Shown: piece by piece, positions 1 through 64,000 of the stretch
Layout of the letters: each line of letters opens with the position of its first letter
How positions within the stretch are numbered: the stretch's first letter is position 1
Origin: a virus
Taxonomy: Duplodnaviria > Caudoviricetes
IMG/VR virus record: IMGVR_UViG_3300028888_000005
Span: 1-64,000 of that record
DNA: 64,000 nucleotides
Direction: 5' to 3' (one strand)
Translations under genes and position numbers: made by a program
Notes under the pieces: generated by a model
What the model saw: the letters and a program-made list of their open reading frames with translations, nothing else
What the model was told of the DNA's origin: nothing
The model's database searches: none

Positions 1-615
1 TGAAAGTTCTTTCACGCAAAGCTCCACTAATGTTGGTAACAGAGCTGACTCAATAGGGAAGTTGCTGTCAAGGATATCACAATGCTTGCCTTCAGCGTCA
101 CATAGCAGGTCAGCAACCGCACTGGGATCATCAAAGATGCCAGACACCTTTACGTGTTTCATGTACAGGAACTGAGGGTTCTGGCTGTTCATCCATAGAT
201 GTCTGTCAGGTCCAAGGGCGGCGTAGGTCATATTCTTTGTCCAGCGGTTATAGCCTACAAAACGCATCCTGTCCATAGACACAAATGAGATATGTTCACC
301 ACGGAAGAAGTTGAGCGGATATACCTTGGTGGATGCTGACGTGATCGTTGCTGGGATTTCCTTTGTGCTTTTGAGCATGTATCCGCTTTCGCAGGGGAAT
401 CCGTCAAGAGCGTCAACCTTTTCCAGGTCCAAACAGATAGTCTGGTAGTTGCTCTCTGGTATGTCCTTCTTGATGTCCTTGTAATGCTGTTTAAGCAGCA
501 TTGAGCGATAGTTGCTGGCCAGCCAAATAACGTGCTCCTGAGTAAAGGATGCGTCATCACTGACAAGCTTCAGCTCATCAAGTATCATATAAACCACTTC
601 TCGGTAGGTGCTCAT
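1..615 (-). CDS. crAss-like tail ring protein (truncated by window edge; absent from ORF track)
   Basis: Open frame from ATG at 615 (MSTYREVVYMILDELKLVSDDASFTQEHVIW...) to the window edge. Position follows the hub genes as in crAss001 gp38-39-40. Confidence 0.7.
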   Translation of the reverse strand, partial: MSTYREVVYMILDELKLVSDDASFTQEHVIWLASNYRSMLLKQHYKDIKKDIPESNYQTICLDLEKVDALDGFPCESGYMLKSTKEIPATITSASTKVYPLNFFRGEHISFVSMDRMRFVGYNRWTKNMTYAALGPDRHLWMNSQNPQFLYMKHVKVSGIFDDPSAVADLLCDAEGKHCDILDSNFPIESALLPTLVELCVKELS

Positions 616-636
616 ATCATTTGTATTTAGTAAGTG

Positions 637-644
637 CAAAGGTA
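637..644 (-). promoter_or_regulatory. Bacteroidetes sigma-A -7 box (TACCTTTG)
   Basis: Matches TAnnTTTG, 22 nt upstream of ATG 615. Confidence 0.6.
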
Positions 645-709
645 AAGACAACAAATCCACCGTCAGGTTTTGATAGTGGATTTGTAACAGGCAGTAAGCA
701 AACGACTAA

Positions 710-1081
710 TTAAATCTTAGGACGGGTTCTACTGTCCTCTGATTCAATGATTCGTTGTTGCGTTTCAGTAGAGCGCAGGTTAGTATTCTCAGTAGCCCTG
801 AATGAGGCAACCACACCCATGTTACTAGGCTCAGACAGACGGATACCAGTCGATGGAACAGTTACTAGACACCCAGACTTTGCAAGGCACCGTATCACGC
901 TGTTGATGATAGTGGCACCCTTATCATCCAGATGCTGCCATAAAGGACCGTCTATAATCTGATCCACAAGGAACGTGTATATCAGCATACCTTCGGTCAC
1001 AGCATGAGGATAATGTCCCTGAACTTCCAGCACATCAAAGTAACGGCGCAGACCGTTGTAAGCATTAACCGTATGTTCCAT
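710..1081 (-). CDS. putative tail hub protein B
   Basis: 123 aa, overlaps the upstream hub gene; assigned by synteny. Confidence 0.55.
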   Translation of the reverse strand: MEHTVNAYNGLRRYFDVLEVQGHYPHAVTEGMLIYTFLVDQIIDGPLWQHLDDKGATIINSVIRCLAKSGCLVTVPSTGIRLSEPSNMGVVASFRATENTNLRSTETQQRIIESEDSRTRPKI

Positions 1082-2105
1082 GACAACCGCAGCCTCCAGT
1101 GGTTAACGAGCCAGATGTGGACTCTGAGTTGGTAAGATAGTTAGACCAGTAATACTGGGCTTGACACAGGTCACCGCATTTCAGCGCAAAGAGGAAGCCA
1201 TAGTAGCGCATAAGAAAGTCGATGAAGGAATTGGCATCGCGGGTATCGCAAGTATTGCCATAGTTAGCGGCATACTTCATAGCCGCATCATACAATGGCT
1301 TCGTATTGTATGCGACACCGACAATCTCACTGACATCCTGACCACACTCAAGTTCAACGATATCCTCAGTACCTGCTGTAGCTGTTGCGGTAACAATGAA
1401 CATGGTCTTGGTGAAATCCTTAGTGACAATGCCAGACAAACCATCATCCCAGCCTAAGCATAGATGCACATGGCGGTTCTTTGTCCCGACAGTAATCGGG
1501 TCTACGATAAGGCCCTCATGGAAAGCAATAATATAACCATTAATGAAGGCGTTAACGTCCTCGATGTTAACCTCGTCGTTGCCCGTAAGGTCACCAGGTG
1601 TAGACCCGGCATTGGGAAATGAAGCGTCACCGATGTTTTCCCAAATAAAGTCAAGAAGCTTTGGTAGGAATCTATTACCAGACCAGTCAACAACGGGAAC
1701 ACGTAGTGAGATGGACTTATAAATAGCATAGATATTAGCATCGATATCTATTTCAGCGGTGACGTTATCTTCTGTTTCCGGGTCTACTACAGTAGCCTTA
1801 TAATAATGAGTTCCGTCATCTCTGGTATATACTTTTCTGTCGCCAATATTAAATAACGTAGCCCATACAGCGACATCGTCTTCACCGAGAACACCATCAT
1901 TGTTAAGATCGCCAACAATCCTTACTCCTGGTTTATACACCTCTACAGCCTCGACAGACTTACCACCATACTGACAATTTGAGCCTATATCAACTTTGAT
2001 GCTGTTGATGTAGAAATTGTCATACTCAGGCATATCGTCTATAGCGGCATCTATGACCAGCTTCTTGCCGTCATCTGTCACATATAGTTCATTGAAATGT
2101 ATCAT
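1065..2105 (-). CDS. putative tail hub protein A with two inserted dockerin-type repeats
   Basis: N-term MIHFNELYVTDDGKKLVID and C-term ...GGCGCHG resemble crAss hub proteins. Contains GDLNNDGVLGEDDV and GDLTGNDEVNIEDV. Confidence 0.65.
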   Translation of the reverse strand: MIHFNELYVTDDGKKLVIDAAIDDMPEYDNFYINSIKVDIGSNCQYGGKSVEAVEVYKPGVRIVGDLNNDGVLGEDDVAVWATLFNIGDRKVYTRDDGTHYYKATVVDPETEDNVTAEIDIDANIYAIYKSISLRVPVVDWSGNRFLPKLLDFIWENIGDASFPNAGSTPGDLTGNDEVNIEDVNAFINGYIIAFHEGLIVDPITVGTKNRHVHLCLGWDDGLSGIVTKDFTKTMFIVTATATAGTEDIVELECGQDVSEIVGVAYNTKPLYDAAMKYAANYGNTCDTRDANSFIDFLMRYYGFLFALKCGDLCQAQYYWSNYLTNSESTSGSLTTGGCGCHGTYG

Positions 2106-2118
2106 AGTCTTTGATAAT

Positions 2119-2152
2119 TAAAAGGAGCGGCAACCGTCTGGCCACCGCTCCG
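2119..2152 (-). terminator. intrinsic terminator
   Basis: GGAGCGG...CCGCTCC stem followed by TTTT on the minus strand. Confidence 0.65.
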
Positions 2153-2191
2153 TGATAAACGAGACGATTTCGGTTAGAAGAAATGCCTGGA

Positions 2192-3334
2192 TTAATCGCC
2201 CTCAGCTGCTTCCTCAAGATCAGCAACACGTGCCTCAAGACCTGCGGCAGTTGCTACGGGAACATACTTACCACTTGACTCAGTGACAACAGTGTAGTAG
2301 TCCAAACCAGCAGCACCTGCAACAGATGCAGCAAGGTCAGCCAGCTTTGCAGCTGAACGGTTGTCCTTCGATGCAACGATGGTCATATCACGTTCAGACT
2401 TCTGCGGGCCTTCATTATCGATGTCATCCCAGAAGTGGATAACGACATAGTCGTACTCACCAGTGGGGCTGACGAGCAGGGCCTCAGGAGTGGTGATGCT
2501 CAGGGGCCAGTCCTTACCACGGTACTGGTCACCGCGCTCACCCATGCAGAACCACTCAAGGTCAGCTGTCTCGTAGCCGTTCTTGATGTATTCGCCACTA
2601 ACGACACCTTCAGTACAGGTTGCCCATACACGGTCCTCAACGCCACTCACAACGATGGGAGAGAAACGTACAGTGAAGTCAGGACTGGTCAGTTTCATAC
2701 GACCACGCTCATAAGGTTGAACAAACTCAGTGAGCAGGATCTCAGAAGCAACGAGACTGGTGTCGCTGTCGCTCAGGTCAGAAACCTTAGTGTTGGGAGT
2801 TACAGCAGTGTAGGTAGCTGCACTGCTGCCTGCTTTGGTCTTCACACTGATGGTGAAAGGCATGTCAATCTCACGGGAGAAATTCTTAGCCAAAGTTACA
2901 GCGAGGTTAGCGATAAGGTCACTAGCTGAGCCAAAAGCGATGGCAGCGGTGAACTTCTCGTAGGTGTCCTCATCACTCATGCCGAAGTAGTTACGGAAGG
3001 CGAAGTTGATGATGTAGTGCTGACCTACAACAGGGGTACCTTCAGTTGCAGGGTCATTGGCATTCATAGCGATAGTCCAGGTGCGCAGGGGCTTACGCAT
3101 AGCCTCAGCGGGGGTGTAGGTAACCCACTTTACCTTACCCTTCTTGATGCGGTCTGTGGCGATAATGCCGCCGGGACTCTTGTACTGGAAGTACTGGAAC
3201 GAACCGTCTGCTGATTTGCATTGTACTACAGCACCAGTATTACTAGCGCTTGTGAGCTTACTGTAACTTTGATCGCCAACAAGCGTCGAAGCGGTAACGC
3301 AGTAGAATTGATTTACTTGATTAACTGAATACAT
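2192..3334 (-). CDS. auxiliary capsid protein (crAss001 gp36-like)
   Basis: 380 aa, MYSVNQVNQFY start, ADLEWFCMGERGDQYR motif, synteny, strong codon bias. Confidence 0.7.
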   Translation of the reverse strand: MYSVNQVNQFYCVTASTLVGDQSYSKLTSASNTGAVVQCKSADGSFQYFQYKSPGGIIATDRIKKGKVKWVTYTPAEAMRKPLRTWTIAMNANDPATEGTPVVGQHYIINFAFRNYFGMSDEDTYEKFTAAIAFGSASDLIANLAVTLAKNFSREIDMPFTISVKTKAGSSAATYTAVTPNTKVSDLSDSDTSLVASEILLTEFVQPYERGRMKLTSPDFTVRFSPIVVSGVEDRVWATCTEGVVSGEYIKNGYETADLEWFCMGERGDQYRGKDWPLSITTPEALLVSPTGEYDYVVIHFWDDIDNEGPQKSERDMTIVASKDNRSAAKLADLAASVAGAAGLDYYTVVTESSGKYVPVATAAGLEARVADLEEAAEGD

Positions 3335-3366
3335 AATCGTAATGTGTTTTGTTTAACGAATGTTGA

Positions 3367-4140
3367 TTAATTCTTTTCCTCCTTAACAGGACCCACACGA
3401 CTGCTGATAGCCATTCTTACGGCACCGTCAAGAATGAGACGATGCAACGAATCATGAAGCTCGCAGGAACTCTTCGTTGACTCACCGTTGATAGTGAGTC
3501 CGTCACCTAAATCAGTCAGTATGATTGGCCTGGGTCGGCGGATGTATTTGACGTAGTACTTTCCGAGAGGGTACTTCGACAGGATCTCCACATAGTTGCT
3601 CACGTCTTTACCATTGTCAAGGCGTAGGGCACGGCGGCGGTTAGGGCCACGGAAGGGATTACCCTTGATACGATGAAACGTATCGTAGGTAACGGGAACA
3701 ACTTCAACAGGGAAATCAGACTCATCGATAGGGCAGTCAGTATTATCCCAGCCATCAGTGCTGTAACGTGCAGCTTCGTACACGATAAACCACAGGTTAA
3801 GGTTACTGTAACTGCCTCCATCGGTTAAGTCTGCTAAACGGAAGAACTGTGTGCCGTTAGTGATGTGGGTCTTATCTTCATTCCACACATCAAGCACGCG
3901 TTCATCCAACAGGTTGTCCAGGTCACGACGTAGCTGTTCAGTGCGTTCAAAGCTACCGATGCTGCTGCTGTCTGAGTAGAGGGCAAGCACGAGGTTCTCC
4001 TGCTCACGTGTGAGGTAGACACTCTTCTCGTACTCATTGAATGCGAGCATAGTGCTGTCACTCTTCCCGAAACCATGCTCATGCAGGTAACTGGAAGCGA
4101 GAACATCAAACTCGTAGCTCATCTCATCTACAGTCATCAT
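3367..4140 (-). CDS. tail ring protein
   Basis: Paralogue of the adjacent gene (EYEKSVYLT, RPRPIIL, CELHDSLH). Confidence 0.7.
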   Translation of the reverse strand: MMTVDEMSYEFDVLASSYLHEHGFGKSDSTMLAFNEYEKSVYLTREQENLVLALYSDSSSIGSFERTEQLRRDLDNLLDERVLDVWNEDKTHITNGTQFFRLADLTDGGSYSNLNLWFIVYEAARYSTDGWDNTDCPIDESDFPVEVVPVTYDTFHRIKGNPFRGPNRRRALRLDNGKDVSNYVEILSKYPLGKYYVKYIRRPRPIILTDLGDGLTINGESTKSSCELHDSLHRLILDGAVRMAISSRVGPVKEEKN

Positions 4141-4961
4141 TCACTCCTTTCTCCCATTGTAGTGACTAACTGCGTCTGGTTGGCATCGCCTACGTAGAAC
4201 GCCTTGGCGAGTTCAACGGCACGCTGAAGAACCTCCTCATGCAATACGACAGGAAGCTCACACTCTGTTTGTTCATAGTACCCATCGATTTTAAGACCAG
4301 AGAATGTTGAACCAGACATAGTTCCGATAGCGGTGAGGATAATCGGCTTTGGCATACCGACATAGCGGATGTTATAGCCAACGATACTATCACCAAGACC
4401 GACAATCAGCTCCGGAACACCGTCAACAAACATTCTCCACGCCTGTGAACGAGGGGGGCGTTTAAAGGGACGCGACATCAGAGTATCATATTCCTGCGAG
4501 GACAGGGGGATAACAACAAGATAAGAAGGTGCAGAACGGTTACCACGTGTAATCTTCACATTCTCATTGAGGATAGCCAGGATGTCATCATAGTCAAATG
4601 ATTCACTGGAGCCAGAAGAGGCATTCAGTGAGCCTGGATTACTCGGAGTGACACCGCCTGGAGTGGTGCCGCCAGATGTGGGAGACCAACGCAAGGCATT
4701 GATGCAATGAACACCGTCTGTCGTGAAGTTAGTGAGCGTAAGGTCTTTGACCAGTGCAGAGAACTCCACTTGACGCTTAGGACTACCATCAATGCCTTCC
4801 TTGTACTTGTTGCCCTGCTGGTTAAGATGGTTCTTGACCACCTCAAGCTGAGCCTTAGTAAGGAACACACTCTTCTCATACTCGTCAAGACCAGGGGCCT
4901 GCGAGGATGTGATGTTGTTGTACAAAACGTCAAACTGTGTAGAGAACTCTTGTGTAGTCAT
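4137..4961 (-). CDS. tail ring protein
   Basis: FDVLYNNITSSQAPGLDEYEKSVFLTKAQ, PKPIIL and CELPVVLHEEVLQRAVELA motifs. Confidence 0.75.
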   Translation of the reverse strand: MTTQEFSTQFDVLYNNITSSQAPGLDEYEKSVFLTKAQLEVVKNHLNQQGNKYKEGIDGSPKRQVEFSALVKDLTLTNFTTDGVHCINALRWSPTSGGTTPGGVTPSNPGSLNASSGSSESFDYDDILAILNENVKITRGNRSAPSYLVVIPLSSQEYDTLMSRPFKRPPRSQAWRMFVDGVPELIVGLGDSIVGYNIRYVGMPKPIILTAIGTMSGSTFSGLKIDGYYEQTECELPVVLHEEVLQRAVELAKAFYVGDANQTQLVTTMGERSE

Positions 4962-4964
4962 AGT

Positions 4965-5870
4965 TTACTGCTCTTTCTTGGATTCCTGTACCTGTTTCTG
5001 TAAGCTGAACAGCAGCTCCTGCTGACGCGGACCCATCAGATAACGGGCAGCGTTGGTAAGGGTAGGATTCTCACCGTCCTTGCACAATGGGCTGTTATCA
5101 GCTTTGTTATAATAAAAGTCTCCGCGTTTTGCTACGAGGCCAGAAGCGACACACTGACGCAACAGCAACTTGGTTGAGAACAACTCATCCTTGATGACTT
5201 TAAGGAAGAGCTTGGGGTCAGCCTGAATGAGCTCATTGATCTTAGTCTGAAGATAAGCCTCGGAGGTGTTGAATGCGAGCTCGTCTCCAGTGATGGAGAG
5301 GATGACAAAGCGCATAGCGTCCTTGTCGTGCTCGATCTTACCAAACTCCTTGTAGCTCATCATCGTGTTGCTCATCTGTTGCTGCGCGTTACGTGTCTCA
5401 TCATCTGCTCTCAGTATCACAAACTGATAAGTGGCTTTAGGACGCTCTTGCAGGGTCTCAATGTCAGGAGCAATAAAGTCCTTGTTAGCCAATGCGATCT
5501 TATAACGGATGTAGTCATTGGGATTGCTCAAGTCCAGATAAGTATCGTCCTTGCCCAATACAATGTTACTGATTCCGTTTACATTAGCATCTGACCAGAA
5601 GTTATTCGCAGGTTTGTTGTACACGCTAAGTGCATTGTACTCCATACCCATGATATGCTCGAGATAGTCTTTCTCGTCTTTGGTCAGCACATTGACGTAT
5701 ACGCCACTCTTCAGTTTAGGCACACAGAAGGTTCTTGTGGCACCCTCACCAAGTCCACCATAGAGGACATGTTTGGGGTTATCGACAAGCCCAGTCTGCT
5801 TAGGAATGTGCCTGATCGTGATGCGCTCATTGCGCAGACAGTTTTTCAATTCGTTCTGTTCTTTCTCCAT
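4965..5870 (-). CDS. conserved crAss protein downstream of major capsid gene
   Basis: About 301 aa from the likely ATG at 5870; position next to the MCP gene. Confidence 0.65.
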   Translation of the reverse strand: MEKEQNELKNCLRNERITIRHIPKQTGLVDNPKHVLYGGLGEGATRTFCVPKLKSGVYVNVLTKDEKDYLEHIMGMEYNALSVYNKPANNFWSDANVNGISNIVLGKDDTYLDLSNPNDYIRYKIALANKDFIAPDIETLQERPKATYQFVILRADDETRNAQQQMSNTMMSYKEFGKIEHDKDAMRFVILSITGDELAFNTSEAYLQTKINELIQADPKLFLKVIKDELFSTKLLLRQCVASGLVAKRGDFYYNKADNSPLCKDGENPTLTNAARYLMGPRQQELLFSLQKQVQESKKEQ

Positions 5871-5978
5871 TCTTTGTTCTCCTTCCCGCATCAAGGCCCT
5901 CAGCTAGTGGTTATCACACCCCCAACGGAGGACCACAGCGGTTCTTATGAAATCATCTAAAACTTAAATAACAACAGT

Positions 5979-7493
5979 TTAGGCTGCGAGGACGTTGGGC
6001 ACGATGCTCATGGTGCGGGTAGGATCATAGATCAGGATACCCAGCTGTGCCATCTTGTGGATAACGGCACTGTCCTCATCATAGCTCATGTAGGGGTTAT
6101 ACGAGGTGCCGAGGAACGGGTTGCGCATACCAGCCTGATAGCCACGATACTCAGGCTTACCGCTAATCTCACAGATCTGGATGTTGGGCTGATCCATAGA
6201 ACCAATGTCCATGATGTCATAGCGGTAACTCATTGCGGGACCACCAAGGTCATGAGGCATCTTGTTGCGTACGGGGTCATCGTAGAAGGGGTCAACCTCA
6301 ACACTCAGCACGAGACCATTGGGGGCACGCCACTCAGTGAACTGGTAGCCTGCTGCCAGCGAGGTCTGATGCAGGGGAGAGTTGGTCTTCTGAACAACAC
6401 CGACATTGGTGCCGTCAAGCTCAAATGGCATCCAGCCACTGACATCTTCCTTCACTGCTTTGTGGAACTGGGCAGCACCACGCTCACCAGTGCGGAGGAC
6501 AAACTTACGCTCATTGAAGTTCAGCTTAGCAGCACTGAGCTGATACAGGGCCTCCTCAATAAGGCGCAGCGAGAAGTCGTTGTAGTACATTGTATTGGCA
6601 ACCTCCATCTGCTCAAACAGACCAGCACCAGTCTTGATGACACCACCACTGCGACCAATGTTGGTATACTCGCCATTGCGGTTACGATTGCTGCGACCAA
6701 AGACAAGAGCATTGTTCTTATACTCAGAGAACTGCTCCTCGACCTTGTAGTCCACATAGTACATCCAGGTATCAACAACAGTATGGGTATAACGGCCATT
6801 GGTTTGTTTTACGATGGGCAAACCGATAGCAAGTTTCTTGTCAAGGTCATTGCCGGTCACCTTATGCTGGATACGTACAGTACTCCACTCATTGCGCATA
6901 GCTACAGGTGCGGAGAAGCGTACATCACCAACCTTGCGGCTCAGCTCATTCTCAACGAATGCGGCCTCAATAGAGAAGCGCTCACCAGGGAGCAGACGCT
7001 CTGCGGGAACACCATCAATGTTACCACCGCCAAGCTCAACAGGATATACGAAACGGGTACCTTCCTTGCGGGGATTTTCAAGGATACGGAACTGATAGAT
7101 TTCGTTCAGGTTACCAACGATGTACTCACCGAGGGCAAACCAATCCTCGTCAAACACAAGCTCAAAGCGGGCAGTACCAGCACCGATGTTAGTGGAATGG
7201 CTAGCGGTTACAACAACACCGTCTTCATCACGTGCCTCTACCAGAGGGATGTTGCGGCGTGAGGAACCGATAACGTTCCAATAGAACTCCTCGTCATTAT
7301 CGAACTGCTTACGGGGCAGACGGTTCACGAGGCTCTCAAGTGTATTGCCGTGATGAAAGGCCAACAGCTCAATCATCGTATTGGTGGCAAGCTGAGGCTT
7401 ACGTCCAAAGATAGCGCCAAGGTGGTTCTCCTTGGTCATGCCTTTCCAGGTCTTAAAGCCTACTTTCTGAAATTTATTAAGTCTTCCTGACAT
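5979..7493 (-). CDS. major capsid protein
   Basis: 504 aa, WKGMTKENHLGAIF N-terminus, crAss MCP-like sequence, strong codon bias. Confidence 0.9.
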   Translation of the reverse strand: MSGRLNKFQKVGFKTWKGMTKENHLGAIFGRKPQLATNTMIELLAFHHGNTLESLVNRLPRKQFDNDEEFYWNVIGSSRRNIPLVEARDEDGVVVTASHSTNIGAGTARFELVFDEDWFALGEYIVGNLNEIYQFRILENPRKEGTRFVYPVELGGGNIDGVPAERLLPGERFSIEAAFVENELSRKVGDVRFSAPVAMRNEWSTVRIQHKVTGNDLDKKLAIGLPIVKQTNGRYTHTVVDTWMYYVDYKVEEQFSEYKNNALVFGRSNRNRNGEYTNIGRSGGVIKTGAGLFEQMEVANTMYYNDFSLRLIEEALYQLSAAKLNFNERKFVLRTGERGAAQFHKAVKEDVSGWMPFELDGTNVGVVQKTNSPLHQTSLAAGYQFTEWRAPNGLVLSVEVDPFYDDPVRNKMPHDLGGPAMSYRYDIMDIGSMDQPNIQICEISGKPEYRGYQAGMRNPFLGTSYNPYMSYDEDSAVIHKMAQLGILIYDPTRTMSIVPNVLAA

Positions 7494-7568
7494 GGTTATA
7501 TTGAATTAAAAATGAATACTCTTTTTATCCTGCTCCTGTTCCATCTATTCCCTGCCAGGTTGACGTTG

Positions 7569-8696
7569 TTATGCGTCCAAGTCCCAATCGCCGCTGAGGA
7601 AGGACTCTGGATCACTGGTCACTCCCCCAACAAGGCGCAAGCTGCCGTCTGGATTACGCTGCGTATCATTGATGACACGCTCAAGTTCGGCAAGACCTTT
7701 GGCTGTACGTTTCTTGACCTGAGGGTCAATCAGCTTCTCAACGTTAGTGAATCCGTCTGTAAGCACGTACAGCAAACCGACATTACGGCTGAACTTGTCA
7801 GGGTCTTCGCGTTGCGCCCACTGCACCTCTGTATAATAGTTACCGTCATCGTCTTTCTTTGTCGGCTTAGTCAGCACGTCAAATACGCGGCGGCGAGTTG
7901 ATTGGTCAAGGTCAACAGTCCCGAAAGCCTTCTTATCCTCAAGCAATGATTTCTCAAAGTTCTTGATGCGGGTATTCTGGCTTTCCTCAGCAAGCCTGCG
8001 CTGCTCTCTGGCGTTTTCCAGGAAAGCATTGTAGCGTCCGTGGAAGAACTCCTTGTTGGCAGCAAGCGCATCTCTGGCATCCTCGATATCTGTGCCTGCA
8101 TCGATGGACTTCTTGACCTCCTTAATGGCCTTGTCATGTGAGTAACCACGGTTAACAAGGTCCTGATAAATGAGCCTGCGGCGAATCTCATCACCCCGCT
8201 CATTGCGTTCTGAGAGCGCATCATCAGTCACCTGGTCCAGATAATTGATTGCGTTCTCGTAAGATTGCACCTCACTAGGCTTCATACCATAGTTCAGTGC
8301 TTCGTTGACCCTGCGCTGACGTTCATCGAGGCCAGCCTGGATCTGTTTATCAACGAGCTCCCTGAATGACTTAGCGTCAATGACGGCATTCACGTCGTCG
8401 TCGTTAGTGTCAGGAAAGACCCCCTCCTCGCGTAAAGCAACGGCGATGGAATTGAACAGGTTGGTTGGCGTAGGAGAACCGCTGCCCGGAGCAGGGGGTT
8501 CATTGCGGGTGTCTACGCTCTTTGGATCGCTTTTAGATGAAAATACATCCTCCAGGTCCTCGACAACCTCTTCTTCATCTTCCTGAAACTCTTCTTTTAC
8601 CTGATCTTCACTGGTGGGGTTATCCGCATCGAGGTCACCAAGAATCTTACCCAGCTCCTCGTCAGTGAAGATGTTTTCTGAATCCAATGTTTCCAT
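7569..8696 (-). CDS. conserved crAss protein upstream of MCP (putative scaffold)
   Basis: Acidic N-terminus, helical/coiled-coil composition, position. Confidence 0.6.
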   Translation of the reverse strand: METLDSENIFTDEELGKILGDLDADNPTSEDQVKEEFQEDEEEVVEDLEDVFSSKSDPKSVDTRNEPPAPGSGSPTPTNLFNSIAVALREEGVFPDTNDDDVNAVIDAKSFRELVDKQIQAGLDERQRRVNEALNYGMKPSEVQSYENAINYLDQVTDDALSERNERGDEIRRRLIYQDLVNRGYSHDKAIKEVKKSIDAGTDIEDARDALAANKEFFHGRYNAFLENAREQRRLAEESQNTRIKNFEKSLLEDKKAFGTVDLDQSTRRRVFDVLTKPTKKDDDGNYYTEVQWAQREDPDKFSRNVGLLYVLTDGFTNVEKLIDPQVKKRTAKGLAELERVINDTQRNPDGSLRLVGGVTSDPESFLSGDWDLDA

Positions 8697-8717
8697 TCTT
8701 AATCTCCTTTATTGTTA

Positions 8718-8912
8718 TTACTTGTCCTTAACCTTTTTCTTGGCGGCACGTTTTGCAGGACTGTGCATAGGTTTCGGCTCAGAGGGCTCGACTTCCTTCT
8801 TGTCGGGAATGTCTGGCTTACGCATCTCAGTGTCATTCCTCGTGTATCGCCTGCAAGCATAAGCGGCGCCGCATACAGCAACGATAATAACAGCAATTAA
8901 AATATAATCCAT
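8718..8912 (-). CDS. small membrane-anchored protein with basic tail
   Basis: N-terminal hydrophobic helix; TACTTTTG box upstream at 8954-8961. Confidence 0.55.
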   Translation of the reverse strand: MDYILIAVIIVAVCGAAYACRRYTRNDTEMRKPDIPDKKEVEPSEPKPMHSPAKRAAKKKVKDK

Positions 8913-9030
8913 AATCTATTGATTTAAAGTTGTTGGCGTTTCGCCGTGATGTGCAAAAGTAGTATATGAGAAAACTTAGAAGAAAGACATAAAGCTTACG
9001 CTAATAATCATGCATGTAATTTACTAATAA

Positions 9031-9330
9031 TTATAGGAAACGTGTAAGATATCCGTGTGTCTTCATGGCTAAGTAGCCGATAAGATATGCGGCTTCCTCC
9101 CCGTCCTCAGGGACATTATAGTACCTGCATATATGAGACTGAACATGCTTCAGTTCGTGTATCATTGTGTTGAGAAACTGCTGTCTGCTGTTTGCCCTGC
9201 CTATAGCGACAATGCTCCACTTCTTTTTGAAATCAGTATGGGTGAAGCCAGAATTGACCTCACCCAAATAAACATTGTAGCAGATTGTTACAAGCCAATG
9301 ACCGTTAATGTCTATGTCCTGTCTTAGCAT
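9031..9330 (-). CDS. hypothetical protein with HExxH motif
   Basis: TMIHELKH; likely start MLRQD overlapping the upstream stop. Confidence 0.5.
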   Translation of the reverse strand: MLRQDIDINGHWLVTICYNVYLGEVNSGFTHTDFKKKWSIVAIGRANSRQQFLNTMIHELKHVQSHICRYYNVPEDGEEAAYLIGYLAMKTHGYLTRFL

Positions 9331-9746
9331 TATAGCATTTCTTCCCAGTCTATAGCGACACCAGTGTAGCACATGTCTGCATACCAACGGTTAAATACAA
9401 TACCGTCATAACCGTCTGGGTCATCAATAACATCCTTAATGTACAAGGCCATGTGCTTATCATCGGTTATACACGAACCGAAGAAGTCAGCCCTGCACAT
9501 ATTGGCTACGTACGTGGAATCATAGAGCTGGTCGTTTTTAAGCGATATGCCATAGGAAGAGAGCATACCTGTCACCTGTTCTTTAGTGAACGGTGTGATA
9601 CGCTTTTCTACCCCATTGACAGTCTTTGTCATCCGGCTAACGGCAAACTCATGCAACTTACGGTTGAAATGAGGGCCGTAGTGTCTCATGTACGAGACCA
9701 TAGCCTCAGGCATATCATCAAACTGTGTGAAATTAACCCTGCTCAT
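9330..9746 (-). CDS. conserved Bacteroidetes-phage hypothetical protein
   Basis: YGPHFN, YVANM..ADF and DDPDGYDG motifs. Confidence 0.65.
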   Translation of the reverse strand: MSRVNFTQFDDMPEAMVSYMRHYGPHFNRKLHEFAVSRMTKTVNGVEKRITPFTKEQVTGMLSSYGISLKNDQLYDSTYVANMCRADFFGSCITDDKHMALYIKDVIDDPDGYDGIVFNRWYADMCYTGVAIDWEEML

Positions 9747-9749
9747 GGT

Positions 9750-9962
9750 TTATCGACGGTAACCATATCTGCCACCACGCATACGCATGGAGGTATTATT
9801 GCGCTCCGAGTATTCTTCCTCTTCGTCTTCGTACTCATCACGCTCACCATGACGAGCCTCTTCAAGGCAGTCTACCAGCTCAGCAGCGTACATCTCCATC
9901 TCTTTAGCTTTACGCAGCATACGTTCTTTGTCCTTCTTGGACCTGAAAGATAACATGATCAT
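9750..9962 (-). CDS. small hypothetical protein
   Basis: Tightly packed in the operon; acidic then RG-rich tail. Confidence 0.6.
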   Translation of the reverse strand: MIMLSFRSKKDKERMLRKAKEMEMYAAELVDCLEEARHGERDEYEDEEEEYSERNNTSMRMRGGRYGYRR

Positions 9963-9964
9963 AA

Positions 9965-10453
9965 TTATTTTGTTTTAGGTTCATAACTGTTAGCCATATT
10001 AACCAGCATCTGCTTAAGCTCAGATACTTGCTCCTGTAAAGTCTGGATGGCCTTGTCCTTCTCTTTGTCTGCACGCAGAGCTGGATTAAGCTCCTCCAGG
10101 ATTTCACCATAATCAACCATGAGCTGCTTATGCTTTTCGTGGCTGTCAACAATGTTCTTGCTATTCTGATAGGCAGCACTGACGAAAGAGTTCATTGCCT
10201 CTTTGCTGTCCGCTAACACGAATGCATCAGGACCGAAGTTGGCGATGGTGTTGTTACAGGGCACTCGTTTAAACTCCCTACGTTCTCCGTCCACAATGGC
10301 AACAATATCCATTACTGTCTCCAAGGTCTGCCCAAATGTAGCATACTGGGGACGTGGCAGAGAAACATTGGATACGGTACCTGTGCTGAGCTTTGGCTTA
10401 TCCTTTGTTTCAAGGATATACAGAATACTGTTTTGACTTAAGTTAGTGAACAT
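9965..10453 (-). CDS. hypothetical protein, C-terminal coiled coil
   Basis: Operon packing. Confidence 0.65.
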   Translation of the reverse strand: MFTNLSQNSILYILETKDKPKLSTGTVSNVSLPRPQYATFGQTLETVMDIVAIVDGERREFKRVPCNNTIANFGPDAFVLADSKEAMNSFVSAAYQNSKNIVDSHEKHKQLMVDYGEILEELNPALRADKEKDKAIQTLQEQVSELKQMLVNMANSYEPKTK

Positions 10454-10465
10454 GGTTATACATTA

Positions 10466-10813
10466 TTAAGGGATTGTAGTAAGAAGCTGCATTGAACTGG
10501 CACACTTGTCATACCATATAAGGTAAACACCCGCAGGGGTAATCTGTGCTCCAGTAGCAGCTGTGCCGCCAACAACAGTCAGCGTCTGTAAAAACTCATT
10601 AGAGCTGAATACAACAGGAAGGGCTGCACCACCGGCAGGAATCTCCTGAGTAAGCCTGAAGGCCAGCAGACCGCTGTCAGCCAAACCCCTGAATGCCCTG
10701 CGCGGAATACCGATAACCACATTATCTGTGGTGACCTCCACTGATGTGGAAGCAATCATCGGAATACCACGGACATTAGAGAAATTACCTGGATAGTTAG
10801 TAGTACCAATCAT
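10466..10813 (-). CDS. hypothetical beta-rich protein
   Basis: Operon packing. Confidence 0.6.
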   Translation of the reverse strand: MIGTTNYPGNFSNVRGIPMIASTSVEVTTDNVVIGIPRRAFRGLADSGLLAFRLTQEIPAGGAALPVVFSSNEFLQTLTVVGGTAATGAQITPAGVYLIWYDKCASSMQLLTTIP

Positions 10814-10825
10814 AGCTCAATCCAA

Positions 10826-11746
10826 TCAGTTCCAGAAGTTATTCTGCGGATAAAAACCATAGTTACCCACCCAAGGAGTAGCGTTAGCTGCAACAATGTT
10901 GGGGTACTGCACAGGAACAGTGTTGGGCTGCTTTGCCGCAAGAACATTGATCTTCTCGTTCAGGGCATTCATGGCAGCATTGAAAGCCTCAGTCTGCTTG
11001 TCATTGCTGATTTGGCCACGAAGTTGCGTAATGATGTCGCCCTGGGTGTCAATCTTATTCTGCAATTCACGCTCCTTCAGGTCACAGAACTCCTTAGTGA
11101 TAAGAGTGTTTTGACCTGCAATGGCATTCAGGATGCTATTGGTGTTACGGTCTGCCTGTGAGCCAAGCTGATTGGTCTGTTGGCAGATAGCCAGCTTATC
11201 ATCACCGTTGAGTTGGGCAAGCTGCAAGCGAACATTAGCATCATGGTTGTCAATAGCGTTTTGCAGAGTATTAGTCTGGTTAACAATAGCCAGACGATTC
11301 TCGCAGCAGCACTCACAAATCTGACGTGAGAGATTAGCATTACCCAACTGGAGAGCGTTGATGGTCTCCAAGCCACTCATCCCTACTTGTGCGGTAGCCT
11401 GAGAGATGCCTAACTGTAACTGACCAAGAGTAGTCTTCACTGTATTGATGTCAGAGTTCAGCATGGTAGCAAGCTGGTTCAAGGCATCTGCACGGCCATT
11501 GATAGCCTGAAGCAGAAGGTCTCTGCCTGCATCATTGTTCATCTGGTTAGCGAGGAAGCCGGTGCCATTGTTACCACCGAAGCCACCAAAACCATTACCA
11601 TAACCACCCCACATCATCCACAGGAAAAGCACCCAAATCCAGTTACCGTTGTTGAAACCGCCGTTGTTCATCAGGGTCATCAGCAGCGCAGGATCAATGT
11701 TGCTCTTGTTGGAATCAGGAAACATAAAAACTTTACTGTCGTCCAT
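10826..11746 (-). CDS. Gly/Asn-rich TM plus coiled-coil phage protein
   Basis: WIWVLFLW segment, ICECCCEN motif; TAACTTTG box at 11801-11808. Confidence 0.7.
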   Translation of the reverse strand: MDDSKVFMFPDSNKSNIDPALLMTLMNNGGFNNGNWIWVLFLWMMWGGYGNGFGGFGGNNGTGFLANQMNNDAGRDLLLQAINGRADALNQLATMLNSDINTVKTTLGQLQLGISQATAQVGMSGLETINALQLGNANLSRQICECCCENRLAIVNQTNTLQNAIDNHDANVRLQLAQLNGDDKLAICQQTNQLGSQADRNTNSILNAIAGQNTLITKEFCDLKERELQNKIDTQGDIITQLRGQISNDKQTEAFNAAMNALNEKINVLAAKQPNTVPVQYPNIVAANATPWVGNYGFYPQNNFWN

Positions 11747-11868
11747 AGTTAATTTGATTAAAGATTATACGAAAGATGTCATATAGCTATATTGACGAAG
11801 CAAAGTTATAAAGCAAGCGGCAGCACTGCTAACAATGCCACCGCTTACACTAAGCAACTAAATATCAA

Positions 11869-12156
11869 TTATTTACTTTTAGGAGTGTATTTAAGTATAT
11901 CACTCCTGCGCCAGTACTTCTCCTTAAATCCTGCCTGGTGCTTACCTTCTGGTAGAAACCCGTCCCTTACAAGATTATCAAATGTCGCTCTGCTTATATT
12001 CAGATACTGGCAAGCCTGATACTTACTCATTCTGTTATCAGTTATTTCAGAGAGCATAGAGATGATTTTCTGCTCTTCATCCTCAGTTATGTTGGAATTA
12101 CCGGCATCAATGTCATCCAGTAATTTGACCAGCAGCTTCCTTATTACACTTAACAT
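11869..12156 (-). CDS. excisionase/AlpA-type HTH protein
   Basis: MSKYQACQYLNISRATFDNLVRDG. Confidence 0.65.
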   Translation of the reverse strand: MLSVIRKLLVKLLDDIDAGNSNITEDEEQKIISMLSEITDNRMSKYQACQYLNISRATFDNLVRDGFLPEGKHQAGFKEKYWRRSDILKYTPKSK

Positions 12157-12517
12157 AATGATAGAGAACTAAAAACAGAAATATGCCAGCTATATTAAAA
12201 TGCAACATAACCATGTTATATGCACTAAGTGGAATGCCTACATAATAGTCAAAGATGTTGATGACATCAGATACAAGAATGTAGTACAGGAACATCCTAT
12301 GGTATGTGCAGAACCTGAACACATAAGTAGCTATCAGGATGAACAGCCAAGGAAGTAAGGACATACCGCAGATGTGACTCAATACAGGAGCATCAATGCC
12401 AACCAGGGCTAATGCTGTATTCAACAAATAGCACATAGCAGTTATCATTGGTATGAACTTAAGCACCACAAGTAATAACTTATGACTGCTTTTTCTTAAC
12501 TGATCCTCCTTTGTCAT
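12113..12517 (-). CDS. multi-pass membrane protein
   Basis: About four hydrophobic segments; start uncertain. Confidence 0.55.
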   Translation of the reverse strand: MTKEDQLRKSSHKLLLVVLKFIPMITAMCYLLNTALALVGIDAPVLSHICGMSLLPWLFILIATYVFRFCTYHRMFLYYILVSDVINIFDYYVGIPLSAYNMVMLHFNIAGIFLFLVLYHYVKCNKEAAGQITG

Positions 12518-12602
12518 ATCTGTTCTTCTTTATGCCAGCTTTGGGACTCATTGGTTTGGGTCTTATAGCCTTGCGCTTTAATGAACTTGACTTTGCTTTC
12601 AT
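12480..12602 (-). CDS. 40-aa basic peptide (not in ORF track)
   Basis: MKAKSSSLKRKAIRPKPMSPKAGIKKNRYDKGGSVKKKQS, directly after TATCTTTG box at 12607-12614. Confidence 0.5.
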   Translation of the reverse strand: MKAKSSSLKRKAIRPKPMSPKAGIKKNRYDKGGSVKKKQS

Positions 12603-12620
12603 AGTACAAAGATAATAAAA

Positions 12621-12698
12621 TTAATGAACATAGCAGTGGATGCTCACCACCGATGCGATGAGCAGACCCGCCAAGATATGTTTCACTTTGTCGTTCAT
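12621..12698 (-). pseudogene. truncated membrane-protein gene start
   Basis: MNDKVKHILAGLLIASVVS then an abrupt switch to AT-rich sequence and a stop. Confidence 0.4.
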
Positions 12699-12700
12699 AA

Positions 12701-14938
12701 TCAGTCATTATTAATGTCACCTCCAGCCATCAGGATGAAGTTGACGATGTTAGCGATTCTTCTTCCTGTCTCATAATTGCGGTACATGTACTTGTCGGCA
12801 CTATCACCGCTTTGCGCATACTGGCTGCGCTCTGCCCACATCTGCGACACGTTGAGGTTGATGAAGAACGTGGGGATATCGTAGTTGTCGAAAGCGTAGT
12901 CACCGCACGTTGCGCCTGCGGTACTCTCAACATCTGGTGCATCCTCTCCTCGGTCATCCTCAAGATGGTTGCAGTAGTCAGTCAGCCATGTGGGTTCCGT
13001 GAGGTTCTTTGGGATGATTACCTGCGTCATGTAGTCGGTTGAGTAGTCGGGTTTGCCAACCGTAGATGCGGTGGTTTTCAACTCGCCGCCGCTGATTAGT
13101 GCGATAGCATCCGAATGGTCATCAATCCAATCAACGAAAATTCCGCTATCAGCAAAAGTTCCAACTCTCTCGCAACCATTTGCACCAACCTGCCATTTTT
13201 TGAACGTGCTAAATGAGTTATTTAAACTGCGAAGTCTGGCTTCGGCAGAATCATTGTTTCCAGAATTGATGTCGATACATGGCAGCACGACAATCGTGTA
13301 GTTCTGCTTGATTGTCTGCAAGAACGATGATTGGGAAACGATGTAGTTATTGCATAAGTACTCGGCAAGGACATACATACCGAACTCGGTAATCTTGTTG
13401 TCAACACCACATCGCATTGAACCACCCAAGAGCAACACCTTCTTATTGCCGTTTCCAAGCGTATATGAGTAGATGCTATCACCGCTTGAATTCTCGCCCA
13501 ACTTTGCCGACTTGGTGACATAGGTCGGGGAGTTTTCAACAAGCGCATCCCAGCGAGCATATACATCTGCAAATGTGACTTTCGTATGACTTGTTGTTGT
13601 GTCGGTACCGTCCATTCGCAAGCCCTGCCTCGTCATTGAAAGCGGGTAATCCCAATGGAAGTACTCGGCATTGGCATCCTCGTTGATTATCCAACCTTTG
13701 GTATTAATCATCTCATAGGCATAGATGAGCAGGTTGGCACGAATGCGAAGTGAGCGTGTCATCTGCTCTGCGTTGAACGTGTAGCCGAAATAACCGCCGA
13801 TGTACTCTGCCACCGATGCGAGAATACCAAGCGTGGAGTTTGCCCAAGCAGAAGTAGTGCCTGTGCTATACCCGCTTGCGTCATTAACATTCGGGTGAAC
13901 ATAACCGTATTCGTCGGCATCGGCATTTTCAAAGTCCCGATAGTCGGTGCCGCCAGCGAGACGCAACCTTTCCTCCTCAGCAATCAGGTCGGCAAGCAGT
14001 TGTCGTGCCATCACCGCATTGGCTCCATCCATGTTGTAGTTGAACCAGAAATGCTTATAGACATCACCGCCATCATGGTTATCGAACAAGTAGTCGATGT
14101 TCTCTACACCGATAGTGTCAATGATATGCTTGACATGGCGCACCTCGCTGCGCTGGAATGGATAGTTGCCAGCACGTCCAGTTCCGTCAATACTATACTG
14201 ATGAATGAAGTCGAAGTTGCGGTTCATGTTCATGCCGTAATCGCCTGCTTGATTGGTGTCGTGGAACACATCATTCCAGTCAGTCCAAGGCACATTCATC
14301 GACGAATGGTCGAAACCCCAAGGATTGACGCAAGGCACTACGATGAATCGAACATTGTCACGCAGCGGCCTCAATCGTGAATAAGCCGACTCGTTGCAAT
14401 GGTTGCAGATGATGTTGAAGATACGCAGTATTGTCTGCGGTGCGTCCTTCTCGTTTCCGTGAATACAAGCCTGCACATAGAACGTCTTGGTGTAGTTGGC
14501 AGGGGTGAACTCATAGTGCCATAGCGGATAATCGCCATAGCCATCCTCGCTGTACCTCGTCTTGGTGATAGTGCCAAGATAACTTGAATTGTCCTTCAAG
14601 TCATCGTAGGCATCTATCAGCGTTTCATAGTTGTACTTGTTGTAGGTGGATGCCTCTTGTGTTGGAGGTAGCCACAACCCTACCGATGGTGGTGTAGGCG
14701 GTTCGGGTATGTCACTACCCACCTGCACATCGCCAAAGTACAATCCGTCTGCCTTGCGGATAAGGCCGACACTATTGCTGGACTCGGCAATCACCGCTCC
14801 GTCAAGGTAGAGTTTGTTACCGACTACATACAAACCTGCCCTATTCAAACTGCCACCATTGGCCACCACAACCCCGTCAAGCGACAGGGTTCGGATAGTG
14901 CCGTTGGATATTTCGATTCCGTTTGCCATTATTTCCAA
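12701..14938 (-). CDS. protein with tandem M14 zinc-carboxypeptidase/deacylase-like domains (probably virion)
   Basis: Domain 1: IHGNE, VNPWG, NMNRNF, DNH. Domain 2 is parallel but lacks HxxE. Confidence 0.7.
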   Translation of the reverse strand: MEIMANGIEISNGTIRTLSLDGVVVANGGSLNRAGLYVVGNKLYLDGAVIAESSNSVGLIRKADGLYFGDVQVGSDIPEPPTPPSVGLWLPPTQEASTYNKYNYETLIDAYDDLKDNSSYLGTITKTRYSEDGYGDYPLWHYEFTPANYTKTFYVQACIHGNEKDAPQTILRIFNIICNHCNESAYSRLRPLRDNVRFIVVPCVNPWGFDHSSMNVPWTDWNDVFHDTNQAGDYGMNMNRNFDFIHQYSIDGTGRAGNYPFQRSEVRHVKHIIDTIGVENIDYLFDNHDGGDVYKHFWFNYNMDGANAVMARQLLADLIAEEERLRLAGGTDYRDFENADADEYGYVHPNVNDASGYSTGTTSAWANSTLGILASVAEYIGGYFGYTFNAEQMTRSLRIRANLLIYAYEMINTKGWIINEDANAEYFHWDYPLSMTRQGLRMDGTDTTTSHTKVTFADVYARWDALVENSPTYVTKSAKLGENSSGDSIYSYTLGNGNKKVLLLGGSMRCGVDNKITEFGMYVLAEYLCNNYIVSQSSFLQTIKQNYTIVVLPCIDINSGNNDSAEARLRSLNNSFSTFKKWQVGANGCERVGTFADSGIFVDWIDDHSDAIALISGGELKTTASTVGKPDYSTDYMTQVIIPKNLTEPTWLTDYCNHLEDDRGEDAPDVESTAGATCGDYAFDNYDIPTFFINLNVSQMWAERSQYAQSGDSADKYMYRNYETGRRIANIVNFILMAGGDINND

Positions 14939-16371
14939 GCATTGTCAACTTGTGAAACATTTTCAAAGTTACCTCCAGCGAAGCATCCAGAGGTGGTGGT
15001 CGAACCAGTGACCTTGGTTGCAAGGACATCGTACAATTTCTTGGCATCGCCAGTCAGTCCACTACCCGCTGAAGCGGTCATGTTTTTGCAACTGGTGACG
15101 GTGCCAGCAGCCACAAGGTTAAAGAAATCATCGGGCAATGCCGCAGTTCCTTGGAAGTTATAGAACATCGTATTGAATGCAGTGACAGAACCGATAACCG
15201 CTTTCAGTTCGTCAAGTTGGTCAGCCGTGAACACGATGGATGTGCCGTAGAACATCTGCGAGCATGATGTCAATGCCACACCGCTCTTGGTCAAGTGGCT
15301 CAACAAGCCATCGGGTAGCGATGTGAGTGCGGTATTCTTGAATGTTACTTCTGGGTTGGTGTTGTTGTGTAACGCATTGGCGCAGATGCTTGCGAGATTC
15401 GGCCCGAAGCCTTTCGCATTGTTGTCAGCGGCATAATTGAATAGTATGTCACACTCAAGGCTGTTGTCGAGAATGGCAACGAGTGCCTCCTTGTTACAAC
15501 AATCTTCGCTTCCCCATACCAGTTGGTCGCACCTGCTACCACGAATAGTGATGGTGAACTCGTCACCTGCGCTGCCAGTATATTTGTGGCTACAACCTTG
15601 TTTTACACCACTTTTGTCCGCACCATCATTGTTGTATGTGCTTGTTGTGCCATCATCCCAGTCAATGGTTAGATTGTACTTTGCGCCATTGTTGTTTGTT
15701 ATAGGCACATACTCGGTGGAGTTGTTGTCAGTCAGTTTAATCTTGAACTGGAACTTGTGGTCAACGGCAATGGTGAAGGTCTGCGAAGCGACCTCGCTGC
15801 TGCCGAATCGGTTAACGGCAATGGCCTTGATAGTCGTCTCCTCGGTCACTTGTATAGGCTCGGTATCATCGTACTGAGTGCTTGACGTGGTTGGTGTGGT
15901 GCCGTCGGTGGTATAGTAGATGGTCTCGCCAGTGCCAGCGGAAATAGCCACCGTACCGCCACCTACGGGGAACTCGTTAGGAGTGGACGTCGTGTCACTC
16001 ATCGTGAATGTCGGGGCGTTAGGCACCTCGCCAATCTCTACAACACCGCCAGCCATGTCAACGAACACACCATTGCCGATGTGGAATATCGGTTTGCGGA
16101 TGGTGTCGCTGCCGACAGTATCAACGAGCATCCACATAAAACTACCCGTGTCGGTTTGGCTTCTGGTGACTGCTTGCTGGTATGTGCCAGAGGCTATAGC
16201 CACCTTCGCATCCACCTCGCTCTTGTTGTACGTCTGCGACTTGGGATAGTAGTTACTAAAATCATCACCGCCACCTGAGCCTGTCTTTACCTCAACATAA
16301 CTTCCGTCTATATTGACATAGAACTTACCTGAAGCCTTATCATAAAATAACTTGTCTACTTTCGTAATCAT
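14929..16371 (-). CDS. fibre-like protein (FN3-associated, PKD-like and BspA-like segments)
   Basis: TIYYTTDGTTPTTSS, TIDWDDGT, LTSLPDGL/CSQMFYG repeats. Confidence 0.6.
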   Translation of the reverse strand: MITKVDKLFYDKASGKFYVNIDGSYVEVKTGSGGGDDFSNYYPKSQTYNKSEVDAKVAIASGTYQQAVTRSQTDTGSFMWMLVDTVGSDTIRKPIFHIGNGVFVDMAGGVVEIGEVPNAPTFTMSDTTSTPNEFPVGGGTVAISAGTGETIYYTTDGTTPTTSSTQYDDTEPIQVTEETTIKAIAVNRFGSSEVASQTFTIAVDHKFQFKIKLTDNNSTEYVPITNNNGAKYNLTIDWDDGTTSTYNNDGADKSGVKQGCSHKYTGSAGDEFTITIRGSRCDQLVWGSEDCCNKEALVAILDNSLECDILFNYAADNNAKGFGPNLASICANALHNNTNPEVTFKNTALTSLPDGLLSHLTKSGVALTSCSQMFYGTSIVFTADQLDELKAVIGSVTAFNTMFYNFQGTAALPDDFFNLVAAGTVTSCKNMTASAGSGLTGDAKKLYDVLATKVTGSTTTSGCFAGGNFENVSQVDNAWK

Positions 16372-16393
16372 CGTATTGTTGTTTAGTTGTTAG

Positions 16394-19300
16394 TTAAATT
16401 TCTTCAAATCCTGTTGTAAGGCTAACCCACGATGACCAGACAGAAGCCTGTTCATAAGTTGTCTTTGACCCAGCAGGAACATATATAGGGGTATTGATGT
16501 GATTGGTGTCGGGCTTGTTACTACTGTTTATAAGCCAGTTGTAATTACCTATAGCTGGCGGTGCGACCGCAGAGATAATCAAATCAGTTTTGTTTCTCTT
16601 ATTCAGAAACAGCCCAGAGTCAGTAACATTGGATGTATCAAAATTACCTAGATATAATCTGGTAAATTGGGTGTCATGGAACGCCTGATTCACTCTTAAT
16701 AGAGCAGGTGTGTCCCAATCCTCAAGATCTAATGCAGGTATAGCAGTAGCGCCAAATGCATTATTTATGTAACTAAGATTGATGACATCCCAGGCGTATA
16801 AACCATCAAGTTCAGTTAATTGGGTACAATTTTCAAAGGCTCCGCTAATAAACTCAATACCAGATTGAACGACCATACCGCGGATACTTATTAGAGATGA
16901 ACAGTTTCTGAACAACTGGTATAATGTTTGTGTGGTCTCCGAAGCTCTATTAGTATTTTGTTTAATTGGTACGCCACCAAGATCAATGGAAATGATGGAC
17001 GAACATCCGGAAAAGTTAAAGATATAGCCGTCCTTTGTAAATCCATGTATCTCAGTAATGCCTGTTATGGTTCCTTTTCTGTACTCACCGTAATCCTCCC
17101 AAGAGCCAAAAGATTGTGCAATACCATCTTGGTCATAAATCTTAATAGTATTACTCAAATCAGCGGAAGCAACGACAGTAATCGTTTCAGTATTAGCCGT
17201 GGCGATAATGTTTACCTTACCTGCATAATTAGAGAATACACTGGCCTCAATAGCCACTGTTTTTGTACCGTCCTGGTTTGTTGTACATGAAATGCCACTT
17301 ATATTTCCAGATACACTGCCTTCTTTGAACACAGTAACACCTCCGATATTAATTTTAATGTCATCATTAAACGAGGAGGTACCAGGATTAAAAGTAACAC
17401 TATAGCCATCAGATACAGTTACGTCTGTCTGCGGATAGCCAAACGGATTGTTGTTGGTGATGTATGTATTATTACTGTCTGTATATGTCAGGTTCATCAG
17501 TTTAAGTGTAACAAGACGTTTTTCAACAACACTTGATACGGGGACCGCTAAACCATCAACATAGATATCGGAACGGATGCCTGTGATTGTTATCCTACCA
17601 CTAGTTGTATCTACCTTGTTGTAGTTGAACATATCATAGTCATTGCCCTGCGTTAGCGCATTGCCAGCAGAGTCTACGAGAGAGATAGAGCCAGAATCGG
17701 GAACACTATACGCGGAGCTGTCTACAACACTAAGGATGTCTGTATAGTCAACAGGGTTATTGTCCGTTACAGTAACCATCTTTGTTTGCAGGTAAAGTCC
17801 ACTTTGAGCTGCTGATTGCGTCAGCTGAATTGTACGTGTAACGCTCTGCACAGCTCTCAGCTTAACTATGACAGATATACTAGCCTGAACATTCTCTACA
17901 ACAACTTGGCACCTTATGCCATCAGTAATTGTTGTCGGAACCTGAACTGCACCATGCATGACGACAACAGAATCGAACCTGTATGAGGTAGATCCTGTGC
18001 TGTCGGCATTCAGCAGACATGTATAAGTTTCACCTTCGTAAGCAAAATTAACATGGTCACCTGTTTTTGTATAGGTTCCGACAGAGAAGGCTGCCTCATA
18101 AAAATTCACGTCATATTTCTGTTTCGTGCTGGTTTCTGTGATGCTTACTCCGATGTTACCGTCTACATTCTCCCAACGTAGAGCACAGCTTGTTGCACCT
18201 GGATCTACAGCCACAGTTTTACTGTCGTTACCCATAGTTACCTCAAACGATGTGATTGTATAGTCACTCGGCAGAGAATCAAAACTTGCAATGGTTTCAA
18301 ATGTGCTGCCCTCAATAATCTGGTCCTGATATGTTTCACTGAAGGAAACATACTTGCCTGCTCCAGTTGCAGACGGAAGAGTTACATTATACTTCTCGGC
18401 ATTGCGGACAGAAGATGTAACCGTAACTGTCATATCTGACGTAATATCCGTTAAAGTGATAACGGCCTCTTTTTTATTGCTCTTCCCTATGCTTATACCG
18501 CTGCTGTCACCTGTAGTGGTTGAATAGGACAAAGCGTTGAGGAATTTATCAGATTCACGAGGTGTCACGTAAAGTTTGACAGTGCCATTATTGCTGACTG
18601 TGATCCTTCTACCACTAACCTCATTACCACGTGAATCCCTGATGTAAACAACACCTGACGAGGAGTTCATAACAGAAACAGAAACACCGTCTGTAATGGT
18701 CCAGTCAGTGCCAGCAGTGTAGGGTGTGTTGTCTGTGAATGCGATGTTCGCAAGAGAGTTTGTCAGATCCATAATGGCCTTCTTAAGGGTATGACCCTGA
18801 TCAGCACCGAGGGCTTTCGTTGGATCATCGCTATCAAGTGAGTTCTCAATACTGAGCGCATCTATTTTAAGATTATTAATAGCCTCTCTTATCAGGCCAA
18901 CAACAGCGTCGTAGCTTTGATATCTGCGTGTATTAGCATTGAAGTCAGCGGCAGCTTTGGTAACAATGCCCCAGCTAGAACTGACCTTACTGAGAAGCTG
19001 GGCTTGTTCATCTGTAAGCCCAGTACCGCTATAATCGCGTTCTTCAAGTTCACTTATAGTCTGGTATAGGTAAGTGAGGGCCTCAGCGACAGAGACACTG
19101 GTTGAGACTGTCTCATCATCTTCTGGAGTAGTGTACGAAATATCCTCAGCGGTAATTTCATTACCTTCATCATCACGCGGTGCGTCAATACTCCTCTTCA
19201 GCTCAGACAGGATAGCACCTAGCGTATGGTTGGTCAATCCGTCAACATTTAACTGAAGAGAAGAGAGGTCAATGTTGTTAGACACATAAGCAGCAACAAC

Positions 19301-19450
19301 AGCTAAAAGGGCAAGTCTGTTCTCGTTGTTCTGGATAACAGGAACATAAGTGTCTCCATCCACATTAGATGTCTTTTTAAACTCAGTATCACGGACAGAC
19401 AAACGCCGCATATACTCAGCTATTCTCTGTATATCTTGTTTAGTAAGCAT
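16394..19450 (-). CDS. tail fibre with Ig-like repeats and C-terminal BspA/DUF285-like LRR
   Basis: S/T/V-rich beta repeats; WDVINL, WDTPAL, FDTSNVT, IYVPAGS..Y...W. Confidence 0.7.
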   Translation of the reverse strand: MLTKQDIQRIAEYMRRLSVRDTEFKKTSNVDGDTYVPVIQNNENRLALLAVVAAYVSNNIDLSSLQLNVDGLTNHTLGAILSELKRSIDAPRDDEGNEITAEDISYTTPEDDETVSTSVSVAEALTYLYQTISELEERDYSGTGLTDEQAQLLSKVSSSWGIVTKAAADFNANTRRYQSYDAVVGLIREAINNLKIDALSIENSLDSDDPTKALGADQGHTLKKAIMDLTNSLANIAFTDNTPYTAGTDWTITDGVSVSVMNSSSGVVYIRDSRGNEVSGRRITVSNNGTVKLYVTPRESDKFLNALSYSTTTGDSSGISIGKSNKKEAVITLTDITSDMTVTVTSSVRNAEKYNVTLPSATGAGKYVSFSETYQDQIIEGSTFETIASFDSLPSDYTITSFEVTMGNDSKTVAVDPGATSCALRWENVDGNIGVSITETSTKQKYDVNFYEAAFSVGTYTKTGDHVNFAYEGETYTCLLNADSTGSTSYRFDSVVVMHGAVQVPTTITDGIRCQVVVENVQASISVIVKLRAVQSVTRTIQLTQSAAQSGLYLQTKMVTVTDNNPVDYTDILSVVDSSAYSVPDSGSISLVDSAGNALTQGNDYDMFNYNKVDTTSGRITITGIRSDIYVDGLAVPVSSVVEKRLVTLKLMNLTYTDSNNTYITNNNPFGYPQTDVTVSDGYSVTFNPGTSSFNDDIKINIGGVTVFKEGSVSGNISGISCTTNQDGTKTVAIEASVFSNYAGKVNIIATANTETITVVASADLSNTIKIYDQDGIAQSFGSWEDYGEYRKGTITGITEIHGFTKDGYIFNFSGCSSIISIDLGGVPIKQNTNRASETTQTLYQLFRNCSSLISIRGMVVQSGIEFISGAFENCTQLTELDGLYAWDVINLSYINNAFGATAIPALDLEDWDTPALLRVNQAFHDTQFTRLYLGNFDTSNVTDSGLFLNKRNKTDLIISAVAPPAIGNYNWLINSSNKPDTNHINTPIYVPAGSKTTYEQASVWSSWVSLTTGFEEI

Positions 19451-19473
19451 ATAATATATTATTTAGTTGTTAG

Positions 19474-19998
19474 TTATTGAGCTGTATTTGAAATATCTGA
19501 CAGCGGTTTAAAATCGGAACCATTCCATACATACCACCCAACAGGGTAAGCTGTCGTCCCGTATGCATTGTAATAAGGTCTGCCTTTCTGTGGAGTAATG
19601 TTTAAGGTATGATCATCGTCATCATAGTCACGAACATAACGCAACTTGTTATTGATGAAATATGTCTTACCAGCAGTACTTCCAGGGGGCTTAGTCTTAA
19701 TACCATAAATGACATTATGCATTAAATTCATCGTGATAGTATTAAACGTGCCAATGTCCTTTGCAATGAGGCATAGTCCGAGGTATACGGACTCTGCTGT
19801 TGTTACACCGGTGTAACTTCCAAAATTAGGAATCCCTGAAAACACACCGTGCTCTGCCACGTAGGAAACACTCTCTATCAATTCGGCGAGCCTAGCCGCA
19901 GAAGCTAGACTATTCGGGTCATTTGGGTTGTCAGTCTCAAGACGAAACTCAACACCGCCAAACTTAAACTTGTTTTTTACATTAGATATCTCTGACAT
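19474..19998 (-). CDS. putative tail/fibre-associated protein
   Basis: Position; C-term YVWNGSDF. Confidence 0.5.
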   Translation of the reverse strand: MSEISNVKNKFKFGGVEFRLETDNPNDPNSLASAARLAELIESVSYVAEHGVFSGIPNFGSYTGVTTAESVYLGLCLIAKDIGTFNTITMNLMHNVIYGIKTKPPGSTAGKTYFINNKLRYVRDYDDDDHTLNITPQKGRPYYNAYGTTAYPVGWYVWNGSDFKPLSDISNTAQ

Positions 19999-20009
19999 AT
20001 GCGTAAGTA

Positions 20010-22676
20010 TTATTGCTCTTTAATAGTAACTTTAACTACATTGCATTGGTTGGTAAAGGCTTTGACTCTACGGTTGCTTAGGTCAGGGGCACCGATAACC
20101 AGATTGTTGATAGTGGATCCAGATATATAGGTCCTTCCTGTATCAGCTATGCACTGATTGACAAACTCCCAATAAGTGGAATATTTACCAATGACATTGT
20201 TTACAATAGTATGATATTTTCTTGGTGCACTAAACCCAAACTTATTTGTGATATCGCCGTAATGCCCTTCAATGTGTGCGCCGTATACATTCTTATCAAG
20301 CGTAATACCAAAGCCACGATTGTCCTTAAAGCATACGTTATTACTATGGAACACCCTAAATCCACTGTTGCCATAGATATTCTCACAATCTGTTACAAAA
20401 AAGTCACAGTGATGGGCGCTCTCTTCGATATCAGCGAACTGTGACTGAGTGCTGAAACCACCATCAAAAGTGCGACGCTCCTGGGAGATAGAATACATGT
20501 AACAGGAGTCAACAAAACACTGAACAGCCTTCTTGTTATCAAACAAGCTGGAACGGTGGTCATGGAACACACAGTTACGGAAACCGCTGCATCTCGAGAC
20601 CTGATGCCCTATAGCAAACGGCTGACCATAATACCTATCAAGTTCAGCTTTATACTGAATAAGGTTGGTGTCAGCTACATTCTTATCATTTGAGCCGAAT
20701 GAACTAAACCCTAGATACTGTGCATTCTTTGGAACCAATACGGGCCCTACATCATAGACCTTTGCTGTTTTTATAAACTCTGCGTTACTGTCGTAGAAGT
20801 GCACAAAGCACTCACGGTTAACAAGCTTAGAGTAGAAGCCACGTGTTTGTCCGTTGCCTTTTTCAATACACATGAAATCACCGTATACGAACTCACCAGC
20901 TGAACGGAAGGAAAGCCTTTTAGCGTATCCGTAACCAACCTTCTTTGTCGTGCCTATAGGTAAGTATTCTGTCGGAATATATAACTCTTCTGTAGGCTTG
21001 GTAAGGCAAGTACTGCATCCAGGGAAAGAGTTATAGTATGCTGGTGGGTTTGCAGTCGGCACCCATTGAAAGAAGCCCCTAAATGGTCCTCCATCTGTTG
21101 TTCTTATTGTCAGACGTGGTGACTGAAGTACAGAGGAAACATCTTCGTCCCTTGAGTGCCATACAGTATCTGACACGTGCTGTTCACCATTGTAGTCAAT
21201 GTACCCAACACTGTTGTAAGGCATCGCGTGTGTAGGGTAATTCACATGGTTTTGTCTGTCATTAAATGAATCGTCGTTTTCAATACCGGCATCATATCCT
21301 AAAGCGTTAGAAATGTCGCAATTCTCATAATAACAGAACTCACATCCCCACAATGCAACAACACCAGTCCACTCAGTGTTAAGGGTAACCTTTGTCTTAT
21401 CAAAGTATTTATAGTTACCGCGAATCTTGCCGTTTTTAATGATGGTATCAAAGTTGTTGCCCATAGCCGCAACTACCGCAGACTGGATATCATCTACCTG
21501 AAGGACGCTGATAGTGCTGCCGTTCATATCCAAGGTAAACCTATCAGGAAACTGTATATATGACCCACCAGTATACCTGTACTTATCATCACCAGCATCA
21601 ACCCACTGGCGGTCTATAGTACCGTCATCTTTCAAGAGATGAAAATCTGTGACTATGTGAAGCCCATGTAGAAGCTTTAGTGTGCAGCGTCTCTTTCCAG
21701 CATAGGCTTGTGCTGCCTCCATGAGTCTGGTTAGGGCTATCTTATTCTTAACGGCAAGCACCCTAACTTCAGGAGGAACATCAGCGGGATCGTAGGACAG
21801 ATAGTCTGACATTGGAACACCATTATAGAACAACGTTAGCGTATAGGGGTTACCAGGATCGTCATTGCTTATCTTTTCTTTCTTAGTTGATGTTGCTGCA
21901 TATGGAACTCCAGTTTGTGGGTTTATATAAGAAGCCCATCCACGCACGTCAAACCTGTAGATGTAGCCACCATCCAATGGATCTGAACTTGAAGTATTAT
22001 CACTAACGCCAATAGTGATGCTCTCAACAGTACTACCCGTCATATTTACGTCCACAGTATAACCAGCTATTATAGTCTTCTTTACTGCGTATATACCTTT
22101 ACCTTCAAATTTTGTGCTGGCGTTGCGGATAGTATTGCCCTCAGCCGAATCAAGGTAAGCGCTATCGTTTGGGTTTGTTGAATCGGAATAATTAAAACTA
22201 CTGGTAAAGTGACGATCAACAGACAAATCAAGAACGCACTGCTCCTCATCCGGGTCCTGAATCATGAATTTATAATATTTTGTTGCAGAACCTACCCCCA
22301 TAGAATCAACGCACTGGATTGATATGGTGTGTACACCAACGTCACCAATACCGAACTCACCGATCTCAACAACCTGGCACCCACCAAAAGAAGTGCGTTT
22401 CCATGTACGCGGAACACTATTAATATGCTCATCTAACTTTACAATGGTAGTGTACACATGCTTAGTATCCTCAATGAACGTGGATGTGGTGTCATCACCA
22501 CACTGCTCCCTATCATGTGCATCAATAATAGTATATGGTAACGCAAGATACTTCTGAGTGTATGGTATGCGTTCATCAAACTTTCTGATGAATAACTGCG
22601 GACTAAGTACAGAGTGAAACGAAGTATCGCACTCCACACACTCCCTTATCTCGTTTGTATAGTTATTAACAATCAT
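20010..22676 (-). CDS. putative beta-helix tailspike/depolymerase
   Basis: FTLDMNGSTI, IIKNGKIRG, YENCDISNALG, FRNCVFHD beta-helix-like repeats. Confidence 0.55.
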   Translation of the reverse strand: MIVNNYTNEIRECVECDTSFHSVLSPQLFIRKFDERIPYTQKYLALPYTIIDAHDREQCGDDTTSTFIEDTKHVYTTIVKLDEHINSVPRTWKRTSFGGCQVVEIGEFGIGDVGVHTISIQCVDSMGVGSATKYYKFMIQDPDEEQCVLDLSVDRHFTSSFNYSDSTNPNDSAYLDSAEGNTIRNASTKFEGKGIYAVKKTIIAGYTVDVNMTGSTVESITIGVSDNTSSSDPLDGGYIYRFDVRGWASYINPQTGVPYAATSTKKEKISNDDPGNPYTLTLFYNGVPMSDYLSYDPADVPPEVRVLAVKNKIALTRLMEAAQAYAGKRRCTLKLLHGLHIVTDFHLLKDDGTIDRQWVDAGDDKYRYTGGSYIQFPDRFTLDMNGSTISVLQVDDIQSAVVAAMGNNFDTIIKNGKIRGNYKYFDKTKVTLNTEWTGVVALWGCEFCYYENCDISNALGYDAGIENDDSFNDRQNHVNYPTHAMPYNSVGYIDYNGEQHVSDTVWHSRDEDVSSVLQSPRLTIRTTDGGPFRGFFQWVPTANPPAYYNSFPGCSTCLTKPTEELYIPTEYLPIGTTKKVGYGYAKRLSFRSAGEFVYGDFMCIEKGNGQTRGFYSKLVNRECFVHFYDSNAEFIKTAKVYDVGPVLVPKNAQYLGFSSFGSNDKNVADTNLIQYKAELDRYYGQPFAIGHQVSRCSGFRNCVFHDHRSSLFDNKKAVQCFVDSCYMYSISQERRTFDGGFSTQSQFADIEESAHHCDFFVTDCENIYGNSGFRVFHSNNVCFKDNRGFGITLDKNVYGAHIEGHYGDITNKFGFSAPRKYHTIVNNVIGKYSTYWEFVNQCIADTGRTYISGSTINNLVIGAPDLSNRRVKAFTNQCNVVKVTIKEQ

Positions 22677-25069
22677 GATGCTACACTGCCATTTACTGTT
22701 ATTCTAACATTAGTGTTTACTGTAATACCATTAATCTCAAATTCTGTATTGCCGTTCAGTGTACCAAAATTTGTATTAATTGGCGACCCAAGTCTTGGGT
22801 TTACCCAAGAATGTGAAGATAGATAGCAACCAGATTTAGCTCTGATTTTGATGCCGCTAATTTCGGTGCCTGGAGATATAAGGAAATAATAACTGGCTAT
22901 ACCGTAAGTAGTGCCTGAGTAAATGACGTCATACCCAGCATTGTCATACACTTCACAATTCTCATTGATGTTGATAATGACAATAAAGGGCCATACAACG
23001 TACCTTGTTGTCATGTCACAATAAATTATGAATGGGTTGTTTGCGGCATGAACAGCGGCAAGACGAGCCAAAGAAATGTTTGTGTCGGTAAGACCACGTG
23101 AGATAGAGGCCCTGCTGTTATCAGGAAATGTTCTACTGGACACCCAGCTATTATCTATATTCGGAATAGTGGCACTGTCAGCAACAGATAAACCACATTC
23201 ATTGTAATATTTTTTGAACAGGGCCTCAATGATTGTAATCGAGGCAAGATAGTGTGGCAAACCACCGACAAGGTGGGAGCTATCATAAGTCATATCGTTG
23301 TATTCAACATTATTCGTAACAGTTGTGATGTCATGCAAAGCCTGATAGTTTCGACCATTGACGATACCAGTTCCATACGGGAAAACAATCTTAATATCCG
23401 AATCGCTTTGCTGTAGCTCATTAATATTAAGCAAAATATCAGTAGGCAGGTTATTGATGCCGCCATTCGGGTGATTAATACTGAAACCAAAGATATAGTC
23501 TGTATTAAGGGTTTTACCAAAAGCCCTCATTGTCTCACTAATACTAGACTTCACACTGCCAAAACCGTTATAACTGCTTCTGATGTAAGAAGAAGTTGAT
23601 GTCTGCTGTAGAACAATGATATCCCAATCTCCGTTATTGTATTGAACGCATTGTTCACCTGTCGGCAGATAATGCGTAACACCGTCCACGACTTCAGTGG
23701 ACTTACCTATAACTGCAGTCCATTTGGCTCCATCAACTGATGTATCAATGTAGGAGAATCCCCTGTTGGCATTAACGCCACATTTATAACTGGTTCCTTT
23801 GTAGGTATCCAGTCCAGCCGAAGCTATATAACACAAACCAAGCTTAATGTTAATTCCAGCCTGTTTGAGAAGATAAGGAACATAAGACCACGAATCCAGT
23901 GTATATGAATTGCCGAGCACAAGGATGCTAGGAGCATCTTCGTACTCACCAGGTTGAGGCTGATTACCCCACGAAGCGGCGGCTTCTTGCCTTAGCCGTT
24001 GGGCAAGCAGAGAGCCCATAGAAGCATTACCGGCGGCATCAGGATGTACAGAGCCATCAGCCCATGTCATGTCTTCTATATCATCATAGAAGTTAACCAC
24101 AGGAAGCGAGTATTTTCGTGCTAATGCTTCGATGATACTTTTTATGCTTAAACTTCCTGATTGCGGAGTAAAGCCAACATCAAAGTTATTACTAATAGAA
24201 ACAGTCTTTGGCGGGACGCAAAGAACAAGAATTGCGCTCTCTTTCTTCTCATCGAGTATCCTTAGGATGGCCTCTTCGTACGCGTAACTGAAGTAGTTCC
24301 GCTTGTTGGTCGGGAACTCAGATGGTCCCGAATAAGGGATATCATACACCTCTCCGCGTTTGAATGCAGTAGACACATTCTTACAGTAGGCAGCATCATT
24401 AGTTCCCAGCATTAGTGTTATTATGTCATATGAACCCCAGTTTATGTTAGTTGGACCTTTGTATCCATTGCCTACATACTGTGCATTATTGCCTGCGGTT
24501 TCAGGCACAACGGCTGTTTCGTTCCCTTCAACCATTTCATAAAGGAAACTGCGCAACTGCGGTGCATTACCCGATGTAACGCTGTAGCTTTCTGAGTAAG
24601 TCATGGTTGATCCTGATATGCCGATGTCGGTGACGTTGCTCTCAGGTATGCCGAGGATTGCAGCAGCTTTATAACAGTACTTTTTTAACCCAAACGGAGT
24701 AATGGTCGGATCAGTGATGCTATCACCGCAAGCAATATATTTCACATTTTCCCATGAAATAGGTTCCGATGGAGTGGAACCACCTTCTCTGATAGACCTG
24801 AACAAGTCATTAATTTTCCTGACAAACACAGGTGCATTATCGTTAACAGTAACATGCTCAAGTGAAGGGTTACTTTCAGCCCGAATTGAAGCATTAACAC
24901 TATCAACAACTGCCGTTGCGTTAGAAGCATAATCAGGCTTTGGTACATTAGCACCCTGCTCATTTATAGCTTCACGAATACGGTCAATCACCGTCTTTGC
25001 ATTATCGTTTATATTTATATCTGTAGGCATAATCTTGTTATCATTCGGTGAATGGGTCTTTATGTTCAA
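22673..25069 (-). CDS. protein with two SGNH/GDSL esterase-like domains (probably virion)
   Basis: CGDSIT, GISGS, LGTND, D..HP; second domain LGNSY...D..HL. Confidence 0.7.
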   Translation of the reverse strand: MNIKTHSPNDNKIMPTDININDNAKTVIDRIREAINEQGANVPKPDYASNATAVVDSVNASIRAESNPSLEHVTVNDNAPVFVRKINDLFRSIREGGSTPSEPISWENVKYIACGDSITDPTITPFGLKKYCYKAAAILGIPESNVTDIGISGSTMTYSESYSVTSGNAPQLRSFLYEMVEGNETAVVPETAGNNAQYVGNGYKGPTNINWGSYDIITLMLGTNDAAYCKNVSTAFKRGEVYDIPYSGPSEFPTNKRNYFSYAYEEAILRILDEKKESAILVLCVPPKTVSISNNFDVGFTPQSGSLSIKSIIEALARKYSLPVVNFYDDIEDMTWADGSVHPDAAGNASMGSLLAQRLRQEAAASWGNQPQPGEYEDAPSILVLGNSYTLDSWSYVPYLLKQAGINIKLGLCYIASAGLDTYKGTSYKCGVNANRGFSYIDTSVDGAKWTAVIGKSTEVVDGVTHYLPTGEQCVQYNNGDWDIIVLQQTSTSSYIRSSYNGFGSVKSSISETMRAFGKTLNTDYIFGFSINHPNGGINNLPTDILLNINELQQSDSDIKIVFPYGTGIVNGRNYQALHDITTVTNNVEYNDMTYDSSHLVGGLPHYLASITIIEALFKKYYNECGLSVADSATIPNIDNSWVSSRTFPDNSRASISRGLTDTNISLARLAAVHAANNPFIIYCDMTTRYVVWPFIVIININENCEVYDNAGYDVIYSGTTYGIASYYFLISPGTEISGIKIRAKSGCYLSSHSWVNPRLGSPINTNFGTLNGNTEFEINGITVNTNVRITVNGSVAS

Positions 25070-26828
25070 TTAAGCCAACCTCACTAATGGTCCACCATCC
25101 ATTATCAGTGGTCTTCTGATAGAAAGCCAAAGAGCTGAGCGTAATTAAATCGGAGTCTTTTGAATCATTAAAGTAAGCACGAACCTCTTTCATCTGACAA
25201 GTAATCACAGCAGATGCCCAACAGTCATATGCCTGTGCACAATTATTGGTGCCACGTGATTCTGTTGTCTGGAAGTAAGCGTTAGGATTTGCGGCATGGC
25301 AGTTCCATCCATTACGAAAAGCTGCTAGTATAAGACCATTAAATACATCACCACTGTACCTCTCGGGAACCTTAGCGCAAACTTTGGCATAAAGAACATT
25401 CAATTTAGACTGATGTACTTGTACGTTGGACATAAAGGTAGCACTACCACCAAGCTGAAGGCTAAAATTAGTGGCCGTCTTCCTGTATTTAGATGCAGCC
25501 CATGTACTCGTATCAAACCCAGAATACTCAATACCGTCTTTGTAAAATATCCTAGCGAAACCATACTTAAGCGTAACATCGACATCCTTGTGACCATTAT
25601 TGAATACAACATGAATGTCTTTTGCCGTTCCAAGCTCACTAAGCTGATTGTACTTTCTCTTGAACAAAAGATAGCGTGTAACGTAATAATCACTATAAGT
25701 GAACCGTATAGTACCGTTAGGCTGAATCTCTGTGTAAGGATTACTCCCAGTAGGATTTGTAACGAGCAGGGCCTGAAGTTCGTCCCCATTGAACACCAAC
25801 TTCACATCAGTGTATTCCGCAAAGAACGGACCTTTGACCTGAAGTGAATAATATACTGTGTCACTGGTTTCTGCATACTGAATCTTGTGAGGGATTATAA
25901 TACTGCCATACTTCTCCATTGTAGTGAGGACACGTTGCTTGTGCCCAGACTTATCACGGAAGTTATAATAAATGGCATTGCCACCTGGATTACAGTCAGC
26001 AAACCTGTCATTGGTTGCAGGCAACTCAATAAAGCTGCCGTCATCGTACAGATGATAGAACTTACCTGGATGGTATGTATAAGTTACACCATCAGACCCA
26101 GTCAGGCTACCATTCTGCAACAGAGTGTTATATAAGCCGACACCCTGTAAGCGGCTATGCGTAAAAAAATAGAGCGTGTTTACGTTGTTTGTTGATTCTC
26201 CTTCTTGTGCAATATGAATTGTTGACCCAGTTCCTGTTCCGTTAACCTCAATGTTCATATCAACATCAGGATTAGTGTTTGGATCATTAAACAGATCAAC
26301 ATAGTTTATTGTCTTGAACCAACTACTGGGAATGTATCCGGCATTCTCCAGAGCTTCCACACGTTCTATAAGTGACGTAAGGTCAGGTGGTGTACCGCTA
26401 GGTACTGTACATGAAATCGTATTTCCGAGAATGCTAATGCCAGGACCGGCGTTAAGATTAATGCTAACTTGATTGTTAGTTATCTTAATACCGGTACCAG
26501 CAGATAAAGTCTTCTGGTACCCAGATAGCAGGCCAGTAACCCATTGCTGTGTCGGAACCTCAGCTTTTTTGGCATAGTCAGCAAGTGTATTGTTAAACGA
26601 AGATAGCGAAACATAACTCTGAAGACGCACCTGAAGCGCGTTAAGAGTAACATAGTTCTCTTTGGGTACAGATTGGATAGGGCTGCCCTGAGCAACTGAT
26701 GTCCATTTTCCATTAACATACCAGTCTAATGACGGTACCCCGTTATTCATGTGCAACCACAGCCATTCTTTGCTGGGGGGCTCAAGCGGGGTGTCAAGAA
26801 TCCTTCTGTTTATTCTACGTACTGCCAT
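25041..26828 (-). CDS. putative tail fibre protein
   Basis: LSAGTGIKIT / LNAGPGISI fibre-type repeats; position. Confidence 0.55.
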   Translation of the reverse strand: MAVRRINRRILDTPLEPPSKEWLWLHMNNGVPSLDWYVNGKWTSVAQGSPIQSVPKENYVTLNALQVRLQSYVSLSSFNNTLADYAKKAEVPTQQWVTGLLSGYQKTLSAGTGIKITNNQVSINLNAGPGISILGNTISCTVPSGTPPDLTSLIERVEALENAGYIPSSWFKTINYVDLFNDPNTNPDVDMNIEVNGTGTGSTIHIAQEGESTNNVNTLYFFTHSRLQGVGLYNTLLQNGSLTGSDGVTYTYHPGKFYHLYDDGSFIELPATNDRFADCNPGGNAIYYNFRDKSGHKQRVLTTMEKYGSIIIPHKIQYAETSDTVYYSLQVKGPFFAEYTDVKLVFNGDELQALLVTNPTGSNPYTEIQPNGTIRFTYSDYYVTRYLLFKRKYNQLSELGTAKDIHVVFNNGHKDVDVTLKYGFARIFYKDGIEYSGFDTSTWAASKYRKTATNFSLQLGGSATFMSNVQVHQSKLNVLYAKVCAKVPERYSGDVFNGLILAAFRNGWNCHAANPNAYFQTTESRGTNNCAQAYDCWASAVITCQMKEVRAYFNDSKDSDLITLSSLAFYQKTTDNGWWTISEVGLIEHKDPFTE

Positions 26829-27247
26829 TATATTATCCGTTTTTTATTAATAATCAACGATAAGAGAAACCCGACAAGGAATAACCCTCCGATGGTACTT
26901 AATGATTTCTGCCACCATTTCTGCTGATAGACAATCTTGTCAACAGGAACTTCCTTGACCTGATAGATTGTATCAGTGAACACCTTAGGCACTTCTCTCA
27001 CTTTCGTTACAGTATCCACACGGGTGCGCCACTTGTACTCAACCTTCCAGCGTTCACTATAAACAGTATCATTAACCTTATGAATAAAGATACTGTCTCG
27101 GACAGTGATGCTGTCATGTAAAAACGCAGTAGTGACTAGCGTATCGTGCACCTCCACCGGCTGATAGTGAACAGTCTCAATGTATTTAGTCTTACAACTG
27201 CTTACAATAAGAGACAACACAGCGATTATAGCGATATACTTTCTCAT
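26828..27247 (-). CDS. putative unimolecular spanin
   Basis: Lipobox-like IVSSC plus C-terminal TM helix, within the lysis cassette. Confidence 0.6.
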   Translation of the reverse strand: MRKYIAIIAVLSLIVSSCKTKYIETVHYQPVEVHDTLVTTAFLHDSITVRDSIFIHKVNDTVYSERWKVEYKWRTRVDTVTKVREVPKVFTDTIYQVKEVPVDKIVYQQKWWQKSLSTIGGLFLVGFLLSLIINKKRII

Positions 27248-27726
27248 TTGATTGTTATCGTTATCTTCTCAGGACGGCTTTTTGCAGGCATGAAATACCG
27301 ATCCATAAGGCGCTTCCATGTCGCCTGAGAGTTAATTACTTTACCAACTTCCTTATTCTGACCTACAATGATGCAACCAAGGGAATCGTCAGCGGTTGTG
27401 CCAGGATGAATAAGGATGCCATCAAAGTCAGGAACATTCAACAGCCTCGGCATATATGCACCATAAGGTTGAGCAAACGGATACTTCGCATAGTTACGGT
27501 ACTTTTCTGAACGCACATTCATTGTGATAATGTAAGTGCCGTATGGTATCGCCGTTTTGCCGTACACCTTATGCTCGCCATTATCAAACTTTCCGTTGTG
27601 GTTTAAATCACGCACAGGGTCCTCAATAGTGTCGCACAGATATATAGACTCACCTGGCTTTATAAGATACAGGTGGCCTATAGTATAGTTGTCCTTTAGC
27701 GCAATGCGCCTAAGCAGTAGCTCCAT
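27244..27726 (-). CDS. putative endolysin (DUF5675-type)
   Basis: YTIGHL, CDTIED, TAIPYGTY, GILIHPG, DSLGCIIVG. Confidence 0.75.
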   Translation of the reverse strand: MELLLRRIALKDNYTIGHLYLIKPGESIYLCDTIEDPVRDLNHNGKFDNGEHKVYGKTAIPYGTYIITMNVRSEKYRNYAKYPFAQPYGAYMPRLLNVPDFDGILIHPGTTADDSLGCIIVGQNKEVGKVINSQATWKRLMDRYFMPAKSRPEKITITIK

Positions 27727-28003
27727 CTTGTTCCTCCTCCTCAGGATATTCATCTATGCTTTCTGGGTGTTGTACCATATACGCTAAGCGTTTATCCATC
27801 TCGTCGAAACGGTGCTTGGTGTATAATGTGACTCCGAATATACCACCTGCGTATAACAGACACTGTCCTAATACCCACAGAACCGAATCGTCTATGGTAC
27901 CGACTGGGGCAACGCAGAAACCCGCTGCGGTGAGTATTGCGCCAAAAATGATCATACCCAATGCTGAGTATGTGGCGATGGCGTCTTTTCTTTCCTTTGT
28001 CAT
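27710..28003 (-). CDS. putative holin
   Basis: Two TM segments, acidic C-terminus, upstream of endolysin. Confidence 0.65.
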   Translation of the reverse strand: MTKERKDAIATYSALGMIIFGAILTAAGFCVAPVGTIDDSVLWVLGQCLLYAGGIFGVTLYTKHRFDEMDKRLAYMVQHPESIDEYPEEEEQDGATA

Positions 28004-28058
28004 CTTTGTATGTTTTACAGTTCAACAATGTTAACTAACCTCCTACGCCCTAAACAAC

Positions 28059-30491
28059 TCAACTCTTGCCGCCGCTAGACTTCCTTGCGGTGATGGACTG
28101 CTTTTGCAGTTCTTCCTTGCGGCGGTTGCTGCGTTCCTGTTCTCGTTGTTTATCTCGGTCAAGGGCTAGGCGCTTGTCAAACTGCCTGATGCTCTCTTGT
28201 AGTTTGAGCCTCTCATCCTCTGTCTGAGGCACTTCGACTCCATCATTGCGTGCATCTGTCTGGTACTTGATAGCTGCGGCCTGAATATAACCTTCAGCCT
28301 CAAGCTGCGATGCGAGAACCTTAGAGTCGTTATCTCTCTGGTTCATCTTATCCTTCAGCTCACGTTCAGCCTGTGCCTCCTGCGCCTGAGCTTCCATTGC
28401 CTGCTGTTGCATCTGCATAGCCTGCTGCTGTTGCTGTTCTGCGGCTTGCTGTTGCTTCTTCTCGGCAGCTTCAACCATTCTGCGCTTCTGAGATAAGGAT
28501 GCAGTGCTGTACAGCTTCATCATCGTAGAGAACGTGATAAGCTGATTCTGTAGGGCTGCCTGTGCCAAAGTGTCGAGGTTCTGGTTAAGCTGCTGAGTGC
28601 CAGTGCTGTTGTCCACTACGAGACCGTAGTCATTCTCAGAGAACTGGTCACCATCTATCTCCTCAATGATAGAACTGCCATCATCAAGCAGGAAGCGGAA
28701 CTTCTTCTTGCGACCACGCAGAGCAATCTTAGCTGTCTCTATAAAAGCTTCAAGTACTCTACGTTTAGTATTATCGTGCTCAGCAAAGAACCACTCGGTG
28801 ATATGGGTGCTCTGCAACGTACTGCGTTCAACACCGCCTACAGTCTCACGGGAAGCGATCTGTCCTACACGCTGCTTAGTAATACCAGTGACATCACCAA
28901 TTTCCTGCTTAATGTATTCCAAAATGTTCATGTGCTGCTGGATAACATCACCAGTTTCCGCATCGAGTACAGAGTAGTTATTGTTCATGCTGGCTGGCAT
29001 CTTACCAGTAGCAGGACCCTCTTGGATGACGTTAGCACTGTCGTACACAGCGAGGTTATTAGCCCTGGCATAGTACAGCCACTTGTCAATCTTCCAGCCA
29101 GATGGGATCTTTGCAAGATCAAGAGGAACAATCTTACCCCAGTTACGGGCAATCAGCTTGTTCAGCCTGTCATGGATGACATCATAGAGGTATGAGAAAG
29201 GTTTAATGCGATCAACAAGAGAGAAGGGCCTGCAATCATTATCCATATAGACAGTACCGATAATACCGAAATGGCAACGGCTTGGATTGCTCATCCTATT
29301 ATACTGAACAGGACAGGGCCCCATATTAACATAGATACTTTCGCCGATCTTGACACCTTCCCATGCCTGATTGATCCAGAAGATCTCTTCAGTCTCACCG
29401 GCGGCAGGGTCAATCCTATACTGCTCAGTATAGAAGTTGAACTCCTCCCTGCCGTTCTCATCATAGGATTTAACCTTCTTAATCTTACGTCTAGACCTCC
29501 AGTACATGTGGATAACACGCACATTACCAGCCAAATCGTAAGGCAAAAGATTGTCATAGCCTTCAAGAGTACCGAAGATATCGGAGAAGAACATACCATT
29601 GCCGTCAGCCTGGTCGCTAATCATGAAGTTCGGAAGGAAAGCACGCCGTTCGTCAATCTGGTCCATAGAGTTAACGGAACCCTTACCGACACTCCTAGGA
29701 AGCTCCTCGATGTACTTTATATCTTTAGCAGTGAGCTGGTCATAGTAAGTATCAATGACTCTGCCAGGCGACCAGTAATCCTCAAGAATGATAATATCGG
29801 CATCCTCAAGCCTCTGACTATAGCCAGACATAAAGGCACGTACCTTCATCGGATTAAGCTTCCTTAGCACAGGCTCGCCGCCTTCAATGGCGCATTGATA
29901 GATTTCCTCGCCGACAATGAGCCCGTCCATGAAGCCTTTATTGAAGATAGTGCCAAATGACTGCTCACGCCAGTAATGAGTGAGCAACCTGTTTGCACGG
30001 AGCTCACGCTGATCCTTGTACTCAAACTGGAAATAATCACTGAGCTTATCCATGTTGGCCTGATACATCTGGTCATCCTGCGACTGGTTCTCTACCTGGG
30101 CCTGAAGAGCTTGGAAGATAGCATCACGCTTAGACCTCTCGACCTCAGACACTGCATCAGGATTAGTAACAACAACCTGATAATCAAAGACACGAGCAAG
30201 TTCCTCACCACGCAGAACCTCGAGGCTGGCGTTGATGATAGGATAGTGCTGTATCTTGTCAGGAATATATTCGCTCTTGACATGGTCAGGATTCATCATG
30301 TACTCCAAGTCTTCCATGTACAAGATGCCGTTGACCAAATCGTAGTTGATCTTTTTCTTCTGTACGCTCTTCCTAACTGGACTGAAATTGAACAGAGACC
30401 TGTCATCAGCCCAATCTAGATGCTGCTTCCTCCACTTCTTATTCTTGCTGCGGAAGGAAAGCTGCTGGCGCGGTATGTCTACATTAAACAC
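28059..30491 (-). CDS. portal protein
   Basis: 810 aa, IPRQQL start, KIQHYPII, RETVGGVERS, Q-rich C-terminus; TACTTTTG box at 30512-30519. Confidence 0.9.
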   Translation of the reverse strand: MFNVDIPRQQLSFRSKNKKWRKQHLDWADDRSLFNFSPVRKSVQKKKINYDLVNGILYMEDLEYMMNPDHVKSEYIPDKIQHYPIINASLEVLRGEELARVFDYQVVVTNPDAVSEVERSKRDAIFQALQAQVENQSQDDQMYQANMDKLSDYFQFEYKDQRELRANRLLTHYWREQSFGTIFNKGFMDGLIVGEEIYQCAIEGGEPVLRKLNPMKVRAFMSGYSQRLEDADIIILEDYWSPGRVIDTYYDQLTAKDIKYIEELPRSVGKGSVNSMDQIDERRAFLPNFMISDQADGNGMFFSDIFGTLEGYDNLLPYDLAGNVRVIHMYWRSRRKIKKVKSYDENGREEFNFYTEQYRIDPAAGETEEIFWINQAWEGVKIGESIYVNMGPCPVQYNRMSNPSRCHFGIIGTVYMDNDCRPFSLVDRIKPFSYLYDVIHDRLNKLIARNWGKIVPLDLAKIPSGWKIDKWLYYARANNLAVYDSANVIQEGPATGKMPASMNNNYSVLDAETGDVIQQHMNILEYIKQEIGDVTGITKQRVGQIASRETVGGVERSTLQSTHITEWFFAEHDNTKRRVLEAFIETAKIALRGRKKKFRFLLDDGSSIIEEIDGDQFSENDYGLVVDNSTGTQQLNQNLDTLAQAALQNQLITFSTMMKLYSTASLSQKRRMVEAAEKKQQQAAEQQQQQAMQMQQQAMEAQAQEAQAERELKDKMNQRDNDSKVLASQLEAEGYIQAAAIKYQTDARNDGVEVPQTEDERLKLQESIRQFDKRLALDRDKQREQERSNRRKEELQKQSITARKSSGGKS

Positions 30492-30577
30492 CTTTTGTGA
30501 TTTTTATACCACAAAAGTACTGCCATGAAAATACGTATTACAAAGGCTTAGTTATCCACTAATGATAACTTAGCGAA

Positions 30578-32938
30578 TCAGTGCTTCAGCGCATCAAAAT
30601 CAATGATGGGACCAACTCGCATATATTCATCCAATTCTCTTTTCCATGCACTCTCGGAACCGAACCTGTCATCAAAGTTTTCCTGAAAATATGTATCGTT
30701 AGCCAACGGATTTGTATATTCATACGCTTTGTCTCCTGTCTTACCGCCGAATGCAACCAACCTGTCCTCACGTAGAAGCATAAGCATGATATTAGCACTG
30801 ACACGGTCAAAGTTGCCCTGAGGGTTCCATGCTGCAAGCTCTTGAAGATACGCATGGTTACGGATAGTAAACAGTCTTGGTACATCCACAATCTCATCCT
30901 CTCCGTGATCATTCTTAGTTGTCATAGGAACCAACTCACGTAAGTATTTTTCGATGAGCTCACGTCCATAATTATTCACAGGCTCGGTAGCCTTTGTGCC
31001 TTTAGTTGTGTTGCCATAAGTAGGAACCTTCACGTTGAACTTGTCTTTAACAATCTCAAGGGTATCGGTGAGAAGATATGCGCTATGCATCTTAGAGAAG
31101 TATCCGAACAAACCTTTCTTATCATTCTCGTAATTAAGACGGGCATCATAGAACAGACACAGTCGCCTGCATATCTCATAGAAATCCTCGGCAAGGATGG
31201 GTCTGCCAGTGTACTCAGCAACTATCCTATCCGTCCACATATCCAGAATAAATATACTGCCAAGAGACGTGGTGCCGCTGACATCATCGTCATAAGGGTC
31301 GGCCCCTGCAATGTACCTATTGGAGTATACTTTGTTTGTCTTTTTATCCTTTTCGGGCATCTCAAAGATCTCAACAGCTCCGATCATGCCCTTGTTGTCT
31401 TTGTGTGGAAATTGTCTAATCGGCTCAGCAGCAGCAGGTTTGAACTCAACCTCACCAGATGGATTGATAGCTAACTCACCGCAATAAGCGTTGTCATAGA
31501 ACCTTGGATTGCTGTCAATCTGAAGCAAACGCTCCATAATATCAGTGACAGGGAAACGAGACGTGTTAACCTGGATGATAGCTTCGGCAGGGGTGATCGG
31601 CATCTCAGCAGTGACCTTAACGATTGTCCTCGGGTCTCCTGTCTGATACTTAGCTTTGTATCTCTCCATAAGCAGGAACAGCAGAGAGTCCACAACATCG
31701 CTTACGCCATCCTCGTTGTATTTACCTTTGATGTTAACATAAGCAGGGAAGAAGAAGCAGAAGTAGGGTCTTCCCTGATTAGGTTTATCCCATACATTAG
31801 GAAGTGCATACACATCGTAACCCATTGGACTGTAGAGGATTTCCTTTGCACCAAAGAAGTCGCTGTCTTTATCACCGGCAGTACCTAACGCATAGGAGAA
31901 GGCATACTTGATGCCACCTTCCTCAGTACCATACTTGGCGATGTTCCATGTCTCGATAAAGTTAGGGAATGAACCAAACTCCTCCCACAGAAGGTAGCCA
32001 CGCTTACCACGGACCTTCTTAGGGTCAGTGTCCACAGCGATGCCAGACACAGAGTTTTGTGTGCCCATGTTTGCTCCTGTCACTTTATCTTTGAAGCCAG
32101 CAACCCATGTCATCTTGTTTGAGGAGTCAAATAGTGTGCGCTTAGGAAACTGCGTGTGCTTCTTGACAAAGTCGATGTTAGGAGTGAACTTAGTGAGTGT
32201 GCCGTCACTACCAGACAGATAAGTCATAGAGGCGGCGACAATGAATGTAGCAAACCTCTTGTGTGCGTCCTTGCTTTCACCGAGAATGAAGTTGCGTGTG
32301 GCAATAGACGCTAATGAGAATGATTTACCGCTACCACGCTTAGAGAGCTCTACAGCATGAGTACCGCCCTCAAAGTTGTTGTACTTGCCGCCATTGCGTG
32401 CCTGATCAATGTAGTGAAAGCGCCAGTATACACCTTCCCATACCTCAGGAAAGCCTTCAGTACGTGAACCAACCTTACTGCCCTTCTTCGCTTTCGTAAG
32501 CATGATAGGGCAATAGTTGATGTAGTAATACATCAATCCAGGTATCCATTCTCCATCTTCTGGTCTGACCATTCCGTCCCAGCAGCGTCTTACTTCCTCG
32601 TCAAGCCACTTACGATACTGAGAGTTAGGATTGCTGTTTGGTTTAAGATCAGTATACCTGCCATACTTCTCAAAGTGTATAGCAGACTGCCTGAAGTAAT
32701 CCATGTTCTCGATGATGTGTGGATTGGCTAGGTCAACAATGATCCTACCACGTTTATCCCTAGGAAGGTCCTTAGCACGCTTCCTATCAGGAGATATAAG
32801 CGCAGAAATAAAAGGCACGGAGCTGATAAACTCCATGAACTGCTCACGCACTTCCTGTGGATACGAGGAGAGCAACTCCTCAGTAATAGGAGTCTGGTAC
32901 TCGTTTGTCTGTACTATGCGATCATTCTTCGATACCAT
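30578..32938 (-). CDS. terL: terminase large subunit
   Basis: KRGSGKS Walker A, WEEFG Walker B, GTAG, GADPYD and NFDRVSA nuclease motifs. Start ATG 32938 is more likely than 33028. Confidence 0.9.
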   Translation of the reverse strand: MVSKNDRIVQTNEYQTPITEELLSSYPQEVREQFMEFISSVPFISALISPDRKRAKDLPRDKRGRIIVDLANPHIIENMDYFRQSAIHFEKYGRYTDLKPNSNPNSQYRKWLDEEVRRCWDGMVRPEDGEWIPGLMYYYINYCPIMLTKAKKGSKVGSRTEGFPEVWEGVYWRFHYIDQARNGGKYNNFEGGTHAVELSKRGSGKSFSLASIATRNFILGESKDAHKRFATFIVAASMTYLSGSDGTLTKFTPNIDFVKKHTQFPKRTLFDSSNKMTWVAGFKDKVTGANMGTQNSVSGIAVDTDPKKVRGKRGYLLWEEFGSFPNFIETWNIAKYGTEEGGIKYAFSYALGTAGDKDSDFFGAKEILYSPMGYDVYALPNVWDKPNQGRPYFCFFFPAYVNIKGKYNEDGVSDVVDSLLFLLMERYKAKYQTGDPRTIVKVTAEMPITPAEAIIQVNTSRFPVTDIMERLLQIDSNPRFYDNAYCGELAINPSGEVEFKPAAAEPIRQFPHKDNKGMIGAVEIFEMPEKDKKTNKVYSNRYIAGADPYDDDVSGTTSLGSIFILDMWTDRIVAEYTGRPILAEDFYEICRRLCLFYDARLNYENDKKGLFGYFSKMHSAYLLTDTLEIVKDKFNVKVPTYGNTTKGTKATEPVNNYGRELIEKYLRELVPMTTKNDHGEDEIVDVPRLFTIRNHAYLQELAAWNPQGNFDRVSANIMLMLLREDRLVAFGGKTGDKAYEYTNPLANDTYFQENFDDRFGSESAWKRELDEYMRVGPIIDFDALKH

Positions 32939-33146
32939 ACATGTCACGTAGCACATCACGCACTGCCTGCATGGACGGGTTTGTCTTGTATGGTTGCTCA
33001 GGATCTGATTTCTTCTCCCATGCGTCATACTGCTGTGCGTTGTAGTCGTTCATAATGTCATCAAGATTATGGAAACCACGACGTACATAATCACGCATGA
33101 TGTCAAACTTTTCTTCCTGGCTTAAATCTGTCCAATTTTGTGCCAT
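32922..33146 (-). CDS. small hypothetical protein
   Basis: 74 aa, protein-like composition, overlaps the terL start. Confidence 0.6.
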   Translation of the reverse strand: MAQNWTDLSQEEKFDIMRDYVRRGFHNLDDIMNDYNAQQYDAWEKKSDPEQPYKTNPSMQAVRDVLRDMYGIEE

Positions 33147-33264
33147 ATTTTAGCTATGTTTTTTGTTCGGTTTGCAACGATTTCGTACTAATAGTATACA
33201 TAAGTAATTAGCAATGTCACACTAGGATGAGTGGACACTAGGTCCAGTTGTACGAAGTGGTTAT

Positions 33265-33496
33265 GCACGGAGTGCAGAAGCACTGAGTTTGTACAGAATG
33301 GATTGTTAGTGAACAGGATGTCACACAGAGGTGAAGCTATTAGTAAAATTTAACGTTAATAATTTGCCCGTAAAAATAAAACGTCTATTTTTTCTAACTA
33401 GTGATGAATAATAATATTTTAATATTATTATGAAGCACAGAGTGGTATTCTTTCTTTGGTTCTTTCTTTCTTACAGTTTAGGCACAGAGTGCAGAA
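33265..33496. repeat. GCAC(A/G/T)GAGT direct repeats around an AT-rich core
   Basis: Copies at 33265, 33280, 33435 and 33482. Confidence 0.55.
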
Positions 33497-33520
33497 ACTA
33501 TGTTAAATCGCCGTTAACAC

Positions 33521-34078
33521 TCACTCTACGTTATCCAGTTCTGTGTCCATGATGCCCATTTCAGTGTTGCCACGTGCAGCTTCAGTTTCACGTAGCTGCT
33601 CATTTAGGAACTGCTCAGCATTGTCCAAGTCACGCACAAGAGCAGGGACCTGCTTGATTGTGGACGTGATGACATTGAGTGTATAGATAGGCTTACCGTT
33701 CTTGTCCTTGTCATCCAGGTTGATGTCACGCAGCAACTGGCGCAGTTTGTCTACAGCATAGCGTGTATCCTGCAACAATAAGGCAGCAGTGGTTGTGAAA
33801 GAGGAATAGAGAGCTATAGCGTCAAGCACTGCTTTGTCTGGTTTCCATTTAGGTGGCAAACCAAGTCCTGCTTTAACCTCACGTGCACGATCATCCTCGT
33901 CAATTATGTACTGATACTCACTACGAGGATCAACGAGGAAGTAGATATAGGCAAACTCAGCTTGGGCTTTGTTTTTATCCTTACTTCTATCACGTGTCCA
34001 TAGAGTCTTAAACGGCTTCAGAAGCAAAGCCTCCGGAGCAACTTTTACCTGGTAGCCTTCATACCTGAATAGTCTCAT
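33521..34078 (-). CDS. conserved crAss protein upstream of terL (possible small terminase)
   Basis: RDRSKDK...AYIYF motif and position; function is inferred. Confidence 0.55.
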   Translation of the reverse strand: MRLFRYEGYQVKVAPEALLLKPFKTLWTRDRSKDKNKAQAEFAYIYFLVDPRSEYQYIIDEDDRAREVKAGLGLPPKWKPDKAVLDAIALYSSFTTTAALLLQDTRYAVDKLRQLLRDINLDDKDKNGKPIYTLNVITSTIKQVPALVRDLDNAEQFLNEQLRETEAARGNTEMGIMDTELDNVE

Positions 34079-34230
34079 TCATGTGTAGTATAATTGTTGT
34101 TATTTGGTAATTGACATATTTCATGCAGACCTTTTCCATTATGTTCTTTACATCACATTATAGCAAGCTCTGTAGCTTTCTTTGATGGCTTATTAAATAG
34201 ATCGCCAATATGATTACGCTTAGGTTTCAT
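34075..34230 (-). pseudogene. 51-codon ORF with internal TGA
   Basis: ATGA overlaps at both ends; TGA at 34153-34155. Confidence 0.45.
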
Positions 34231-34634
34231 TGCAGGATCTGATTAGACGGCATCCACAATGGAGGAAGGTCTTCGGTTTCCTCGTATTCGTCAATAACAA
34301 ACTGAATGTCACTGTCATAGATGTACATACAATCTTTGCCATCAATGTTAATCAATGGGATATTGTATGCCACAACAGGATTATCAGTTACCACGCCGTC
34401 CTTTAATGAACCACTCTGGTGCTTCATCTTGGCATAGCGCATAGGATCAATCATGATCACATCACCAGGTTTGCAGTTCTTGACTGTGGGCCCTACAGCG
34501 ATAACACGCTGATAATCCTTAACGGTACCTTTAGTGCTGATAACAACACCGTTCTGTGTTACGTCATTCTCGTACACATCCTTGGTGGTCAGTACGTGAT
34601 TGAACGTAGGTGTAATCTTCTTAAGCTTCAACAT
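34227..34634 (-). CDS. groES: co-chaperonin GroES-like
   Basis: PTFNHVL, VIAVGP, KPGDVI, DGKDCMYIYDSDI. Confidence 0.7.
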   Translation of the reverse strand: MLKLKKITPTFNHVLTTKDVYENDVTQNGVVISTKGTVKDYQRVIAVGPTVKNCKPGDVIMIDPMRYAKMKHQSGSLKDGVVTDNPVVAYNIPLINIDGKDCMYIYDSDIQFVIDEYEETEDLPPLWMPSNQILQ

Positions 34635-34999
34635 TGTTCTGTATCTTTATTAGTTTGTTCTGTATCTTTATTCTTAATCCTCTGCTCAATCCTGCGCCAT
34701 CTGTACAGGCTCTTCTTTGTCACCTCAATAACGGCAACATGAGGGATCTGTATGCGCCTTCTTGGCTCAAGTAGTTCGTTGTCAGTAAGCTCTTTGGGGC
34801 TTGGTTCAGGAAACAGCAGCTCTATAGATAAGTTGAGATAGTTCTTGTACAGCTTGTATACATCATCTGCTTTAAGCCCAAGCTTCTTGGCAGCATCGTC
34901 ACAAGCCTTACGGAACATGGCGTAATCAGGGGTGGGTATATGCTCACCTCCTTCAAACGCTTCATATCTGTCACTAGATCTACGCTTTCTTCCTTTCAT
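34628..34999 (-). CDS. hypothetical protein, possibly HU/IHF-like
   Basis: AAKKLGLKADDV...IQIPHVAVI; start uncertain. Confidence 0.4.
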   Translation of the reverse strand: MKGRKRRSSDRYEAFEGGEHIPTPDYAMFRKACDDAAKKLGLKADDVYKLYKNYLNLSIELLFPEPSPKELTDNELLEPRRRIQIPHVAVIEVTKKSLYRWRRIEQRIKNKDTEQTNKDTEQC

Positions 35000-35387
35000 C
35001 GTCCTTAAAGTCAAACAGGATAAGCACAGAGAAGTTCTTCCGCTCATCGTCTATCTTGACATCAGGCACAAAGCGCGGATTAAACCTGTTGTCCTTTATA
35101 ATGTTACATTTACGTAACTTACACAGGATAACATTAATGTACCCACTACTAAGCCCCAAGCGGTCCTTAACTACCTGTCGGGCTTCTGTGTCAATGGCAA
35201 GCTTATCAAGCAGCGAGGAGTCTGTGACTTCTTTACTCAGTTCGTAGCGATACTGAAAGAAAGCAGCAGCCACGTCCATTTCCCTGGATGTCAGGTTATG
35301 GAACGGGTTAAGGAAACGTATCCACCAATGAAAGAAAGTACCGCCGTCAAGCGACGACGGCACTCTAATCAAACATGACGGTTTCAT
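34980..35387 (-). CDS. winged-HTH protein
   Basis: LTSREMDV; RLGLSSGYINVILCKLRK. Confidence 0.55.
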   Translation of the reverse strand: MKPSCLIRVPSSLDGGTFFHWWIRFLNPFHNLTSREMDVAAAFFQYRYELSKEVTDSSLLDKLAIDTEARQVVKDRLGLSSGYINVILCKLRKCNIIKDNRFNPRFVPDVKIDDERKNFSVLILFDFKDDERKKA

Positions 35388-35389
35388 AT

Positions 35390-35638
35390 TTACTCTTGCT
35401 GCTCTTTCGGCACCGGGATGAGCTTGTCAAGGAAATCAAGCACCTTAGTGAGCATTTCCTTAGGAAGCACATCTTTATGATCAAGGAGCTGAAGGCAGAT
35501 GTAAGCCATCTCCCTGATCTCGTTCACATTACGCAGGGCGGCATCACGTTCAGCAAGCTGTTGCTGGAGTTGTGCTGCCACGTTCTTGAGCTCATTATAG
35601 GAAAGCTCGTCTTTCTGTTCTTTCTGTTCTTTCACCAT
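35390..35638 (-). CDS. small coiled-coil protein
   Basis: LSYNELKNVAAQL; operon packing. Confidence 0.6.
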   Translation of the reverse strand: MVKEQKEQKDELSYNELKNVAAQLQQQLAERDAALRNVNEIREMAYICLQLLDHKDVLPKEMLTKVLDFLDKLIPVPKEQQE

Positions 35639-35656
35639 TATAGTATATTAAGTTGA

Positions 35657-35872
35657 TTATGAATAACCCTTTAGTGTGTTTCTGCGGTCCTTAACATAAG
35701 ACTCGCCGTATTTCTTGATATACAGTGTTTCCCAGTCGTAGATGTTGGGAAGCTGCCCTATGTCAGTGCTACCACATTCACGACAGAAATCCTGTCCGTC
35801 AATGGTCTCTATGCCGAGACTACAGCAACGACGGCAGTAAAAAACAGGATCGGTGTCCTCTTTGCGTATCAT
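35657..35872 (-). CDS. Zn-ribbon protein
   Basis: CRRC...CREC. Confidence 0.65.
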   Translation of the reverse strand: MIRKEDTDPVFYCRRCCSLGIETIDGQDFCRECGSTDIGQLPNIYDWETLYIKKYGESYVKDRRNTLKGYS

Positions 35873-36045
35873 CTGTAGTACACAAGGACGTACCCTGATG
35901 GTATAGAATCCATGTACTTAAGCTCTTTATCAGTGACCCCGATCTCATTAGCGCGTTTGATAACAGCGCTGAGGTGCGGCTCCACGATTACACGAAGCTG
36001 TTTCTTCTCTGTCTTCTTGTTTTCTGATTTCTTTTCGTTTGCCAT
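35869..36045 (-). CDS. small hypothetical protein
   Basis: Likely start MANEKK after TATTTTTG box at 36065-36072. Confidence 0.55.
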   Translation of the reverse strand: MANEKKSENKKTEKKQLRVIVEPHLSAVIKRANEIGVTDKELKYMDSIPSGYVLVYYR

Positions 36046-36129
36046 GATCGTATTAATTTCTGCGCAAAAATACAACCATTAGACAAATATTGCAAGTTTT
36101 TTAAGTACTTTCGTATAAAAATAAAATAG

Positions 36130-37287
36130 TTATTCACTAATACCCAATACGTAGTCAATTACTGTGCGGTTAGCTCTGTCTATCTTAGAGTGGTCAAATG
36201 TGATGTAAACATCAGTAACTGTATTCTGTGAGTGCCCTAAGGATGCGGATATGGTCTCTTTGGGGATATCAAGTGATGCAGCTATAGTGGCCCATGTGTA
36301 TCTGGCACAGTATGTAGTCAGCCCATGTACACCAATGCTAGTGCCGATAGGTTTAAGATGCCTGTTAATCATACACACCAGTGTGTGCGGGCTACGATAC
36401 TTCCTGACCCAGTCCATCACGCTCCAAAGTTGTTTAGCTTCCGGTTGTAGCTTGAACTCATAGTATTTACCGGTCTTCTGCCTGTTATACTTCACCTTTG
36501 TGGTAGAGGTGTCTGCCATGTGCCACAGGTCAGTCATGTTGATGCCTATCATATAGAACGAGAGCAGGAAACAGTCACGGGCATTCTTTTGCTCTCCATA
36601 TAAATCCAGGGAGATAAGCGTACGGAGCTGTTTCACTGATAGACTTCTTGGTTGATGTCTTTCGTGGTATATCTTGAACTTCCTGAACGGATAATTGAGT
36701 GTGATTCCGTCATCTATGGCTGCGTTGAACACAGCACGGAGATTACGGAAGTGTACAGACCTTGCATTAAGTGACGGACATCCATGTTCACTGAGCCACT
36801 TATCAAACTTACGTAACCAACCGGGGTTAATGGAGTCAAACAGCACAGTGCCCATAGCAGGATTGTACTGAATCAGTCTGCTAATGGTAGACTTATACAC
36901 GGACCTTGTGTTTGGTTTAGGTCTTGTTTCCATGAACTGCATCATGTAGGGAAGCACAAACTTAGTGCCTATATCTCTGTGCAGTTCAGTTATGATAATC
37001 TCCTTCAGTTGGGCGGCTTCTATATCCCTCAGTGCATACCCACCACCGAGCCTAAGCATCACATCCTGTGCAGACAGGAGCATACGATTAGCGTCTATGG
37101 TGAGCTTCCTTGCGTCAGGATGCCGTACAACAACCAGCCTGCGTTGGTCCCACTGATCTTTACGCAACTTGATACCAGTAGGAGCATAGCAGGTCTTACC
37201 GTTAGATGAGAATGACAACTGTAGTGAACGTAGGCTGTCCACGGTGTACCTAGTCCCGCGTGACAGGCATAATGTTATCTTGGCCAT
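36130..37287 (-). CDS. int: tyrosine integrase, Bacteroidetes type
   Basis: Arm-binding-like N-term (TGIKL..DQWD), core-binding region (RNLRAVFN), catalytic-region GINMTDL, RQKTG, YCARYTWA, LGH, TDVY; TAACTTTG box at 37315-37322. Confidence 0.9.
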   Translation of the reverse strand: MAKITLCLSRGTRYTVDSLRSLQLSFSSNGKTCYAPTGIKLRKDQWDQRRLVVVRHPDARKLTIDANRMLLSAQDVMLRLGGGYALRDIEAAQLKEIIITELHRDIGTKFVLPYMMQFMETRPKPNTRSVYKSTISRLIQYNPAMGTVLFDSINPGWLRKFDKWLSEHGCPSLNARSVHFRNLRAVFNAAIDDGITLNYPFRKFKIYHERHQPRSLSVKQLRTLISLDLYGEQKNARDCFLLSFYMIGINMTDLWHMADTSTTKVKYNRQKTGKYYEFKLQPEAKQLWSVMDWVRKYRSPHTLVCMINRHLKPIGTSIGVHGLTTYCARYTWATIAASLDIPKETISASLGHSQNTVTDVYITFDHSKIDRANRTVIDYVLGISE

Positions 37288-37396
37288 AGTGTGAAGTATT
37301 GAGGTTGAAGGCCGCAAAGTTAACAAAAATGTCTACAGTTTTTCTACCATAACAGTAAAAATATCTACGCATTTTGTTCAGTGAGCAGTATGTAGA

Positions 37397-37433
37397 AAGA
37401 AAACACAGGAGCTTTCACAAGTCCCTGTGTTTC
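37397..37433 (-). terminator. terminator downstream of tRNA fragment
   Basis: AAACACAGG..CTT-GTGA-AAG..CCTGTGTTT followed by a U-rich tract. Confidence 0.75.
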
Positions 37434-37496
37434 TGGCGGAGTGACCGAGATTCGAACTCGGGATACGCTTTTGACGTATACACGCTTTCCAGGCGT
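37434..37496 (-). mobile_element. attP: 3' part of tRNA-Ser(GGA)
   Basis: ACGC-CTGGAAA-GCGT anticodon arm, long variable arm, CCGAG-TTCGAAT-CTCGG T arm, TCACTCC-G-CCA. No D arm or 5' acceptor strand upstream. Confidence 0.85.
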
Positions 37497-37582
37497 ATCA
37501 CCGCCATCAGTAAGTGCCTAATAATCCAATCTTTAACATTATGAAGAAAAATAGTTCTACGCTTCTTCTATATTTGAGAGAG

Positions 37583-37760
37583 AAAAACCGCGCCGCTTCA
37601 CAGGGGCACGGCTTCAACCTTCTAATACCATTAACATAAACCTTTTATCACTTCATCATGCTTATTACGGCCTAAACATTGATTTCCCAATCAGATAAAA
37701 AACCAATAAACCAATGAATCATTACTACTTTCACTCATGAAAAAATCTTACACTTCTTAC
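37583..37760 (-). ncRNA. candidate sRNA A
   Basis: TATCTTTG box at 37766-37773, U/G-rich body, GUGA-loop terminator at 37583-37613. Confidence 0.6.
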
Positions 37761-38242
37761 GTGTGCAAAGATAGCATGAATATCCGTAAACACCAAATAT
37801 TTATCAGAAAATCATGCAGATTAGTGTAAACTTTTTGCTGTGCAGATAGGGTGCACAGGCACTCGTAGTAGACATTCTGCGCAGAAAAACACCCCCATAT
37901 AGTTCCATTTCTGTGCATATCCCCCACCCTTTTGTACGGAATTTCTTGTTGTGTACAGGTTCACAAAGTGCCCACTATTAGTACAGAATCATTACGTACA
38001 GTACATAATGTACATGCAATAATAGCGTACAATCTGTGCAGAAAATGTACGGTAATTTGTGCAGACGATTTGCAGAGAGTCTATTGTATATCGCGTATGA
38101 GAGAAAGGGTTAATTTGACAGGATTTATTATATGTCGCGTATACGGAAATAGTCCCCCCGTACCCCACCCTATTACAGCGCGAAGGGTAATGCCCCCCTC
38201 TTCGATGCTGTTATGTTCGGGGGCGCATAGGAGAACCAAGTT

Positions 38243-38500
38243 ATGCAGATCAACCTGCAAACCCCAATCAGTGCCCTGAAGGGCCAGTCATTCGTCCTGC
38301 TTCAGGACGGCAGTGTTAAACTCAACGGCACCAACGCCGACCTGTACATCAGTCCTGAGATCTTCGCGATGCTCAAGGCTGAGTTCGCCAAGGCTGAGGC
38401 CAAGCGCAACCTGGGCCAGTTCGTGGTCAACCGCAGGGTTAAGACCGTGAACGGCAAGGAGTTCACGAGGTATGAGGTGCGCTTAGGCATGACGCTCTGA
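38243..38500 (+). CDS. small early protein
   Basis: Strong codon bias; followed by a UUCG terminator. Confidence 0.75.
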   Translation: MQINLQTPISALKGQSFVLLQDGSVKLNGTNADLYISPEIFAMLKAEFAKAEAKRNLGQFVVNRRVKTVNGKEFTRYEVRLGMTL

Positions 38501-38512
38501 GTAAATCCCAAG

Positions 38513-38531
38513 AGCCCTTCGGGGCTTTTTT
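38513..38531 (+). terminator. intrinsic terminator
   Basis: AGCCC-TTCG-GGGCT followed by a T tract. Confidence 0.8.
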
Positions 38532-38673
38532 ATCAATCCCATCAGCCAGATATTGCTATCTTTACATTAACGCAAGGATAACAGCACTGGTTGGTGGGGC
38601 TTACAATTAGCTATTAACTGGCACAAAATAGGCACTGAATGTGTTGAAATGTGCATAAAACTGAAGCAAAACT

Positions 38674-38760
38674 ATGAATATTTACGTTCTTGCTGATGGT
38701 ACACTGAGCACTCCATGCACACCAGAGGATGCACAGCAGTACAACAATGAGTGGAAGTAA
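38674..38760 (+). CDS. 28-aa peptide (not in ORF track)
   Basis: MNIYVLADGTLSTPCTPEDAQQYNNEWK with A-rich leader. Confidence 0.35.
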   Translation: MNIYVLADGTLSTPCTPEDAQQYNNEWK

Positions 38761-38774
38761 AGTACACTCACCGC

Positions 38775-38872
38775 ACTAGATTGAATCGAGCCGTCTGCCT
38801 AAGCAGCCAAATGCTAATAATTTTTTCATGAGTGATTGGGGGATTGCGTTGTGAAACGTGGTCCCCATTTTA
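38775..38872 (+). ncRNA. candidate sRNA B (5' end uncertain)
   Basis: ATTTTTTCATGAGTGA (identical to sRNA A) followed by a GUGA-loop terminator at 38837-38871. Confidence 0.45.
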
Positions 38873-38883
38873 TTTATATAACC

Positions 38884-38946
38884 CGTCAGCCAAGGAGACG
38901 TAAACATACTACCTGATGAAACTTGGACGAAATAGAGATATCGTAG
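38884..38946 (+). ncRNA. hammerhead-type ribozyme candidate with pseudoknot
   Basis: CTAC-CTGATGA-aacttggac-GAAA-TA-GAGA-TA-TC-GTAG; upstream hairpin loop CCAAG is complementary to CTTGG. Confidence 0.65.
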
Positions 38947-39004
38947 AAATAATTCAAAAACAAGAAAGAGGTCATTGCGAGACCATAAACACTGCAAGCA
39001 CACT

Positions 39005-39331
39005 ATGAAGCATTTCACTATGGAGATGGAAGTGGAATACACTGACATGATTTCTGACCTTGTGATCAGTGATCACGTACGTCATTGTCCGAGCTTTGAT
39101 ACTGAAGGTATGATTAGTGCTTTCATTCAAAAATCATTAGGATGCTCCGGATGCGTAGCAACCAAAGAAGCAGAACGTTGGGTATCATCTGAGAATAGTT
39201 TCATCACTGTGAATGGCAAACTCTATTCAATAGAGTGGCAATACGAGGATGAAGACGCCATTAAGTATGAACTCTACGAGACATCAATCAAGTACAAGAT
39301 GGTTGAACTTGAAGAGGACATGCCGTTCTAA
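39005..39331 (+). CDS. small early protein
   Basis: Likely ATG 39005; acidic EEDMPF tail; terminator at 39344-39381. Confidence 0.65.
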   Translation: MKHFTMEMEVEYTDMISDLVISDHVRHCPSFDTEGMISAFIQKSLGCSGCVATKEAERWVSSENSFITVNGKLYSIEWQYEDEDAIKYELYETSIKYKMVELEEDMPF

Positions 39332-39436
39332 CCAGATACACAGCCATTGCGCAGGTATGATGGACCTGCGCTTTGGTTTTTCGTTATCCCATCACCTAAA
39401 CGTGGCGGCAACACGTTAAATACCGACAACAGAGTT

Positions 39437-39721
39437 ATGTTCGCATACTCAACTAACCCGAGTGTTAAGACACAGTTCAGCATCCAGAAGGAGCGTGAGG
39501 AGAAAGCTGCACGTATCGCTGATGAAGTAGCCATGCGCAGAGACATGCAGGCAGCTATTGCACGCTACTACAGTGACGATGAATACTCATCATGGGACCT
39601 TGATGCTGATGTTGAGGCAGCTGTGTTCCATCACCTACACATGAACAAAGGTGACAGAGCCAAACGCCTTCGTGGCCTTCAGAATGCAGTTGTACGTGCA
39701 TTCATGAAGAAGTACGCATAA
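39437..39721 (+). CDS. small early protein
   Basis: Likely ATG 39437 (MFAYSTNP). Confidence 0.7.
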   Translation: MFAYSTNPSVKTQFSIQKEREEKAARIADEVAMRRDMQAAIARYYSDDEYSSWDLDADVEAAVFHHLHMNKGDRAKRLRGLQNAVVRAFMKKYA

Positions 39722-39726
39722 TAGAT

Positions 39727-39876
39727 ATGAACCGTTCCACACTACAGACAGTGGCATTGCTGATTGCGGCAGTGTCACTGCTGTTTCTGCTAAAAGGCAT
39801 TCTGTTTCCCATAGTCCTCCCATTAGCAGGACTGTGGTTAGCCTACAAACTGTTCCGTTATTCACAGCGGAAATGA
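39727..39876 (+). CDS. 49-aa hydrophobic membrane peptide (not in ORF track)
   Basis: MNRSTLQTVALLIAAVSLLFLLKGILFPIVLPLAGLWLAYKLFRYSQRK. Confidence 0.55.
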   Translation: MNRSTLQTVALLIAAVSLLFLLKGILFPIVLPLAGLWLAYKLFRYSQRK

Positions 39877-39899
39877 ACATACACTTACGTGTCTTACCT

Positions 39900-39939
39900 C
39901 AGTGGGATAGTCTATGGTGGAGATTGTCCCACTGTTTTT
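39900..39939 (+). terminator. intrinsic terminator
   Basis: CAGTGGGATAGTCT/AGATTGTCCCACTG followed by TTTTT. Confidence 0.8.
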
Positions 39940-39982
39940 ATGCATTCCATCAACTACAATAATTTAAAACATAGAAAGAACA

Positions 39983-40171
39983 ATGAGGAATTACAAATTA
40001 CTTGGCAAGCTTGAGTCTTATGCATCAAGCTGCCGTGATGCGTTAAACACAGCAAGCAACAAGCTGGCTAATCTACAAAACAAGGTAATGGTTAAGCGCA
40101 TTGAGATGCTTGACAAGGAGCTGGAAGAGCTGCGTGGTAAAGTATCACTACAAATCACTGAAAGCAAATGA
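39983..40171 (+). CDS. small coiled-coil protein
   Basis: ATGA overlap with the next gene. Confidence 0.6.
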   Translation: MRNYKLLGKLESYASSCRDALNTASNKLANLQNKVMVKRIEMLDKELEELRGKVSLQITESK

Positions 40172-40536
40172 AAAAGTATATTATTTCAATGGCAATCCCT
40201 ATTATTCTGGGATGTGCAGTAATATTCTGGCCACGACCTATTAAAGCAGAGCCAGCGCCTATCGTATCCTACAGCGAGGAGGTCATAACTGAAATATTTG
40301 ACCTTGTTTCCCAGTCCGAGAATCTACGTGATGAACTGTACAAAGCCAGTCCTGAGATAGCAGAAGCAGCATTGGTTGAGTCGCCTAACTGTCTCGTCTG
40401 TAAAGCAGCTGCTTTACTCCGCCTCCGCAGTTACGATGAGAACTGGGCAGATACACTAGGTGAGTGTATCGATGATGATGAGCTGGACTTCTGCATCTCG
40501 TACACGCTATATAGTGCCTGCCATGAAGTACATTGA
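40168..40536 (+). CDS. protein with N-terminal signal/anchor
   Basis: MKKYIISMAIPIILGCAVIFW. Confidence 0.6.
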   Translation: MKKYIISMAIPIILGCAVIFWPRPIKAEPAPIVSYSEEVITEIFDLVSQSENLRDELYKASPEIAEAALVESPNCLVCKAAALLRLRSYDENWADTLGECIDDDELDFCISYTLYSACHEVH

Positions 40537-41110
40537 CAGATATCCCGGCTGCACAGGTTGTCCACATCTCAGCTATTGTGGCAAAATGGTGAGCAGCCTA
40601 CGCTTGTGCAACAGCTACGAGAAAGATCAAGAACTAAGCAAGGAAGAGAAGCTTCCGTCAGTGATGGGTCAGCTTATCTATCGCGCCCAAATCAACTATG
40701 ACTTGTGGAAATGCATCCTTGACTTCGCCACAAAAGAAGCCAACGATGGCTATCCTGGTCTTGTTGAGTACCTTGACGAGGCTGTTAACTGTCAGTGCCA
40801 TTTGATTGAAGGCACACCATGGTGTGAGATTGAGCTAGGTGCAAACTCATTCCGTGAGGAAGAGTGGGTAGCGCTTCATCGCATAGTATCCTGTATTCAA
40901 TGGCACTATGAGAATGTCTCCAATTCTGATGTTCAGTACCAATCCTGTGAAGGACTGCAACTGAACTGGGACTATATGATGCCTAAACCATTCACTCCTA
41001 CAAAGGAGTATGAACAGTGGTTTGCAGATAATGTGGAAAATCTCACACCTGAACAAGCATCACGTGCAGTGTGTGTATTCCTTCCATTAAAAGAAGTAGT
41101 GCATGAATAA
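40523..41110 (+). CDS. hypothetical protein with Cys-rich N-terminus
   Basis: GCTGCP...YCG...LC; likely start MKYIDRY. Confidence 0.55.
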   Translation: MKYIDRYPGCTGCPHLSYCGKMVSSLRLCNSYEKDQELSKEEKLPSVMGQLIYRAQINYDLWKCILDFATKEANDGYPGLVEYLDEAVNCQCHLIEGTPWCEIELGANSFREEEWVALHRIVSCIQWHYENVSNSDVQYQSCEGLQLNWDYMMPKPFTPTKEYEQWFADNVENLTPEQASRAVCVFLPLKEVVHE

Positions 41111-41735
41111 CCTAGGTGTGTTCATTTACAATATCGTACTTGACACAACACACACACCAGACGAAAAACAGCTGTACGGAATCTTAGAGCGCTCAGCACC
41201 TGAGTACGAGTTACGCAGGCTTCTGGGCGCTTTTAAGATCCCTTACGTCACATATCTCATCAACAAGATATATGATAAGCGCTATATATGTGTCTGTGCT
41301 GATACCGAGACAGCTAGAGCCCTGTTTATGCATTCCATGATAGGCAGTGCCTGTGCACTCGGCGAGAACAGTGACATAGATGAGCAGAACATCAACCGAT
41401 TCAATAAAGGAGACGTAGAGCACCTGTTCATTACACCGCAGACATATATCCCTGAACTTAAGGATGTTGATGCTGTTGTCTTTGCGCAACCATCAGTAGA
41501 TGATATTGCAACGCTGAACGGCATATTGCCAGCGATGCATGAATCAGAACATCCTAAAGTGTACTTCTTCATGCACCATGATACAATAGACTGTGCACTG
41601 AAGAATGATGTGTGGGACATCAGTCCAACCACAACGGAAGTGGAATTTCCGTATAACCGCTTAACAAAAGAAAGAACATGGACGACGGCTACATCGTTCA
41701 CACAAGAGAAGGCATGTTCCTCGGTGCCTTCCTAG
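41103..41735 (+). CDS. degenerate SF2 helicase C-terminal-like protein
   Basis: NINRFNKGDVEHLFI...DVDAVVFAQP; no ATPase motifs. Confidence 0.4.
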   Translation: MNNLGVFIYNIVLDTTHTPDEKQLYGILERSAPEYELRRLLGAFKIPYVTYLINKIYDKRYICVCADTETARALFMHSMIGSACALGENSDIDEQNINRFNKGDVEHLFITPQTYIPELKDVDAVVFAQPSVDDIATLNGILPAMHESEHPKVYFFMHHDTIDCALKNDVWDISPTTTEVEFPYNRLTKERTWTTATSFTQEKACSSVPS

Positions 41736-41935
41736 ACATTCACGAAGCCGCAAGATTCCGCTATGAATGCAAAGACAGTGATAAGCTCGAGATCTCCAAG
41801 GAGAGCAGCTATCGTCAGAGGTTCCTGAAGCCGGTGCAGGATAAGGTCACTGGTAGGTTATTACAGATAGTCGATAAACGCTATGAAAGAAAAAGAGTTG
41901 AGCAAACAAGCACAGAACTTTGTGAGTGCATGTAA
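41678..41935 (+). CDS. hypothetical protein
   Basis: ORF track; true 3' end may be shorter. Confidence 0.45.
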   Translation: MDDGYIVHTREGMFLGAFLDIHEAARFRYECKDSDKLEISKESSYRQRFLKPVQDKVTGRLLQIVDKRYERKRVEQTSTELCECM

Positions 41936-42062
41936 AGGTGGCAGCATCAACACCATCCACGGACTGTTACATTATCAGTCACAGTCCATTAAGGATGAGC
42001 TTATGGTGCATTATAAAGCCGACAGCTATGACGAACTTGCACTCAGGCTGTCACAAGGTTAG
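41883..42062 (+). CDS. 59-aa hypothetical protein (not in ORF track)
   Basis: MKEKELSKQAQNFVSACKGG...LALRLSQG, ends in TAG. Confidence 0.45.
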   Translation: MKEKELSKQAQNFVSACKGGSINTIHGLLHYQSQSIKDELMVHYKADSYDELALRLSQG

Positions 42063-42282
42063 AATTGTACCTGACACCAGGGTCTCTGCATTCACCTATG
42101 CGGAGGCCCTTAAATATCTGAAGGAGCATAACCATCTGTATCGTGATTTCACATGGGACATGTGGCTATTCCTTCAGCTAGACCCTGACAAAGAGCTCCT
42201 GCAAGCTGTGGATGACTACTGGATGCCGTCAGCTTATGCAGAACTGGAAAATAAATATCCAGAATTGGCTGAGAAAACGTAA
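42028..42282 (+). CDS. hypothetical protein
   Basis: C-terminal part of ORF 41926-42282; start uncertain. Confidence 0.45.
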   Translation: MTNLHSGCHKVRIVPDTRVSAFTYAEALKYLKEHNHLYRDFTWDMWLFLQLDPDKELLQAVDDYWMPSAYAELENKYPELAEKT

Positions 42283-42317
42283 GAATATTCTTAACTTTGC
42301 ATATTCAATAAGGCAAG

Positions 42318-43559
42318 ATGGAATTAGAACGTACATCATCGTTACTCGATAAGACGATGGATGAGATCCATGAGAACATCACTCGTCTTGAACAGGGGAA
42401 TATGAACTGTATTCCCTATCCTTTCCAGAGAAGTCGCAAAGACTTCCCTGGCATTGAGCGTCGTTGTTACTATGCTGTGATGGCTAATACCAAAGTTGGC
42501 AAGTCACAGTTCGTCAATGATGTGTTCGTCTTTGAACCCATCATGGAGATGTACTATGGCGCAACTGACCTTGAGGTTAATATCCTCTATTGTGCCCTTG
42601 AGGAGACTCCTGAGCGCATCATGCAGCGCTTTATGGCGTGGTTGCTGTACAGGGAAAGCGGAGGTAAGGTCCGTGTATCCCCTCGACAAATACGCTCCAC
42701 GCTGCACAAGTGTCCGCAAGAGGCACTTGATATGCTGCAAGATGAACATATCAAAGAGATTCTTGAGTTCTTTGAGAACCATATTACTTTCCTGCCACGC
42801 AGTGAATCCAACCCGACAGGTATCTACAATTACTGTAAAGCCTGGGCAGAAGAGCGTGGTGACACGATCTACAAGGAATATGTAACTAAAGATGTGTTTG
42901 ACCAAGAGACCACAAACAAGGTGTTTGAGCGGTATATCCCGCACAATCCTGACGCATTCAATATCGTGATCATCGACCCCATTAACCGCGTCGATAGAGA
43001 ACGAGGGATGGATGAGCGCCAGAGTATGCGTAAGCTCTCAGAGTATTGCTACAGGTATCTTCGCAATGACTACCTGTTCTCTGTTGTCATCGTACAGCAG
43101 CAAACCTTTGGCAGCTATTCACTTGATGCCCGCAAAATCAACCATTTTGAGCCCAACATGGGTGATGCTGGTGGTAGCAAGGAAATCCTGCAAGATGTGG
43201 ATGTAGCCATGTCGCTCTACAATCCGAGTGAGTTCGGTGTTGAGAGCTATGGCGGCTATGACATCCGCAAACTAGGTAAACGCAGCCGATTCGTGAAGTA
43301 TATGGCTGCACGAGATGGCGAAGGCAGTGGCATCACGTCACTGTTCTTCGATGGATGCTGCGCTCAATTTAATGAGCTCCCTACTCCTGGTAATGCGGCC
43401 GAGATGCAGGCAGTGTACAACTACTGCGAACAGATGAATCTCAAGCACACACCAGAAGAACTAGCTGCACTGAATCCGTTTATACGGAAATACCAGCAGC
43501 CACAACAGCCTAAACAAGGCATAATTGACAGTTTTATTAACTTAATGTTTAGTCATTAA
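42318..43559 (+). CDS. DnaB-like replicative helicase
   Basis: ANTKVGKS Walker A, ALEE, IVIIDP, VVIVQQ, AARDG; TAACTTTG box at 42292-42299. Confidence 0.85.
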   Translation: MELERTSSLLDKTMDEIHENITRLEQGNMNCIPYPFQRSRKDFPGIERRCYYAVMANTKVGKSQFVNDVFVFEPIMEMYYGATDLEVNILYCALEETPERIMQRFMAWLLYRESGGKVRVSPRQIRSTLHKCPQEALDMLQDEHIKEILEFFENHITFLPRSESNPTGIYNYCKAWAEERGDTIYKEYVTKDVFDQETTNKVFERYIPHNPDAFNIVIIDPINRVDRERGMDERQSMRKLSEYCYRYLRNDYLFSVVIVQQQTFGSYSLDARKINHFEPNMGDAGGSKEILQDVDVAMSLYNPSEFGVESYGGYDIRKLGKRSRFVKYMAARDGEGSGITSLFFDGCCAQFNELPTPGNAAEMQAVYNYCEQMNLKHTPEELAALNPFIRKYQQPQQPKQGIIDSFINLMFSH

Positions 43560-44143
43560 TGGCAGTAACAGTAAACAATGCTCCGTCTTCACTCGATGAG
43601 CTTGGTGTGCTTTTGGTCCTAAAAGCAATGAGTGAGACAAAGGCAAAAAGCGCAACAGCGTACTTCACTAGAACGCTAAACAAGCTCATTAATCAAGGAT
43701 TAGTAATCTCGCAAGACGGCAGAATGGTCATCACTGAACAGGCGCAATCCATCATGGACACAATCGATGAAGGAGAAAAGCCCACAAACCTCACAGCACT
43801 GGCATCGCAGATGCGTGAAGTGTATCCCGCTGGTGAACAACCAGGTACAGGACACTTGTGGCGTTGTTCAGTCCCGACAGCCGTTGAAAGGCTTACTAAA
43901 CTCATCAAGAAGAAGAACTTCTCATTCACAGCCGAAGAAGCCATTGAAGCAACCAAGGCGTATGTGAACAGCTACAGCAACGGAGCCAAAATCCGCACCA
44001 TGCAGTACTTCATCTTCAAGAACGTCATTGAAGACGGCGAGGAAGTGATGAAGAGTGAACTCATGGAATGGATTTACCGTATCCGTGACGGCATTGAAGC
44101 ACAGCAATCCTATCAGCAAACAGAATTATCTAACTTTTATTAA
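43559..44143 (+). CDS. conserved crAss replication-region protein
   Basis: wHTH-like N-term, YP...GT...WR motif, coupled to the helicase gene. Confidence 0.55.
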   Translation: MAVTVNNAPSSLDELGVLLVLKAMSETKAKSATAYFTRTLNKLINQGLVISQDGRMVITEQAQSIMDTIDEGEKPTNLTALASQMREVYPAGEQPGTGHLWRCSVPTAVERLTKLIKKKNFSFTAEEAIEATKAYVNSYSNGAKIRTMQYFIFKNVIEDGEEVMKSELMEWIYRIRDGIEAQQSYQQTELSNFY

Positions 44144-44158
44144 TCAATAACCAATCAA

Positions 44159-44446
44159 ATGAAGATTATAATTGTAACATTCGGCGTTGCAGAAGCCAGA
44201 CCCAACTGTACCAAAAAGTACCGTTTCCGTACCAACTCAGACCTGAAGCCCGGTGACGTGCTTCGTTCACGTGACTACGACAGCGAGATTACTGTTGTGG
44301 ATGTACTCGAGAAGGACTATAAGTACTACAACCAAATCAATGGTGAGATGAGCAACGAGATTACCTCGACTTTCCAGTGGCCCATCAAGACCCTCGAAGT
44401 GTGTGAGAAGAAGAACGATATCGTTTACGCAACAATAGTGAAGTAA
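44159..44446 (+). CDS. hypothetical protein
   Basis: Operon packing. Confidence 0.6.
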   Translation: MKIIIVTFGVAEARPNCTKKYRFRTNSDLKPGDVLRSRDYDSEITVVDVLEKDYKYYNQINGEMSNEITSTFQWPIKTLEVCEKKNDIVYATIVK

Positions 44447-45036
44447 TGAGTGAGACAACAGCACAGAGCGTTTACGCAACGCTAAGCAGAATCAACGTCA
44501 ACGAACACGTTGAGCAGAAGAACGGCTTAACCTACCTCAGTTGGGCATGGGCATGGGGTATTGTCAAAGAGCACTACCCCAATGCTACGTACACTATTTA
44601 CGAGAATGCCCAAGGCTGGAACTACCACACCGATGGCAAGACGGCATGGGTGAAGACTGGTGTTACCATCCAAGATATTGAACATATTGAGGAACTTCCT
44701 GTCATGGACTTCCGCAATCAGTCCATTCCCGCCGATAAGGTAACCAGCTTTGATGTCAATAAGGCTATTCAGCGCTCATTGACCAAGGCTGTTGCCCGTC
44801 ATGGCCTCGGCCTCTACATCTATGCAGGTGAAGACTTACCTGAGGAAGAGGTAAGAAAGGCTCGTGCAACGTCTGAATCAGACCTGCCAACAGCTATCGC
44901 TGAACTCGATGCCTGCAAGACTACAGAAGATGTGAGCAAGGTCTGGGAGAAGTGGAAGAAGATTCACCCTGAATATGTCAAGCAAGGACATAAGTTCTTC
45001 GTTCACTCCAACTCACTTGACGTAGAGTTCGCATAA
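44446..45036 (+). CDS. Sak3/DUF1071-like ssDNA-annealing protein
   Basis: LTYLSWAWAW, LPVMD, NKAIQRSLTKAVARHGLGLYIYAGEDLP. Confidence 0.85.
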   Translation: MSETTAQSVYATLSRINVNEHVEQKNGLTYLSWAWAWGIVKEHYPNATYTIYENAQGWNYHTDGKTAWVKTGVTIQDIEHIEELPVMDFRNQSIPADKVTSFDVNKAIQRSLTKAVARHGLGLYIYAGEDLPEEEVRKARATSESDLPTAIAELDACKTTEDVSKVWEKWKKIHPEYVKQGHKFFVHSNSLDVEFA

Positions 45037-45090
45037 TCAACATCAACTAACAACTAATTATCAATTCATTTATTAAACATTATTTCAATT

Positions 45091-46017
45091 ATGAAGGAAT
45101 TTAAGAACAACGAGAAATCTCAGATCTTGGCAATGGCACGCTTCCTGTACACCAACTACACAATCAAGCGTGAGAAAGTGGAGAACCAGCTCAAGACAGC
45201 CGAGGATAAGTTCGACTTTAACGGCAAGCTTGAGGCTTATCGTAAGAAGCTTGAGGAGCAGTACAACGAAAGAACCAAGAGCCTTCGTGCCAAGATCGAG
45301 GAATACAAGCAGCAGGAAGAGGTCATGAGTGGCCCCATCCGTACTCTGCTGCTCGACAATCATCCTATCGAAGAAGTGGTCAACGTAGGCTATGTAAGCG
45401 AAGGTGATGGTAAACGCAGGCTCACTGCTACGTTCAAGTATCCAGATACCATCCTGCCTCCTGAGGATAACCTCGGCATTGAAGGTACGGTTGACGAAGG
45501 TCCCGAGTATGACGGTGCTGGTTTCAACGGTAGTGCTGAAGAGCTTGCAGCTGACATAGAGCAAGAGCGCCTTGCTGACGAGGCCCGTGCAGATGCTATG
45601 CATGACTGCGAGGAGCGTGAAGCTGACATCGATGTTGATATGCAGGGCGAGTTCAAGCCTATCGAGGAAGGCCCTGCTATGCCTCCTATGGACGAGGTAA
45701 TGCAGGAAGTTGACGAGCTCGTAGACGAGGCTGCTGCCCTGACTGAGGCTTACGGTGACGAGAAGCCTGACTACTACATCCCCGAGGAGACCAAGGAGAT
45801 GGGTGACAGCTTTGTTGAAGCTATGCAGCAAGTCGTAGATTCCGATCCTGTATCACAGGAAGAGATGGAACAGCTTGAGCGTGAAGCCAACGAGATGGAA
45901 GCCATGTTCGATGATCCCAGCACTGATGACGATGACAGTGAGTCTCCTTGGGACGATGATGACGACGCATCCGATGAGGATGGCGGTGAAGATGACGATA
46001 ACTTTGACATCTTGTAA
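45091..46017 (+). CDS. coiled-coil protein with long acidic C-terminal region
   Basis: About 180 D/E-rich C-terminal residues; terminator at about 46032-46067. Confidence 0.75.
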   Translation: MKEFKNNEKSQILAMARFLYTNYTIKREKVENQLKTAEDKFDFNGKLEAYRKKLEEQYNERTKSLRAKIEEYKQQEEVMSGPIRTLLLDNHPIEEVVNVGYVSEGDGKRRLTATFKYPDTILPPEDNLGIEGTVDEGPEYDGAGFNGSAEELAADIEQERLADEARADAMHDCEEREADIDVDMQGEFKPIEEGPAMPPMDEVMQEVDELVDEAAALTEAYGDEKPDYYIPEETKEMGDSFVEAMQQVVDSDPVSQEEMEQLEREANEMEAMFDDPSTDDDDSESPWDDDDDASDEDGGEDDDNFDIL

Positions 46018-46133
46018 TATATAGTGACCTGTGGGGTGGTTACGCGTCTGTGTGCCACCCCATTTTTATTACTAATAACAAAATATTTATTCACAAACCA
46101 AACATTTTTATTAACTATTTAAACGTTTAAATT

Positions 46134-46979
46134 ATGGCTTTATCACAAGGAAGAGGAACCGAGACCAGTAACAGTTACAAACTGTATTCAGGCATTGATA
46201 GGTTTAAGGTGTTGGGTGTTAACCCTGACCTAGAGACACTCAAGAGCTGGGGCGTGAATTTGAAAAACGAACCCAACTATACCCGTACAGATGATGACGG
46301 CACTAAGTGTGCTGACATTGTTGTATGGGTAAAGTCAGTGAAGTTTCCTGATCTCGTAACTCACGTGGACTTTACTGTCCGTAACAAGAAGAACGAAGCC
46401 ACCATTGAAGGTGTGCACAAGACGGAAATGATCGACTGCTTCGGCAACACAGCTTGGTTGTCTGATGACGAGGTACGCAACAAGATTGTCCCTCTGCTCA
46501 AGAGCGGCAAGCCGTCTCCGTTCTATCCTCAGAATATGAGGCCCAGTCGACGTGGTGAACGTGCACTCACTGAGTTCTTCAAGTTCTTCGTGAACGTGGC
46601 AGACAGCCATGATTACAAGGACGGAAGCTGGGTACTTCGCGGTAACGCAGAGAATGACGCAAACTACCGCTTTGAGGAGATCAACAAGTATTTCCTCGGC
46701 GATGTAACCGAGCTGCGTGGCGAGATTGAGAAGTGGCCCGAAGACACAGTCAAACTGCTTTGCGGTGTCTATAGTGACAAGTCTGGGCGTATGCGTCAGA
46801 CTGTGTATCCTGACCTGTGCTTCAGAGCAGCAGCTGCCACTGCTAAGATTGGACCTAAGTTCTCTAAGGAGATCTCATCACGTAAGGCTAAAGGCCGCCT
46901 GAGTAACCACGACTACATCTTTGACGAGATTCAGGAGTGGGGAGTGACTCCCTCATCAAAGGAAGAGTCCAACGAGTAA
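46134..46979 (+). CDS. putative ssDNA-binding/replication protein
   Basis: KLYSG...VLGVNP motif; position before primase. Confidence 0.5.
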   Translation: MALSQGRGTETSNSYKLYSGIDRFKVLGVNPDLETLKSWGVNLKNEPNYTRTDDDGTKCADIVVWVKSVKFPDLVTHVDFTVRNKKNEATIEGVHKTEMIDCFGNTAWLSDDEVRNKIVPLLKSGKPSPFYPQNMRPSRRGERALTEFFKFFVNVADSHDYKDGSWVLRGNAENDANYRFEEINKYFLGDVTELRGEIEKWPEDTVKLLCGVYSDKSGRMRQTVYPDLCFRAAAATAKIGPKFSKEISSRKAKGRLSNHDYIFDEIQEWGVTPSSKEESNE

Positions 46980-47971
46980 TGCTATCCGAAGGCAGACCGA
47001 GTATCTCTGCTGAGGACCTCTACAACCGCATATCCGGCGAGGAAATACTTCGCCGGTATGTGGGAGTGGAGTATATCCCGTCACTAATCCATTCCCCGCT
47101 ACGTGAGGATGAACATAAATCATTCTCACTGTTCTATTCACAGGACGGAACAACTGTACTGTGGAAAGACCATGCCAGTGGAATGGCTGGTGATGCGATA
47201 GGTCTGCTATCATTAATGTGGGGTAAGCCCCGTGAGGAAGTCATACAAAGTGTTTGGTCTGAATGTGACTGTGCCTCACGGGAGCTTGTTCCCGTTAAAC
47301 CAAGACCACCAGAGCCCACAGAGATCCAGATTAAGGTACGCAAAGCTACTAAGCAGGATATAGAGTATTGGTCCGGCTATGGCGTGCCTAAGGAATGGCT
47401 GAAGTTCGCAGGTATCGTACCCATATCGCACTTTGTGCTGGTATGCGGATCACGGTGCTGCATCTATAAAGCCGATGATCTTGCTTATGCGTACACATCC
47501 GATGCAGGTATCAAGGTATACCAACCACACCATCCGACAATCAAATGGCGGTCATCACAGAAGAAAGGATATGTCCAGCTGTATGATAAACTGCCTTCAT
47601 ACGGAAACATTGTAGTGGTATGCTCATCTATGAAAGACGCTCTGTGCCTGTGGGCGCAGACAGGAATCCCAGCTATAGCACCAGGTAGTGAAGGAACATC
47701 CCTTCCGCCATCTATGGTCGATGACCTAAAGCAACGATTCCACAGATGTTGCATACTCTACGATAACGACAAAGCAGGACAAGGCTATGCAAAAGAAGCC
47801 GCGCTTGAGACAGGATTTGAACTGATTACATTACCTCAATTCAATGAAGGCAAGGATATCAGTGACCTGTACAAGAGCCTCGGCAACCCTACTGAGTTTA
47901 AACATCAAATGATTAGGTTGATTGATGGTCCCACACAGGTACCGGAAACAACCGATGAACTGCCCTTCTAA
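46979..47971 (+). CDS. DNA primase (TOPRIM)
   Basis: SPLRED, WKDH, SSMKDA, YDNDKAG, KDISD; TAATG overlap at 46979. Confidence 0.85.
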   Translation: MLSEGRPSISAEDLYNRISGEEILRRYVGVEYIPSLIHSPLREDEHKSFSLFYSQDGTTVLWKDHASGMAGDAIGLLSLMWGKPREEVIQSVWSECDCASRELVPVKPRPPEPTEIQIKVRKATKQDIEYWSGYGVPKEWLKFAGIVPISHFVLVCGSRCCIYKADDLAYAYTSDAGIKVYQPHHPTIKWRSSQKKGYVQLYDKLPSYGNIVVVCSSMKDALCLWAQTGIPAIAPGSEGTSLPPSMVDDLKQRFHRCCILYDNDKAGQGYAKEAALETGFELITLPQFNEGKDISDLYKSLGNPTEFKHQMIRLIDGPTQVPETTDELPF

Positions 47972-49282
47972 ATGGAAATCGAGAAACTAGTAAAGAAAAT
48001 GATGATTGAAGACCCGTTCTATGGGTTCATGCTCACCACACTGGAACGCAGGTTTACGGACCGTGTAGCCAGAATGGGAGTGACCTTCAATCATAACATG
48101 AATGCAGAGCTCCTTATCAACAAGGAGTTTTATGAGACCCTCACAGACGTAGAGCAGTTAGCCTGCCTTAAGCATGAGCTGCTGCATCTTGCGTTTCATC
48201 ACTTAACAATGATGAATGTGTTCCCTAACAAGGAAATAGCTAATATTGCTATGGATCTTGAGGTGAACGGATACATCACAGGACTGCCGAGCTGGGTCTA
48301 TCGTGCATCAGATTATAATCTGAATAACAGGCTAGGAACTATGGCCTACTACAGGGCATTAACCCAACCTCAGCAACAGCAGAAACAACAAGGCAATCCA
48401 GACAAAGAGTGTAATGGAGGAGCCGGTCCGTCACAGCAGAGCCAAGAACATGGTGATAGTACGCAGAATCACCAACAGAGCAGACAGAATCAACAGGATG
48501 ATTCCCAAGATGGCGACCCTAAACAGGAAGACCAAGAACAGCAACAGCCGTCTGCACCAAAGCCACAGCAAGGCTTCGATAAAGAAAAGGCTGTCTGTGA
48601 CCATAATGTATGGGAAGAAGGCGCTGATGAAGCACAGGAGAATGTTGATCTCATCAACAGTGTGATTGATGATATGCTTATCCGTGCAGCTAACAGCGTA
48701 AAGACACGCGGTTTTATTCCTGCTGAGCTGGCCCAGTATATATCTGAGCTAGAGAAACCACTGGAACGTGTATTCGACTGGAAGAAGGCATTCCGCCGTT
48801 TCCTCGGCAACTCATACACTGAGAATAAGAAATCTTCACGAAGGAAAGAGTCACGCAGGTTTGTCGGTGCTGCTGGTTCCAAACATACTAAACGTGCAGA
48901 AGTCCTAGTGGCTATTGACACTTCAGGCTCAGTGAATAAATACGAACTGCATGAGTTCTTTAGTGAGCTTACGTACATGTATAAGACAGGTACAAAGATC
49001 CACGTGCTGGAATGTGACGCTGCTATTCAGCACGAGTATGATTACAAGCCAGGATGCGTCACTAAGGTGCATGGTCGTGGCGGTACCCGCTTTGAGCCCG
49101 TCATCGACTATTACAAGAAACACTATAAGCGCTATGAAACGCTTATCTATTTCACGGATGGAGAAGCTTCGTTGAACTTCACCGTTCCGCAGAACAACAT
49201 GTTATGGGTAATCTCTTCGCAGGGATCGAAGAACAATTATCCTGGAGGAAAAGTTATTTATATCCCAAAACGTAATCATTAA
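47972..49282 (+). CDS. HExxH metallopeptidase-like plus vWA protein
   Basis: HELLH, DTSGS MIDAS, GGGT-like RGGT, YFTDG. Confidence 0.85.
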   Translation: MEIEKLVKKMMIEDPFYGFMLTTLERRFTDRVARMGVTFNHNMNAELLINKEFYETLTDVEQLACLKHELLHLAFHHLTMMNVFPNKEIANIAMDLEVNGYITGLPSWVYRASDYNLNNRLGTMAYYRALTQPQQQQKQQGNPDKECNGGAGPSQQSQEHGDSTQNHQQSRQNQQDDSQDGDPKQEDQEQQQPSAPKPQQGFDKEKAVCDHNVWEEGADEAQENVDLINSVIDDMLIRAANSVKTRGFIPAELAQYISELEKPLERVFDWKKAFRRFLGNSYTENKKSSRRKESRRFVGAAGSKHTKRAEVLVAIDTSGSVNKYELHEFFSELTYMYKTGTKIHVLECDAAIQHEYDYKPGCVTKVHGRGGTRFEPVIDYYKKHYKRYETLIYFTDGEASLNFTVPQNNMLWVISSQGSKNNYPGGKVIYIPKRNH

Positions 49283-49284
49283 TC

Positions 49285-50499
49285 ATGGCAGAATCAATTA
49301 ATCCGAATCAAGCAAAGAGGTTACTTAACCATTTTATCGACACTAATCGTATGCTACAGGATGCAGGACAGTCTCCTGTTGCTATCGGTCTTACAGGACA
49401 ACATGGCATCGGCAAAACCGATATCGTCGAGCAGGTAGCAAAAGAGCGTAACATGGGCTTTGTGAAGCTTTCCCTGCATGAGCTGGAAGAAGTCGGTGAT
49501 CTTGTAGGATATCCGGTCAAGGAGTATCGCATCATCAACAAGGAAACCAACAAAGGCGTATGGGTAGCGGCTGACATGCTTGAATCAGTCAATGATGCTA
49601 AGTGGAAGAAAACACCGAAGTCCCGTATGGCCTATGCAAAGCCTGCATGGGTGCCTGAGTTCAACGAGAACGGCACTATCCTGCTGCTTGATGACTATGC
49701 CAGGTCATCGCAGATGTTGGTGCAAGCAACTATGGGGTTGATCAAGGAAGGCAAATATGTGTCATGGAGCCTTCCTAAGTATACTACTGTAGTCCTGACA
49801 GCTAATCCCGATAATGGCGAGTTCAATGTATGCAGCCTTGACTCGGCACAGAAGACCAGGTTTGCCGACTATAACCTTGAGTTTGAGATTGACTCATGGG
49901 CCAAGTGGGCAGAGGCAGCAAACATTGATTCACGTGCAATCAATTTTGCCTTGAGCTACTCACAGGACCTGTTCTATGAAAAGAACGGTGTGACCATTGC
50001 CTGCCCACGCAGCTATGTAACGTTTGTAAAGGCAATATCAAGTATTAAGGACTGGAAGAAAGACCTCGCCCTTATTCTGCTTATCAGTAAAGGATGCTTT
50101 GACGATAAGGACAATGCTGTCGGCACCATCTTCACAACATTTGTGAAAAACGGTTATGATAAGCTGATCAGTCCCAAGGATGTCTTTATGCAGAGCTGGG
50201 ACACTGTACAATGGAAGCTGAAGAAAGCCATTTATGGCGAAGGTGACGACTTCAGCGACTACAACGCAGCCATTGCATCTATGATGTCAACGAGACTTGT
50301 CAATTGGCTTAATGTGTATTTCAACACTAAGGGATACGAAAGTAAACCTATCGTTGAGAGGTTAACAGAGCTGTTTAACAGCCATTTGTTCTCAGAAGAC
50401 CTTATGTTCCACATCATCAAGACCAGTATCAGTAATCACCCACAACAGCTTGCTAAGCTGATGCAGAATCCAGAAATCACTCAAAAGATTGTGTTATAA
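49285..50499 (+). CDS. MoxR-type AAA+ ATPase
   Basis: GQHGIGKT, LLLDDY, TANP, RF; adjacent to the vWA gene. Confidence 0.85.
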   Translation: MAESINPNQAKRLLNHFIDTNRMLQDAGQSPVAIGLTGQHGIGKTDIVEQVAKERNMGFVKLSLHELEEVGDLVGYPVKEYRIINKETNKGVWVAADMLESVNDAKWKKTPKSRMAYAKPAWVPEFNENGTILLLDDYARSSQMLVQATMGLIKEGKYVSWSLPKYTTVVLTANPDNGEFNVCSLDSAQKTRFADYNLEFEIDSWAKWAEAANIDSRAINFALSYSQDLFYEKNGVTIACPRSYVTFVKAISSIKDWKKDLALILLISKGCFDDKDNAVGTIFTTFVKNGYDKLISPKDVFMQSWDTVQWKLKKAIYGEGDDFSDYNAAIASMMSTRLVNWLNVYFNTKGYESKPIVERLTELFNSHLFSEDLMFHIIKTSISNHPQQLAKLMQNPEITQKIVL

Positions 50500-51524
50500 T
50501 GAGAAGAATACCAATGCACTTATTGGAGTATCCAGAATATGATTTGTATAAACTGGACGAAACCTTTGTAGATGAACAACTGTTCATGCAGAAACTGGCT
50601 GCTGGGCAGCTAGATTTCTACGAACCCTGGAATCGCTATTCTGACTACCCGAGGTTTTTCGTAAACAGCATTCCAACGACATCGTCAACTGTACCGGAAG
50701 GCGCAAAGATAATGTTACACAAATCATGCTCTGTGCCTTCTACTATGCTGAAGAAATACGATGTAATCACATCAGCAAGAACTGATGCGCCTGATTACTT
50801 TGTGTTTCCTAACACTAATTCGACATTACCTACACTGACAGAAGCTATGTTGTTCATTAACCATATGGACAAAATCATCATAGGCATTGAACCGTTGTGG
50901 TACTATAAGCAAAAAGGACTGACACCTGATCAGTATCTCCCAAGTATAGTCAATTTCATGCTTAACGGCAACAAATGCGAGCATCCACATCACTTTGAGG
51001 TATTTGATGAAGAGCTGCATAATGTCAGGTATTCCGAGAACCTCGATGACACGCTGCTCTTATATGCAAAGGATATGCTTCCGCAAGATAGGATAGTGAA
51101 TGAAGACGCGTTGTTCATTGGCGAGGATAAGCTGACCTATGATGTATTCAAGTCTTGCTATCTAATGTCAAAGAGTTCAGACCTGGAGATGTGTAAAGCT
51201 GCACTGATCACATTAGCACAACATGACTGTCATGGTTGGGAAGAGTTGATACATTGGCTTCTGTTCTACCTGTGCGATTATTATAAGGTAATCCAGCCTG
51301 TTAAGCGAAGTCATTCGCCTTTCCGCTGGTTATATGCTCATACAGGAAAAAACAGAAGAAGTATGCCAACTATGTTTGTTGACATGACAAGCATCAGCAT
51401 GGGAAGAAAGCTCGTAACTGAGATGACTGAAGGTGCGTATAAATGGGAAATGGGCGTTCTTATGAAAGAAAGTTACTACAGACCAAAGGAAGAAATTGAA
51501 CAACTGGCTAACCTATTGAATTAA
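50499..51524 (+). CDS. hypothetical protein
   Basis: Coupled to the MoxR gene. Confidence 0.65.
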   Translation: MRRIPMHLLEYPEYDLYKLDETFVDEQLFMQKLAAGQLDFYEPWNRYSDYPRFFVNSIPTTSSTVPEGAKIMLHKSCSVPSTMLKKYDVITSARTDAPDYFVFPNTNSTLPTLTEAMLFINHMDKIIIGIEPLWYYKQKGLTPDQYLPSIVNFMLNGNKCEHPHHFEVFDEELHNVRYSENLDDTLLLYAKDMLPQDRIVNEDALFIGEDKLTYDVFKSCYLMSKSSDLEMCKAALITLAQHDCHGWEELIHWLLFYLCDYYKVIQPVKRSHSPFRWLYAHTGKNRRSMPTMFVDMTSISMGRKLVTEMTEGAYKWEMGVLMKESYYRPKEEIEQLANLLN

Positions 51525-51617
51525 TATTCGCATCTTTATGAGAAAATAGTTGGATAAACATTCGATAATCTCGATAATTTCAAATAACTTTGCAGAAGTT
51601 ATTCATTTATCGGGAAT

Positions 51618-52079
51618 ATGAGCAAATTTCACAGCGACAAAGTCTACGTAGTTAATCTGGGACAAGACTCAGAGCAGACATTCAGCAATAAAGCTAAAGC
51701 TCTTGAGTACTGTCTGGATAACAACATACAGACTGAGATCGCTGTATTTGACTCTAAGAAGGAATACCGCAGATGGGGCATCCTATGCGAGGCTGAGCTA
51801 AGCGGAGAGATCAGCGACCTGCAAAGACAGGTGCCCTATCTATTGGTACCCACACAGTATGAAGAAGTACTCATAACAGGGAAACGCAAGACACGCACAA
51901 AGAAAAGGCGTGTCGAGGCCCCTGTAATCTACAAGGCTGATTTTCAATATCAGCTGAATGACGGGACTCTGGTCGTCGAAGACGTGAAAAGCAAGGCGAC
52001 CAGAAAGCTCCCCGAATACGTAATTAAACGCAAATTGATGCTGCACGTTCATGGCATCAGACTAAAAGAAATCATCTAA
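51618..52079 (+). CDS. DUF1064-like PD-(D/E)XK endonuclease
   Basis: FDSKKE, YKADF, VEDVK; TAACTTTG box at 51585-51592. Confidence 0.8.
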   Translation: MSKFHSDKVYVVNLGQDSEQTFSNKAKALEYCLDNNIQTEIAVFDSKKEYRRWGILCEAELSGEISDLQRQVPYLLVPTQYEEVLITGKRKTRTKKRRVEAPVIYKADFQYQLNDGTLVVEDVKSKATRKLPEYVIKRKLMLHVHGIRLKEII

Positions 52080-52090
52080 AACAAAACAAC

Positions 52091-52489
52091 ATGACTGAAA
52101 CTCCAAACATTAAATTCATTAATCTCGGAAGAACTAGCGCAAATGCGCTGCCAGAAGACATCATCTCACTATACATTGACGATAAGAACTCACGGCGCAT
52201 TACCCTAAACAAAACACTGACAAAGAGACTGAAGGATGAAGACTTCCGTTTCCTGCGTGTAGGATTTTCCGATGTAAGCACAGATGCATACTTCGTGTTC
52301 TGCAAAAAACAGACACCAGATGCACTAATGATTAACCCGGACGGAAAGAATCTTGTCATCAACAGTAAGTTTCTGGTTGATACAATGATCGAGAAAATGG
52401 GACTCAGCGCAAAATCACAGTTGCTGAAAATCACGGATAACATCGCAAATAACTTAGAATATTTAACTTTTAGAGTAAACAAAGCATGA
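52091..52489 (+). CDS. hypothetical protein
   Basis: Operon packing. Confidence 0.6.
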   Translation: MTETPNIKFINLGRTSANALPEDIISLYIDDKNSRRITLNKTLTKRLKDEDFRFLRVGFSDVSTDAYFVFCKKQTPDALMINPDGKNLVINSKFLVDTMIEKMGLSAKSQLLKITDNIANNLEYLTFRVNKA

Positions 52490-53526
52490 AAGAGATTTCA
52501 GAGATTTCATGGCAAGTGACGGAGCCTGAGTACCGTCAGCATCCAGCATTGTCGCAATCCACATTGGGTAAGTATGAGCGCAATGGCAGATTCGATTCAA
52601 TCCCAACTCTGTTCGACAAGGAGAGTTCCCCATCTTTGACATTCGGCTCATTAGTGGACGGTCTGCTTACCGGCACGCCAGAAAAGCTTAAAGAACGTTT
52701 CCTTGTCGCCGAGTTCCCTAAGCTGGAGCCCAAAGAACTGACCGCAGTGATGGCTATGTATGAAGGCTACCACGACAAGTACGCCACAGTGTTTGAGTTC
52801 ACAGAGGAAGACCTCAGAGCAGTGCTCGATGAGGCTGACTTTTACAAGAAGTGGACAGACGATAAACGCTTTGCCAAGGTTTTGTCAGAAGATTGTGCTC
52901 TGTACTACAAGCTGCTCAAGGAGAAGGAGAACAAAGAGCTTATCAATCAAGAGCTTTACAACGAAGCGGAAGCTACTGTACAGGCTCTACGCGGCTCACA
53001 GGCATCGTTCCATTACTTCCGTGCAGACAAAGGCAATATTAAACGTTATTATCAGCTTAAGTTCAAAGATGTCATCGATGGTGTCGAGTATCGTGGTATG
53101 CTTGACCTTATCATCGTAGACTATGAGAACAAAGTGGTTATCCCGTGTGACCTGAAGACCAGCTCATACAGTGAGCACGGCTTCTTTAAGAGCTTCATCA
53201 AGTGGCGCTATGACATCCAAGCCCGTTTGTACTGGAGACTGCTCAGGATGGCAATGGATAAGGATGAGTATTTCAAGGACTTCAAGCTCCTTGACTTCCG
53301 CTTCATCGTCGTCAATAAGGAGAACCGTAATCCTTTAGTATGGGACTTTGCTGATACACAGAAGGACGGAGACTTATCCTATCCTGCTTGTAGTTATCCA
53401 CTTCGTGCTCCGTGGACTATCGGCAAGGAACTCAGGCACTATCTTGATGATACGCCTAAGGTTCCTGATGGTATCACACGTGTAGGAGTAAACCACCTGT
53501 GCGACTATCTGAACCAGAGACCATGA
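52486..53526 (+). CDS. PD-(D/E)XK exonuclease (ExoVIII/RecB-like)
   Basis: GMLD, CDLKT, YDIQARLY. Confidence 0.8.
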   Translation: MKEISEISWQVTEPEYRQHPALSQSTLGKYERNGRFDSIPTLFDKESSPSLTFGSLVDGLLTGTPEKLKERFLVAEFPKLEPKELTAVMAMYEGYHDKYATVFEFTEEDLRAVLDEADFYKKWTDDKRFAKVLSEDCALYYKLLKEKENKELINQELYNEAEATVQALRGSQASFHYFRADKGNIKRYYQLKFKDVIDGVEYRGMLDLIIVDYENKVVIPCDLKTSSYSEHGFFKSFIKWRYDIQARLYWRLLRMAMDKDEYFKDFKLLDFRFIVVNKENRNPLVWDFADTQKDGDLSYPACSYPLRAPWTIGKELRHYLDDTPKVPDGITRVGVNHLCDYLNQRP

Positions 53527-53933
53527 AGCTGATACTCAAACAAACGAATCCAGGCAATCTGCCTTATATAAGCCTGTATCACGGGACTAATCTGTATAAT
53601 TTCCTAGTTGATACAGGCAGTACGTCTAACTGGATTGACCCAAAAGTGATGTTTAATTTCATGCAAGAAGGTGAGTCCCGTGTTGGTACCCGTACACTAA
53701 ATGGCGAGAATTATAAGACACTGATTGCAACGCTACGTGTTGAGCCTCGTGTGTATACGGAAAAGGATGACACAGCGTATAAGTTCAGGGCATCATTCGC
53801 AAGCGGATTCTTGGAGAACCTTGAACAGCTGAACAACAACGTGAACTGCAAAATGCATGGCATCCTTGGCATGGAGTTCCTGCAAGAAAATGGAAGTGAC
53901 ATCGACTTGAAGACACTAACGATGATAATATGA
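53523..53933 (+). CDS. retropepsin-like aspartyl protease
   Basis: FLVDTGS; GILGMEFL. Confidence 0.75.
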   Translation: MKLILKQTNPGNLPYISLYHGTNLYNFLVDTGSTSNWIDPKVMFNFMQEGESRVGTRTLNGENYKTLIATLRVEPRVYTEKDDTAYKFRASFASGFLENLEQLNNNVNCKMHGILGMEFLQENGSDIDLKTLTMII

Positions 53934-55957
53934 TCTTTTTCATCACAAACCGTGGATATACTGGTGCCCATCAGAGGATAAGTGTGGAGGATAGTCTCTC
54001 CGCACTGTCCTCTATGGACATTATCAGTGTTGACACGGAGACTACAGGTCTAGACCCGCATAAGGACACTATCCTTTCCCTTCAGCTCGGCAACAAGGAA
54101 GACCAGTACGTAATCGATTGCACAAGTGTGGACATCGAGAACTACAGGCCCATCCTGGAGAACAAAGACAAGCTGTTGCTCCTATGGAACGCTAAGTTTG
54201 ATTTGCAGTTCTTCTTCAAGCACAAGATTGTGCCGTACAAGGTATGGGACGGATATGTGGTTGAGCAGTTGATGCACCTCGGCCTTTCACACCAGGAGTA
54301 CAGCGCATCATTAAAGACAGCGTGCAAGACGTACCTCGGTGTGGACATGGATAAAACCATACGAGGTCAAATCAACTGGAAGGGACTGAGCGACGATGTC
54401 ATCACCTATGCGGCAGGAGACGTAGAGCATCTTGAACGCATCATGGACTTACAGAAATCCAAACTCGCTAAACTTGGGCTCACAAAGGCTGTGCCTTACG
54501 AGAACAAATTTGTGATACCGTTGGCTTACATGGAGTATTGTGGTATCCGCATGGACACTGAGCGATGGAAGGCTAAGATGGCGCAAGACGCTAAGCGCAG
54601 AGACGAAGCCCTGCTCAAGTGTAACATGTGGATTGTCAACCACTTCAAGGAAGGTGACCACATCTGGGTCGGTGATATTAAGAAGCGAAAGGTCATGCTG
54701 GTGTGGATTAACCGTGAAGGCAACCTGTGGACAGGATATGACCTCACACCGCAAGTAGGCTTGAACTGGAACAGTACAGACCACATGACTACTCTGTTCA
54801 ATATGCTTGGCGTAGACACGTCACAAGGAATAGAAGCTGACCTACTGAAGAAGCAGAAGGACAAGTGTTCGCTTATTCCTCTGTACGTGGCTTATAAGGA
54901 AGCAGCCAAAGCTACATCAGCATTTGGGCAGAACTTCTTAGACCAGCTTGATGAGGAGAGCAGGATTCACACTCGCTTTCATCAGTTCGGCACTAAGACA
55001 GGACGTATCTCGTCTGGTGGAAAAGACGGAAGCAGTCAGAAAGTAAATCTGCTGAACCTGCCACGAGATGCAGAAACCAGAGCCTGCTTTGTGTCTAACC
55101 CAGGCAACAAGTTTGTCAGCATCGACTATTCAGGTCAGGAGTCATTCATCATGGCTGATATTACTGGTGACAAGGCTATGCTTGACGAGCTGAACCATGG
55201 CGAAGGTGATATGCATACCCTGTCAGCCAAGATGTTGTACGATATCCCTAAGGACATGAAAGCGTCTGAGGTGAAGAAGAAGTTCCATGATGAGCGACAA
55301 CAGGCAAAGACGCTTGAGTTCGCTGTATTCTACGGCTCACAAGGAATGGCTGTAGCCAATAAGCTGAACCTATCCAACGAGGAAGCCAGCGAACTGTATG
55401 AGAAGTTCATGGATGGCTTCAGCGGATTAAGGACCTATCAGGACTTCCGCCGTAAGGATTGGACAGATAAAGGCTATATCCTGATCAATAAGAAGACTGG
55501 ACATAAATCATTCGTATCCCACTTCGGTGAATACAAGAAGGATGCTAAGGAGTTTAGCGGAAACGCTTTCTGGAATGAATACCGTACAAGGAAGAAAGAG
55601 AACATACATGACCCGTTAGTGCAACGTGTTCGTGAGTTCTCCAAGCGTAAAAGCGGTATTGAACGTAACTCAATTAACTATCCTGTTCAGGGCACGGGAG
55701 CGCTGTGCATGAAGACAGCGATGGTTAATTTCTTTGAATGGCTGCGCAGGGAAGGACTTCTGTTTAAGGTCCTACTCTGTGTCATGCCCTATGATGAAGT
55801 GTGCTTTGAGGCACCGGATGCCGTAGCAGACAAATGCGCAAACAAGATGCGTGAGTGCATGGTGAAGTCCGGTGCATACTTTGTAACCAAATGCAGCCTA
55901 GACGCTGAAATCTCTTATGACGAAGCTGGCAAGCTGCCTAATTATTGGATTCATTAA
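53930..55957 (+). CDS. polA: DNA polymerase family A with 3'-5' exonuclease
   Basis: DTET, NAKFD, YAAGD; TGRISS, DYSGQE, R..AK...F...YG, NYPVQG, YDE. Confidence 0.92.
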   Translation: MIFFITNRGYTGAHQRISVEDSLSALSSMDIISVDTETTGLDPHKDTILSLQLGNKEDQYVIDCTSVDIENYRPILENKDKLLLLWNAKFDLQFFFKHKIVPYKVWDGYVVEQLMHLGLSHQEYSASLKTACKTYLGVDMDKTIRGQINWKGLSDDVITYAAGDVEHLERIMDLQKSKLAKLGLTKAVPYENKFVIPLAYMEYCGIRMDTERWKAKMAQDAKRRDEALLKCNMWIVNHFKEGDHIWVGDIKKRKVMLVWINREGNLWTGYDLTPQVGLNWNSTDHMTTLFNMLGVDTSQGIEADLLKKQKDKCSLIPLYVAYKEAAKATSAFGQNFLDQLDEESRIHTRFHQFGTKTGRISSGGKDGSSQKVNLLNLPRDAETRACFVSNPGNKFVSIDYSGQESFIMADITGDKAMLDELNHGEGDMHTLSAKMLYDIPKDMKASEVKKKFHDERQQAKTLEFAVFYGSQGMAVANKLNLSNEEASELYEKFMDGFSGLRTYQDFRRKDWTDKGYILINKKTGHKSFVSHFGEYKKDAKEFSGNAFWNEYRTRKKENIHDPLVQRVREFSKRKSGIERNSINYPVQGTGALCMKTAMVNFFEWLRREGLLFKVLLCVMPYDEVCFEAPDAVADKCANKMRECMVKSGAYFVTKCSLDAEISYDEAGKLPNYWIH

Positions 55958-56277
55958 TGACTGAACAAGAAACCAGGAACCCTGATGTTCCCATCGAGAC
56001 CGTATTTAAGTGGAAGCAAGTTGAGTGTTGGAAACTACGTAACGAGAACAGGAAGCTGAAAGCGACTGTTGAGTCCCTGCGCAGAAACATCACTATGATG
56101 CTGCGTGATAAGGAAACCCGCAAAGAAGTGGCCAAAGAAGCCGCTGTAAGGCGTAGGACAATAGAGATCAACAAACTCAACGAAAAGCTCCACAACGCAT
56201 ACGAGAGCATTGAACAACTTATACAAACCAAACTAAAACTGGAGGCAAAACTGAAGGAGTATGAAGAATGCATGTAA
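55957..56277 (+). CDS. coiled-coil hypothetical protein
   Basis: TAATG overlap with polA. Confidence 0.6.
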   Translation: MTEQETRNPDVPIETVFKWKQVECWKLRNENRKLKATVESLRRNITMMLRDKETRKEVAKEAAVRRRTIEINKLNEKLHNAYESIEQLIQTKLKLEAKLKEYEECM

Positions 56278-56491
56278 GGCAATGGCGCAATTTGCTGCGT
56301 CACTAGAGACTGCCCATGACGAGTGGGCAAAGAACAACGTACCTAAATCCACGCTTGATGCGGTAGAGCATCTTGTCAGCAAGTACGGAGGTATAGACAA
56401 CCTGCTGATGATGCTGGCTGTGCTTATCACAAAGCCAGAGGATAAGGACGATGAGTATCCACCAATCAACTTCCTGAAAAGTGAAGGGTAA
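56261..56491 (+). CDS. hypothetical protein
   Basis: ORF track and packing. Confidence 0.55.
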   Translation: MKNACKAMAQFAASLETAHDEWAKNNVPKSTLDAVEHLVSKYGGIDNLLMMLAVLITKPEDKDDEYPPINFLKSEG

Positions 56492-56903
56492 ACCAGTGAA
56501 CCGAGTTGAGCTCCTGCACGCTATCAATGAATGGTGTGCAGGGGTATTCAACCCGTTGATATCATTTCCTGATGTCAATGGGTATCCTAATGTAGTGTAT
56601 CTGTTTGACAAGAACAACAGAGAGATGCTGGAAGATGCCGAACTGCTCATCCAGCATATACAGAAAAGACTGAAACAACCAGTAATGGTATTCATTGAAC
56701 CGTTTGATAACGCACCAAAAGCAGCGTTAACATATAAGCAATGGATAGAGGCAGGAGACAAGATGAAAGCAATAGACTTAAACACAAATGAACAGGTATA
56801 TGTAATGCCTGTATATGATGACAACGGCAGTATAGCCAAGTATGTAAGCAGTAACAAATCGTATAACCCAACTGATCTTAAATTATTTGACAATCAACTA
56901 TGA
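56481..56903 (+). CDS. hypothetical protein
   Basis: ORF track and packing. Confidence 0.55.
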   Translation: MKGKPVNRVELLHAINEWCAGVFNPLISFPDVNGYPNVVYLFDKNNREMLEDAELLIQHIQKRLKQPVMVFIEPFDNAPKAALTYKQWIEAGDKMKAIDLNTNEQVYVMPVYDDNGSIAKYVSSNKSYNPTDLKLFDNQL

Positions 56904-57541
56904 AGAAGTTTTTATTAATGCTGTTCTTGAGTGCAGCTTTTACAACTCAAGCAATTGAACAGGTAACAGTCTCTTATGGGCCTAACTGGAATGGGTGTGT
57001 TACTTTACCTGCGACAGAAGACACTGTTACATTGAGAGTGGAGATTCATCACTGGGATTACGTTCTTGATGAATTTTCATTAGAGTTCTGTATGCCTGAT
57101 GGATTAGAACTTATGTCAATCAGCAGAGGCAGAGACCTTAATGTGGTGGTATTTGATGAACAAGGTGAGCCTTATACTTATTTAACGCCTATCCAAGTGG
57201 ATGATAATCATGTATCATGCAAGATAACTGATCTAGGCTATGAAGATTTAGATGGTGATGGAACCTTTGAATCTTATGGAACAATTAAATTCCCTGAAGG
57301 CAACCAAGAGGTATTACTCATCAATGTAATTATACATGATAACTTTGAGAAAGGAGTTATTACTGTTAATGGATACTTTAACTCTACTAGTGATCAACGA
57401 CTATATACTCCTACCTGCAGATTATTTGAGTTTACTTCTTATTCATTCGTTATGATAGACTATAAAAATGGAGATGTGAATCACGATGGAGAAGTAACTA
57501 TATCTGATGTAACAACACTTATTGACAATTTAATGAGATAG
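56900..57541 (+). CDS. secreted cohesin-like beta protein with C-terminal dockerin repeat
   Basis: Signal peptide MKKFLLMLFLSAAFTTQA; GDVNHDGEVTISDVTTLIDNL. Confidence 0.7.
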   Translation: MKKFLLMLFLSAAFTTQAIEQVTVSYGPNWNGCVTLPATEDTVTLRVEIHHWDYVLDEFSLEFCMPDGLELMSISRGRDLNVVVFDEQGEPYTYLTPIQVDDNHVSCKITDLGYEDLDGDGTFESYGTIKFPEGNQEVLLINVIIHDNFEKGVITVNGYFNSTSDQRLYTPTCRLFEFTSYSFVMIDYKNGDVNHDGEVTISDVTTLIDNLMR

Positions 57542-57543
57542 TT

Positions 57544-58134
57544 ATGAACTACTACATTCAAGGCGATGCAGCAAACGCCGACAAAATCAAGGCTGCGTTT
57601 GAAAAACTGGGGTATGACACATCAAGGCATCTTTTCAATGTCAAGTCAGTTTTGTACTTCACACTTGATGGTAGAATTAGGGCTACAACTTGCAACTGTA
57701 CTCCTGCTATCATCAAGACCCACCCCGACTACCAGGAGTTGGAGTTACCAGTTCAACCCAAGTTCAAGGTTGGTGATTCGTTGCAATCAGGTTCTCATTT
57801 TACCAAGATTCTATCCATAAACCTTGAAGAAGGGAGGTATTATTGCGATAATCACATCATTTCATTTAAGAACCAAGACTTGTGGCATCTTGCGCCGAAG
57901 CCTCACTATGACATCAAGAACTTCAAACCATTTCAGAAGGTGCTTGTGAGGGATGCAGATGATGGTAAGTGGATGGCTGCTTTTTATAGCCATTACATGT
58001 ATGAGGAGAAAGGTTATCCTTGCCAATTTGCTACGATTGGTACTGATATTTATGAACAGTGCATTCCCTTTGAAGGGAATGAGCATTTGTTTAGAACTAT
58101 CGATATGTGTGATGAAATGTACATTAACTGGTAA
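57544..58134 (+). CDS. phage hypothetical protein
   Basis: FKPFQKVLVRD...QCIPFEGNEHL. Confidence 0.7.
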   Translation: MNYYIQGDAANADKIKAAFEKLGYDTSRHLFNVKSVLYFTLDGRIRATTCNCTPAIIKTHPDYQELELPVQPKFKVGDSLQSGSHFTKILSINLEEGRYYCDNHIISFKNQDLWHLAPKPHYDIKNFKPFQKVLVRDADDGKWMAAFYSHYMYEEKGYPCQFATIGTDIYEQCIPFEGNEHLFRTIDMCDEMYINW

Positions 58135-58331
58135 AGATTATGGACTCAACGGATTGAGGTTAATACACATCACGCATCCAGTGTATTCCAAGACCACATT
58201 GCGCCTGACATGAAGGAGTTTCGTGATATTGAGAAGAAAAACCAAGAACTTCTTATGCCTGTCATTAAATGGCAAAGGAGATTAGTTGGTGCTGATAACC
58301 CAACGTGTGAAACAACTAACAAGGACTGATC

Positions 58332-58520
58332 ATGAAGTTTATATTTCTGATTTTACTGATAACAGGAGTATCCTTGTTATCCTATTATAAGATGTTTGAC
58401 GCTCTAACCATTACTGGGGGTTGGGCATGGTTTGGACTTTTATGTATCATCTACTTTGTAGGCGATACGTTGGAAGAACTTGGTAAGTGGATTGGAAAGA
58501 GAAGAAACAAAAAGGCTTGA
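58332..58520 (+). CDS. 62-aa two-TM membrane protein
   Basis: Hydrophobic with a basic C-terminus. Confidence 0.6.
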   Translation: MKFIFLILLITGVSLLSYYKMFDALTITGGWAWFGLLCIIYFVGDTLEELGKWIGKRRNKKA

Positions 58521-58578
58521 GCGATGCCCAAGCCAAGTGTCTTAAAGAAGTATCTGACAAAAGTTCAATTATGTCAGT
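58505..58578 (-). ncRNA. candidate antisense sRNA
   Basis: TTTG-N19-TATCTTTG promoter, 5' hairpin, terminator GGCTTGGGC-ATC-GCTCAAGCC-TTTTT. Confidence 0.6.
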
Positions 58579-58614
58579 GCAAAGATAACAATTATTTTAT
58601 AAATCACAAAAAAT

Positions 58615-59037
58615 ATGAAGGTAAAATTTGATTTTAGTCCTTGCTTGACCTTTCACGGTTGGGAGGACTACAACTACTACAATATCATTCCAAGACTAAC
58701 CCTGTTTACTGCACCAAGATTCCGCAGCAACTGGGACGAGACACTTATCGGCAAGCACTTCGATTTAACTATAGGGTGGTTGGTGTTTGAGGTTAGCGTC
58801 GGGATGGAATGTCTTTGGAAAGAACCTGCTGCTCCTAAGTTCAATGTTGGAGACCATATTTGCAACGAGGATTGCCATGATGCGGTTGTTGAAGCGGTAA
58901 ACTTTGACAAAGTGAGTGATGGTCATTGGTGTTACGAATGTATTGACCTTGATCCAAATAGTGAGGATTACAACAAGTATTTCTACATCAATGCCGAGAT
59001 TGAACATTTGTGGTACTTTAAAACCAGAAAGTTATGA
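58615..59037 (+). CDS. hypothetical protein
   Basis: ORF track. Confidence 0.6.
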   Translation: MKVKFDFSPCLTFHGWEDYNYYNIIPRLTLFTAPRFRSNWDETLIGKHFDLTIGWLVFEVSVGMECLWKEPAAPKFNVGDHICNEDCHDAVVEAVNFDKVSDGHWCYECIDLDPNSEDYNKYFYINAEIEHLWYFKTRKL

Positions 59038-59318
59038 TAGCAAGGATTAAAGCGACAGGTAAATTTATTGATGTAGTTCCTTATGGCGATGAGTATGTTT
59101 AGTTGTTCCCTGAAGGATCTTTTAAATTTTACACAAAAGATGAATTGGACTTTCGTGTGGACATTGATTGGCAGCACTACCGCATCCAAGCGGCTATTGA
59201 ATTTGCTGCGCAGATACTTGGAAATCACGGAGGCGCACCTACATCCGTTGCCAAAGATGCGGTTGATTATGCCGATGCTTTGGTGGCAGAACTTCAAAAG
59301 AAAGGAGAACAACAATGA
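59034..59318 (+). pseudogene. gene interrupted by in-frame TAG (59100-59102)
   Basis: MIARIKATGKFIDVVPYGDEYV*LFPEG...; ATGA overlap at the start. Confidence 0.65.
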
Positions 59319-59482
59319 AACCGAGTAAGGGAATAGTAGTCACATTCCTTAAAGGGAAGGACGGATTGTGGCATTCATATACAGCATACGCTGAGGATGT
59401 TGACTATGAAACAATGGTCAAATTCATGGATTGTATAGGCAATGCGGTTGATGTGCTTAACAAGAAAGGAGGAGAGAAATGA
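59315..59482 (+). CDS. 55-aa protein (not in ORF track)
   Basis: ATGA overlaps at both ends. Confidence 0.6.
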   Translation: MKPSKGIVVTFLKGKDGLWHSYTAYAEDVDYETMVKFMDCIGNAVDVLNKKGGEK

Positions 59483-60147
59483 ACTTCGGCGACGTGTTTA
59501 TGGCATTCTTCTTAGGGATGCCACTTGACAAAGAGGAATTTGATAAATTCTTCGACGAGTATTTTGTCAAGTACTTCCAAGATAATCCTAACGGCTATGA
59601 CGAGGCAATGAGGCTTATTGACGAGCAATTCCCAGCAGATTCAAAAGATATGATAAGAGAGAGAATGAATAAGATTTACGAACAATCAAAGAAAGGAGGA
59701 AAAATGATAGCAACTAACATCGAACAGTCAAAGCATCTGCTTGAACTTGGGTTAGACCCAAAGACAGCGGATATGTTTTGGAAGTATTCTGCATCATTAG
59801 GCAACACCGACATCAACGGAAAGATTGCCGTAAGTTACCACGATAATCTTTTTGTCGGTAAATATGATGGTGCTATCCCTGCTTGGTCACTCACCGCATT
59901 GCTTGGGGTGATGCCGAAAGTCATCGTACATGATATGGACAAACACGTCCTTTGCTTTAAATATGCGGAAGGTGTCGCACCATTCATGTACTATGTTGTA
60001 GAAAGTGGAAGAAACAAAGGTAAGTTGATTAGGTTTGACAATGGCAGATGTGTGCCCGATGCCTATGACGCTTTAGACGCAGCCTACACAATGGTGTGCT
60101 GGCTCCTTGAACAAGGACTGATTAAGAAAGGAGGCAACGATGAGTAA
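59479..60147 (+). CDS. hypothetical protein, probable fusion of two small genes
   Basis: Internal AAGAAAGGAGG followed by ATG at 59704 (MIATNIEQSK). Confidence 0.6.
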   Translation: MNFGDVFMAFFLGMPLDKEEFDKFFDEYFVKYFQDNPNGYDEAMRLIDEQFPADSKDMIRERMNKIYEQSKKGGKMIATNIEQSKHLLELGLDPKTADMFWKYSASLGNTDINGKIAVSYHDNLFVGKYDGAIPAWSLTALLGVMPKVIVHDMDKHVLCFKYAEGVAPFMYYVVESGRNKGKLIRFDNGRCVPDAYDALDAAYTMVCWLLEQGLIKKGGNDE

Positions 60148-60304
60148 GCCAATGGTTGTAATTCCTAAAGAGGAGTACGATAGATTGCTTGGCATTGAGC
60201 GTGGATTGATGGATTTGCTTGAGCGTCAACGGGCAGAATATACCCAGACTATACATTGCCAAATGGCACAACAGGCGATAAATATAGTAACACAACAGAT
60301 GTAA
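60140..60304 (+). CDS. 54-aa protein (not in ORF track)
   Basis: MSKPMVVIPKEEYDRLL... Confidence 0.55.
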   Translation: MSKPMVVIPKEEYDRLLGIERGLMDLLERQRAEYTQTIHCQMAQQAINIVTQQM

Positions 60305-60309
60305 TAATC

Positions 60310-60492
60310 ATGGATGAGATTGAAATTAAAATCACATTTTCAGACAACCTTTGTGGTTGCGAGATAACCAAGAGTGGAAAAACCGAACAATTTGAGAAAC
60401 TTAAGCGCAAAGAACAAATTCACGTTTGCAATGCTTTGGCGCAGTTCTACAAACTGTTTGTTCCGGTTATTAAGGAAGATGACAATGAGTGA
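60310..60492 (+). CDS. hypothetical protein
   Basis: Likely start MDEIEIK. Confidence 0.55.
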   Translation: MDEIEIKITFSDNLCGCEITKSGKTEQFEKLKRKEQIHVCNALAQFYKLFVPVIKEDDNE

Positions 60493-60748
60493 ACAAGAAA
60501 TAATAGACAACTGGCTTAATATGAGGCAACAACCAGTACAACTGGCTACACAAGACGCTTGCTGGCAGCACTACCACATTCAGGCTGCTATTGCTGCGAT
60601 GCAAGCAGAATTAAGCAATCCTAACAATACTTTTATGATGTGTGAAGATAAGCGGACTATCATTGTGTAGAGTGCTGTTGATTATGCAGATGCTTTGATT
60701 GAAGAACTTCAAAAGAAAACAGGACAAGATGACAACAGAAGAGATTAA
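60485..60748 (+). pseudogene. gene interrupted by in-frame TAG (60668-60670)
   Basis: WQHYHIQAAI...IIV*SAVDYADALIEELQKK; paralogous to 59034-59318. Confidence 0.7.
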
Positions 60749-60834
60749 ACAAGAAGCCGCTAAGCATTACCTGCCAGGATCAGCAAGTTACGTTGCATAC
60801 TGTCGTGGTGCTGAATGGGCATTTTCAAAGAAAG

Positions 60835-61200
60835 ATGAGAGTACCGAGTAACCTAATGGAGCTGGTCAATGATACAGTGACCAGGGTATGTGCAGCTACT
60901 GGTGTGTCAAAGTGCAGAATAATGTCCCGAGAACGAAGTGCGCCTGTGGCTACTGTAAGGTTCATGGTGTATTACATCCTATGCAAGCACCATAAGCTTT
61001 CCTGCTCACATGTCGGTAAGGCGTTAGGCAGAACACATGCCACAGTTATGCATGGCATTAAAGTGGCTGAATACTGGCTTAATCCTGGTATTAGAGACTG
61101 GGATAGTAAACTTAACGGAGAAAAGCTAACGCAGATAATAAACGAACTAAATTCAGAAAACGAAGAACTAAAACAACAAAACGATGCTGACAAACCTTGA
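60835..61200 (+). CDS. DnaA domain-IV-like HTH protein
   Basis: SRERSAPVATVRFMVYYI...VGKALGRTHATVMHG. Confidence 0.75.
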   Translation: MRVPSNLMELVNDTVTRVCAATGVSKCRIMSRERSAPVATVRFMVYYILCKHHKLSCSHVGKALGRTHATVMHGIKVAEYWLNPGIRDWDSKLNGEKLTQIINELNSENEELKQQNDADKP

Positions 61201-61384
61201 ACAGCAAACGCTAAGCCTAATTAAGGCTGCATGTAAACAGTACATCAGTGAGGAGGACAAATGGGAGCAGAGGCGATGGGAGCTGGCTACTCGCCTATAT
61301 GCTGATGTGTGGAACGGAAACGCTGAAGCCGCTATACAGGCTGCTGATGGTTTCATAGAACAATACAAAAAGACACTGAAATGA
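61184..61384 (+). CDS. hypothetical protein (WEQRR..LA family)
   Basis: Distant paralogue of the TAG-interrupted genes. Confidence 0.6.
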   Translation: MLTNLEQQTLSLIKAACKQYISEEDKWEQRRWELATRLYADVWNGNAEAAIQAADGFIEQYKKTLK

Positions 61385-61938
61385 AACAAGAAACTATTAT
61401 TCACCTATTTATAACGAACGCGTGCAGACATAATTGTCCGTTATGCTGCAATAAGCTGTATAATATCGATGAGATACCTGTGGTGACAGTTGAATTGCTC
61501 AAGAAGGCAACAACTGTATGTCTAACAGGCGGCGAGCCATTCAGTATTAATCCTATGATACTTGGCCCGTTTATCAGAAACTTACGCAACCAGTACAAAA
61601 ACATTGAGAACCTGTACATATACACAAGCGGGTATGATCTTATGATTGCTAAACTTATGTTACCAAGTCTTATAAAAGAAGGGTATATCGATGGTATTAA
61701 TGTAGCGCCTAAGGACAATGAGAACTGGAACTCATTCTACTCTGCGTTGCTTACACATCCTGATATCTTTCGTGGAAAGTCTAACAGGTTGTATGTGTTT
61801 GACGAACAACGCAGTAAGTTTGACAATCTAAGCATCTCATTTAAAGATGTGAACATTGAGGTCCTTGGCCGTAAATGGCAACAGACATTCAATACACCAG
61901 ACAATGAACATTTCGTAAGACTACCAATTCTATTTTGA
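61381..61938 (+). CDS. short radical SAM protein
   Basis: CRHNCPLC (CxxxCxxC), LTGGEP, YTSG. Confidence 0.85.
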   Translation: MKQETIIHLFITNACRHNCPLCCNKLYNIDEIPVVTVELLKKATTVCLTGGEPFSINPMILGPFIRNLRNQYKNIENLYIYTSGYDLMIAKLMLPSLIKEGYIDGINVAPKDNENWNSFYSALLTHPDIFRGKSNRLYVFDEQRSKFDNLSISFKDVNIEVLGRKWQQTFNTPDNEHFVRLPILF

Positions 61939-61940
61939 GC

Positions 61941-62141
61941 ATGGAACTATACAGATTAGTTATCATCTTCAGCAAGACCCACAATTATGAGGGCGTCTAT
62001 AACGATAAGAGTGCCGCCAGCAGGGCATTCAATGAGGCTATAGATCATCCTTTTGCCGTTGGTGCCAACCTCTATGAGTGTGAGTGGGTGAACAACAAGT
62101 TAGAGGACAAGAACCGTATTATAAACTGGATAAAGAAATGA
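61941..62141 (+). CDS. hypothetical protein
   Basis: Operon packing. Confidence 0.55.
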   Translation: MELYRLVIIFSKTHNYEGVYNDKSAASRAFNEAIDHPFAVGANLYECEWVNNKLEDKNRIINWIKK

Positions 62142-62362
62142 ACAAACTGAAGACGACATATAAGCTGCTGAGCCGCTTTGGATTTAGCAACCATAGTAAT
62201 ACGGTTCCTGGTGCAGTATGGTATATATGGCCGTCATTGTCAGTCCTATATATCCGTGACTTTAATAAAGAGGTATCCGTTTCATTATCATGGTTATGCT
62301 TTAGTGTGTATTTCAGAGTAACTAAATTAAGAATTTACGAACAAGATGTTTCAACCGAGTGA
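62138..62362 (+). CDS. hypothetical protein
   Basis: ATGA overlap. Confidence 0.5.
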   Translation: MNKLKTTYKLLSRFGFSNHSNTVPGAVWYIWPSLSVLYIRDFNKEVSVSLSWLCFSVYFRVTKLRIYEQDVSTE

Positions 62363-62534
62363 AGAAGTAAAAACAGCGTGTCGAGCATATATCGACAGCG
62401 TTAAAGGTGAGGCATGGTATAACCCTGACCTCGATGATATCATCCTAGACGCATTCTGGGAAGGTGCAATGTGGTACAAATACGTTTATCCTAATAATAA
62501 CAACAATGACAAGAGCAGCGAAAACAAAGATTAA
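62346..62534 (+). CDS. hypothetical protein
   Basis: DAFWEGAMW motif. Confidence 0.55.
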   Translation: MFQPSEEVKTACRAYIDSVKGEAWYNPDLDDIILDAFWEGAMWYKYVYPNNNNNDKSSENKD

Positions 62535-62763
62535 CTTACAGACATGCCAACACTGTGAGCATTACATGTGCGGATTCTATAAGTCCACACAACTCATCCC
62601 TGGCAATGTGTGCAACCTGCGCAAAAAGGAAATGAAGCATATGAAGAATATGTTTCCCAAGCGTGTGTATTACTACAAGGCAAAGCCAGATGGCTATTGC
62701 AATGAGTTCAAAGAATGGAAACAACCTACTATCAATGAAATCTATGGAGACAACAAAGACTGA
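62506..62763 (+). CDS. Cys-rich small protein
   Basis: CQHCEH...C...C. Confidence 0.55.
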   Translation: MTRAAKTKINLQTCQHCEHYMCGFYKSTQLIPGNVCNLRKKEMKHMKNMFPKRVYYYKAKPDGYCNEFKEWKQPTINEIYGDNKD

Positions 62764-63049
62764 TATTGGACTGAGGGAATCAGCTAAGCTGTTCTCAGAA
62801 GCTATGGCTGAACGCTACTTTAAGTACGCAAAGAAGGGCAGCAGTATGTTGCTGATTACAGGAGAAGACGGCGAACTGTCAAGCTGTATGCTTGGAAAAG
62901 GAGGAGATTTGATTAACGCAATAGCGTCATCAATGTCTGAAACTGAAGAAATCAACAGGATTGTGGGCACGGCATTCATGCTGGCTAACAATGAAAGTTT
63001 AGCGGAACTTTTAAAACAAGACAATGACAATGGAACAGGCGATGTATGA
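62744..63049 (+). CDS. hypothetical protein
   Basis: Likely start METTKTD. Confidence 0.55.
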   Translation: METTKTDIGLRESAKLFSEAMAERYFKYAKKGSSMLLITGEDGELSSCMLGKGGDLINAIASSMSETEEINRIVGTAFMLANNESLAELLKQDNDNGTGDV

Positions 63050-63317
63050 AACAACAATTACAGTTACAGCACTCCTTTGCTTAGCTGCTGTGTATATCTT
63101 CAGTTTAGTTGTTAAGCAAGGTATCAATAAGCGTAAGCTGGCTGAATGCAAGGAAACCATCAGGAAGCTGGAGTTCAGCCTTGACGAGGCTTCCAGAGTG
63201 CTAGAAGCACAGAACAATCAGATCAGTGTACTTAACAGGAAACTGAAGGAGAGTAGACTGATAACAACAATAGAGGACCTAAACAAAGCACAAGATGAGC
63301 AAAGAACCATACTATAA
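63024..63317 (+). CDS. TM plus coiled-coil protein
   Basis: N-terminal hydrophobic helix. Confidence 0.55.
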   Translation: MTMEQAMYETTITVTALLCLAAVYIFSLVVKQGINKRKLAECKETIRKLEFSLDEASRVLEAQNNQISVLNRKLKESRLITTIEDLNKAQDEQRTIL

Positions 63318-63819
63318 CAGCTACCAACGGGCTGACTACATCAAGCTACAGGCGTATAAGAACGTCATAAGTGAACTGCATAAGCAGCGTAACGTTTTTG
63401 TCAGGACAGGACTTACAGACGCAGCGCAGAGAGTCTGGGGTGAGATATCTATGGCACAGCAGGAACATGATGCACTGAAGCAGAAAATGGTCCATGACAG
63501 AGAAACAATGGCCGCAAGTCTGCTGGAAGTGATTCTGATTGCCAATCTTGCATACGCCAAAGCGATGGAGTTTAGCGAAGTGGTGAAGAAATGCACAGGC
63601 TCGTCGGAGGACGCTCTTGCTCTGGACGTACAGCGTATCTGTAAGATATGCGAAGAAGTGGCACTCAGCGTAGACACCGCAGGCAATGACAAGCAGAGCA
63701 ATGCGTTTAGCGATGTTATTGACGAGATAGAGGAGCAGTATAACAAACAGCTGACACCTATCGTTGACGAAGTGATGCAGAAGTTCAGAAAAACTAAGCG
63801 GTATCAGTCATTATTCTGA
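63295..63819 (+). CDS. helical hypothetical protein
   Basis: 174-aa ORF. Confidence 0.65.
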   Translation: MSKEPYYNSYQRADYIKLQAYKNVISELHKQRNVFVRTGLTDAAQRVWGEISMAQQEHDALKQKMVHDRETMAASLLEVILIANLAYAKAMEFSEVVKKCTGSSEDALALDVQRICKICEEVALSVDTAGNDKQSNAFSDVIDEIEEQYNKQLTPIVDEVMQKFRKTKRYQSLF

Positions 63820-63861
63820 CGAAGAAACTTGCATAGTTTACGAATGATTATTACCTTTGTG

Positions 63862-63992
63862 TGTTGTTTTTCATCATAACTATACTTTTTGCTATTGGTT
63901 TTTATAATGTAGTATGAGGATTAAGAGTTCATATTCATAGATAGAAGATGTGTTATTATACCCCACCGTCTGTGAAGATAGTGGGGTTTTTA
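63862..63992 (+). ncRNA. candidate sRNA C
   Basis: TACCTTTG box at 63852-63859, TTTTTCAT, GUGA-loop terminator at 63961-63991. Confidence 0.65.
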
Positions 63993-64000
63993 TTTTATAT

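Follow-up and report, generated by a model that had tools for sequence, protein, structure and literature searches.

A tyrosine integrase beside a tRNA-Ser(GGA) fragment marks a probable integration module in a crAss-like phage from the sheep gut

We analysed the first 64 kb (hereafter the window) of a complete 100,589-bp genome of a crAss-like phage from sheep gut, which has terminal repeats and a completeness score of 100 %. The window contains a tyrosine integrase gene (int) and a putative attachment site (attP) with the following features, all read on the minus strand:

36130..37287 (-): tyrosine integrase gene (P0001, 385 aa, IntCTnDOT-type), from ORF, domain and alignment evidence
37315..37322 (-): Bacteroidota-type -7 promoter box TAACTTTG upstream of int, from the consensus TAnnTTTG
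37325..37375 (-): P′ arm with candidate arm-type integrase sites, from repeat motifs
37400..37433 (-): intrinsic-terminator hairpin and U-rich tract just past the tRNA 3′ end (-16.5 kcal/mol, z -3.4)
37434..37496 (-): attP core, the 3′ part of a tRNA-Ser(GGA), from identity to the host gene
37549..37567 (-): P arm with one more arm-type repeat, GCGTAGAACTATTT, across the core from the others, from the repeat motif
37588..37603 (-): terminator-like hairpin and T run in the P arm, from the hairpin

The major capsid protein (5979-7493, minus strand) matches Pfam Crass_capsid over its full length (E 1.5e-194), and the large terminase subunit (TerL) and the portal protein match the PHROG terminase large-subunit and portal families (phrog_6681 and phrog_6547). 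TerL is 55 % identical to that of IAS virus and 49 % to that of crAss001. The crAss-type major capsid, the TerL and portal genes and the genome size of about 100 kb are those of Crassvirales. The gene for the giant RNA polymerase that this order packages in its virions would most likely be found beyond the window. The phage is a Steigviridae-like crAss phage, and the unusual point is that such a phage carries an integration module. Phage genes continue on both sides of the int-attP region, as an earlier note made from the sequence had stated: the crAss major capsid, portal and TerL lie to the left and small early genes to the right.

The integrase ORF spans 36130-37326 on the minus strand; from the ATG at 37287 it encodes 385 aa with the MAKI start seen in all homologues. 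The protein matches Phage_int_SAM_5 (E 3e-14, 53.5 bits) and also PHROG integrase families. The match to Arm-DNA-bind_5, a domain recorded for many homologues, is borderline (20.9 bits, slightly below the cut-off of 22.6). The Pfam catalytic-domain model Phage_integrase had no match in the protein, and the catalytic domain was recognised by phrog_216 and by a profile alignment to XerA; a PDB search with the single sequence found nothing, while the profile search succeeded. The arm-binding, SAM_5 core-binding and catalytic domains together form the architecture of the IntCTnDOT subgroup. In the alignment to archaeal XerA (4a8e), N250 stands at the Arg-I position, Y326 and R329 at HxxR, H352 at His-II and Y361 at the nucleophile, and the His-I position is occupied by a Tyr. 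The residues invariant across the clade include R269, K271, Y326, R329, H352 and Y361, with Tyr326-x-x-Arg329 as a motif, so that K271, R329, H352 and Y361 of the IntCTnDOT catalytic set are kept and the Asn at Arg-I is followed downstream by the invariant R269. Members of this subgroup are documented to lack the first Arg and to have one located downstream in its stead (PMC8138268). Because the catalytic domain is divergent (Phage_integrase unmatched, Asn at Arg-I, Tyr at His-I), we predict the activity of the enzyme by analogy with IntDOT and from conservation. The identity is only about 40 % to the nearest cellular integrases, which are from Muribaculaceae, and 23-40 % to the integrases of known Bacteroides phages. 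No close homologue was found in 50,697 GenBank phage records, where the best matches (40 %) belong to non-crAss Bacteroides phages. Among named large phages, only Dulem virus 40 gave a weak integrase match; it was set aside as it has no crAss capsid.

Promoters of Bacteroides have the -7 consensus TAnnTTTG. Five relatives carry TATCTTTG at the place equivalent to the window's box, and the description of an intact-looking tyrosine integrase with a promoter box of its own was borne out. Between this box and the core, candidate integrase sites of the form GTAGA-N-ATTTTT lie at 37325-37336 and 37357-37368, with GTAGAAAAA at 37339-37347; the 12-mer occurs at these two places only within the 64-kb window. 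GTAGA-type candidate repeats are thus found on both the P′ and the P arm. The locus with an integrase 80 % identical (L002) shares the GTAGA motif, and each relative has a repeat family of its own at the same places. The element GGCGCGGTTTTTCT of the P-arm hairpin is also present in the attP of a relative (L003). We read 37400-37433 as a terminator, as had been proposed, because a stable hairpin precedes a U-rich tract; in the integrated state it would end transcription of the rebuilt tRNA gene.

The attP core, 147 nt upstream of the int start codon, spans the anticodon stem and loop, the variable arm, the T arm and the acceptor 3′ strand to CCA. Positions 37436-37496 are identical at 61 of 61 nucleotides to positions 29-89 of the complete 89-nt host tRNA-Ser(GGA); the match reaches 37434 (63 nt, with the encoded CA) in hosts that encode CCA and 37430 in hosts whose tRNA gene continues CCAGAAA. 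The int gene is adjoined by the 3′ part of a host tRNA in a copy identical to that of the host. The resemblance to a tRNA is not a matter of chance, because a 58-nt stretch of it is exact in 53 species genomes. The D arm and the 5′ acceptor strand are absent, as the earlier note had observed. It had named a complete tRNA at this place, or a second copy delimiting a small passenger element, as findings that would count against its reading, and we recovered neither: ARAGORN found no complete tRNA anywhere in the window, Rfam gave no tRNA match at E<=1 in the window (only weak matches to a plastid 3′UTR element and SpF41), and the complete 100,589-bp genome holds the tRNA block in a single copy, on which ground a passenger element was rejected. 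Pairing between the 5′ flank (UGGCGG..UGA) and the acceptor 3′ strand can yield a closed cloverleaf devoid of a D arm (z -2.9). By eye, similar pairing is present in L003 and L064 and lacking in L008, L063 and L185; we accordingly rejected a tRNA-like RNA without a D arm as a conserved feature, and the pairing may be left over from the capture of a whole tRNA.

The 53 genomes with the exact 58-nt match are nearly all from herbivore gut and are labelled Muribaculaceae, Sodaliphilus or Bacteroidales. The 5′ half of the tRNA is common to all but one of these loci (the exception, L022, has another 5′ acceptor strand), and two of the contigs end inside that half. By its exact match to the single tRNA-Ser(GGA) gene of these bacteria, the fragment identifies the host as herbivore-gut Muribaculaceae/Sodaliphilus, in line with the proposal that it could serve to do so, and the exact-match core offers a marker for assigning hosts to rumen crAss phages.

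The phage itself was found in excised form only, in two assemblies. The second is ENA assembly ERZ27257205, in which the same phage forms a 100,603-bp contig with the same attP arrangement; this and the completeness of the genome with its terminal repeats are why we regard the contig as the free, excised form, as had been suggested. A protein look-up for an integrated copy returned nothing but excised contigs, about 100.6 kb in length. Logan contigs (k=31) from four sheep/cattle runs all branch or break inside 37436-37496, a stretch with a summed depth of 669 as against 56 in the phage arms, and one Logan contig of the source run passes 37430 into a host-type terminator. This breakage speaks neither for nor against integration, because the 61-nt repeat hides the difference between attP plus attB and attL plus attR. 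The clade integrase was absent from the 53 exact-match loci and from five whole candidate host genomes, and neither this integrase (at E<=1e-90) nor Crass_capsid was detected in 401 sampled genomes of the host family. We treat the missing lysogens as weak negative evidence, because binning of metagenome-assembled genomes often drops phage contigs.

About 30 clusters share 56-83 % identity with the window integrase, the 83 % case lying on a 1.4-kb contig that begins inside the core. All 13 clade loci with upstream sequence (the window and L002, L003, L005, L007, L008, L063, L064, L156, L184, L185, L186 and L187) carry the tRNA-Ser core, around which the flanks and arm repeats have fully diverged. 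In every case the core block starts within tRNA positions 22-31, on the 5′ side of the anticodon loop, and the position of int-attP between the replication and structural modules is kept in all relatives. At this module junction a neighbouring clade encodes another integrase (20-25 % identical), accompanied by a tRNA-end-like stretch and repeats of its own. The tRNA-end-like stretch beside the L166 integrase, which is of this second type, was absent from 301 sampled Muribaculaceae genomes.

One relative, here called phage B, was recovered in both states. It is 60 % identical to the window phage in the integrase, 75 % in TerL and 77 % in the portal protein. A 52-kb contig (L003/L144) holds its attP; its attL, in which ARAGORN calls a complete 89-nt tRNA-Ser, lies on L004 (72 kb) and L006, and its attR on L143 (36.7 kb, with about 27 kb of host DNA), L145 and L147. 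The phage parts of these contigs are 99.96-100 % identical and the alignments end at both core edges. The host flank of attL is 80-84 % identical to the DNA upstream of the tRNA-Ser in host genomes, and that of attR matches, at 80-86 % identity, the DNA downstream in L011, L056 and L051, in which both flanks adjoin a single tRNA-Ser. A complete tRNA thus stands at one junction and a displaced 3′ part at the other. The host junctions called for in the earlier note were in this way found in a relative, and phage B, with the same module as the window phage, demonstrably integrates at tRNA-Ser. As this relative occurs both free and inserted at the tRNA gene, a branch of a group described as non-integrating can integrate into the host chromosome.

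The integrated contigs of phage B might also be assembly chimeras formed through the 59-62 nt common to phage and host, the more so as the shared repeat breaks the k=31 Logan contigs in every run. We give this explanation almost no credence. The attL and attR junctions each come from at least two samples and from two differently named assembly sets, and both junctions co-occur within each of two samples. Three contigs bear names in k141_, which we take from the naming convention to denote the largest MEGAHIT word size, 141; such a word is longer than the repeat, so reads would have to span it. Moreover, uninfected genomes have the two host flanks as neighbours, 1-2 kb apart with one tRNA-Ser between them, an arrangement not to be expected of random chimeras.

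That the window phage itself integrates at tRNA-Ser(GGA) is probable from its homology with phage B. No CI-like repressor or excisionase was recognised, the ten neighbouring ORFs giving no useful Pfam or PHROG match, and the genome contains no HTH_3 domain. There is a sub-threshold HTH_17 match at 11887-12018, and a 71-aa zinc-ribbon-like ORF adjoins int; the repressor and excisionase of this phage may be novel proteins. The lack of recognised regulators, the excised state of the phage, the lysogen-free host-family genomes and the non-canonical catalytic motifs would all fit a relic, in which an ancestor integrated, the integrase or attP of the window phage no longer works, and the phage is lytic or lives in a carrier state like cultured crAss phages. 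We hold this to be unlikely. The ORF is intact with every clade-conserved catalytic position present, the promoter box and candidate arm repeats are kept, and the 61-nt core has preserved 100 % identity to the host gene although its surroundings have diverged among relatives; furthermore, phage B has the same non-canonical motifs and is integrated.

It is very improbable that the recombinase serves another purpose, either as a Cre/lox-like resolver of plasmid-like prophage multimers or as part of a small passenger element. For the prototypic crAssphage, the life of a non-integrating phage-plasmid has been proposed (PMC10983915), and the different integrase at the same junction in the neighbouring clade suggests a swappable cassette. 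A resolution site, however, would not need an exact copy of the host tRNA 3′ end, the one core copy leaves no boundary for a passenger element, the int-attP position is constant among relatives, and phage B uses the site for chromosomal integration.

We consider it very probable that the window contains the integration module of a temperate Steigviridae-like crAss phage of herbivore-gut Muribaculaceae. In the mechanism that we propose, the terminally redundant genome would circularise after injection, and the IntCTnDOT-type integrase would bind the arm-type repeats on both sides of the core as well as the core itself. The tRNA-Ser(GGA) 3′ part in attP would then recombine with the identical host stretch (attB), most probably with crossover in or beside the anticodon loop; Williams (2002) reportedly distinguished an anticodon-loop sublocation class among tRNA-gene att sites. 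The prophage would land immediately behind a complete, restored tRNA-Ser, the 3′ part and terminator of which the phage had supplied. At attL the order would be host, tRNA, terminator, int and structural genes, and attR at the far end would hold the displaced host tRNA 3′ part. The position of strand exchange, the roles of the repeats, and the upkeep and reversal of lysogeny are the parts of this proposal that we infer.

Reviews and papers up to 2026 call Crassvirales strictly lytic or devoid of integrases (PMC10136315, PMC12788396). The statement in the earlier note that cultured Crassvirales are generally described as non-integrating agrees with the mainstream, but it is challenged by 12 catalogued crAss-like prophages from pig gut (PMC12454387) and by modules with integrase, excisionase and repressor in mouse Intestiviridae and Zeta (PMC13503771). 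It has long been asked how crAss-like phages can stay so abundant while their host populations survive, and a plasmid-like state has been proposed in the case of crAssphage (PMC10983915). Phase variation and a carrier state are other proposed routes. For a lineage that falls into one family-level group with the cultured crAss001, the present case adds base-resolved att sites and the name of a host group, and with resolved att sites and both states in metagenomes, classical lysogeny becomes directly testable in Crassvirales. The integrase-attP pair is a candidate tool for site-specific integration in Muribaculaceae. More broadly, we see about even chances that chromosomal lysogeny is regular in the whole herbivore-gut Steigviridae-like branch and arose more than once by capture of an integrase-attP cassette at the replication/structural junction, one clade using a Muribaculaceae-type integrase at tRNA-Ser(GGA) and the neighbour clade a different integrase. 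If this broader reading is true, Crassvirales would gain their first att system known to the base, and lysogens and genetics would come within reach for the group. The mechanism itself is a textbook one. Because it is conventional and crAss-like prophages are already catalogued, the value lies in the resolved example and its lineage and not in a new principle.

The window phage agrees with Steigviridae (the beta crAss-like group with IAS virus and crAss001) in its capsid, portal and TerL families, its genome of about 100 kb and its two divergent gene blocks. It differs in having an integrase, whereas the cultured members lack lysogeny genes (PMC6235969), and integrase modules were seldom detected in Steigviridae in the 2026 mouse catalogue (PMC13503771). 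With the catalogued crAss prophages and modules (PMC12454387, PMC13503771) it shares the computational nature of the evidence for temperate Crassvirales. Those catalogues, as far as their consulted text goes, give prophage-caller results or annotation counts and no att sites, while the present case gives attP, attL, attR and the target gene at single-base resolution and concerns another lineage and another host family.

Like the integrases of the IntCTnDOT subgroup (IntDOT of CTnDOT and those of NBU1, NBU2 and Tn4555), the window integrase combines arm-binding, SAM_5 core-binding and catalytic domains. Insertion at the 3′ end of a tRNA gene (Leu and Ser) is likewise a property of NBU1 and NBU2. 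Further likenesses are the displaced first catalytic Arg with a conserved Arg downstream, as in IntDOT, and the Bacteroidota hosts (PMC8138268). Unlike in the subgroup, the His-I residue is Tyr, the Pfam catalytic model is unmatched and the carrier is a phage and not a transposon. Finally, the module resembles tRNA-gene integration by temperate phages and integrative elements in that Int adjoins attP, the orientation would rebuild the tRNA gene, the phage would supply a new terminator, and candidate repeats lie on both arms; the difference is in the carrier, which is a 100-kb crAss-like podovirus and not a lambdoid phage, a P4-like phage or an ICE.

The integrase gene and its attP lie where the gene strands of the phage diverge, with minus-strand genes to the left of about 37.3 kb and plus-strand genes to the right of about 37.9 kb. 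The earlier note had described here an integrase with its own promoter box, the last 63 nt of a tRNA-Ser(GGA) and an adjoining terminator, and each of these was recovered.

Features of the integrase module and of the packaging genes to its left
28059-30491, minus strand: portal gene (PHROG portal family)
30578-33028, minus strand: TerL gene (PHROG terminase large-subunit family)
36130-37287, minus strand: integrase gene int, 385 aa (P0001; Pfam and PHROG)
37315-37322, minus strand: promoter box TAACTTTG, fitting the Bacteroides -7 consensus, TAnnTTTG
37325-37336, 37339-37347 and 37357-37368, minus strand: GTAGA-type repeats on the int side, candidate arm sites (sequence motif)
37400-37433, minus strand: hairpin with U-rich tail directly 3′ of the tRNA end (-16.5 kcal/mol, z -3.4)
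37434-37496, minus strand: tRNA-Ser(GGA) 3′ part
37549-37567, minus strand: GTAGA-type repeat on the opposite side of the core, candidate arm site (sequence motif)

The stretch 37436-37496 agrees at 61 of 61 positions with nucleotides 29-89 of a host tRNA-Ser(GGA) gene that is complete at 89 nt, and it runs from the anticodon stem and loop across the long variable arm and the T arm to the 3′ strand of the acceptor; two further bases finish the CCA. As had been claimed, it lacks the D arm and 5′ acceptor strand; ARAGORN called no tRNA in the entire window, and Rfam gave no tRNA match (E ≤ 1, 36000-38500). A second copy, which could have delimited a small passenger element, was also looked for, and the stretch is single-copy in the complete 100,589-bp genome. 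The 12-mer GTAGA-N-ATTTTT does not occur in the rest of the window, and a GTAGA-type motif is shared by L002, a contig with an 80 % identical integrase; these repeats would be arm sites. Pairing between the phage flank at 37497-37508 (UGGCGG..UGA) and the acceptor 3′ strand at 37434-37443 (minus strand) is possible and would close a cloverleaf without a D arm, which may be a remnant of a captured tRNA that was once complete. By eye, similar pairing is seen in L003 (where ARAGORN calls a poor 85-nt tRNA) and L064, and is not seen in L008, L063 and L185.

P0001 has a Phage_int_SAM_5 domain, a borderline match to Arm-DNA-bind_5 and matches to PHROG integrase families. It belongs to a clade of about 30 clusters with 56-83 % identity, outside which identity falls to about 40 %, the level seen with integrases on the chromosomes of Muribaculaceae (for example Paramuribaculum and Duncaniella). 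Among 50,697 GenBank phage records no close homologue was found; the best matches are 23-40 % identical, and those that were checked are not crAss-like. The residues R269, K271, Y326, R329, H352 and Y361 are invariant in the integrase alignment. In a profile alignment with the XerA structure 4a8e, Y326-x-x-R329 corresponds to H-x-x-R, H352 to the second His and Y361 to the nucleophile, and N250 falls on the first catalytic Arg (GIN versus GLR). These non-canonical motifs fit an active integrase family, because in the IntCTnDOT subgroup of Bacteroidota the first Arg is weakly conserved and is functionally substituted by a downstream Arg (PMC8138268). In five relatives, TATCTTTG occupies the position of the promoter box.

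The same tRNA-Ser part was present in all 13 clade loci with sequence upstream of int (the window, L002, L003, L005, L007, L008, L063, L064, L156, L184, L185, L186 and L187). The only IMG/VR relative with at least 75 % TerL identity whose upstream flank reaches int, L163, has the module as well. Many short-word contigs start or stop within the core, as expected since the assembly graph branches there. The identity block begins, depending on the phage, at tRNA position 22, 27, 28, 29 or 31; in every case this is 5′ of the anticodon loop (positions 33-39), and the block extends through to the tRNA 3′ end. The core flanks are unrelated among clade phages, and the short direct repeats that lie on both arms form a different family in each phage.

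Both states were observed for phage B, a relative with the same module (60 % identity in Int, 75 % in TerL and 77 % in the portal). Its attP is found on a 52-kb contig (L003/L144), where it separates the replication genes from int, TerL and portal. The attL contigs, L004 (a 72-kb scaffold with about 67 kb of phage) and L006, carry in order genes for a PIF1-type helicase and an Endonuclease_1 protein, a complete tRNA-Ser(GGA), the phage terminator and int. In attR (L143, a 36.7-kb scaffold with about 27 kb of host DNA, L145 and L147) the phage replication arm is followed by the tRNA 3′ part and host genes (GSCFA and a Mur ligase/alanine racemase fusion). The phage portions of the three forms are 99.96-100 % identical, the alignments stop exactly at both core edges, and attL and attR co-occur in samples ERZ28653820 and ERZ27256836. 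The attL host flank matches the DNA upstream of host-genome tRNA-Ser genes with 80-84 % identity over 4.7 kb, and the attR flank matches the downstream side in the host loci L011, L056 and L051 with 80-86 %; in these three, the two flanks lie around a single tRNA-Ser, the downstream one set off from it by 1-2 kb of extra DNA. Such a pattern is what a phage of about 98 kb would be expected to leave on site-specific insertion. The three genomes have no prophage at this tRNA-Ser, and their extra DNA, between tRNA-Ser and the GSCFA gene, is missing at the attR of the lysogen; it may represent a variable island or what is left of other elements integrated at a hotspot.

An exact match to the 58 nt between G31 and the discriminator base (both included) is present in 53 species-representative genomes, almost all of them MAGs from the guts of goat, sheep, cattle, buffalo, yak, deer or horse; their labels are Muribaculaceae, Sodaliphilus, and unclassified Bacteroidales or Prevotellaceae. 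Almost all have one tRNA-Ser copy, and in all but L022 the 5′ half of the gene is the same (two contigs end within that half). Some hosts have CCAGAAA after the discriminator, as in the window, so that identity reaches 37430; in the source run, one contig spans the core as far as 37430, from where it enters a host-type terminator. If the rebuilt gene is the only tRNA-Ser(GGA) gene of the host, this would account for the phage copy being conserved exactly. In L022 (uncultured Prevotellaceae RUG379, about 5307-5350) the 5′ acceptor strand reads TCCGCCA instead of GGAGTGA, which could be a scar or junction of another element at the same gene.

The module anatomy, the exact host-gene match and, in a relative, the products of integration and excision were observed; the window phage would probably integrate at tRNA-Ser(GGA) as phage B does. 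Strand exchange would take place in or beside the anticodon loop, because the start of the block falls on the anticodon stem in six diverged phages, and because the gene can be rebuilt only if the element brings all sequence 3′ of the crossover. The only forms in which the window phage itself was recovered are free genomes of about 100.6 kb from two assemblies, and Logan contigs cannot resolve att junctions. The clade integrase was absent from the 53 exact-match loci, five whole candidate host genomes and 401 sampled host-family genomes, and the last set also had no crAss capsid gene. No repressor or excisionase was recognised by Pfam/PHROG on ten ORFs near int or by an HTH_3 search of the genome; the ORF at 11887-12018 has a sub-threshold HTH_17 match. 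A 71-aa ORF directly downstream of int (35657-35872, minus strand), conserved in all relatives, resembles in ESM Atlas a 'transcription factor' fold of the zinc-ribbon kind (feature score 0.95, TM 0.87 to viral clusters) and is a candidate regulator or directionality factor.

In three of four runs, Logan contigs reach a summed depth over 37510-37645 that is 10-70 times as high as over the phage arms (679 versus 46-56 in the source run), and contigs split at 37645; something abundant in the sampled runs has this stretch in common with the window phage. One contig of the source run consists of the core and three more phage bases (to 37499) followed by more than 255 nt of unrelated sequence, which suggests that this sample also contains another element whose own attP uses the same tRNA-Ser.

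Judging by its genes, the window phage is a crAss-like phage. Its source record (100,589 bp, of which the window is bases 1-64000) has direct terminal repeats and a completeness score of 100 % in IMG/VR, and Pfam Crass_capsid matches 5979-7493 (minus strand) over the full length (E 1.5e-194). We place it in the beta group because of its TerL identities to IAS virus (55 %) and Bacteroides phage crAss001 (49 %); the group is named Steigviridae in PMC12454387, and IAS virus is named Betacrassvirinae in PMC7981956. Two large proteins of the structural module (22673-25069 and 12701-14938, both minus strand), with GDSL lipase/DUF4886 domains and a zinc carboxypeptidase (M14) domain, may be tail-associated enzymes working on the host surface.

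Integrase cassettes seem to have been acquired more than once in rumen crAss-like phages, since in a neighbouring clade (TerL about 60 %) three contigs, L166, L179 and L180, have another integrase at the same module junction and other members have none within 8 kb. This 384-aa tyrosine integrase (L166:1763-3330, on a 79-kb IMG/VR contig) has Arm-DNA-bind_5, SAM_5 and Phage_integrase domains and is 20-25 % identical to P0001. In L166 it adjoins a stretch resembling a tRNA 3′ end, GGTTTGAATCCCTCACCTTCCGCA, with many GTATTATA repeats around it; the stretch was absent from 301 sampled Muribaculaceae genomes.

Crassvirales are still mostly described as non-integrating (PMC10136315); a marsupial study of 2026 restates this view, integrases not having been found (PMC12788396), and no integration was seen for the prototypic crAssphage (PMC10983915). 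A pig-gut study of 2025, by contrast, lists 12 crAss-like prophages (PMC12454387), and according to a mouse catalogue of 2026, Intestiviridae and Zeta have integrase, excisionase and repressor modules, which are rare in Steigviridae (PMC13503771). Our literature search, which was not exhaustive, found no att sites for any crAss-like phage. The window phage would use the textbook mechanism of a tRNA-gene attP, with an integrase of the IntCTnDOT type; the mechanism is known, and the unusual part is its carrier, a crAss-like phage.

Follow-up and report, generated by a model that had tools for sequence, protein, structure and literature searches.

A FopS-like small-RNA gene beside the attP of a temperate crAss-like phage, and two candidate units of similar design

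The 64,000-nt stretch of DNA analysed here (the window) comes from a complete 100.6-kb (100,589-bp) temperate crAss-like phage with an integrase and a tRNA-Ser(GGA) attP. Three of its segments, A, B and C, raise the question of whether this phage makes small RNAs that pair with the start regions of host mRNAs. The initial annotation had proposed that they do, and had treated the three as one related family.

Sequence comparison places the phage in the Crassvirales, near Steigviridae/Asinivirinae. Its major capsid protein shows 69% identity to cr85_1, and its genome has a 127-bp DTR and ORFs of 4609 and 2478 aa. A tyrosine integrase (36130..37326, minus strand; PF13102 and phrog_1 matches) is encoded near the attP core, which is the 3’ part of a tRNA-Ser(GGA) (37430..37496, minus strand); we looked for a full tRNA at attP and found none. 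The core is identical in a related phage, G001. The fragment also matches the tRNA-Ser of two genomes that bear the host RNA family described below, at 100% over 63 nt (G005) and 99% over 67 nt (G006), and the probable hosts are Bacteroidales of a Muribaculaceae/Sodaliphilus-type clade. A further sRNA candidate, D (~81552-81619), was rejected: two giant genes converge there, and it is their bidirectional terminator.

Element A (37583..37758, minus strand) is, on the evidence of our covariance model R1 and of nhmmer, a FopS-like small-RNA gene of the two-module type, about 176 nt long, beside attP. It is a promoter-to-terminator unit without a conserved ORF. Direct reading of the sequence gives a host-type -7 promoter box, TATCTTTG, at 37766..37773 (minus strand), 20 nt before the U-run. 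The 5’ seed AUUUUUUCAUGAGUGA follows at 37731..37746, and a 29-nt core, AAGGUUUAUGUUAAUGGUAUUAGAAGGUU, at 37616..37644 forms a second FopS-like seed. Folding places the terminator at 37583..37611, with a GUGA-loop stem-loop (37588-37611) and then U5. None of the small ORFs of A, whichever the strand, is conserved in A’, its homologue in G001, where the small ORFs are different ones.

The core of A is that of a host family. An exact 20-mer from it turns up in over 120 stretches of MAGs from Bacteroidales, whose labels are Muribaculaceae, Sodaliphilus or ‘Prevotellaceae’; the family is present in 3-5 copies per genome. The core columns are invariant in our alignment of the host family (A1), and R1 was made from host copies. 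Host units have a TAnnTTTG box 18-19 nt upstream of CATGGTA and fold with two GNRA-loop hairpins, with compensatory double changes at 8 of 13 pairs (columns 71/83, for example, are C-G 39 times versus U-A 36 times). The host family is an RNA, with both hairpins backed by covariation. A scores 46 bits against R1 (E 2.6e-6 in the 64-kb window, filters off) and E 4.8e-8 in the nhmmer search, and the invariant core, AAGGTTTATGTTAATGGTATTAGA, is exact in A and in A’ and absent from B and C. Homology thus shows A to be a phage copy of this FopS-like family. It derives from the multi-copy small-RNA family of the probable hosts, and has retained the invariant internal seed and the GUGA-loop terminator, with its 5’ seed altered to UUUUUUCAUGAG. 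In 870 kb of host flanks this CAUGAG seed does not occur.

The link to FopS, which the initial annotation had drawn, was right in kind. The Rfam consensus begins with GUGUUUUUCAUGGUAUUAG and closes with a terminal hairpin with a GUGAA loop, and it was these two features that the initial annotation had singled out. The scores stay below the RF04319 cut-off. The FopS model matches both modules of the host unit, at 34.7 and 25 bits (cut-off 56). A search with it gave 14.5 bits for the 3’ module of A (gathering score 56) and nothing for B or C, and an RF04319 scan of the three gave no match at E up to 10. The host family is related to FopS of Bacteroides thetaiotaomicron and has two modules (‘dimeric’). 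Set against the FopS seed consensus R1’ (GUGUUUUUCAUGGUAUUAGAU), A, B and C each have U5-6CAU and the bases that follow differ, being GAGUGA in A and B and CAUAAC in C; A also carries AAUGGUAUUAGAAGGUU internally.

FopS RNAs are paralogous sRNAs that repress by pairing with the start-codon regions of susC mRNAs, and in B. thetaiotaomicron RbpB binds their 5’ part and counteracts them (Ruttiger et al. 2025; PMC11697453). A, and perhaps C, might accordingly be a decoy that titrates an RbpB-type protein or competes with host FopS-like RNAs, shifting the FopS regulon. The 29-nt segment of A, invariant in all host copies, is what one would expect of a protein-binding or shared-target site. However, the altered 5’ seed is kept in two phages and repeated in B, which suggests that A has a target of its own, and we consider the decoy unlikely.

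The second of these phages is G001, which lacks A beside attP. Its A’ sits elsewhere and comprises a TACCTTTG box, the seed UUUUUUUUCAUGAGG, a 24-nt core in common with A, and a terminator with a GUGA loop; the 5’ seed is nearly that of A (UUUUUUUUCAUGAGGUAAAG) and shares the altered UUUUUUCAUGAG. A’ scores 60.7 bits with R1 and the other phage contigs score 40-61 bits; an exact 21-mer of the core is present in 7 other phage contigs in IMG/VR. These comparisons bear on the possibility that A is a decaying moron, host DNA that is passively carried and does nothing for the phage. Its first module is indeed degenerate (CAUUGGUUUAUUGGUUU where the family has CAUCGGUUUUUCAUGGUAUUAG), and its position differs between this phage and G001. 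Yet promoter, core, terminator and new seed are intact in both phages, whose integrases are only 64% identical, and the terminator stems of A and A’ differ while fold and loop are kept. The core is also carried by eight further phage contigs, which speaks against mere carriage. Nor does any family member sit close to the tRNA-Ser attB loci of the hosts, which leaves capture by faulty excision unsupported. We regard passive carriage as distinctly unlikely.

B and C are less easily placed. Element B (38816..38875, plus strand) closes an early cassette on its 3’ side, downstream of a 28-codon ORF (38675-38761). It consists of the seed (38820-38835), a GUGA-loop terminator (38839-38866) and a U tail. 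Element C (63865..63992, plus strand) is a stand-alone unit of about 127 nt. Its host-type -7 box TACCTTTG at 63852..63859 (plus strand) stands 7 nt before the U-run (6 nt in host genes), its 5’ seed UUUUUCAUCAUAAC at 63867-63880 resembles host type-2 seeds such as UUUUUCAUCAUUAC, and its terminator at 63961-63986 has a GUGA loop and then U5. The TAnnTTTG boxes attributed to A and C were thus found at both, and this sigma-ABfr promoter trait of FopS is absent at B.

The features that the initial annotation had listed for the three are all present at the places it gave. The word TTTTTCAT is in all three, which account for three of its six occurrences on both strands of the 100,589 bp. Folding gives each a strong terminal hairpin with a U-GUGA-A loop and a U tail, the terminator type of FopS with its GUGA(A) loop. 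The 11-mer TATTGGTTTTT is indeed shared by A and C, but not beyond chance (10 pairs of segments have an 11-mer in common versus 5.9 +/- 2.4 in simulations). The 16-mer ATTTTTTCATGAGTGA, in contrast, occurs exactly twice in the genome, in A (37731-37746, minus strand) and B (38820-38835, plus strand), where it covers exactly the seed; when the intergenic segments were simulated 300 times with a first-order Markov model, 0.3% of the simulations produced a shared word of at least 16 nt (P ~0.003).

It might be argued that this 16-bp inverted repeat is a DNA site for recombination or an operator around a 1.07-kb regulatory segment, rather than an RNA seed. The inverted copies do bracket a divergent promoter region with repeated CTGTGCAGA motifs, next to the integrase. 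The repeat, however, stops at 16 bp, and in G001 the word is far from the integrase region, inside a FopS-like unit. A DNA site is on these grounds very improbable, and we treat the repeat as a seed.

It is harder to dismiss the view that only A is a small-RNA gene, and that B and C are ordinary 3’ UTRs with GUGA-loop intrinsic terminators and functionless U5CAU words. Homology to the host family held for A; B and C remained at chance in both covariance models and in sequence alignment. R1 gives B 11.1 bits, a chance-level score whose alignment spans seed, hairpin and tail, and C 13.2 bits (rank 2 in the window, E 2.5, also chance level). These scores are no better than the 11.3 bits of a 5’ UTR at 30486-30539, and alignment of the B and C bodies with the family consensus does no better than that of shuffled sequences. 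The GUGA-loop hairpin is itself common in the phage and its hosts. It closes 4 of about 10 strong terminators in the phage genome, and the fourth of these, which follows the attP tRNA-Ser fragment (37404-37432), has the same loop without a seed. The cassette with the 28-codon ORF ends directly at B and needs the hairpin as its terminator anyway; there is no other terminator between a 174-aa gene and C, and the C terminator may also serve the upstream operon. Both elements are unconserved in G001, C being absent from the orthologous spot.

What argues against this view, besides the 16-mer, is the arrangement of the elements. In the whole 100.6-kb genome, A and C are the sole sites of the composite of TAnnTTTG, 3-25 nt and T5+CAT, of which 0.010 are expected (mean of 200 third-order Markov simulations), with C having its U5CAU 7 nt from its box. 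U5CAU also lies within about 110 nt upstream of all three non-tRNA GUGA-loop terminators, a placement that composition alone predicts at ~0.007 per site. The promoter-seed layout is non-random. We thus find it rather doubtful that A stands alone. B and C are most likely further units of the same design as A, strongly diverged. In B, a candidate 3’-UTR-type single-module sRNA or merely a terminator, the altered seed of A runs straight into a GUGA-loop terminator where the early transcript has its 3’ end. C combines a host promoter, a 5’-terminal U5CAU seed of the host’s second type and a GUGA-loop terminator.

What might such RNAs do? By analogy with FopS, the U-run and CAU would pair with AUG-AAA-AAA start regions in mRNAs that encode exported or outer-membrane proteins, stopping translation initiation, and the bases following CAU would set the choice of target. 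As a generic trend in the host flanks, AUG-anchored complements of the seeds are about 12-fold commoner at true MKK-type starts (18/516) than at internal ATGs (8/2792). In five family-bearing genomes, no real gene start proved to have a near-perfect match to the complement of the A/B seed, and none of the phage’s own start regions stands out as a target. The position of A at the prophage end, together with its host promoter, means that A could act in lysogens. With A a clear copy and B and C likely diverged ones, the analogy suggests that these RNAs probably switch off chosen host exported proteins. Overall, we favor as reasonably probable the reading that A is a host-derived FopS-like gene, that B and C are diverged units of the same design, and that they would repress at start regions as FopS does.

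It is tempting to speculate further that the units are host-derived FopS mimics with reprogrammed seeds, by which a temperate crAss-like phage silences particular outer-membrane or exported proteins of its host, possibly its own receptor. The CAUGAG seed would then be phage-specific and present twice, the other seed being of the host’s second type, and one unit would act from the prophage end under a host promoter, one from the early transcript and one as a stand-alone gene. We offer this only as a tentative possibility. If true, Crassvirales would take over their hosts, or exclude superinfecting phages, by means of RNA.

In gut Bacteroides, FopS sRNAs hold a central place in the control of glycan-transporter synthesis. 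To our knowledge they have so far been described in Bacteroidaceae only, apart from a single line noting the sequence in one phage. New here are a related two-module FopS-like family from rumen and gut MAGs of another large Bacteroidales clade, the exact core of that family in a temperate crAss-like phage and several other phages, and phage copies with altered seeds. If expressed, these RNAs would let crAss-like phages reprogram the surface or nutrient-uptake proteins of their hosts, with a bearing on receptor availability, lysogenic conversion and the persistence of very abundant gut and rumen viruses. The proposal yields simple, testable predictions of seed-target pairs.

Among known systems, the DicF-type sRNAs of enterobacterial prophages have their own promoter and terminator and repress host mRNAs by pairing near start codons. 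They show no sequence relation to the phage units described here, belong to a different phylum, and DicF is Hfq-dependent. BTnc231 of Bacteroides, which has no mention in PMC11697453, measures ~154 nt, resembles FopS in its U-rich 5’ end and has two hairpins whose loops are of the GUGAG type. Its model (RF04180) matches the host unit over the full length with 30.6 bits (E 8e-5), under the 80.4-bit cut-off. The likeness to FopS itself lies in the TAnnTTTG promoter, a 5’-terminal or near-terminal seed of U-run and CAU, a GUGA(A)-loop terminator with a U tail, many copies per host genome, and a seed complementary to AUG-AAA start regions. Unlike FopS RNAs of 65-70 nt, A has two modules in ~176 nt and other bases after CAU, while C has ~127 nt, the lengths of A and C being taken from their box and terminator positions, and the B module ~60 nt. 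FopS-like units are carried here by a crAss-like phage, as dispersed single units rather than arrays, and by a host clade outside the Bacteroidaceae.

The initial annotation treated three candidate phage sRNA units, A (37583-37758, minus strand), B (38816-38875, plus strand) and C (63865-63992, plus strand), as one related family. This holds for A, which matches R1, the covariance model that we built from host copies of a two-module FopS-like sRNA family, at 46 bits (E 2.6e-6 with filters off over 64 kb; nhmmer E 4.8e-8), but B and C are at chance level both by R1 and by alignment. C scores 13.2 bits (E 2.5, rank 2 in the window) and B 11.1 bits (E 6, rank 4), ranks that fall among the scores expected by chance; a 5' UTR at 30486-30539 reaches 11.3 bits, and the bodies of B and C align with the family consensus no better than shuffles do. 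Homology of B and C to the family is unsupported because these R1 scores are chance-level, and a rival reading takes both as plain terminators.

The host unit to which A is related is about 150 nt long and consists, in order, of a TAnnTTTG box, a 5' seed, a GNRA-loop hairpin, an invariant core and a GNRA-loop terminator, with compensatory changes in 8 of the 13 consensus pairs of the family. Its 5' seeds are of type 1 (UUUUUCAUGGUAUUAG...) or type 2 (UUUUUCAUCAAGAC / CAUCAUUAC), and each host genome carries three to five copies. An exact 20-mer of the core is present in at least 120 stretches from species-representative genomes; among the matches listed, nearly all are MAGs from rumen and gut with Muribaculaceae, Sodaliphilus, Prevotellaceae, Porphyromonadaceae or Bacteroidales labels. 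Among 300 genomes drawn evenly from the order, the exact 20-mer is confined to the centre genome, which indicates that the family with this exact core is, as judged by sequence matching, clade-restricted. One host contig (L066) has two near-identical copies, inverted and about 5.2 kb apart, at 1803-1953 (plus strand) and 7047-7199 (minus strand).

The genome that carries A is complete (100,589 bp with 127-bp direct terminal repeats, the window covering the first 64 kb), with structural genes on the minus strand to about 37 kb and replication genes on the plus strand beyond. The major capsid protein has 69% identity to that of the uncultured phage cr85_1 (Crassvirales, Steigviridae, Asinivirinae), a tyrosine integrase is encoded at 36130-37326 on the minus strand, and ahead of it comes the 3' part of a tRNA-Ser(GGA), not a whole tRNA. 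The capsid, the integrase and the partial tRNA therefore identify the virus as crAss-like and temperate, its attP being of the standard tRNA kind. The attP fragment matches the tRNA-Ser in two MAGs, one labelled Bacteroidales (100% identity over 63 nt) and one Sodaliphilus (99% over 67 nt). Further along this genome, outside the window, are ORFs of 4609 and 2478 codons; a fourth candidate between these convergent genes (about 81552-81619) was rejected as a bidirectional terminator hairpin.

A search with the integrase led to a single IMG/VR relative, G001 (64% identity), which shares the attP core but lacks A next to it. BLAST of the A region against the G001 record gave a 24-nt exact match at another location, which belongs to a compact unit, A', made up of a TACCTTTG box, the seed UUUUUUUUCAUGAGG, the 24-nt core and a GUGA-loop terminator with a stem unlike that of A. 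A' scores 60.7 bits with R1, and other phage contigs score 40-61 bits. The unit is non-coding, because the small ORFs on both strands (in A, 15 codons minus and 14 plus; in A', 2 and 19) are unconserved, and a small peptide was rejected on these grounds. An origin of A by capture during faulty excision is unsupported, since host tRNA-Ser(GGA) loci have no family member closer than 1.5 kb. Stretch L141 of G001 has back-to-back FopS-like units on opposite strands, at 4227-4374 (minus) and 4782-4921 (plus), the second of them diverged (R1 21.7 bits) and with two CUGUGAAG-loop hairpins.

A core 21-mer occurs exactly in seven IMG/VR contigs, on the tRNA strand inside or beside tRNA arrays. In stretches L012-L018 the FopS-like core is located 3' of a tRNA or tRNA-like end, on the same strand and without the host promoter box, and in L012 the gap from the tRNA 3' end is only 4 nt. 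This arrangement suggests that tRNA processing releases the sRNA 5' end in these phages.

The case for B and C as units of the same design as A is an architectural one. As the initial annotation had noted, TTTTTCAT is found in A, B and C (three of its six occurrences in the genome), each unit closes with a strong U-GUGA-A-loop hairpin and a U tail, and A and C have TAnnTTTG boxes. The 16-mer common to A and B, in which their seeds are identical, is unique to those two sites, and an equally long shared intergenic word arose in 0.3% of simulations; a rival reading holds the 16-bp inverted repeat to be a DNA site. The 11-mer shared by A and C, offered earlier as a further link, is at chance level in simulations. 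Genome-wide, all GUGA-loop terminators other than that of the tRNA have U5CAU upstream, and the composite of box, 3-25 nt and T5+CAT occurs at A and C only (mean 0.010 in third-order Markov genomes). C has host-like spacing from box to seed and a seed of the host's second type. It is a stand-alone insertion, missing from the orthologous spot in G001, where the counterpart of the downstream gene has no C-like unit upstream. The genes flanking C have no relatives in IMG/VR. B belongs to an early cassette and has no host box.

The CAUGAG seed is common to A, B and A'. It is absent among about 105 promoter-proximal host seeds and throughout 870 kb of host flanks, and so looks phage-specific. Of the 40 IMG/VR stretches that match the seed pattern TTTTTTCATGAGNNAAAG, L186 alone, apart from G001, also has a match to R1 (27.3 bits), at a place about 1 kb away from the word itself. 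That match in L186, a phage contig, is a single-module FopS-like unit directly after a gene end (4928-5051, minus strand), composed of CUUUUCAUAGUAAAUUGGUUUAGGUUAA, a hairpin and U7.

Between A and the rightward genes, at 37809-38065, are repeated CTGTGCAGA / TCTGCACA motifs, with a 37-nt direct repeat at 37852 and 38009, all of them probably sites for the integrase (arm-type) or for a repressor. A G-rich word of about 32 nt (CGCTGTAATAGGGTGGGGTAYGGGGGGACTAT) is kept in both phages (window 38150-38185; G001 stretch L003, 3375-3410) directly upstream of the first rightward gene, whereas the genes themselves differ. A CCCATCAGCC-like box about 13-16 nt past each early-gene terminator (38536, 38880, 39386 and 39944, plus strand) is also common to both phages (L003 at about 2330, 2560 and 2975, reverse strand), with a conserved AACTATGAA-type start context about 115-130 nt downstream. 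This box may serve as a phage-specific promoter or operator of early genes.

If the seeds work as in FopS, their U-run and CAU would base-pair with start regions of the AUG-AAA-AAA type. AUG-anchored complements of the A/B seed, at least 9 nt long, are found in host flanks at 18 of 516 first ATGs versus 8 of 2792 internal ATGs, and the matches are signal-peptide proteins. This shows only a general fit of the seeds to MKK-type starts. An RNAduplex scan covering 3308 ATG sites (872 kb of host flanks) was uninformative, being dominated by GC-rich internal sites, with no enrichment of true starts. In five genomes that carry the family, sites almost perfectly complementary to the A/B seed are at control level, the best two not being gene starts, and no specific target emerged. 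Self-targeting of phage genes was rejected: the seeds did not surpass shuffled ones in duplex energy across all phage start regions. A further rival reading makes A a passive relic. The host promoter and the location at what would be a prophage end make expression of A in lysogens plausible.

FopS RNAs are repressors of 65-70 nt made from canonical promoters, and they block translation of susC mRNAs by pairing their 5' end to the start region; RbpB counteracts them, and they are conserved within Bacteroidaceae, with the sequence noted in one phage (PMC11697453). A rival reading makes A a putative decoy for an RbpB-type protein. A GUGUUUUUCAUGGUAUUAG start and a GUGAA loop mark the FopS consensus, and these are the traits first picked out by the initial annotation. 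Rfam models at gathering scores gave no match in the whole window, and in E-value mode no FopS match on A, B or C; A scores 14.5 bits with the FopS model. The host unit is matched in E-value mode by RF04319 (FopS) in both halves, at 34.7 and 25 bits, and by RF04180 (BTnc231) from end to end, at 30.6 bits; none of these scores reaches the curated cut-off. The human-gut crAss relatives cr85_1, cr106_1 and cr112_1 have weak FopS matches of at most 20.5 bits. In summary, A-type RNAs are like FopS in kind, and that kind is already known; what is new is a two-module host family outside Bacteroidaceae, the exact core of that family in a temperate crAss-like phage, and phage copies with changed seeds.

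Follow-up and report, generated by a model that had tools for sequence, protein, structure and literature searches.

A putative pseudoknot (RAGATH-1) hammerhead ribozyme with an altered last stem II pair between two small genes of a crAss-like rumen phage

The closest described relatives of the element analysed here are the pseudoknot hammerhead ribozymes, whose other name, RAGATH-1, reportedly goes back to Weinberg et al. in 2017. The class was found by the Breaker laboratory (Weinberg et al. 2015, as cited in PMC11300833), and its crystal structure combines the secondary structure and connectivity of the pistol ribozyme with the chemistry of the hammerhead (Zhan et al. 2024, Nat Commun, PMC11300833). 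The crystallised pseudoknot hammerhead cleaves at 16 per min, with G12 as general base and the 2'-OH of G8 as general acid (PMC11300833); the corresponding nucleotides in our locus are G38929 and G38918. The pistol ribozyme (RF02679) arranges and connects its helices and pseudoknot in the same way as our locus and has a similar global fold (PMC11300833), but its core loop is CAGA instead of CUGAUGA, and its general acid is a metal-bound water, whereas the pseudoknot hammerhead uses the 2'-OH of G8. With the RAGATH-1 hammerheads the locus has much more in common: the loop of a 5' hairpin pairs with the stem II loop, an A-rich linker follows, the CUGAUGA and GAAA strands, the A15.1-U16.1 pair and C17 are all present, the topology is of type I, and the element resides in phage DNA. 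The crystallised construct (PMC11300833) can be matched block for block to the Rfam consensus and to our locus, with the same linker, core and loop sequences. The differences from the RAGATH-1 members are an A10.1·C11.1 instead of the G10.1-C11.1 pair, a stem III of 3 bp with a GAGA loop versus ~6-9 bp in most members, and a score ~7 bits under the Rfam cut-off, whereas the closely related contigs L017/L019, which carry G10.1, are above it.

Hammerheads of prophages and phages that have loop-loop or pseudoknot contacts (Perreault et al. 2011, PMC3088659) lie, like the present one, between phage genes of small size or between short blocks of genes, and the role proposed for those of prophages is to convert long phage transcripts to gene-length RNAs. 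Weak stems and an occasional mismatch at 10.1-11.1, both seen in our locus, occur in active natural examples, and a natural hammerhead with a stem II of 1 bp is also on record (PMC3088659). In these ribozymes the pseudoknot joins loop I or the 3' tail with stem II and the stem II helix remains, whereas our locus lacks stem II and takes the pairing partner from an extra hairpin. Its stem III is very short, as in the dimer-cleaving hammerheads of Penelope-like elements (Lünse et al., as cited in PMC5737381). In our locus, however, stem III is a closed, non-palindromic GNRA hairpin and nothing in it suggests a dimer; a dimer mechanism was rejected for the locus since stem III is not palindromic.

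The locus lies in a 64,000-nt stretch of DNA (positions 1 to 64,000 of the IMG/VR record IMGVR_UViG_3300028888_000005), which is called the window in this article. In a permissive Infernal scan the element was aligned over the full length of the RF03152 (RAGATH-1 hammerhead) model, with an E-value of 1.4e-7 in the scan of 251 nt and of 3.7e-5 when the 64-kb window was compared with 4227 Rfam families. Its score of 49.1 bits does not reach the gathering score of RF03152 (56.3 bits), therefore the default Rfam scan of the window gave no match. In the alignment A10.1·C11.1 and the outermost position of stem I are flagged as unpaired, and 12 stem III positions of the model are deleted. No other ribozyme family, the remaining models of the hammerhead clan included, matched in 38760-39010 at E-values up to 10. 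Judged from its sequence, 38883-38947 is a copy of the catalogued pseudoknot (RAGATH-1) hammerhead class, of type I with an open stem I, and the sole unusual point of this copy is a one-base variant that breaks the last remaining stem II pair.

A preliminary description had presented the element as a hammerhead variant with pistol topology, in which a pseudoknot replaces stem II. Its coordinates, read directly from the sequence, were all correct, and the RF03152 alignment supports the hammerhead core, the reduction of stem II to one position pair and its substitution by a pseudoknot to the loop of the upstream hairpin. The predicted cut after C38942 agrees with the model alignment as well, where 'GUC' is placed before the stem I 3' strand. 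The structure was properly recognised, but it is not new: the fold, the connectivity, the resemblance to pistol and the chemistry of RF03152 hammerheads have already been published (PMC11300833), and the preliminary description rediscovered a published class. The comparison with Rfam hammerhead and pistol models that it proposed yielded RF03152 and no pistol match.

Table 1. Features of the predicted ribozyme and of its surroundings (positions in the window)
Feature	Position	Strand	Details
Whole pseudoknot (RAGATH-1) hammerhead	38883..38947	+	RF03152 positions 1-77, 49.1 bits
Extra hairpin (helix IV / P0)	38884..38900	+	CGUC 38884-87 / GACG 38897-900, 9-nt loop AGCCAAGGA
Pseudoknot 5' strand CCAAG	38890..38894	+	Helix IV loop; perfect complement of 38922-26
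A-rich linker UAAACAUA (DNA TAAACATA)	38901..38908	+	Sequence, alignment A1
Stem I 5' strand CUAC	38909..38912	+	Pairs with GUAG 38943-46, 4 bp
Core C3 U4 G5 A6 U7 G8 A9 (CUGAUGA)	38913..38919	+	RF03152 alignment
Stem II remnant A10.1 (38920) / C11.1 (38928)	38920..38928	+	Mismatch; non-pair in Infernal; loop ACUUGGA
Pseudoknot 3' strand CUUGG	38922..38926	+	Inside the loop of the stem II remnant
G12 A13 A14 A15.1 (GAAA)	38929..38932	+	RF03152 alignment
Stem III AUA 38932-34 / UAU 38939-41	38932..38941	+	3 A-U pairs including A15.1-U16.1
GNRA loop GAGA of stem III	38935-38	+	Sequence
Predicted scissile bond C17 (38942) / G1.1 (38943)	38942..38943	+	Model alignment; AUC triplet ends at C38942
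Terminator-like hairpin and U-rich run	38839..38876	+	12 bp, GUGA loop; stem 38839-38866 plus ATTTTATTTA
Leader hairpin GGUC-AUUGCGA-GACC	38970..38984	+	4 bp, 7-nt loop; in the 62-nt leader left after predicted cleavage
Downstream gene ORF 39005, 108 aa	39005..39331	+	ATG also called in independent assemblies; 62 nt after the predicted cut
Hairpin/T-run and WYCCRTCA units	38513-38544, 38839-38888, 39349-39394, 39900-39952		Second copy overlaps first ribozyme bases

The hammerhead core is complete, since besides the CUGAUGA and GAAA strands the A38932-U38941 pair and C38942 (H17, not G) are also present (Table 1). The pseudoknot between the 5' hairpin loop and the stem II loop, for which at least 4 bp are expected, comprises five Watson-Crick pairs, and the linker UAAACAUA keeps the three A columns and the U column that are conserved in the family. 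In the alignment of the family (A1, see below) these linker columns (A22, A23, A25, U26) are invariant or nearly so, and in the crystal structure the linker sits in the minor groove of helix IV (PMC11300833). The G10.1-C11.1 pair, which is highly conserved though not strictly defining, is absent, with A38920·C38928 in its place, and no stem II of the canonical type I/III hammerheads (a helix of at least 2 bp) can be drawn between 38920 and 38928. Stems I and III conform to the type I topology and both are at the short end of the family range. An A38908·A38947 mismatch adjoins the 4-bp stem I, and in L017/L019/L020 an A-U pair is found as a fifth pair of this stem. According to a crude parser, stem I most frequently has 4 bp in the family sample, a length that is also typical of crAss-like carriers, and stem III of the window is the shortest well-formed stem III of the sample.

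Members of the family were collected from IMG/VR with two search patterns. One left free the two central pseudoknot positions of each strand; the other left free all five pseudoknot positions per strand, base 10.1 and both strands of the hairpin, and together they gave 56 loci. RF03152 scores of 57-85 bits are frequent among them, and several loci with a complete core reach only 43-53 bits, so that a score below the cut-off is common in real variants. Five Watson-Crick pseudoknot pairs were found in 63 of 65 matches, and the family uses 10 different, perfectly complementary pseudoknot pentamer pairs, with 99.6% of the cells paired. In alignment A1, consisting of 49 distinct family sequences, 98.2% of the cells of the hairpin and the pseudoknot are paired, and the covariation score is 0.473 versus 0.143 in shuffles; none of 500 shuffles reached the observed value and the signal collapsed when the register was slid. 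Three of the four pairs in the helix IV stem change on both sides across the family. Across the family there is strong covariation in both the extra hairpin and the pseudoknot of 5 bp. The CUGAUGA core is also invariant in A1, though it was imposed by the search pattern. The preliminary description had proposed conservation and covariation among homologues as a check: the ribozyme block is conserved in the contigs of sister lineages and covariation is found across the family, but the close relatives, where stem substitutions occur at the edges only, display conservation and no covariation.

The orthologous intergenic regions of the sister lineages were taken from contigs encoding the six-member cluster of the downstream protein and from one metagenome contig. 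Their identity to the window is ~99.97% in L022-L024 (the same strain), ~91% in L018/L075, ~87% in L020 and ~79% in L017/L019. The segment 38821-38946, comprising the terminator and the ribozyme, is 94-100% identical among the sister lineages and the downstream ORF is 92-98% identical among the same lineages; the leader 38947-39004 contains a 13-nt indel and is aligned at only 37-39% between the two clades. Conservation ends exactly at 38946, which is the last base of stem I. For a 108-nt stretch with at most one change at the ~20% background divergence of L017 we calculated a binomial probability of ~1e-9, and this pattern of substitution indicates that the terminator-ribozyme block is under purifying selection. 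Within the match L017/L019 differ from the window only at 10.1 and at 38947 (A to U). The RF03152 scores are 58.6 bits in L017/L019, 56.1 in L018 and 51.6 in L020, and since the orthologues L017/L019 pass 56.3 bits, the element of the window is orthologous to members by Rfam's own rule. Both L020 and L024 start at window position 38821, which was interpreted as an assembly break at a polymorphic site and not as the end of a transcript.

The A...C opposition that the preliminary description had noted where G-C is usual is indeed there, but it is not the norm of the family. G stands at 10.1 in L017, L018, L019 and L075, hence we class the copy of the window as an orthologous family member that carries a variant allele; the window strain and L020 carry A10.1, and outside the window lineage all of the 60 matches have G. 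Based on the ORF and the leader, the window and L018/L075 make up one clade, L017/L019 and L020 the other. The polymorphism at 10.1 cuts across these clades, which implies recombination or recurrent mutation. A lineage-specific metagenome scan added one more G10.1 contig.

The energetics of folding were calculated with ViennaRNA, where neither the pseudoknot nor tertiary contacts are scored. The nested part of the active fold amounts to -0.8 kcal/mol, compared with -7.0 kcal/mol for a competing fold in which CGUCAG pairs with CUGAUG; the competing UCAG/CUGA pairing is open to all family members. The pseudoknot duplex, taken separately and omitting tertiary contacts, contributes approximately -4.3 kcal/mol. 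Stem III alone gave no stable prediction in ViennaRNA, and single-sequence folding, which models neither pseudoknots nor tertiary contacts, did not recover the hammerhead fold (z = 0.41).

The record that harbours the element is a virus genome of 100,589 bp with 127-bp terminal repeats. It belongs to a crAss-like rumen phage, and the ribozyme locus is between two small early genes in a rightward region of small genes. The capsid protein shares 63-69% identity with its counterparts in crAss001, cr85_1 and other Steigviridae, and the terminase and the portal match PHROG families. A tyrosine integrase (Phage_int_SAM_5) was located at 36130-37326, and an integrase is unusual for a crAss-like phage. 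A 4593-aa open frame of the same genome (67733-81514, + strand), outside the window, has no PHROG match and probably corresponds to the giant virion protein region that crAss-like phages typically have. ARAGORN found no complete tRNA in the window, and the rest of the phage genome gave no other Rfam match, the ribozyme being the only one detectable with Rfam. When 38000-40000 was compared with GenBank phages by megablast no match was obtained, and a search for RF03152 in the five closest named relatives (crAss001, cr85_1, cr106_1, cr112_1 and bajarodcaudo virus 1) was negative. However, a crAss-type capsid homologue (29-52% identity) was detected in all of the 10 near-complete ribozyme carriers of ~95-104 kb tested in IMG/VR. 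Our literature search found no paper that links crAss-like phages with hammerheads. The locus adds nothing to the ribozyme class as such, but it adds to the evidence for recurrent pseudoknot hammerheads in crAss-like phages, and, with its constant placement between a terminator and a conserved leader hairpin, it is a well-defined site at which the purpose of phage hammerheads can be studied.

The terminator-like hairpin and its U-run end 7 nt 5' of the ribozyme. Three G·U pairs of this hairpin can form in the + sense RNA only, which supports the + strand, and the hairpin is invariant or compensated in the sister lineages (one G·U is changed to A-U in L018). Since the terminator is directly upstream, the ribozyme is present only in transcripts that read through it or start in another way. 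Of 53 distinct family loci, 23 have a similar hairpin with a T-run no more than 25 nt before the ribozyme, versus 8.1% of random positions. In several lineages of the near-complete crAss-like carriers the distance from a GUGA-capped hairpin and T-run to the ribozyme is 6-15 nt. In other crAss-like lineages (L027, L029, L034, L035, L036, L040, L041, L044, L052, L053, L058 and L061) a long, mostly GUGA-capped hairpin with a T-run ends 6-10 nt before the pseudoknot hammerhead, in a layout identical to that of the window. On the 3' side, the leader hairpin has a paralogue at 39401-39415 ahead of the next gene, and further copies are at ~1446-1460 in L017 and ~141-155 in L020. The stems display compensatory changes, GGUC/GACC in the window, GGUG/CACC in L017, AGUG/CACU in L020 and CGUG/CACG at 39401-15; the loop is AUUGCGA in cassette 2 of the window and GCGGCAA in the others. 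These hairpins, which are followed by an AUAAAYACUG-like sequence, stand ~20 nt before the start codons of two neighbouring small genes. ORF 39005 and the neighbouring small genes have no Pfam or PHROG match, the ORF 39005 protein belongs to only one cluster of six members at ≥90% identity, and neither ORF 39005 nor the helicase revealed relatives in IMG/VR when used as queries. A promoter scan with the sigma-70 consensus, which is not applicable to a Bacteroidota host or to a phage polymerase, gave results at chance level. The motif WYCCRTCA follows each of four successive hairpin/T-runs at a short, similar distance (4 sites versus 1.0 expected), and it could be a start or processing signal of the early cassettes.

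The best explanation, to which we assign a probability of about 0.6, is that the element is a co-transcriptionally self-cleaving pseudoknot hammerhead, which would cut the message of ORF 39005 free and fix its 5' end. The RNA polymerase would have to pass the hairpin and U-run at 38839-38876 so that the ribozyme could be transcribed, and helix IV might be the first part to fold. Its CCAAG loop could then pair with CUUGG of the stem II remnant, giving a helix that would stand in for stem II, and stem I (4 bp) together with the short hairpin of stem III would close the three-way junction. By analogy with the crystallised ribozyme, G12 is expected to activate the 2'-OH of C17 and the 2'-OH of G8 to protonate the leaving group, and the chain would break between C38942 and G38943. 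The upstream product would keep the terminator hairpin and the ribozyme and would terminate in a 2',3'-cyclic phosphate; the downstream product might be released easily, as stem I has only 4 bp. From the hammerhead chemistry and the layout, the mRNA of ORF 39005 would carry a 5'-OH end at G38943, 62 nt before the AUG and 27 nt before the leader hairpin. This arrangement suggests that the element is transcribed, that the RNA is cleaved in vivo and that the cut serves the message of ORF 39005; the role may be the separation or trimming of early messages, in line with what Perreault et al. proposed for hammerheads of prophages.

With regard to the identity of the element, the succession of its parts (hairpin, A-rich linker, helix, pseudoknot, helix, cut site) is that of pistol and might point to a pistol ribozyme or to a new class intermediate between pistol and hammerhead; this idea can practically be discarded, since RF02679 gave no match in 38760-39010 at E-values up to 10, even though the same tool detected it with 63.3 bits in L007, the core is CUGAUGA...GAAA, and the common topology is already described for a hammerhead class with hammerhead chemistry. 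It is also very improbable that the likeness to a ribozyme is incidental and the block is kept as a terminator, a protein-binding DNA site or a coding frame. A terminator does adjoin the site, and open frames overlap it on both strands (ORF 38776-39048 on the - strand and a 30-codon ORF at 38916-39008), but both frames enter 38947-39004, where the indel and the ~39% alignment between the clades are not those of conserved genes, and conservation stops exactly at the boundary of stem I, which rules out the overlapping frames as its cause; furthermore the covariance-model match is of full length (E 3.7e-5) and orthologues are above the Rfam cut-off. A heavier objection concerns the allele itself, which may be crippled or dead: with the loss of the stem II pair, in addition to very weak stems I and III, the rate of cleavage would be biologically irrelevant, and conservation would be explained by a recent mutation or by the adjoining terminator. 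The window supplies the only non-paired 10.1-11.1 cell among the 49 sequences of A1, the sisters L017, L018, L019 and L075 have G, a scan of JGI metagenomes for family members with a non-G base at 10.1 returned no match, and the nested fold is only marginally stable. The 10.1-11.1 pair is moreover the most conserved pair of hammerheads besides A15.1-U16.1, but active natural hammerheads with U·U at this place have been reported (Perreault et al. 2011, PMC3088659). Against a crippled allele, A10.1 is present in at least six assemblies and in two diverged backgrounds (ORF 92% identical, different leaders), and neither of the A-bearing lineages has a second change in the 65 nt of the ribozyme, which argues mildly that the A allele may be tolerated. 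The pseudoknot has five Watson-Crick pairs here versus four in the very fast crystallised construct (PMC11300833). We consider the loss of function unlikely, if clearly the strongest of the objections, and we are inclined to predict that the A10.1 allele does cleave; our guess is that the A10.1·C11.1 combination makes it slower but still active. An A·C opposition can pair as a protonated wobble, and A retains the N7 that G10.1 presents to a metal ion. The G10.1 and A10.1·C11.1 forms constitute a natural, otherwise identical pair of alleles for probing how far the pseudoknot can substitute for the last pair of stem II.

The setting of the ribozyme might also be different: an early transcript could begin directly behind the hairpin/U-run, near WYCCRTCA, with the ribozyme at its very 5' end, and then cleavage would remove a triphosphate-bearing leader of 60 nt and would not separate two genes. 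The four hairpin/T-runs each followed by the motif, the second copy of which overlaps the start of the ribozyme, speak for this arrangement, as does the leader behind the L017-type ribozyme, which is paralogous to the leader behind the bare motif in the next cassette; additionally, the early promoters of the virion RNA polymerase of crAss-like phages are not known (bioRxiv 10.1101/2020.03.07.982082). However, no WYCCRTCA was detected upstream of pseudoknot hammerheads from other crAss-like lineages, CCGTCAGCC is in any case the conserved 5' sequence of the family itself, and the G·U pairs demonstrate that the hairpins function at the RNA level, like terminators. A start at this point seems rather improbable to us, and the cutting free of the ORF 39005 message from a longer transcript is still preferred. 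A broader, speculative proposal, to which we would give only a small chance, is that the GNRA-capped hairpin, the U-run and the pseudoknot hammerhead constitute a conserved boundary module of early cassettes in several deeply diverged crAss-like lineages, which here is swappable with the bare WYCCRTCA heading the sibling cassettes. If this were true, the ribozyme and WYCCRTCA would both determine where early mRNAs begin, a short distance before a common leader hairpin that covaries, and the segregating G10.1/A10.1 would set the amount of ORF 39005 message released.

Other observations were made on the family sample in passing. The family loci are often found beside hatchet, pistol, twister-like or type III hammerhead ribozymes or tRNA arrays. 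A subgroup (L033, L037, L039, L046, L055, L056, L059, L060, L062, L065 and L067) has the full 5' half, i.e. hairpin, pseudoknot, core and GAAA; after GAAA comes AUAUAUUCC..., with barely any stem III, and then a GUGA-capped terminator, and the scanned members of this subgroup score 43-53 bits for RF03152. Pairs of pseudoknot hammerheads, in tandem or a few hundred nt apart, were seen in L049 (2366-2537), L046 (4775-5000) and L014 (9820-10203). In L028, a crAss-like record whose capsid protein is 52% identical to that of the phage of the window, a twister-P1-like match of 57.5 bits (cut-off 67.2) is at 1158-1346 on the - strand, ~50 nt from a RAGATH-1 hammerhead. Another crAss-like record, L051, contains at 1313-1716 a group I intron-like match of 41.5 bits, below the cut-off, ~600 nt 3' of its pseudoknot hammerhead.
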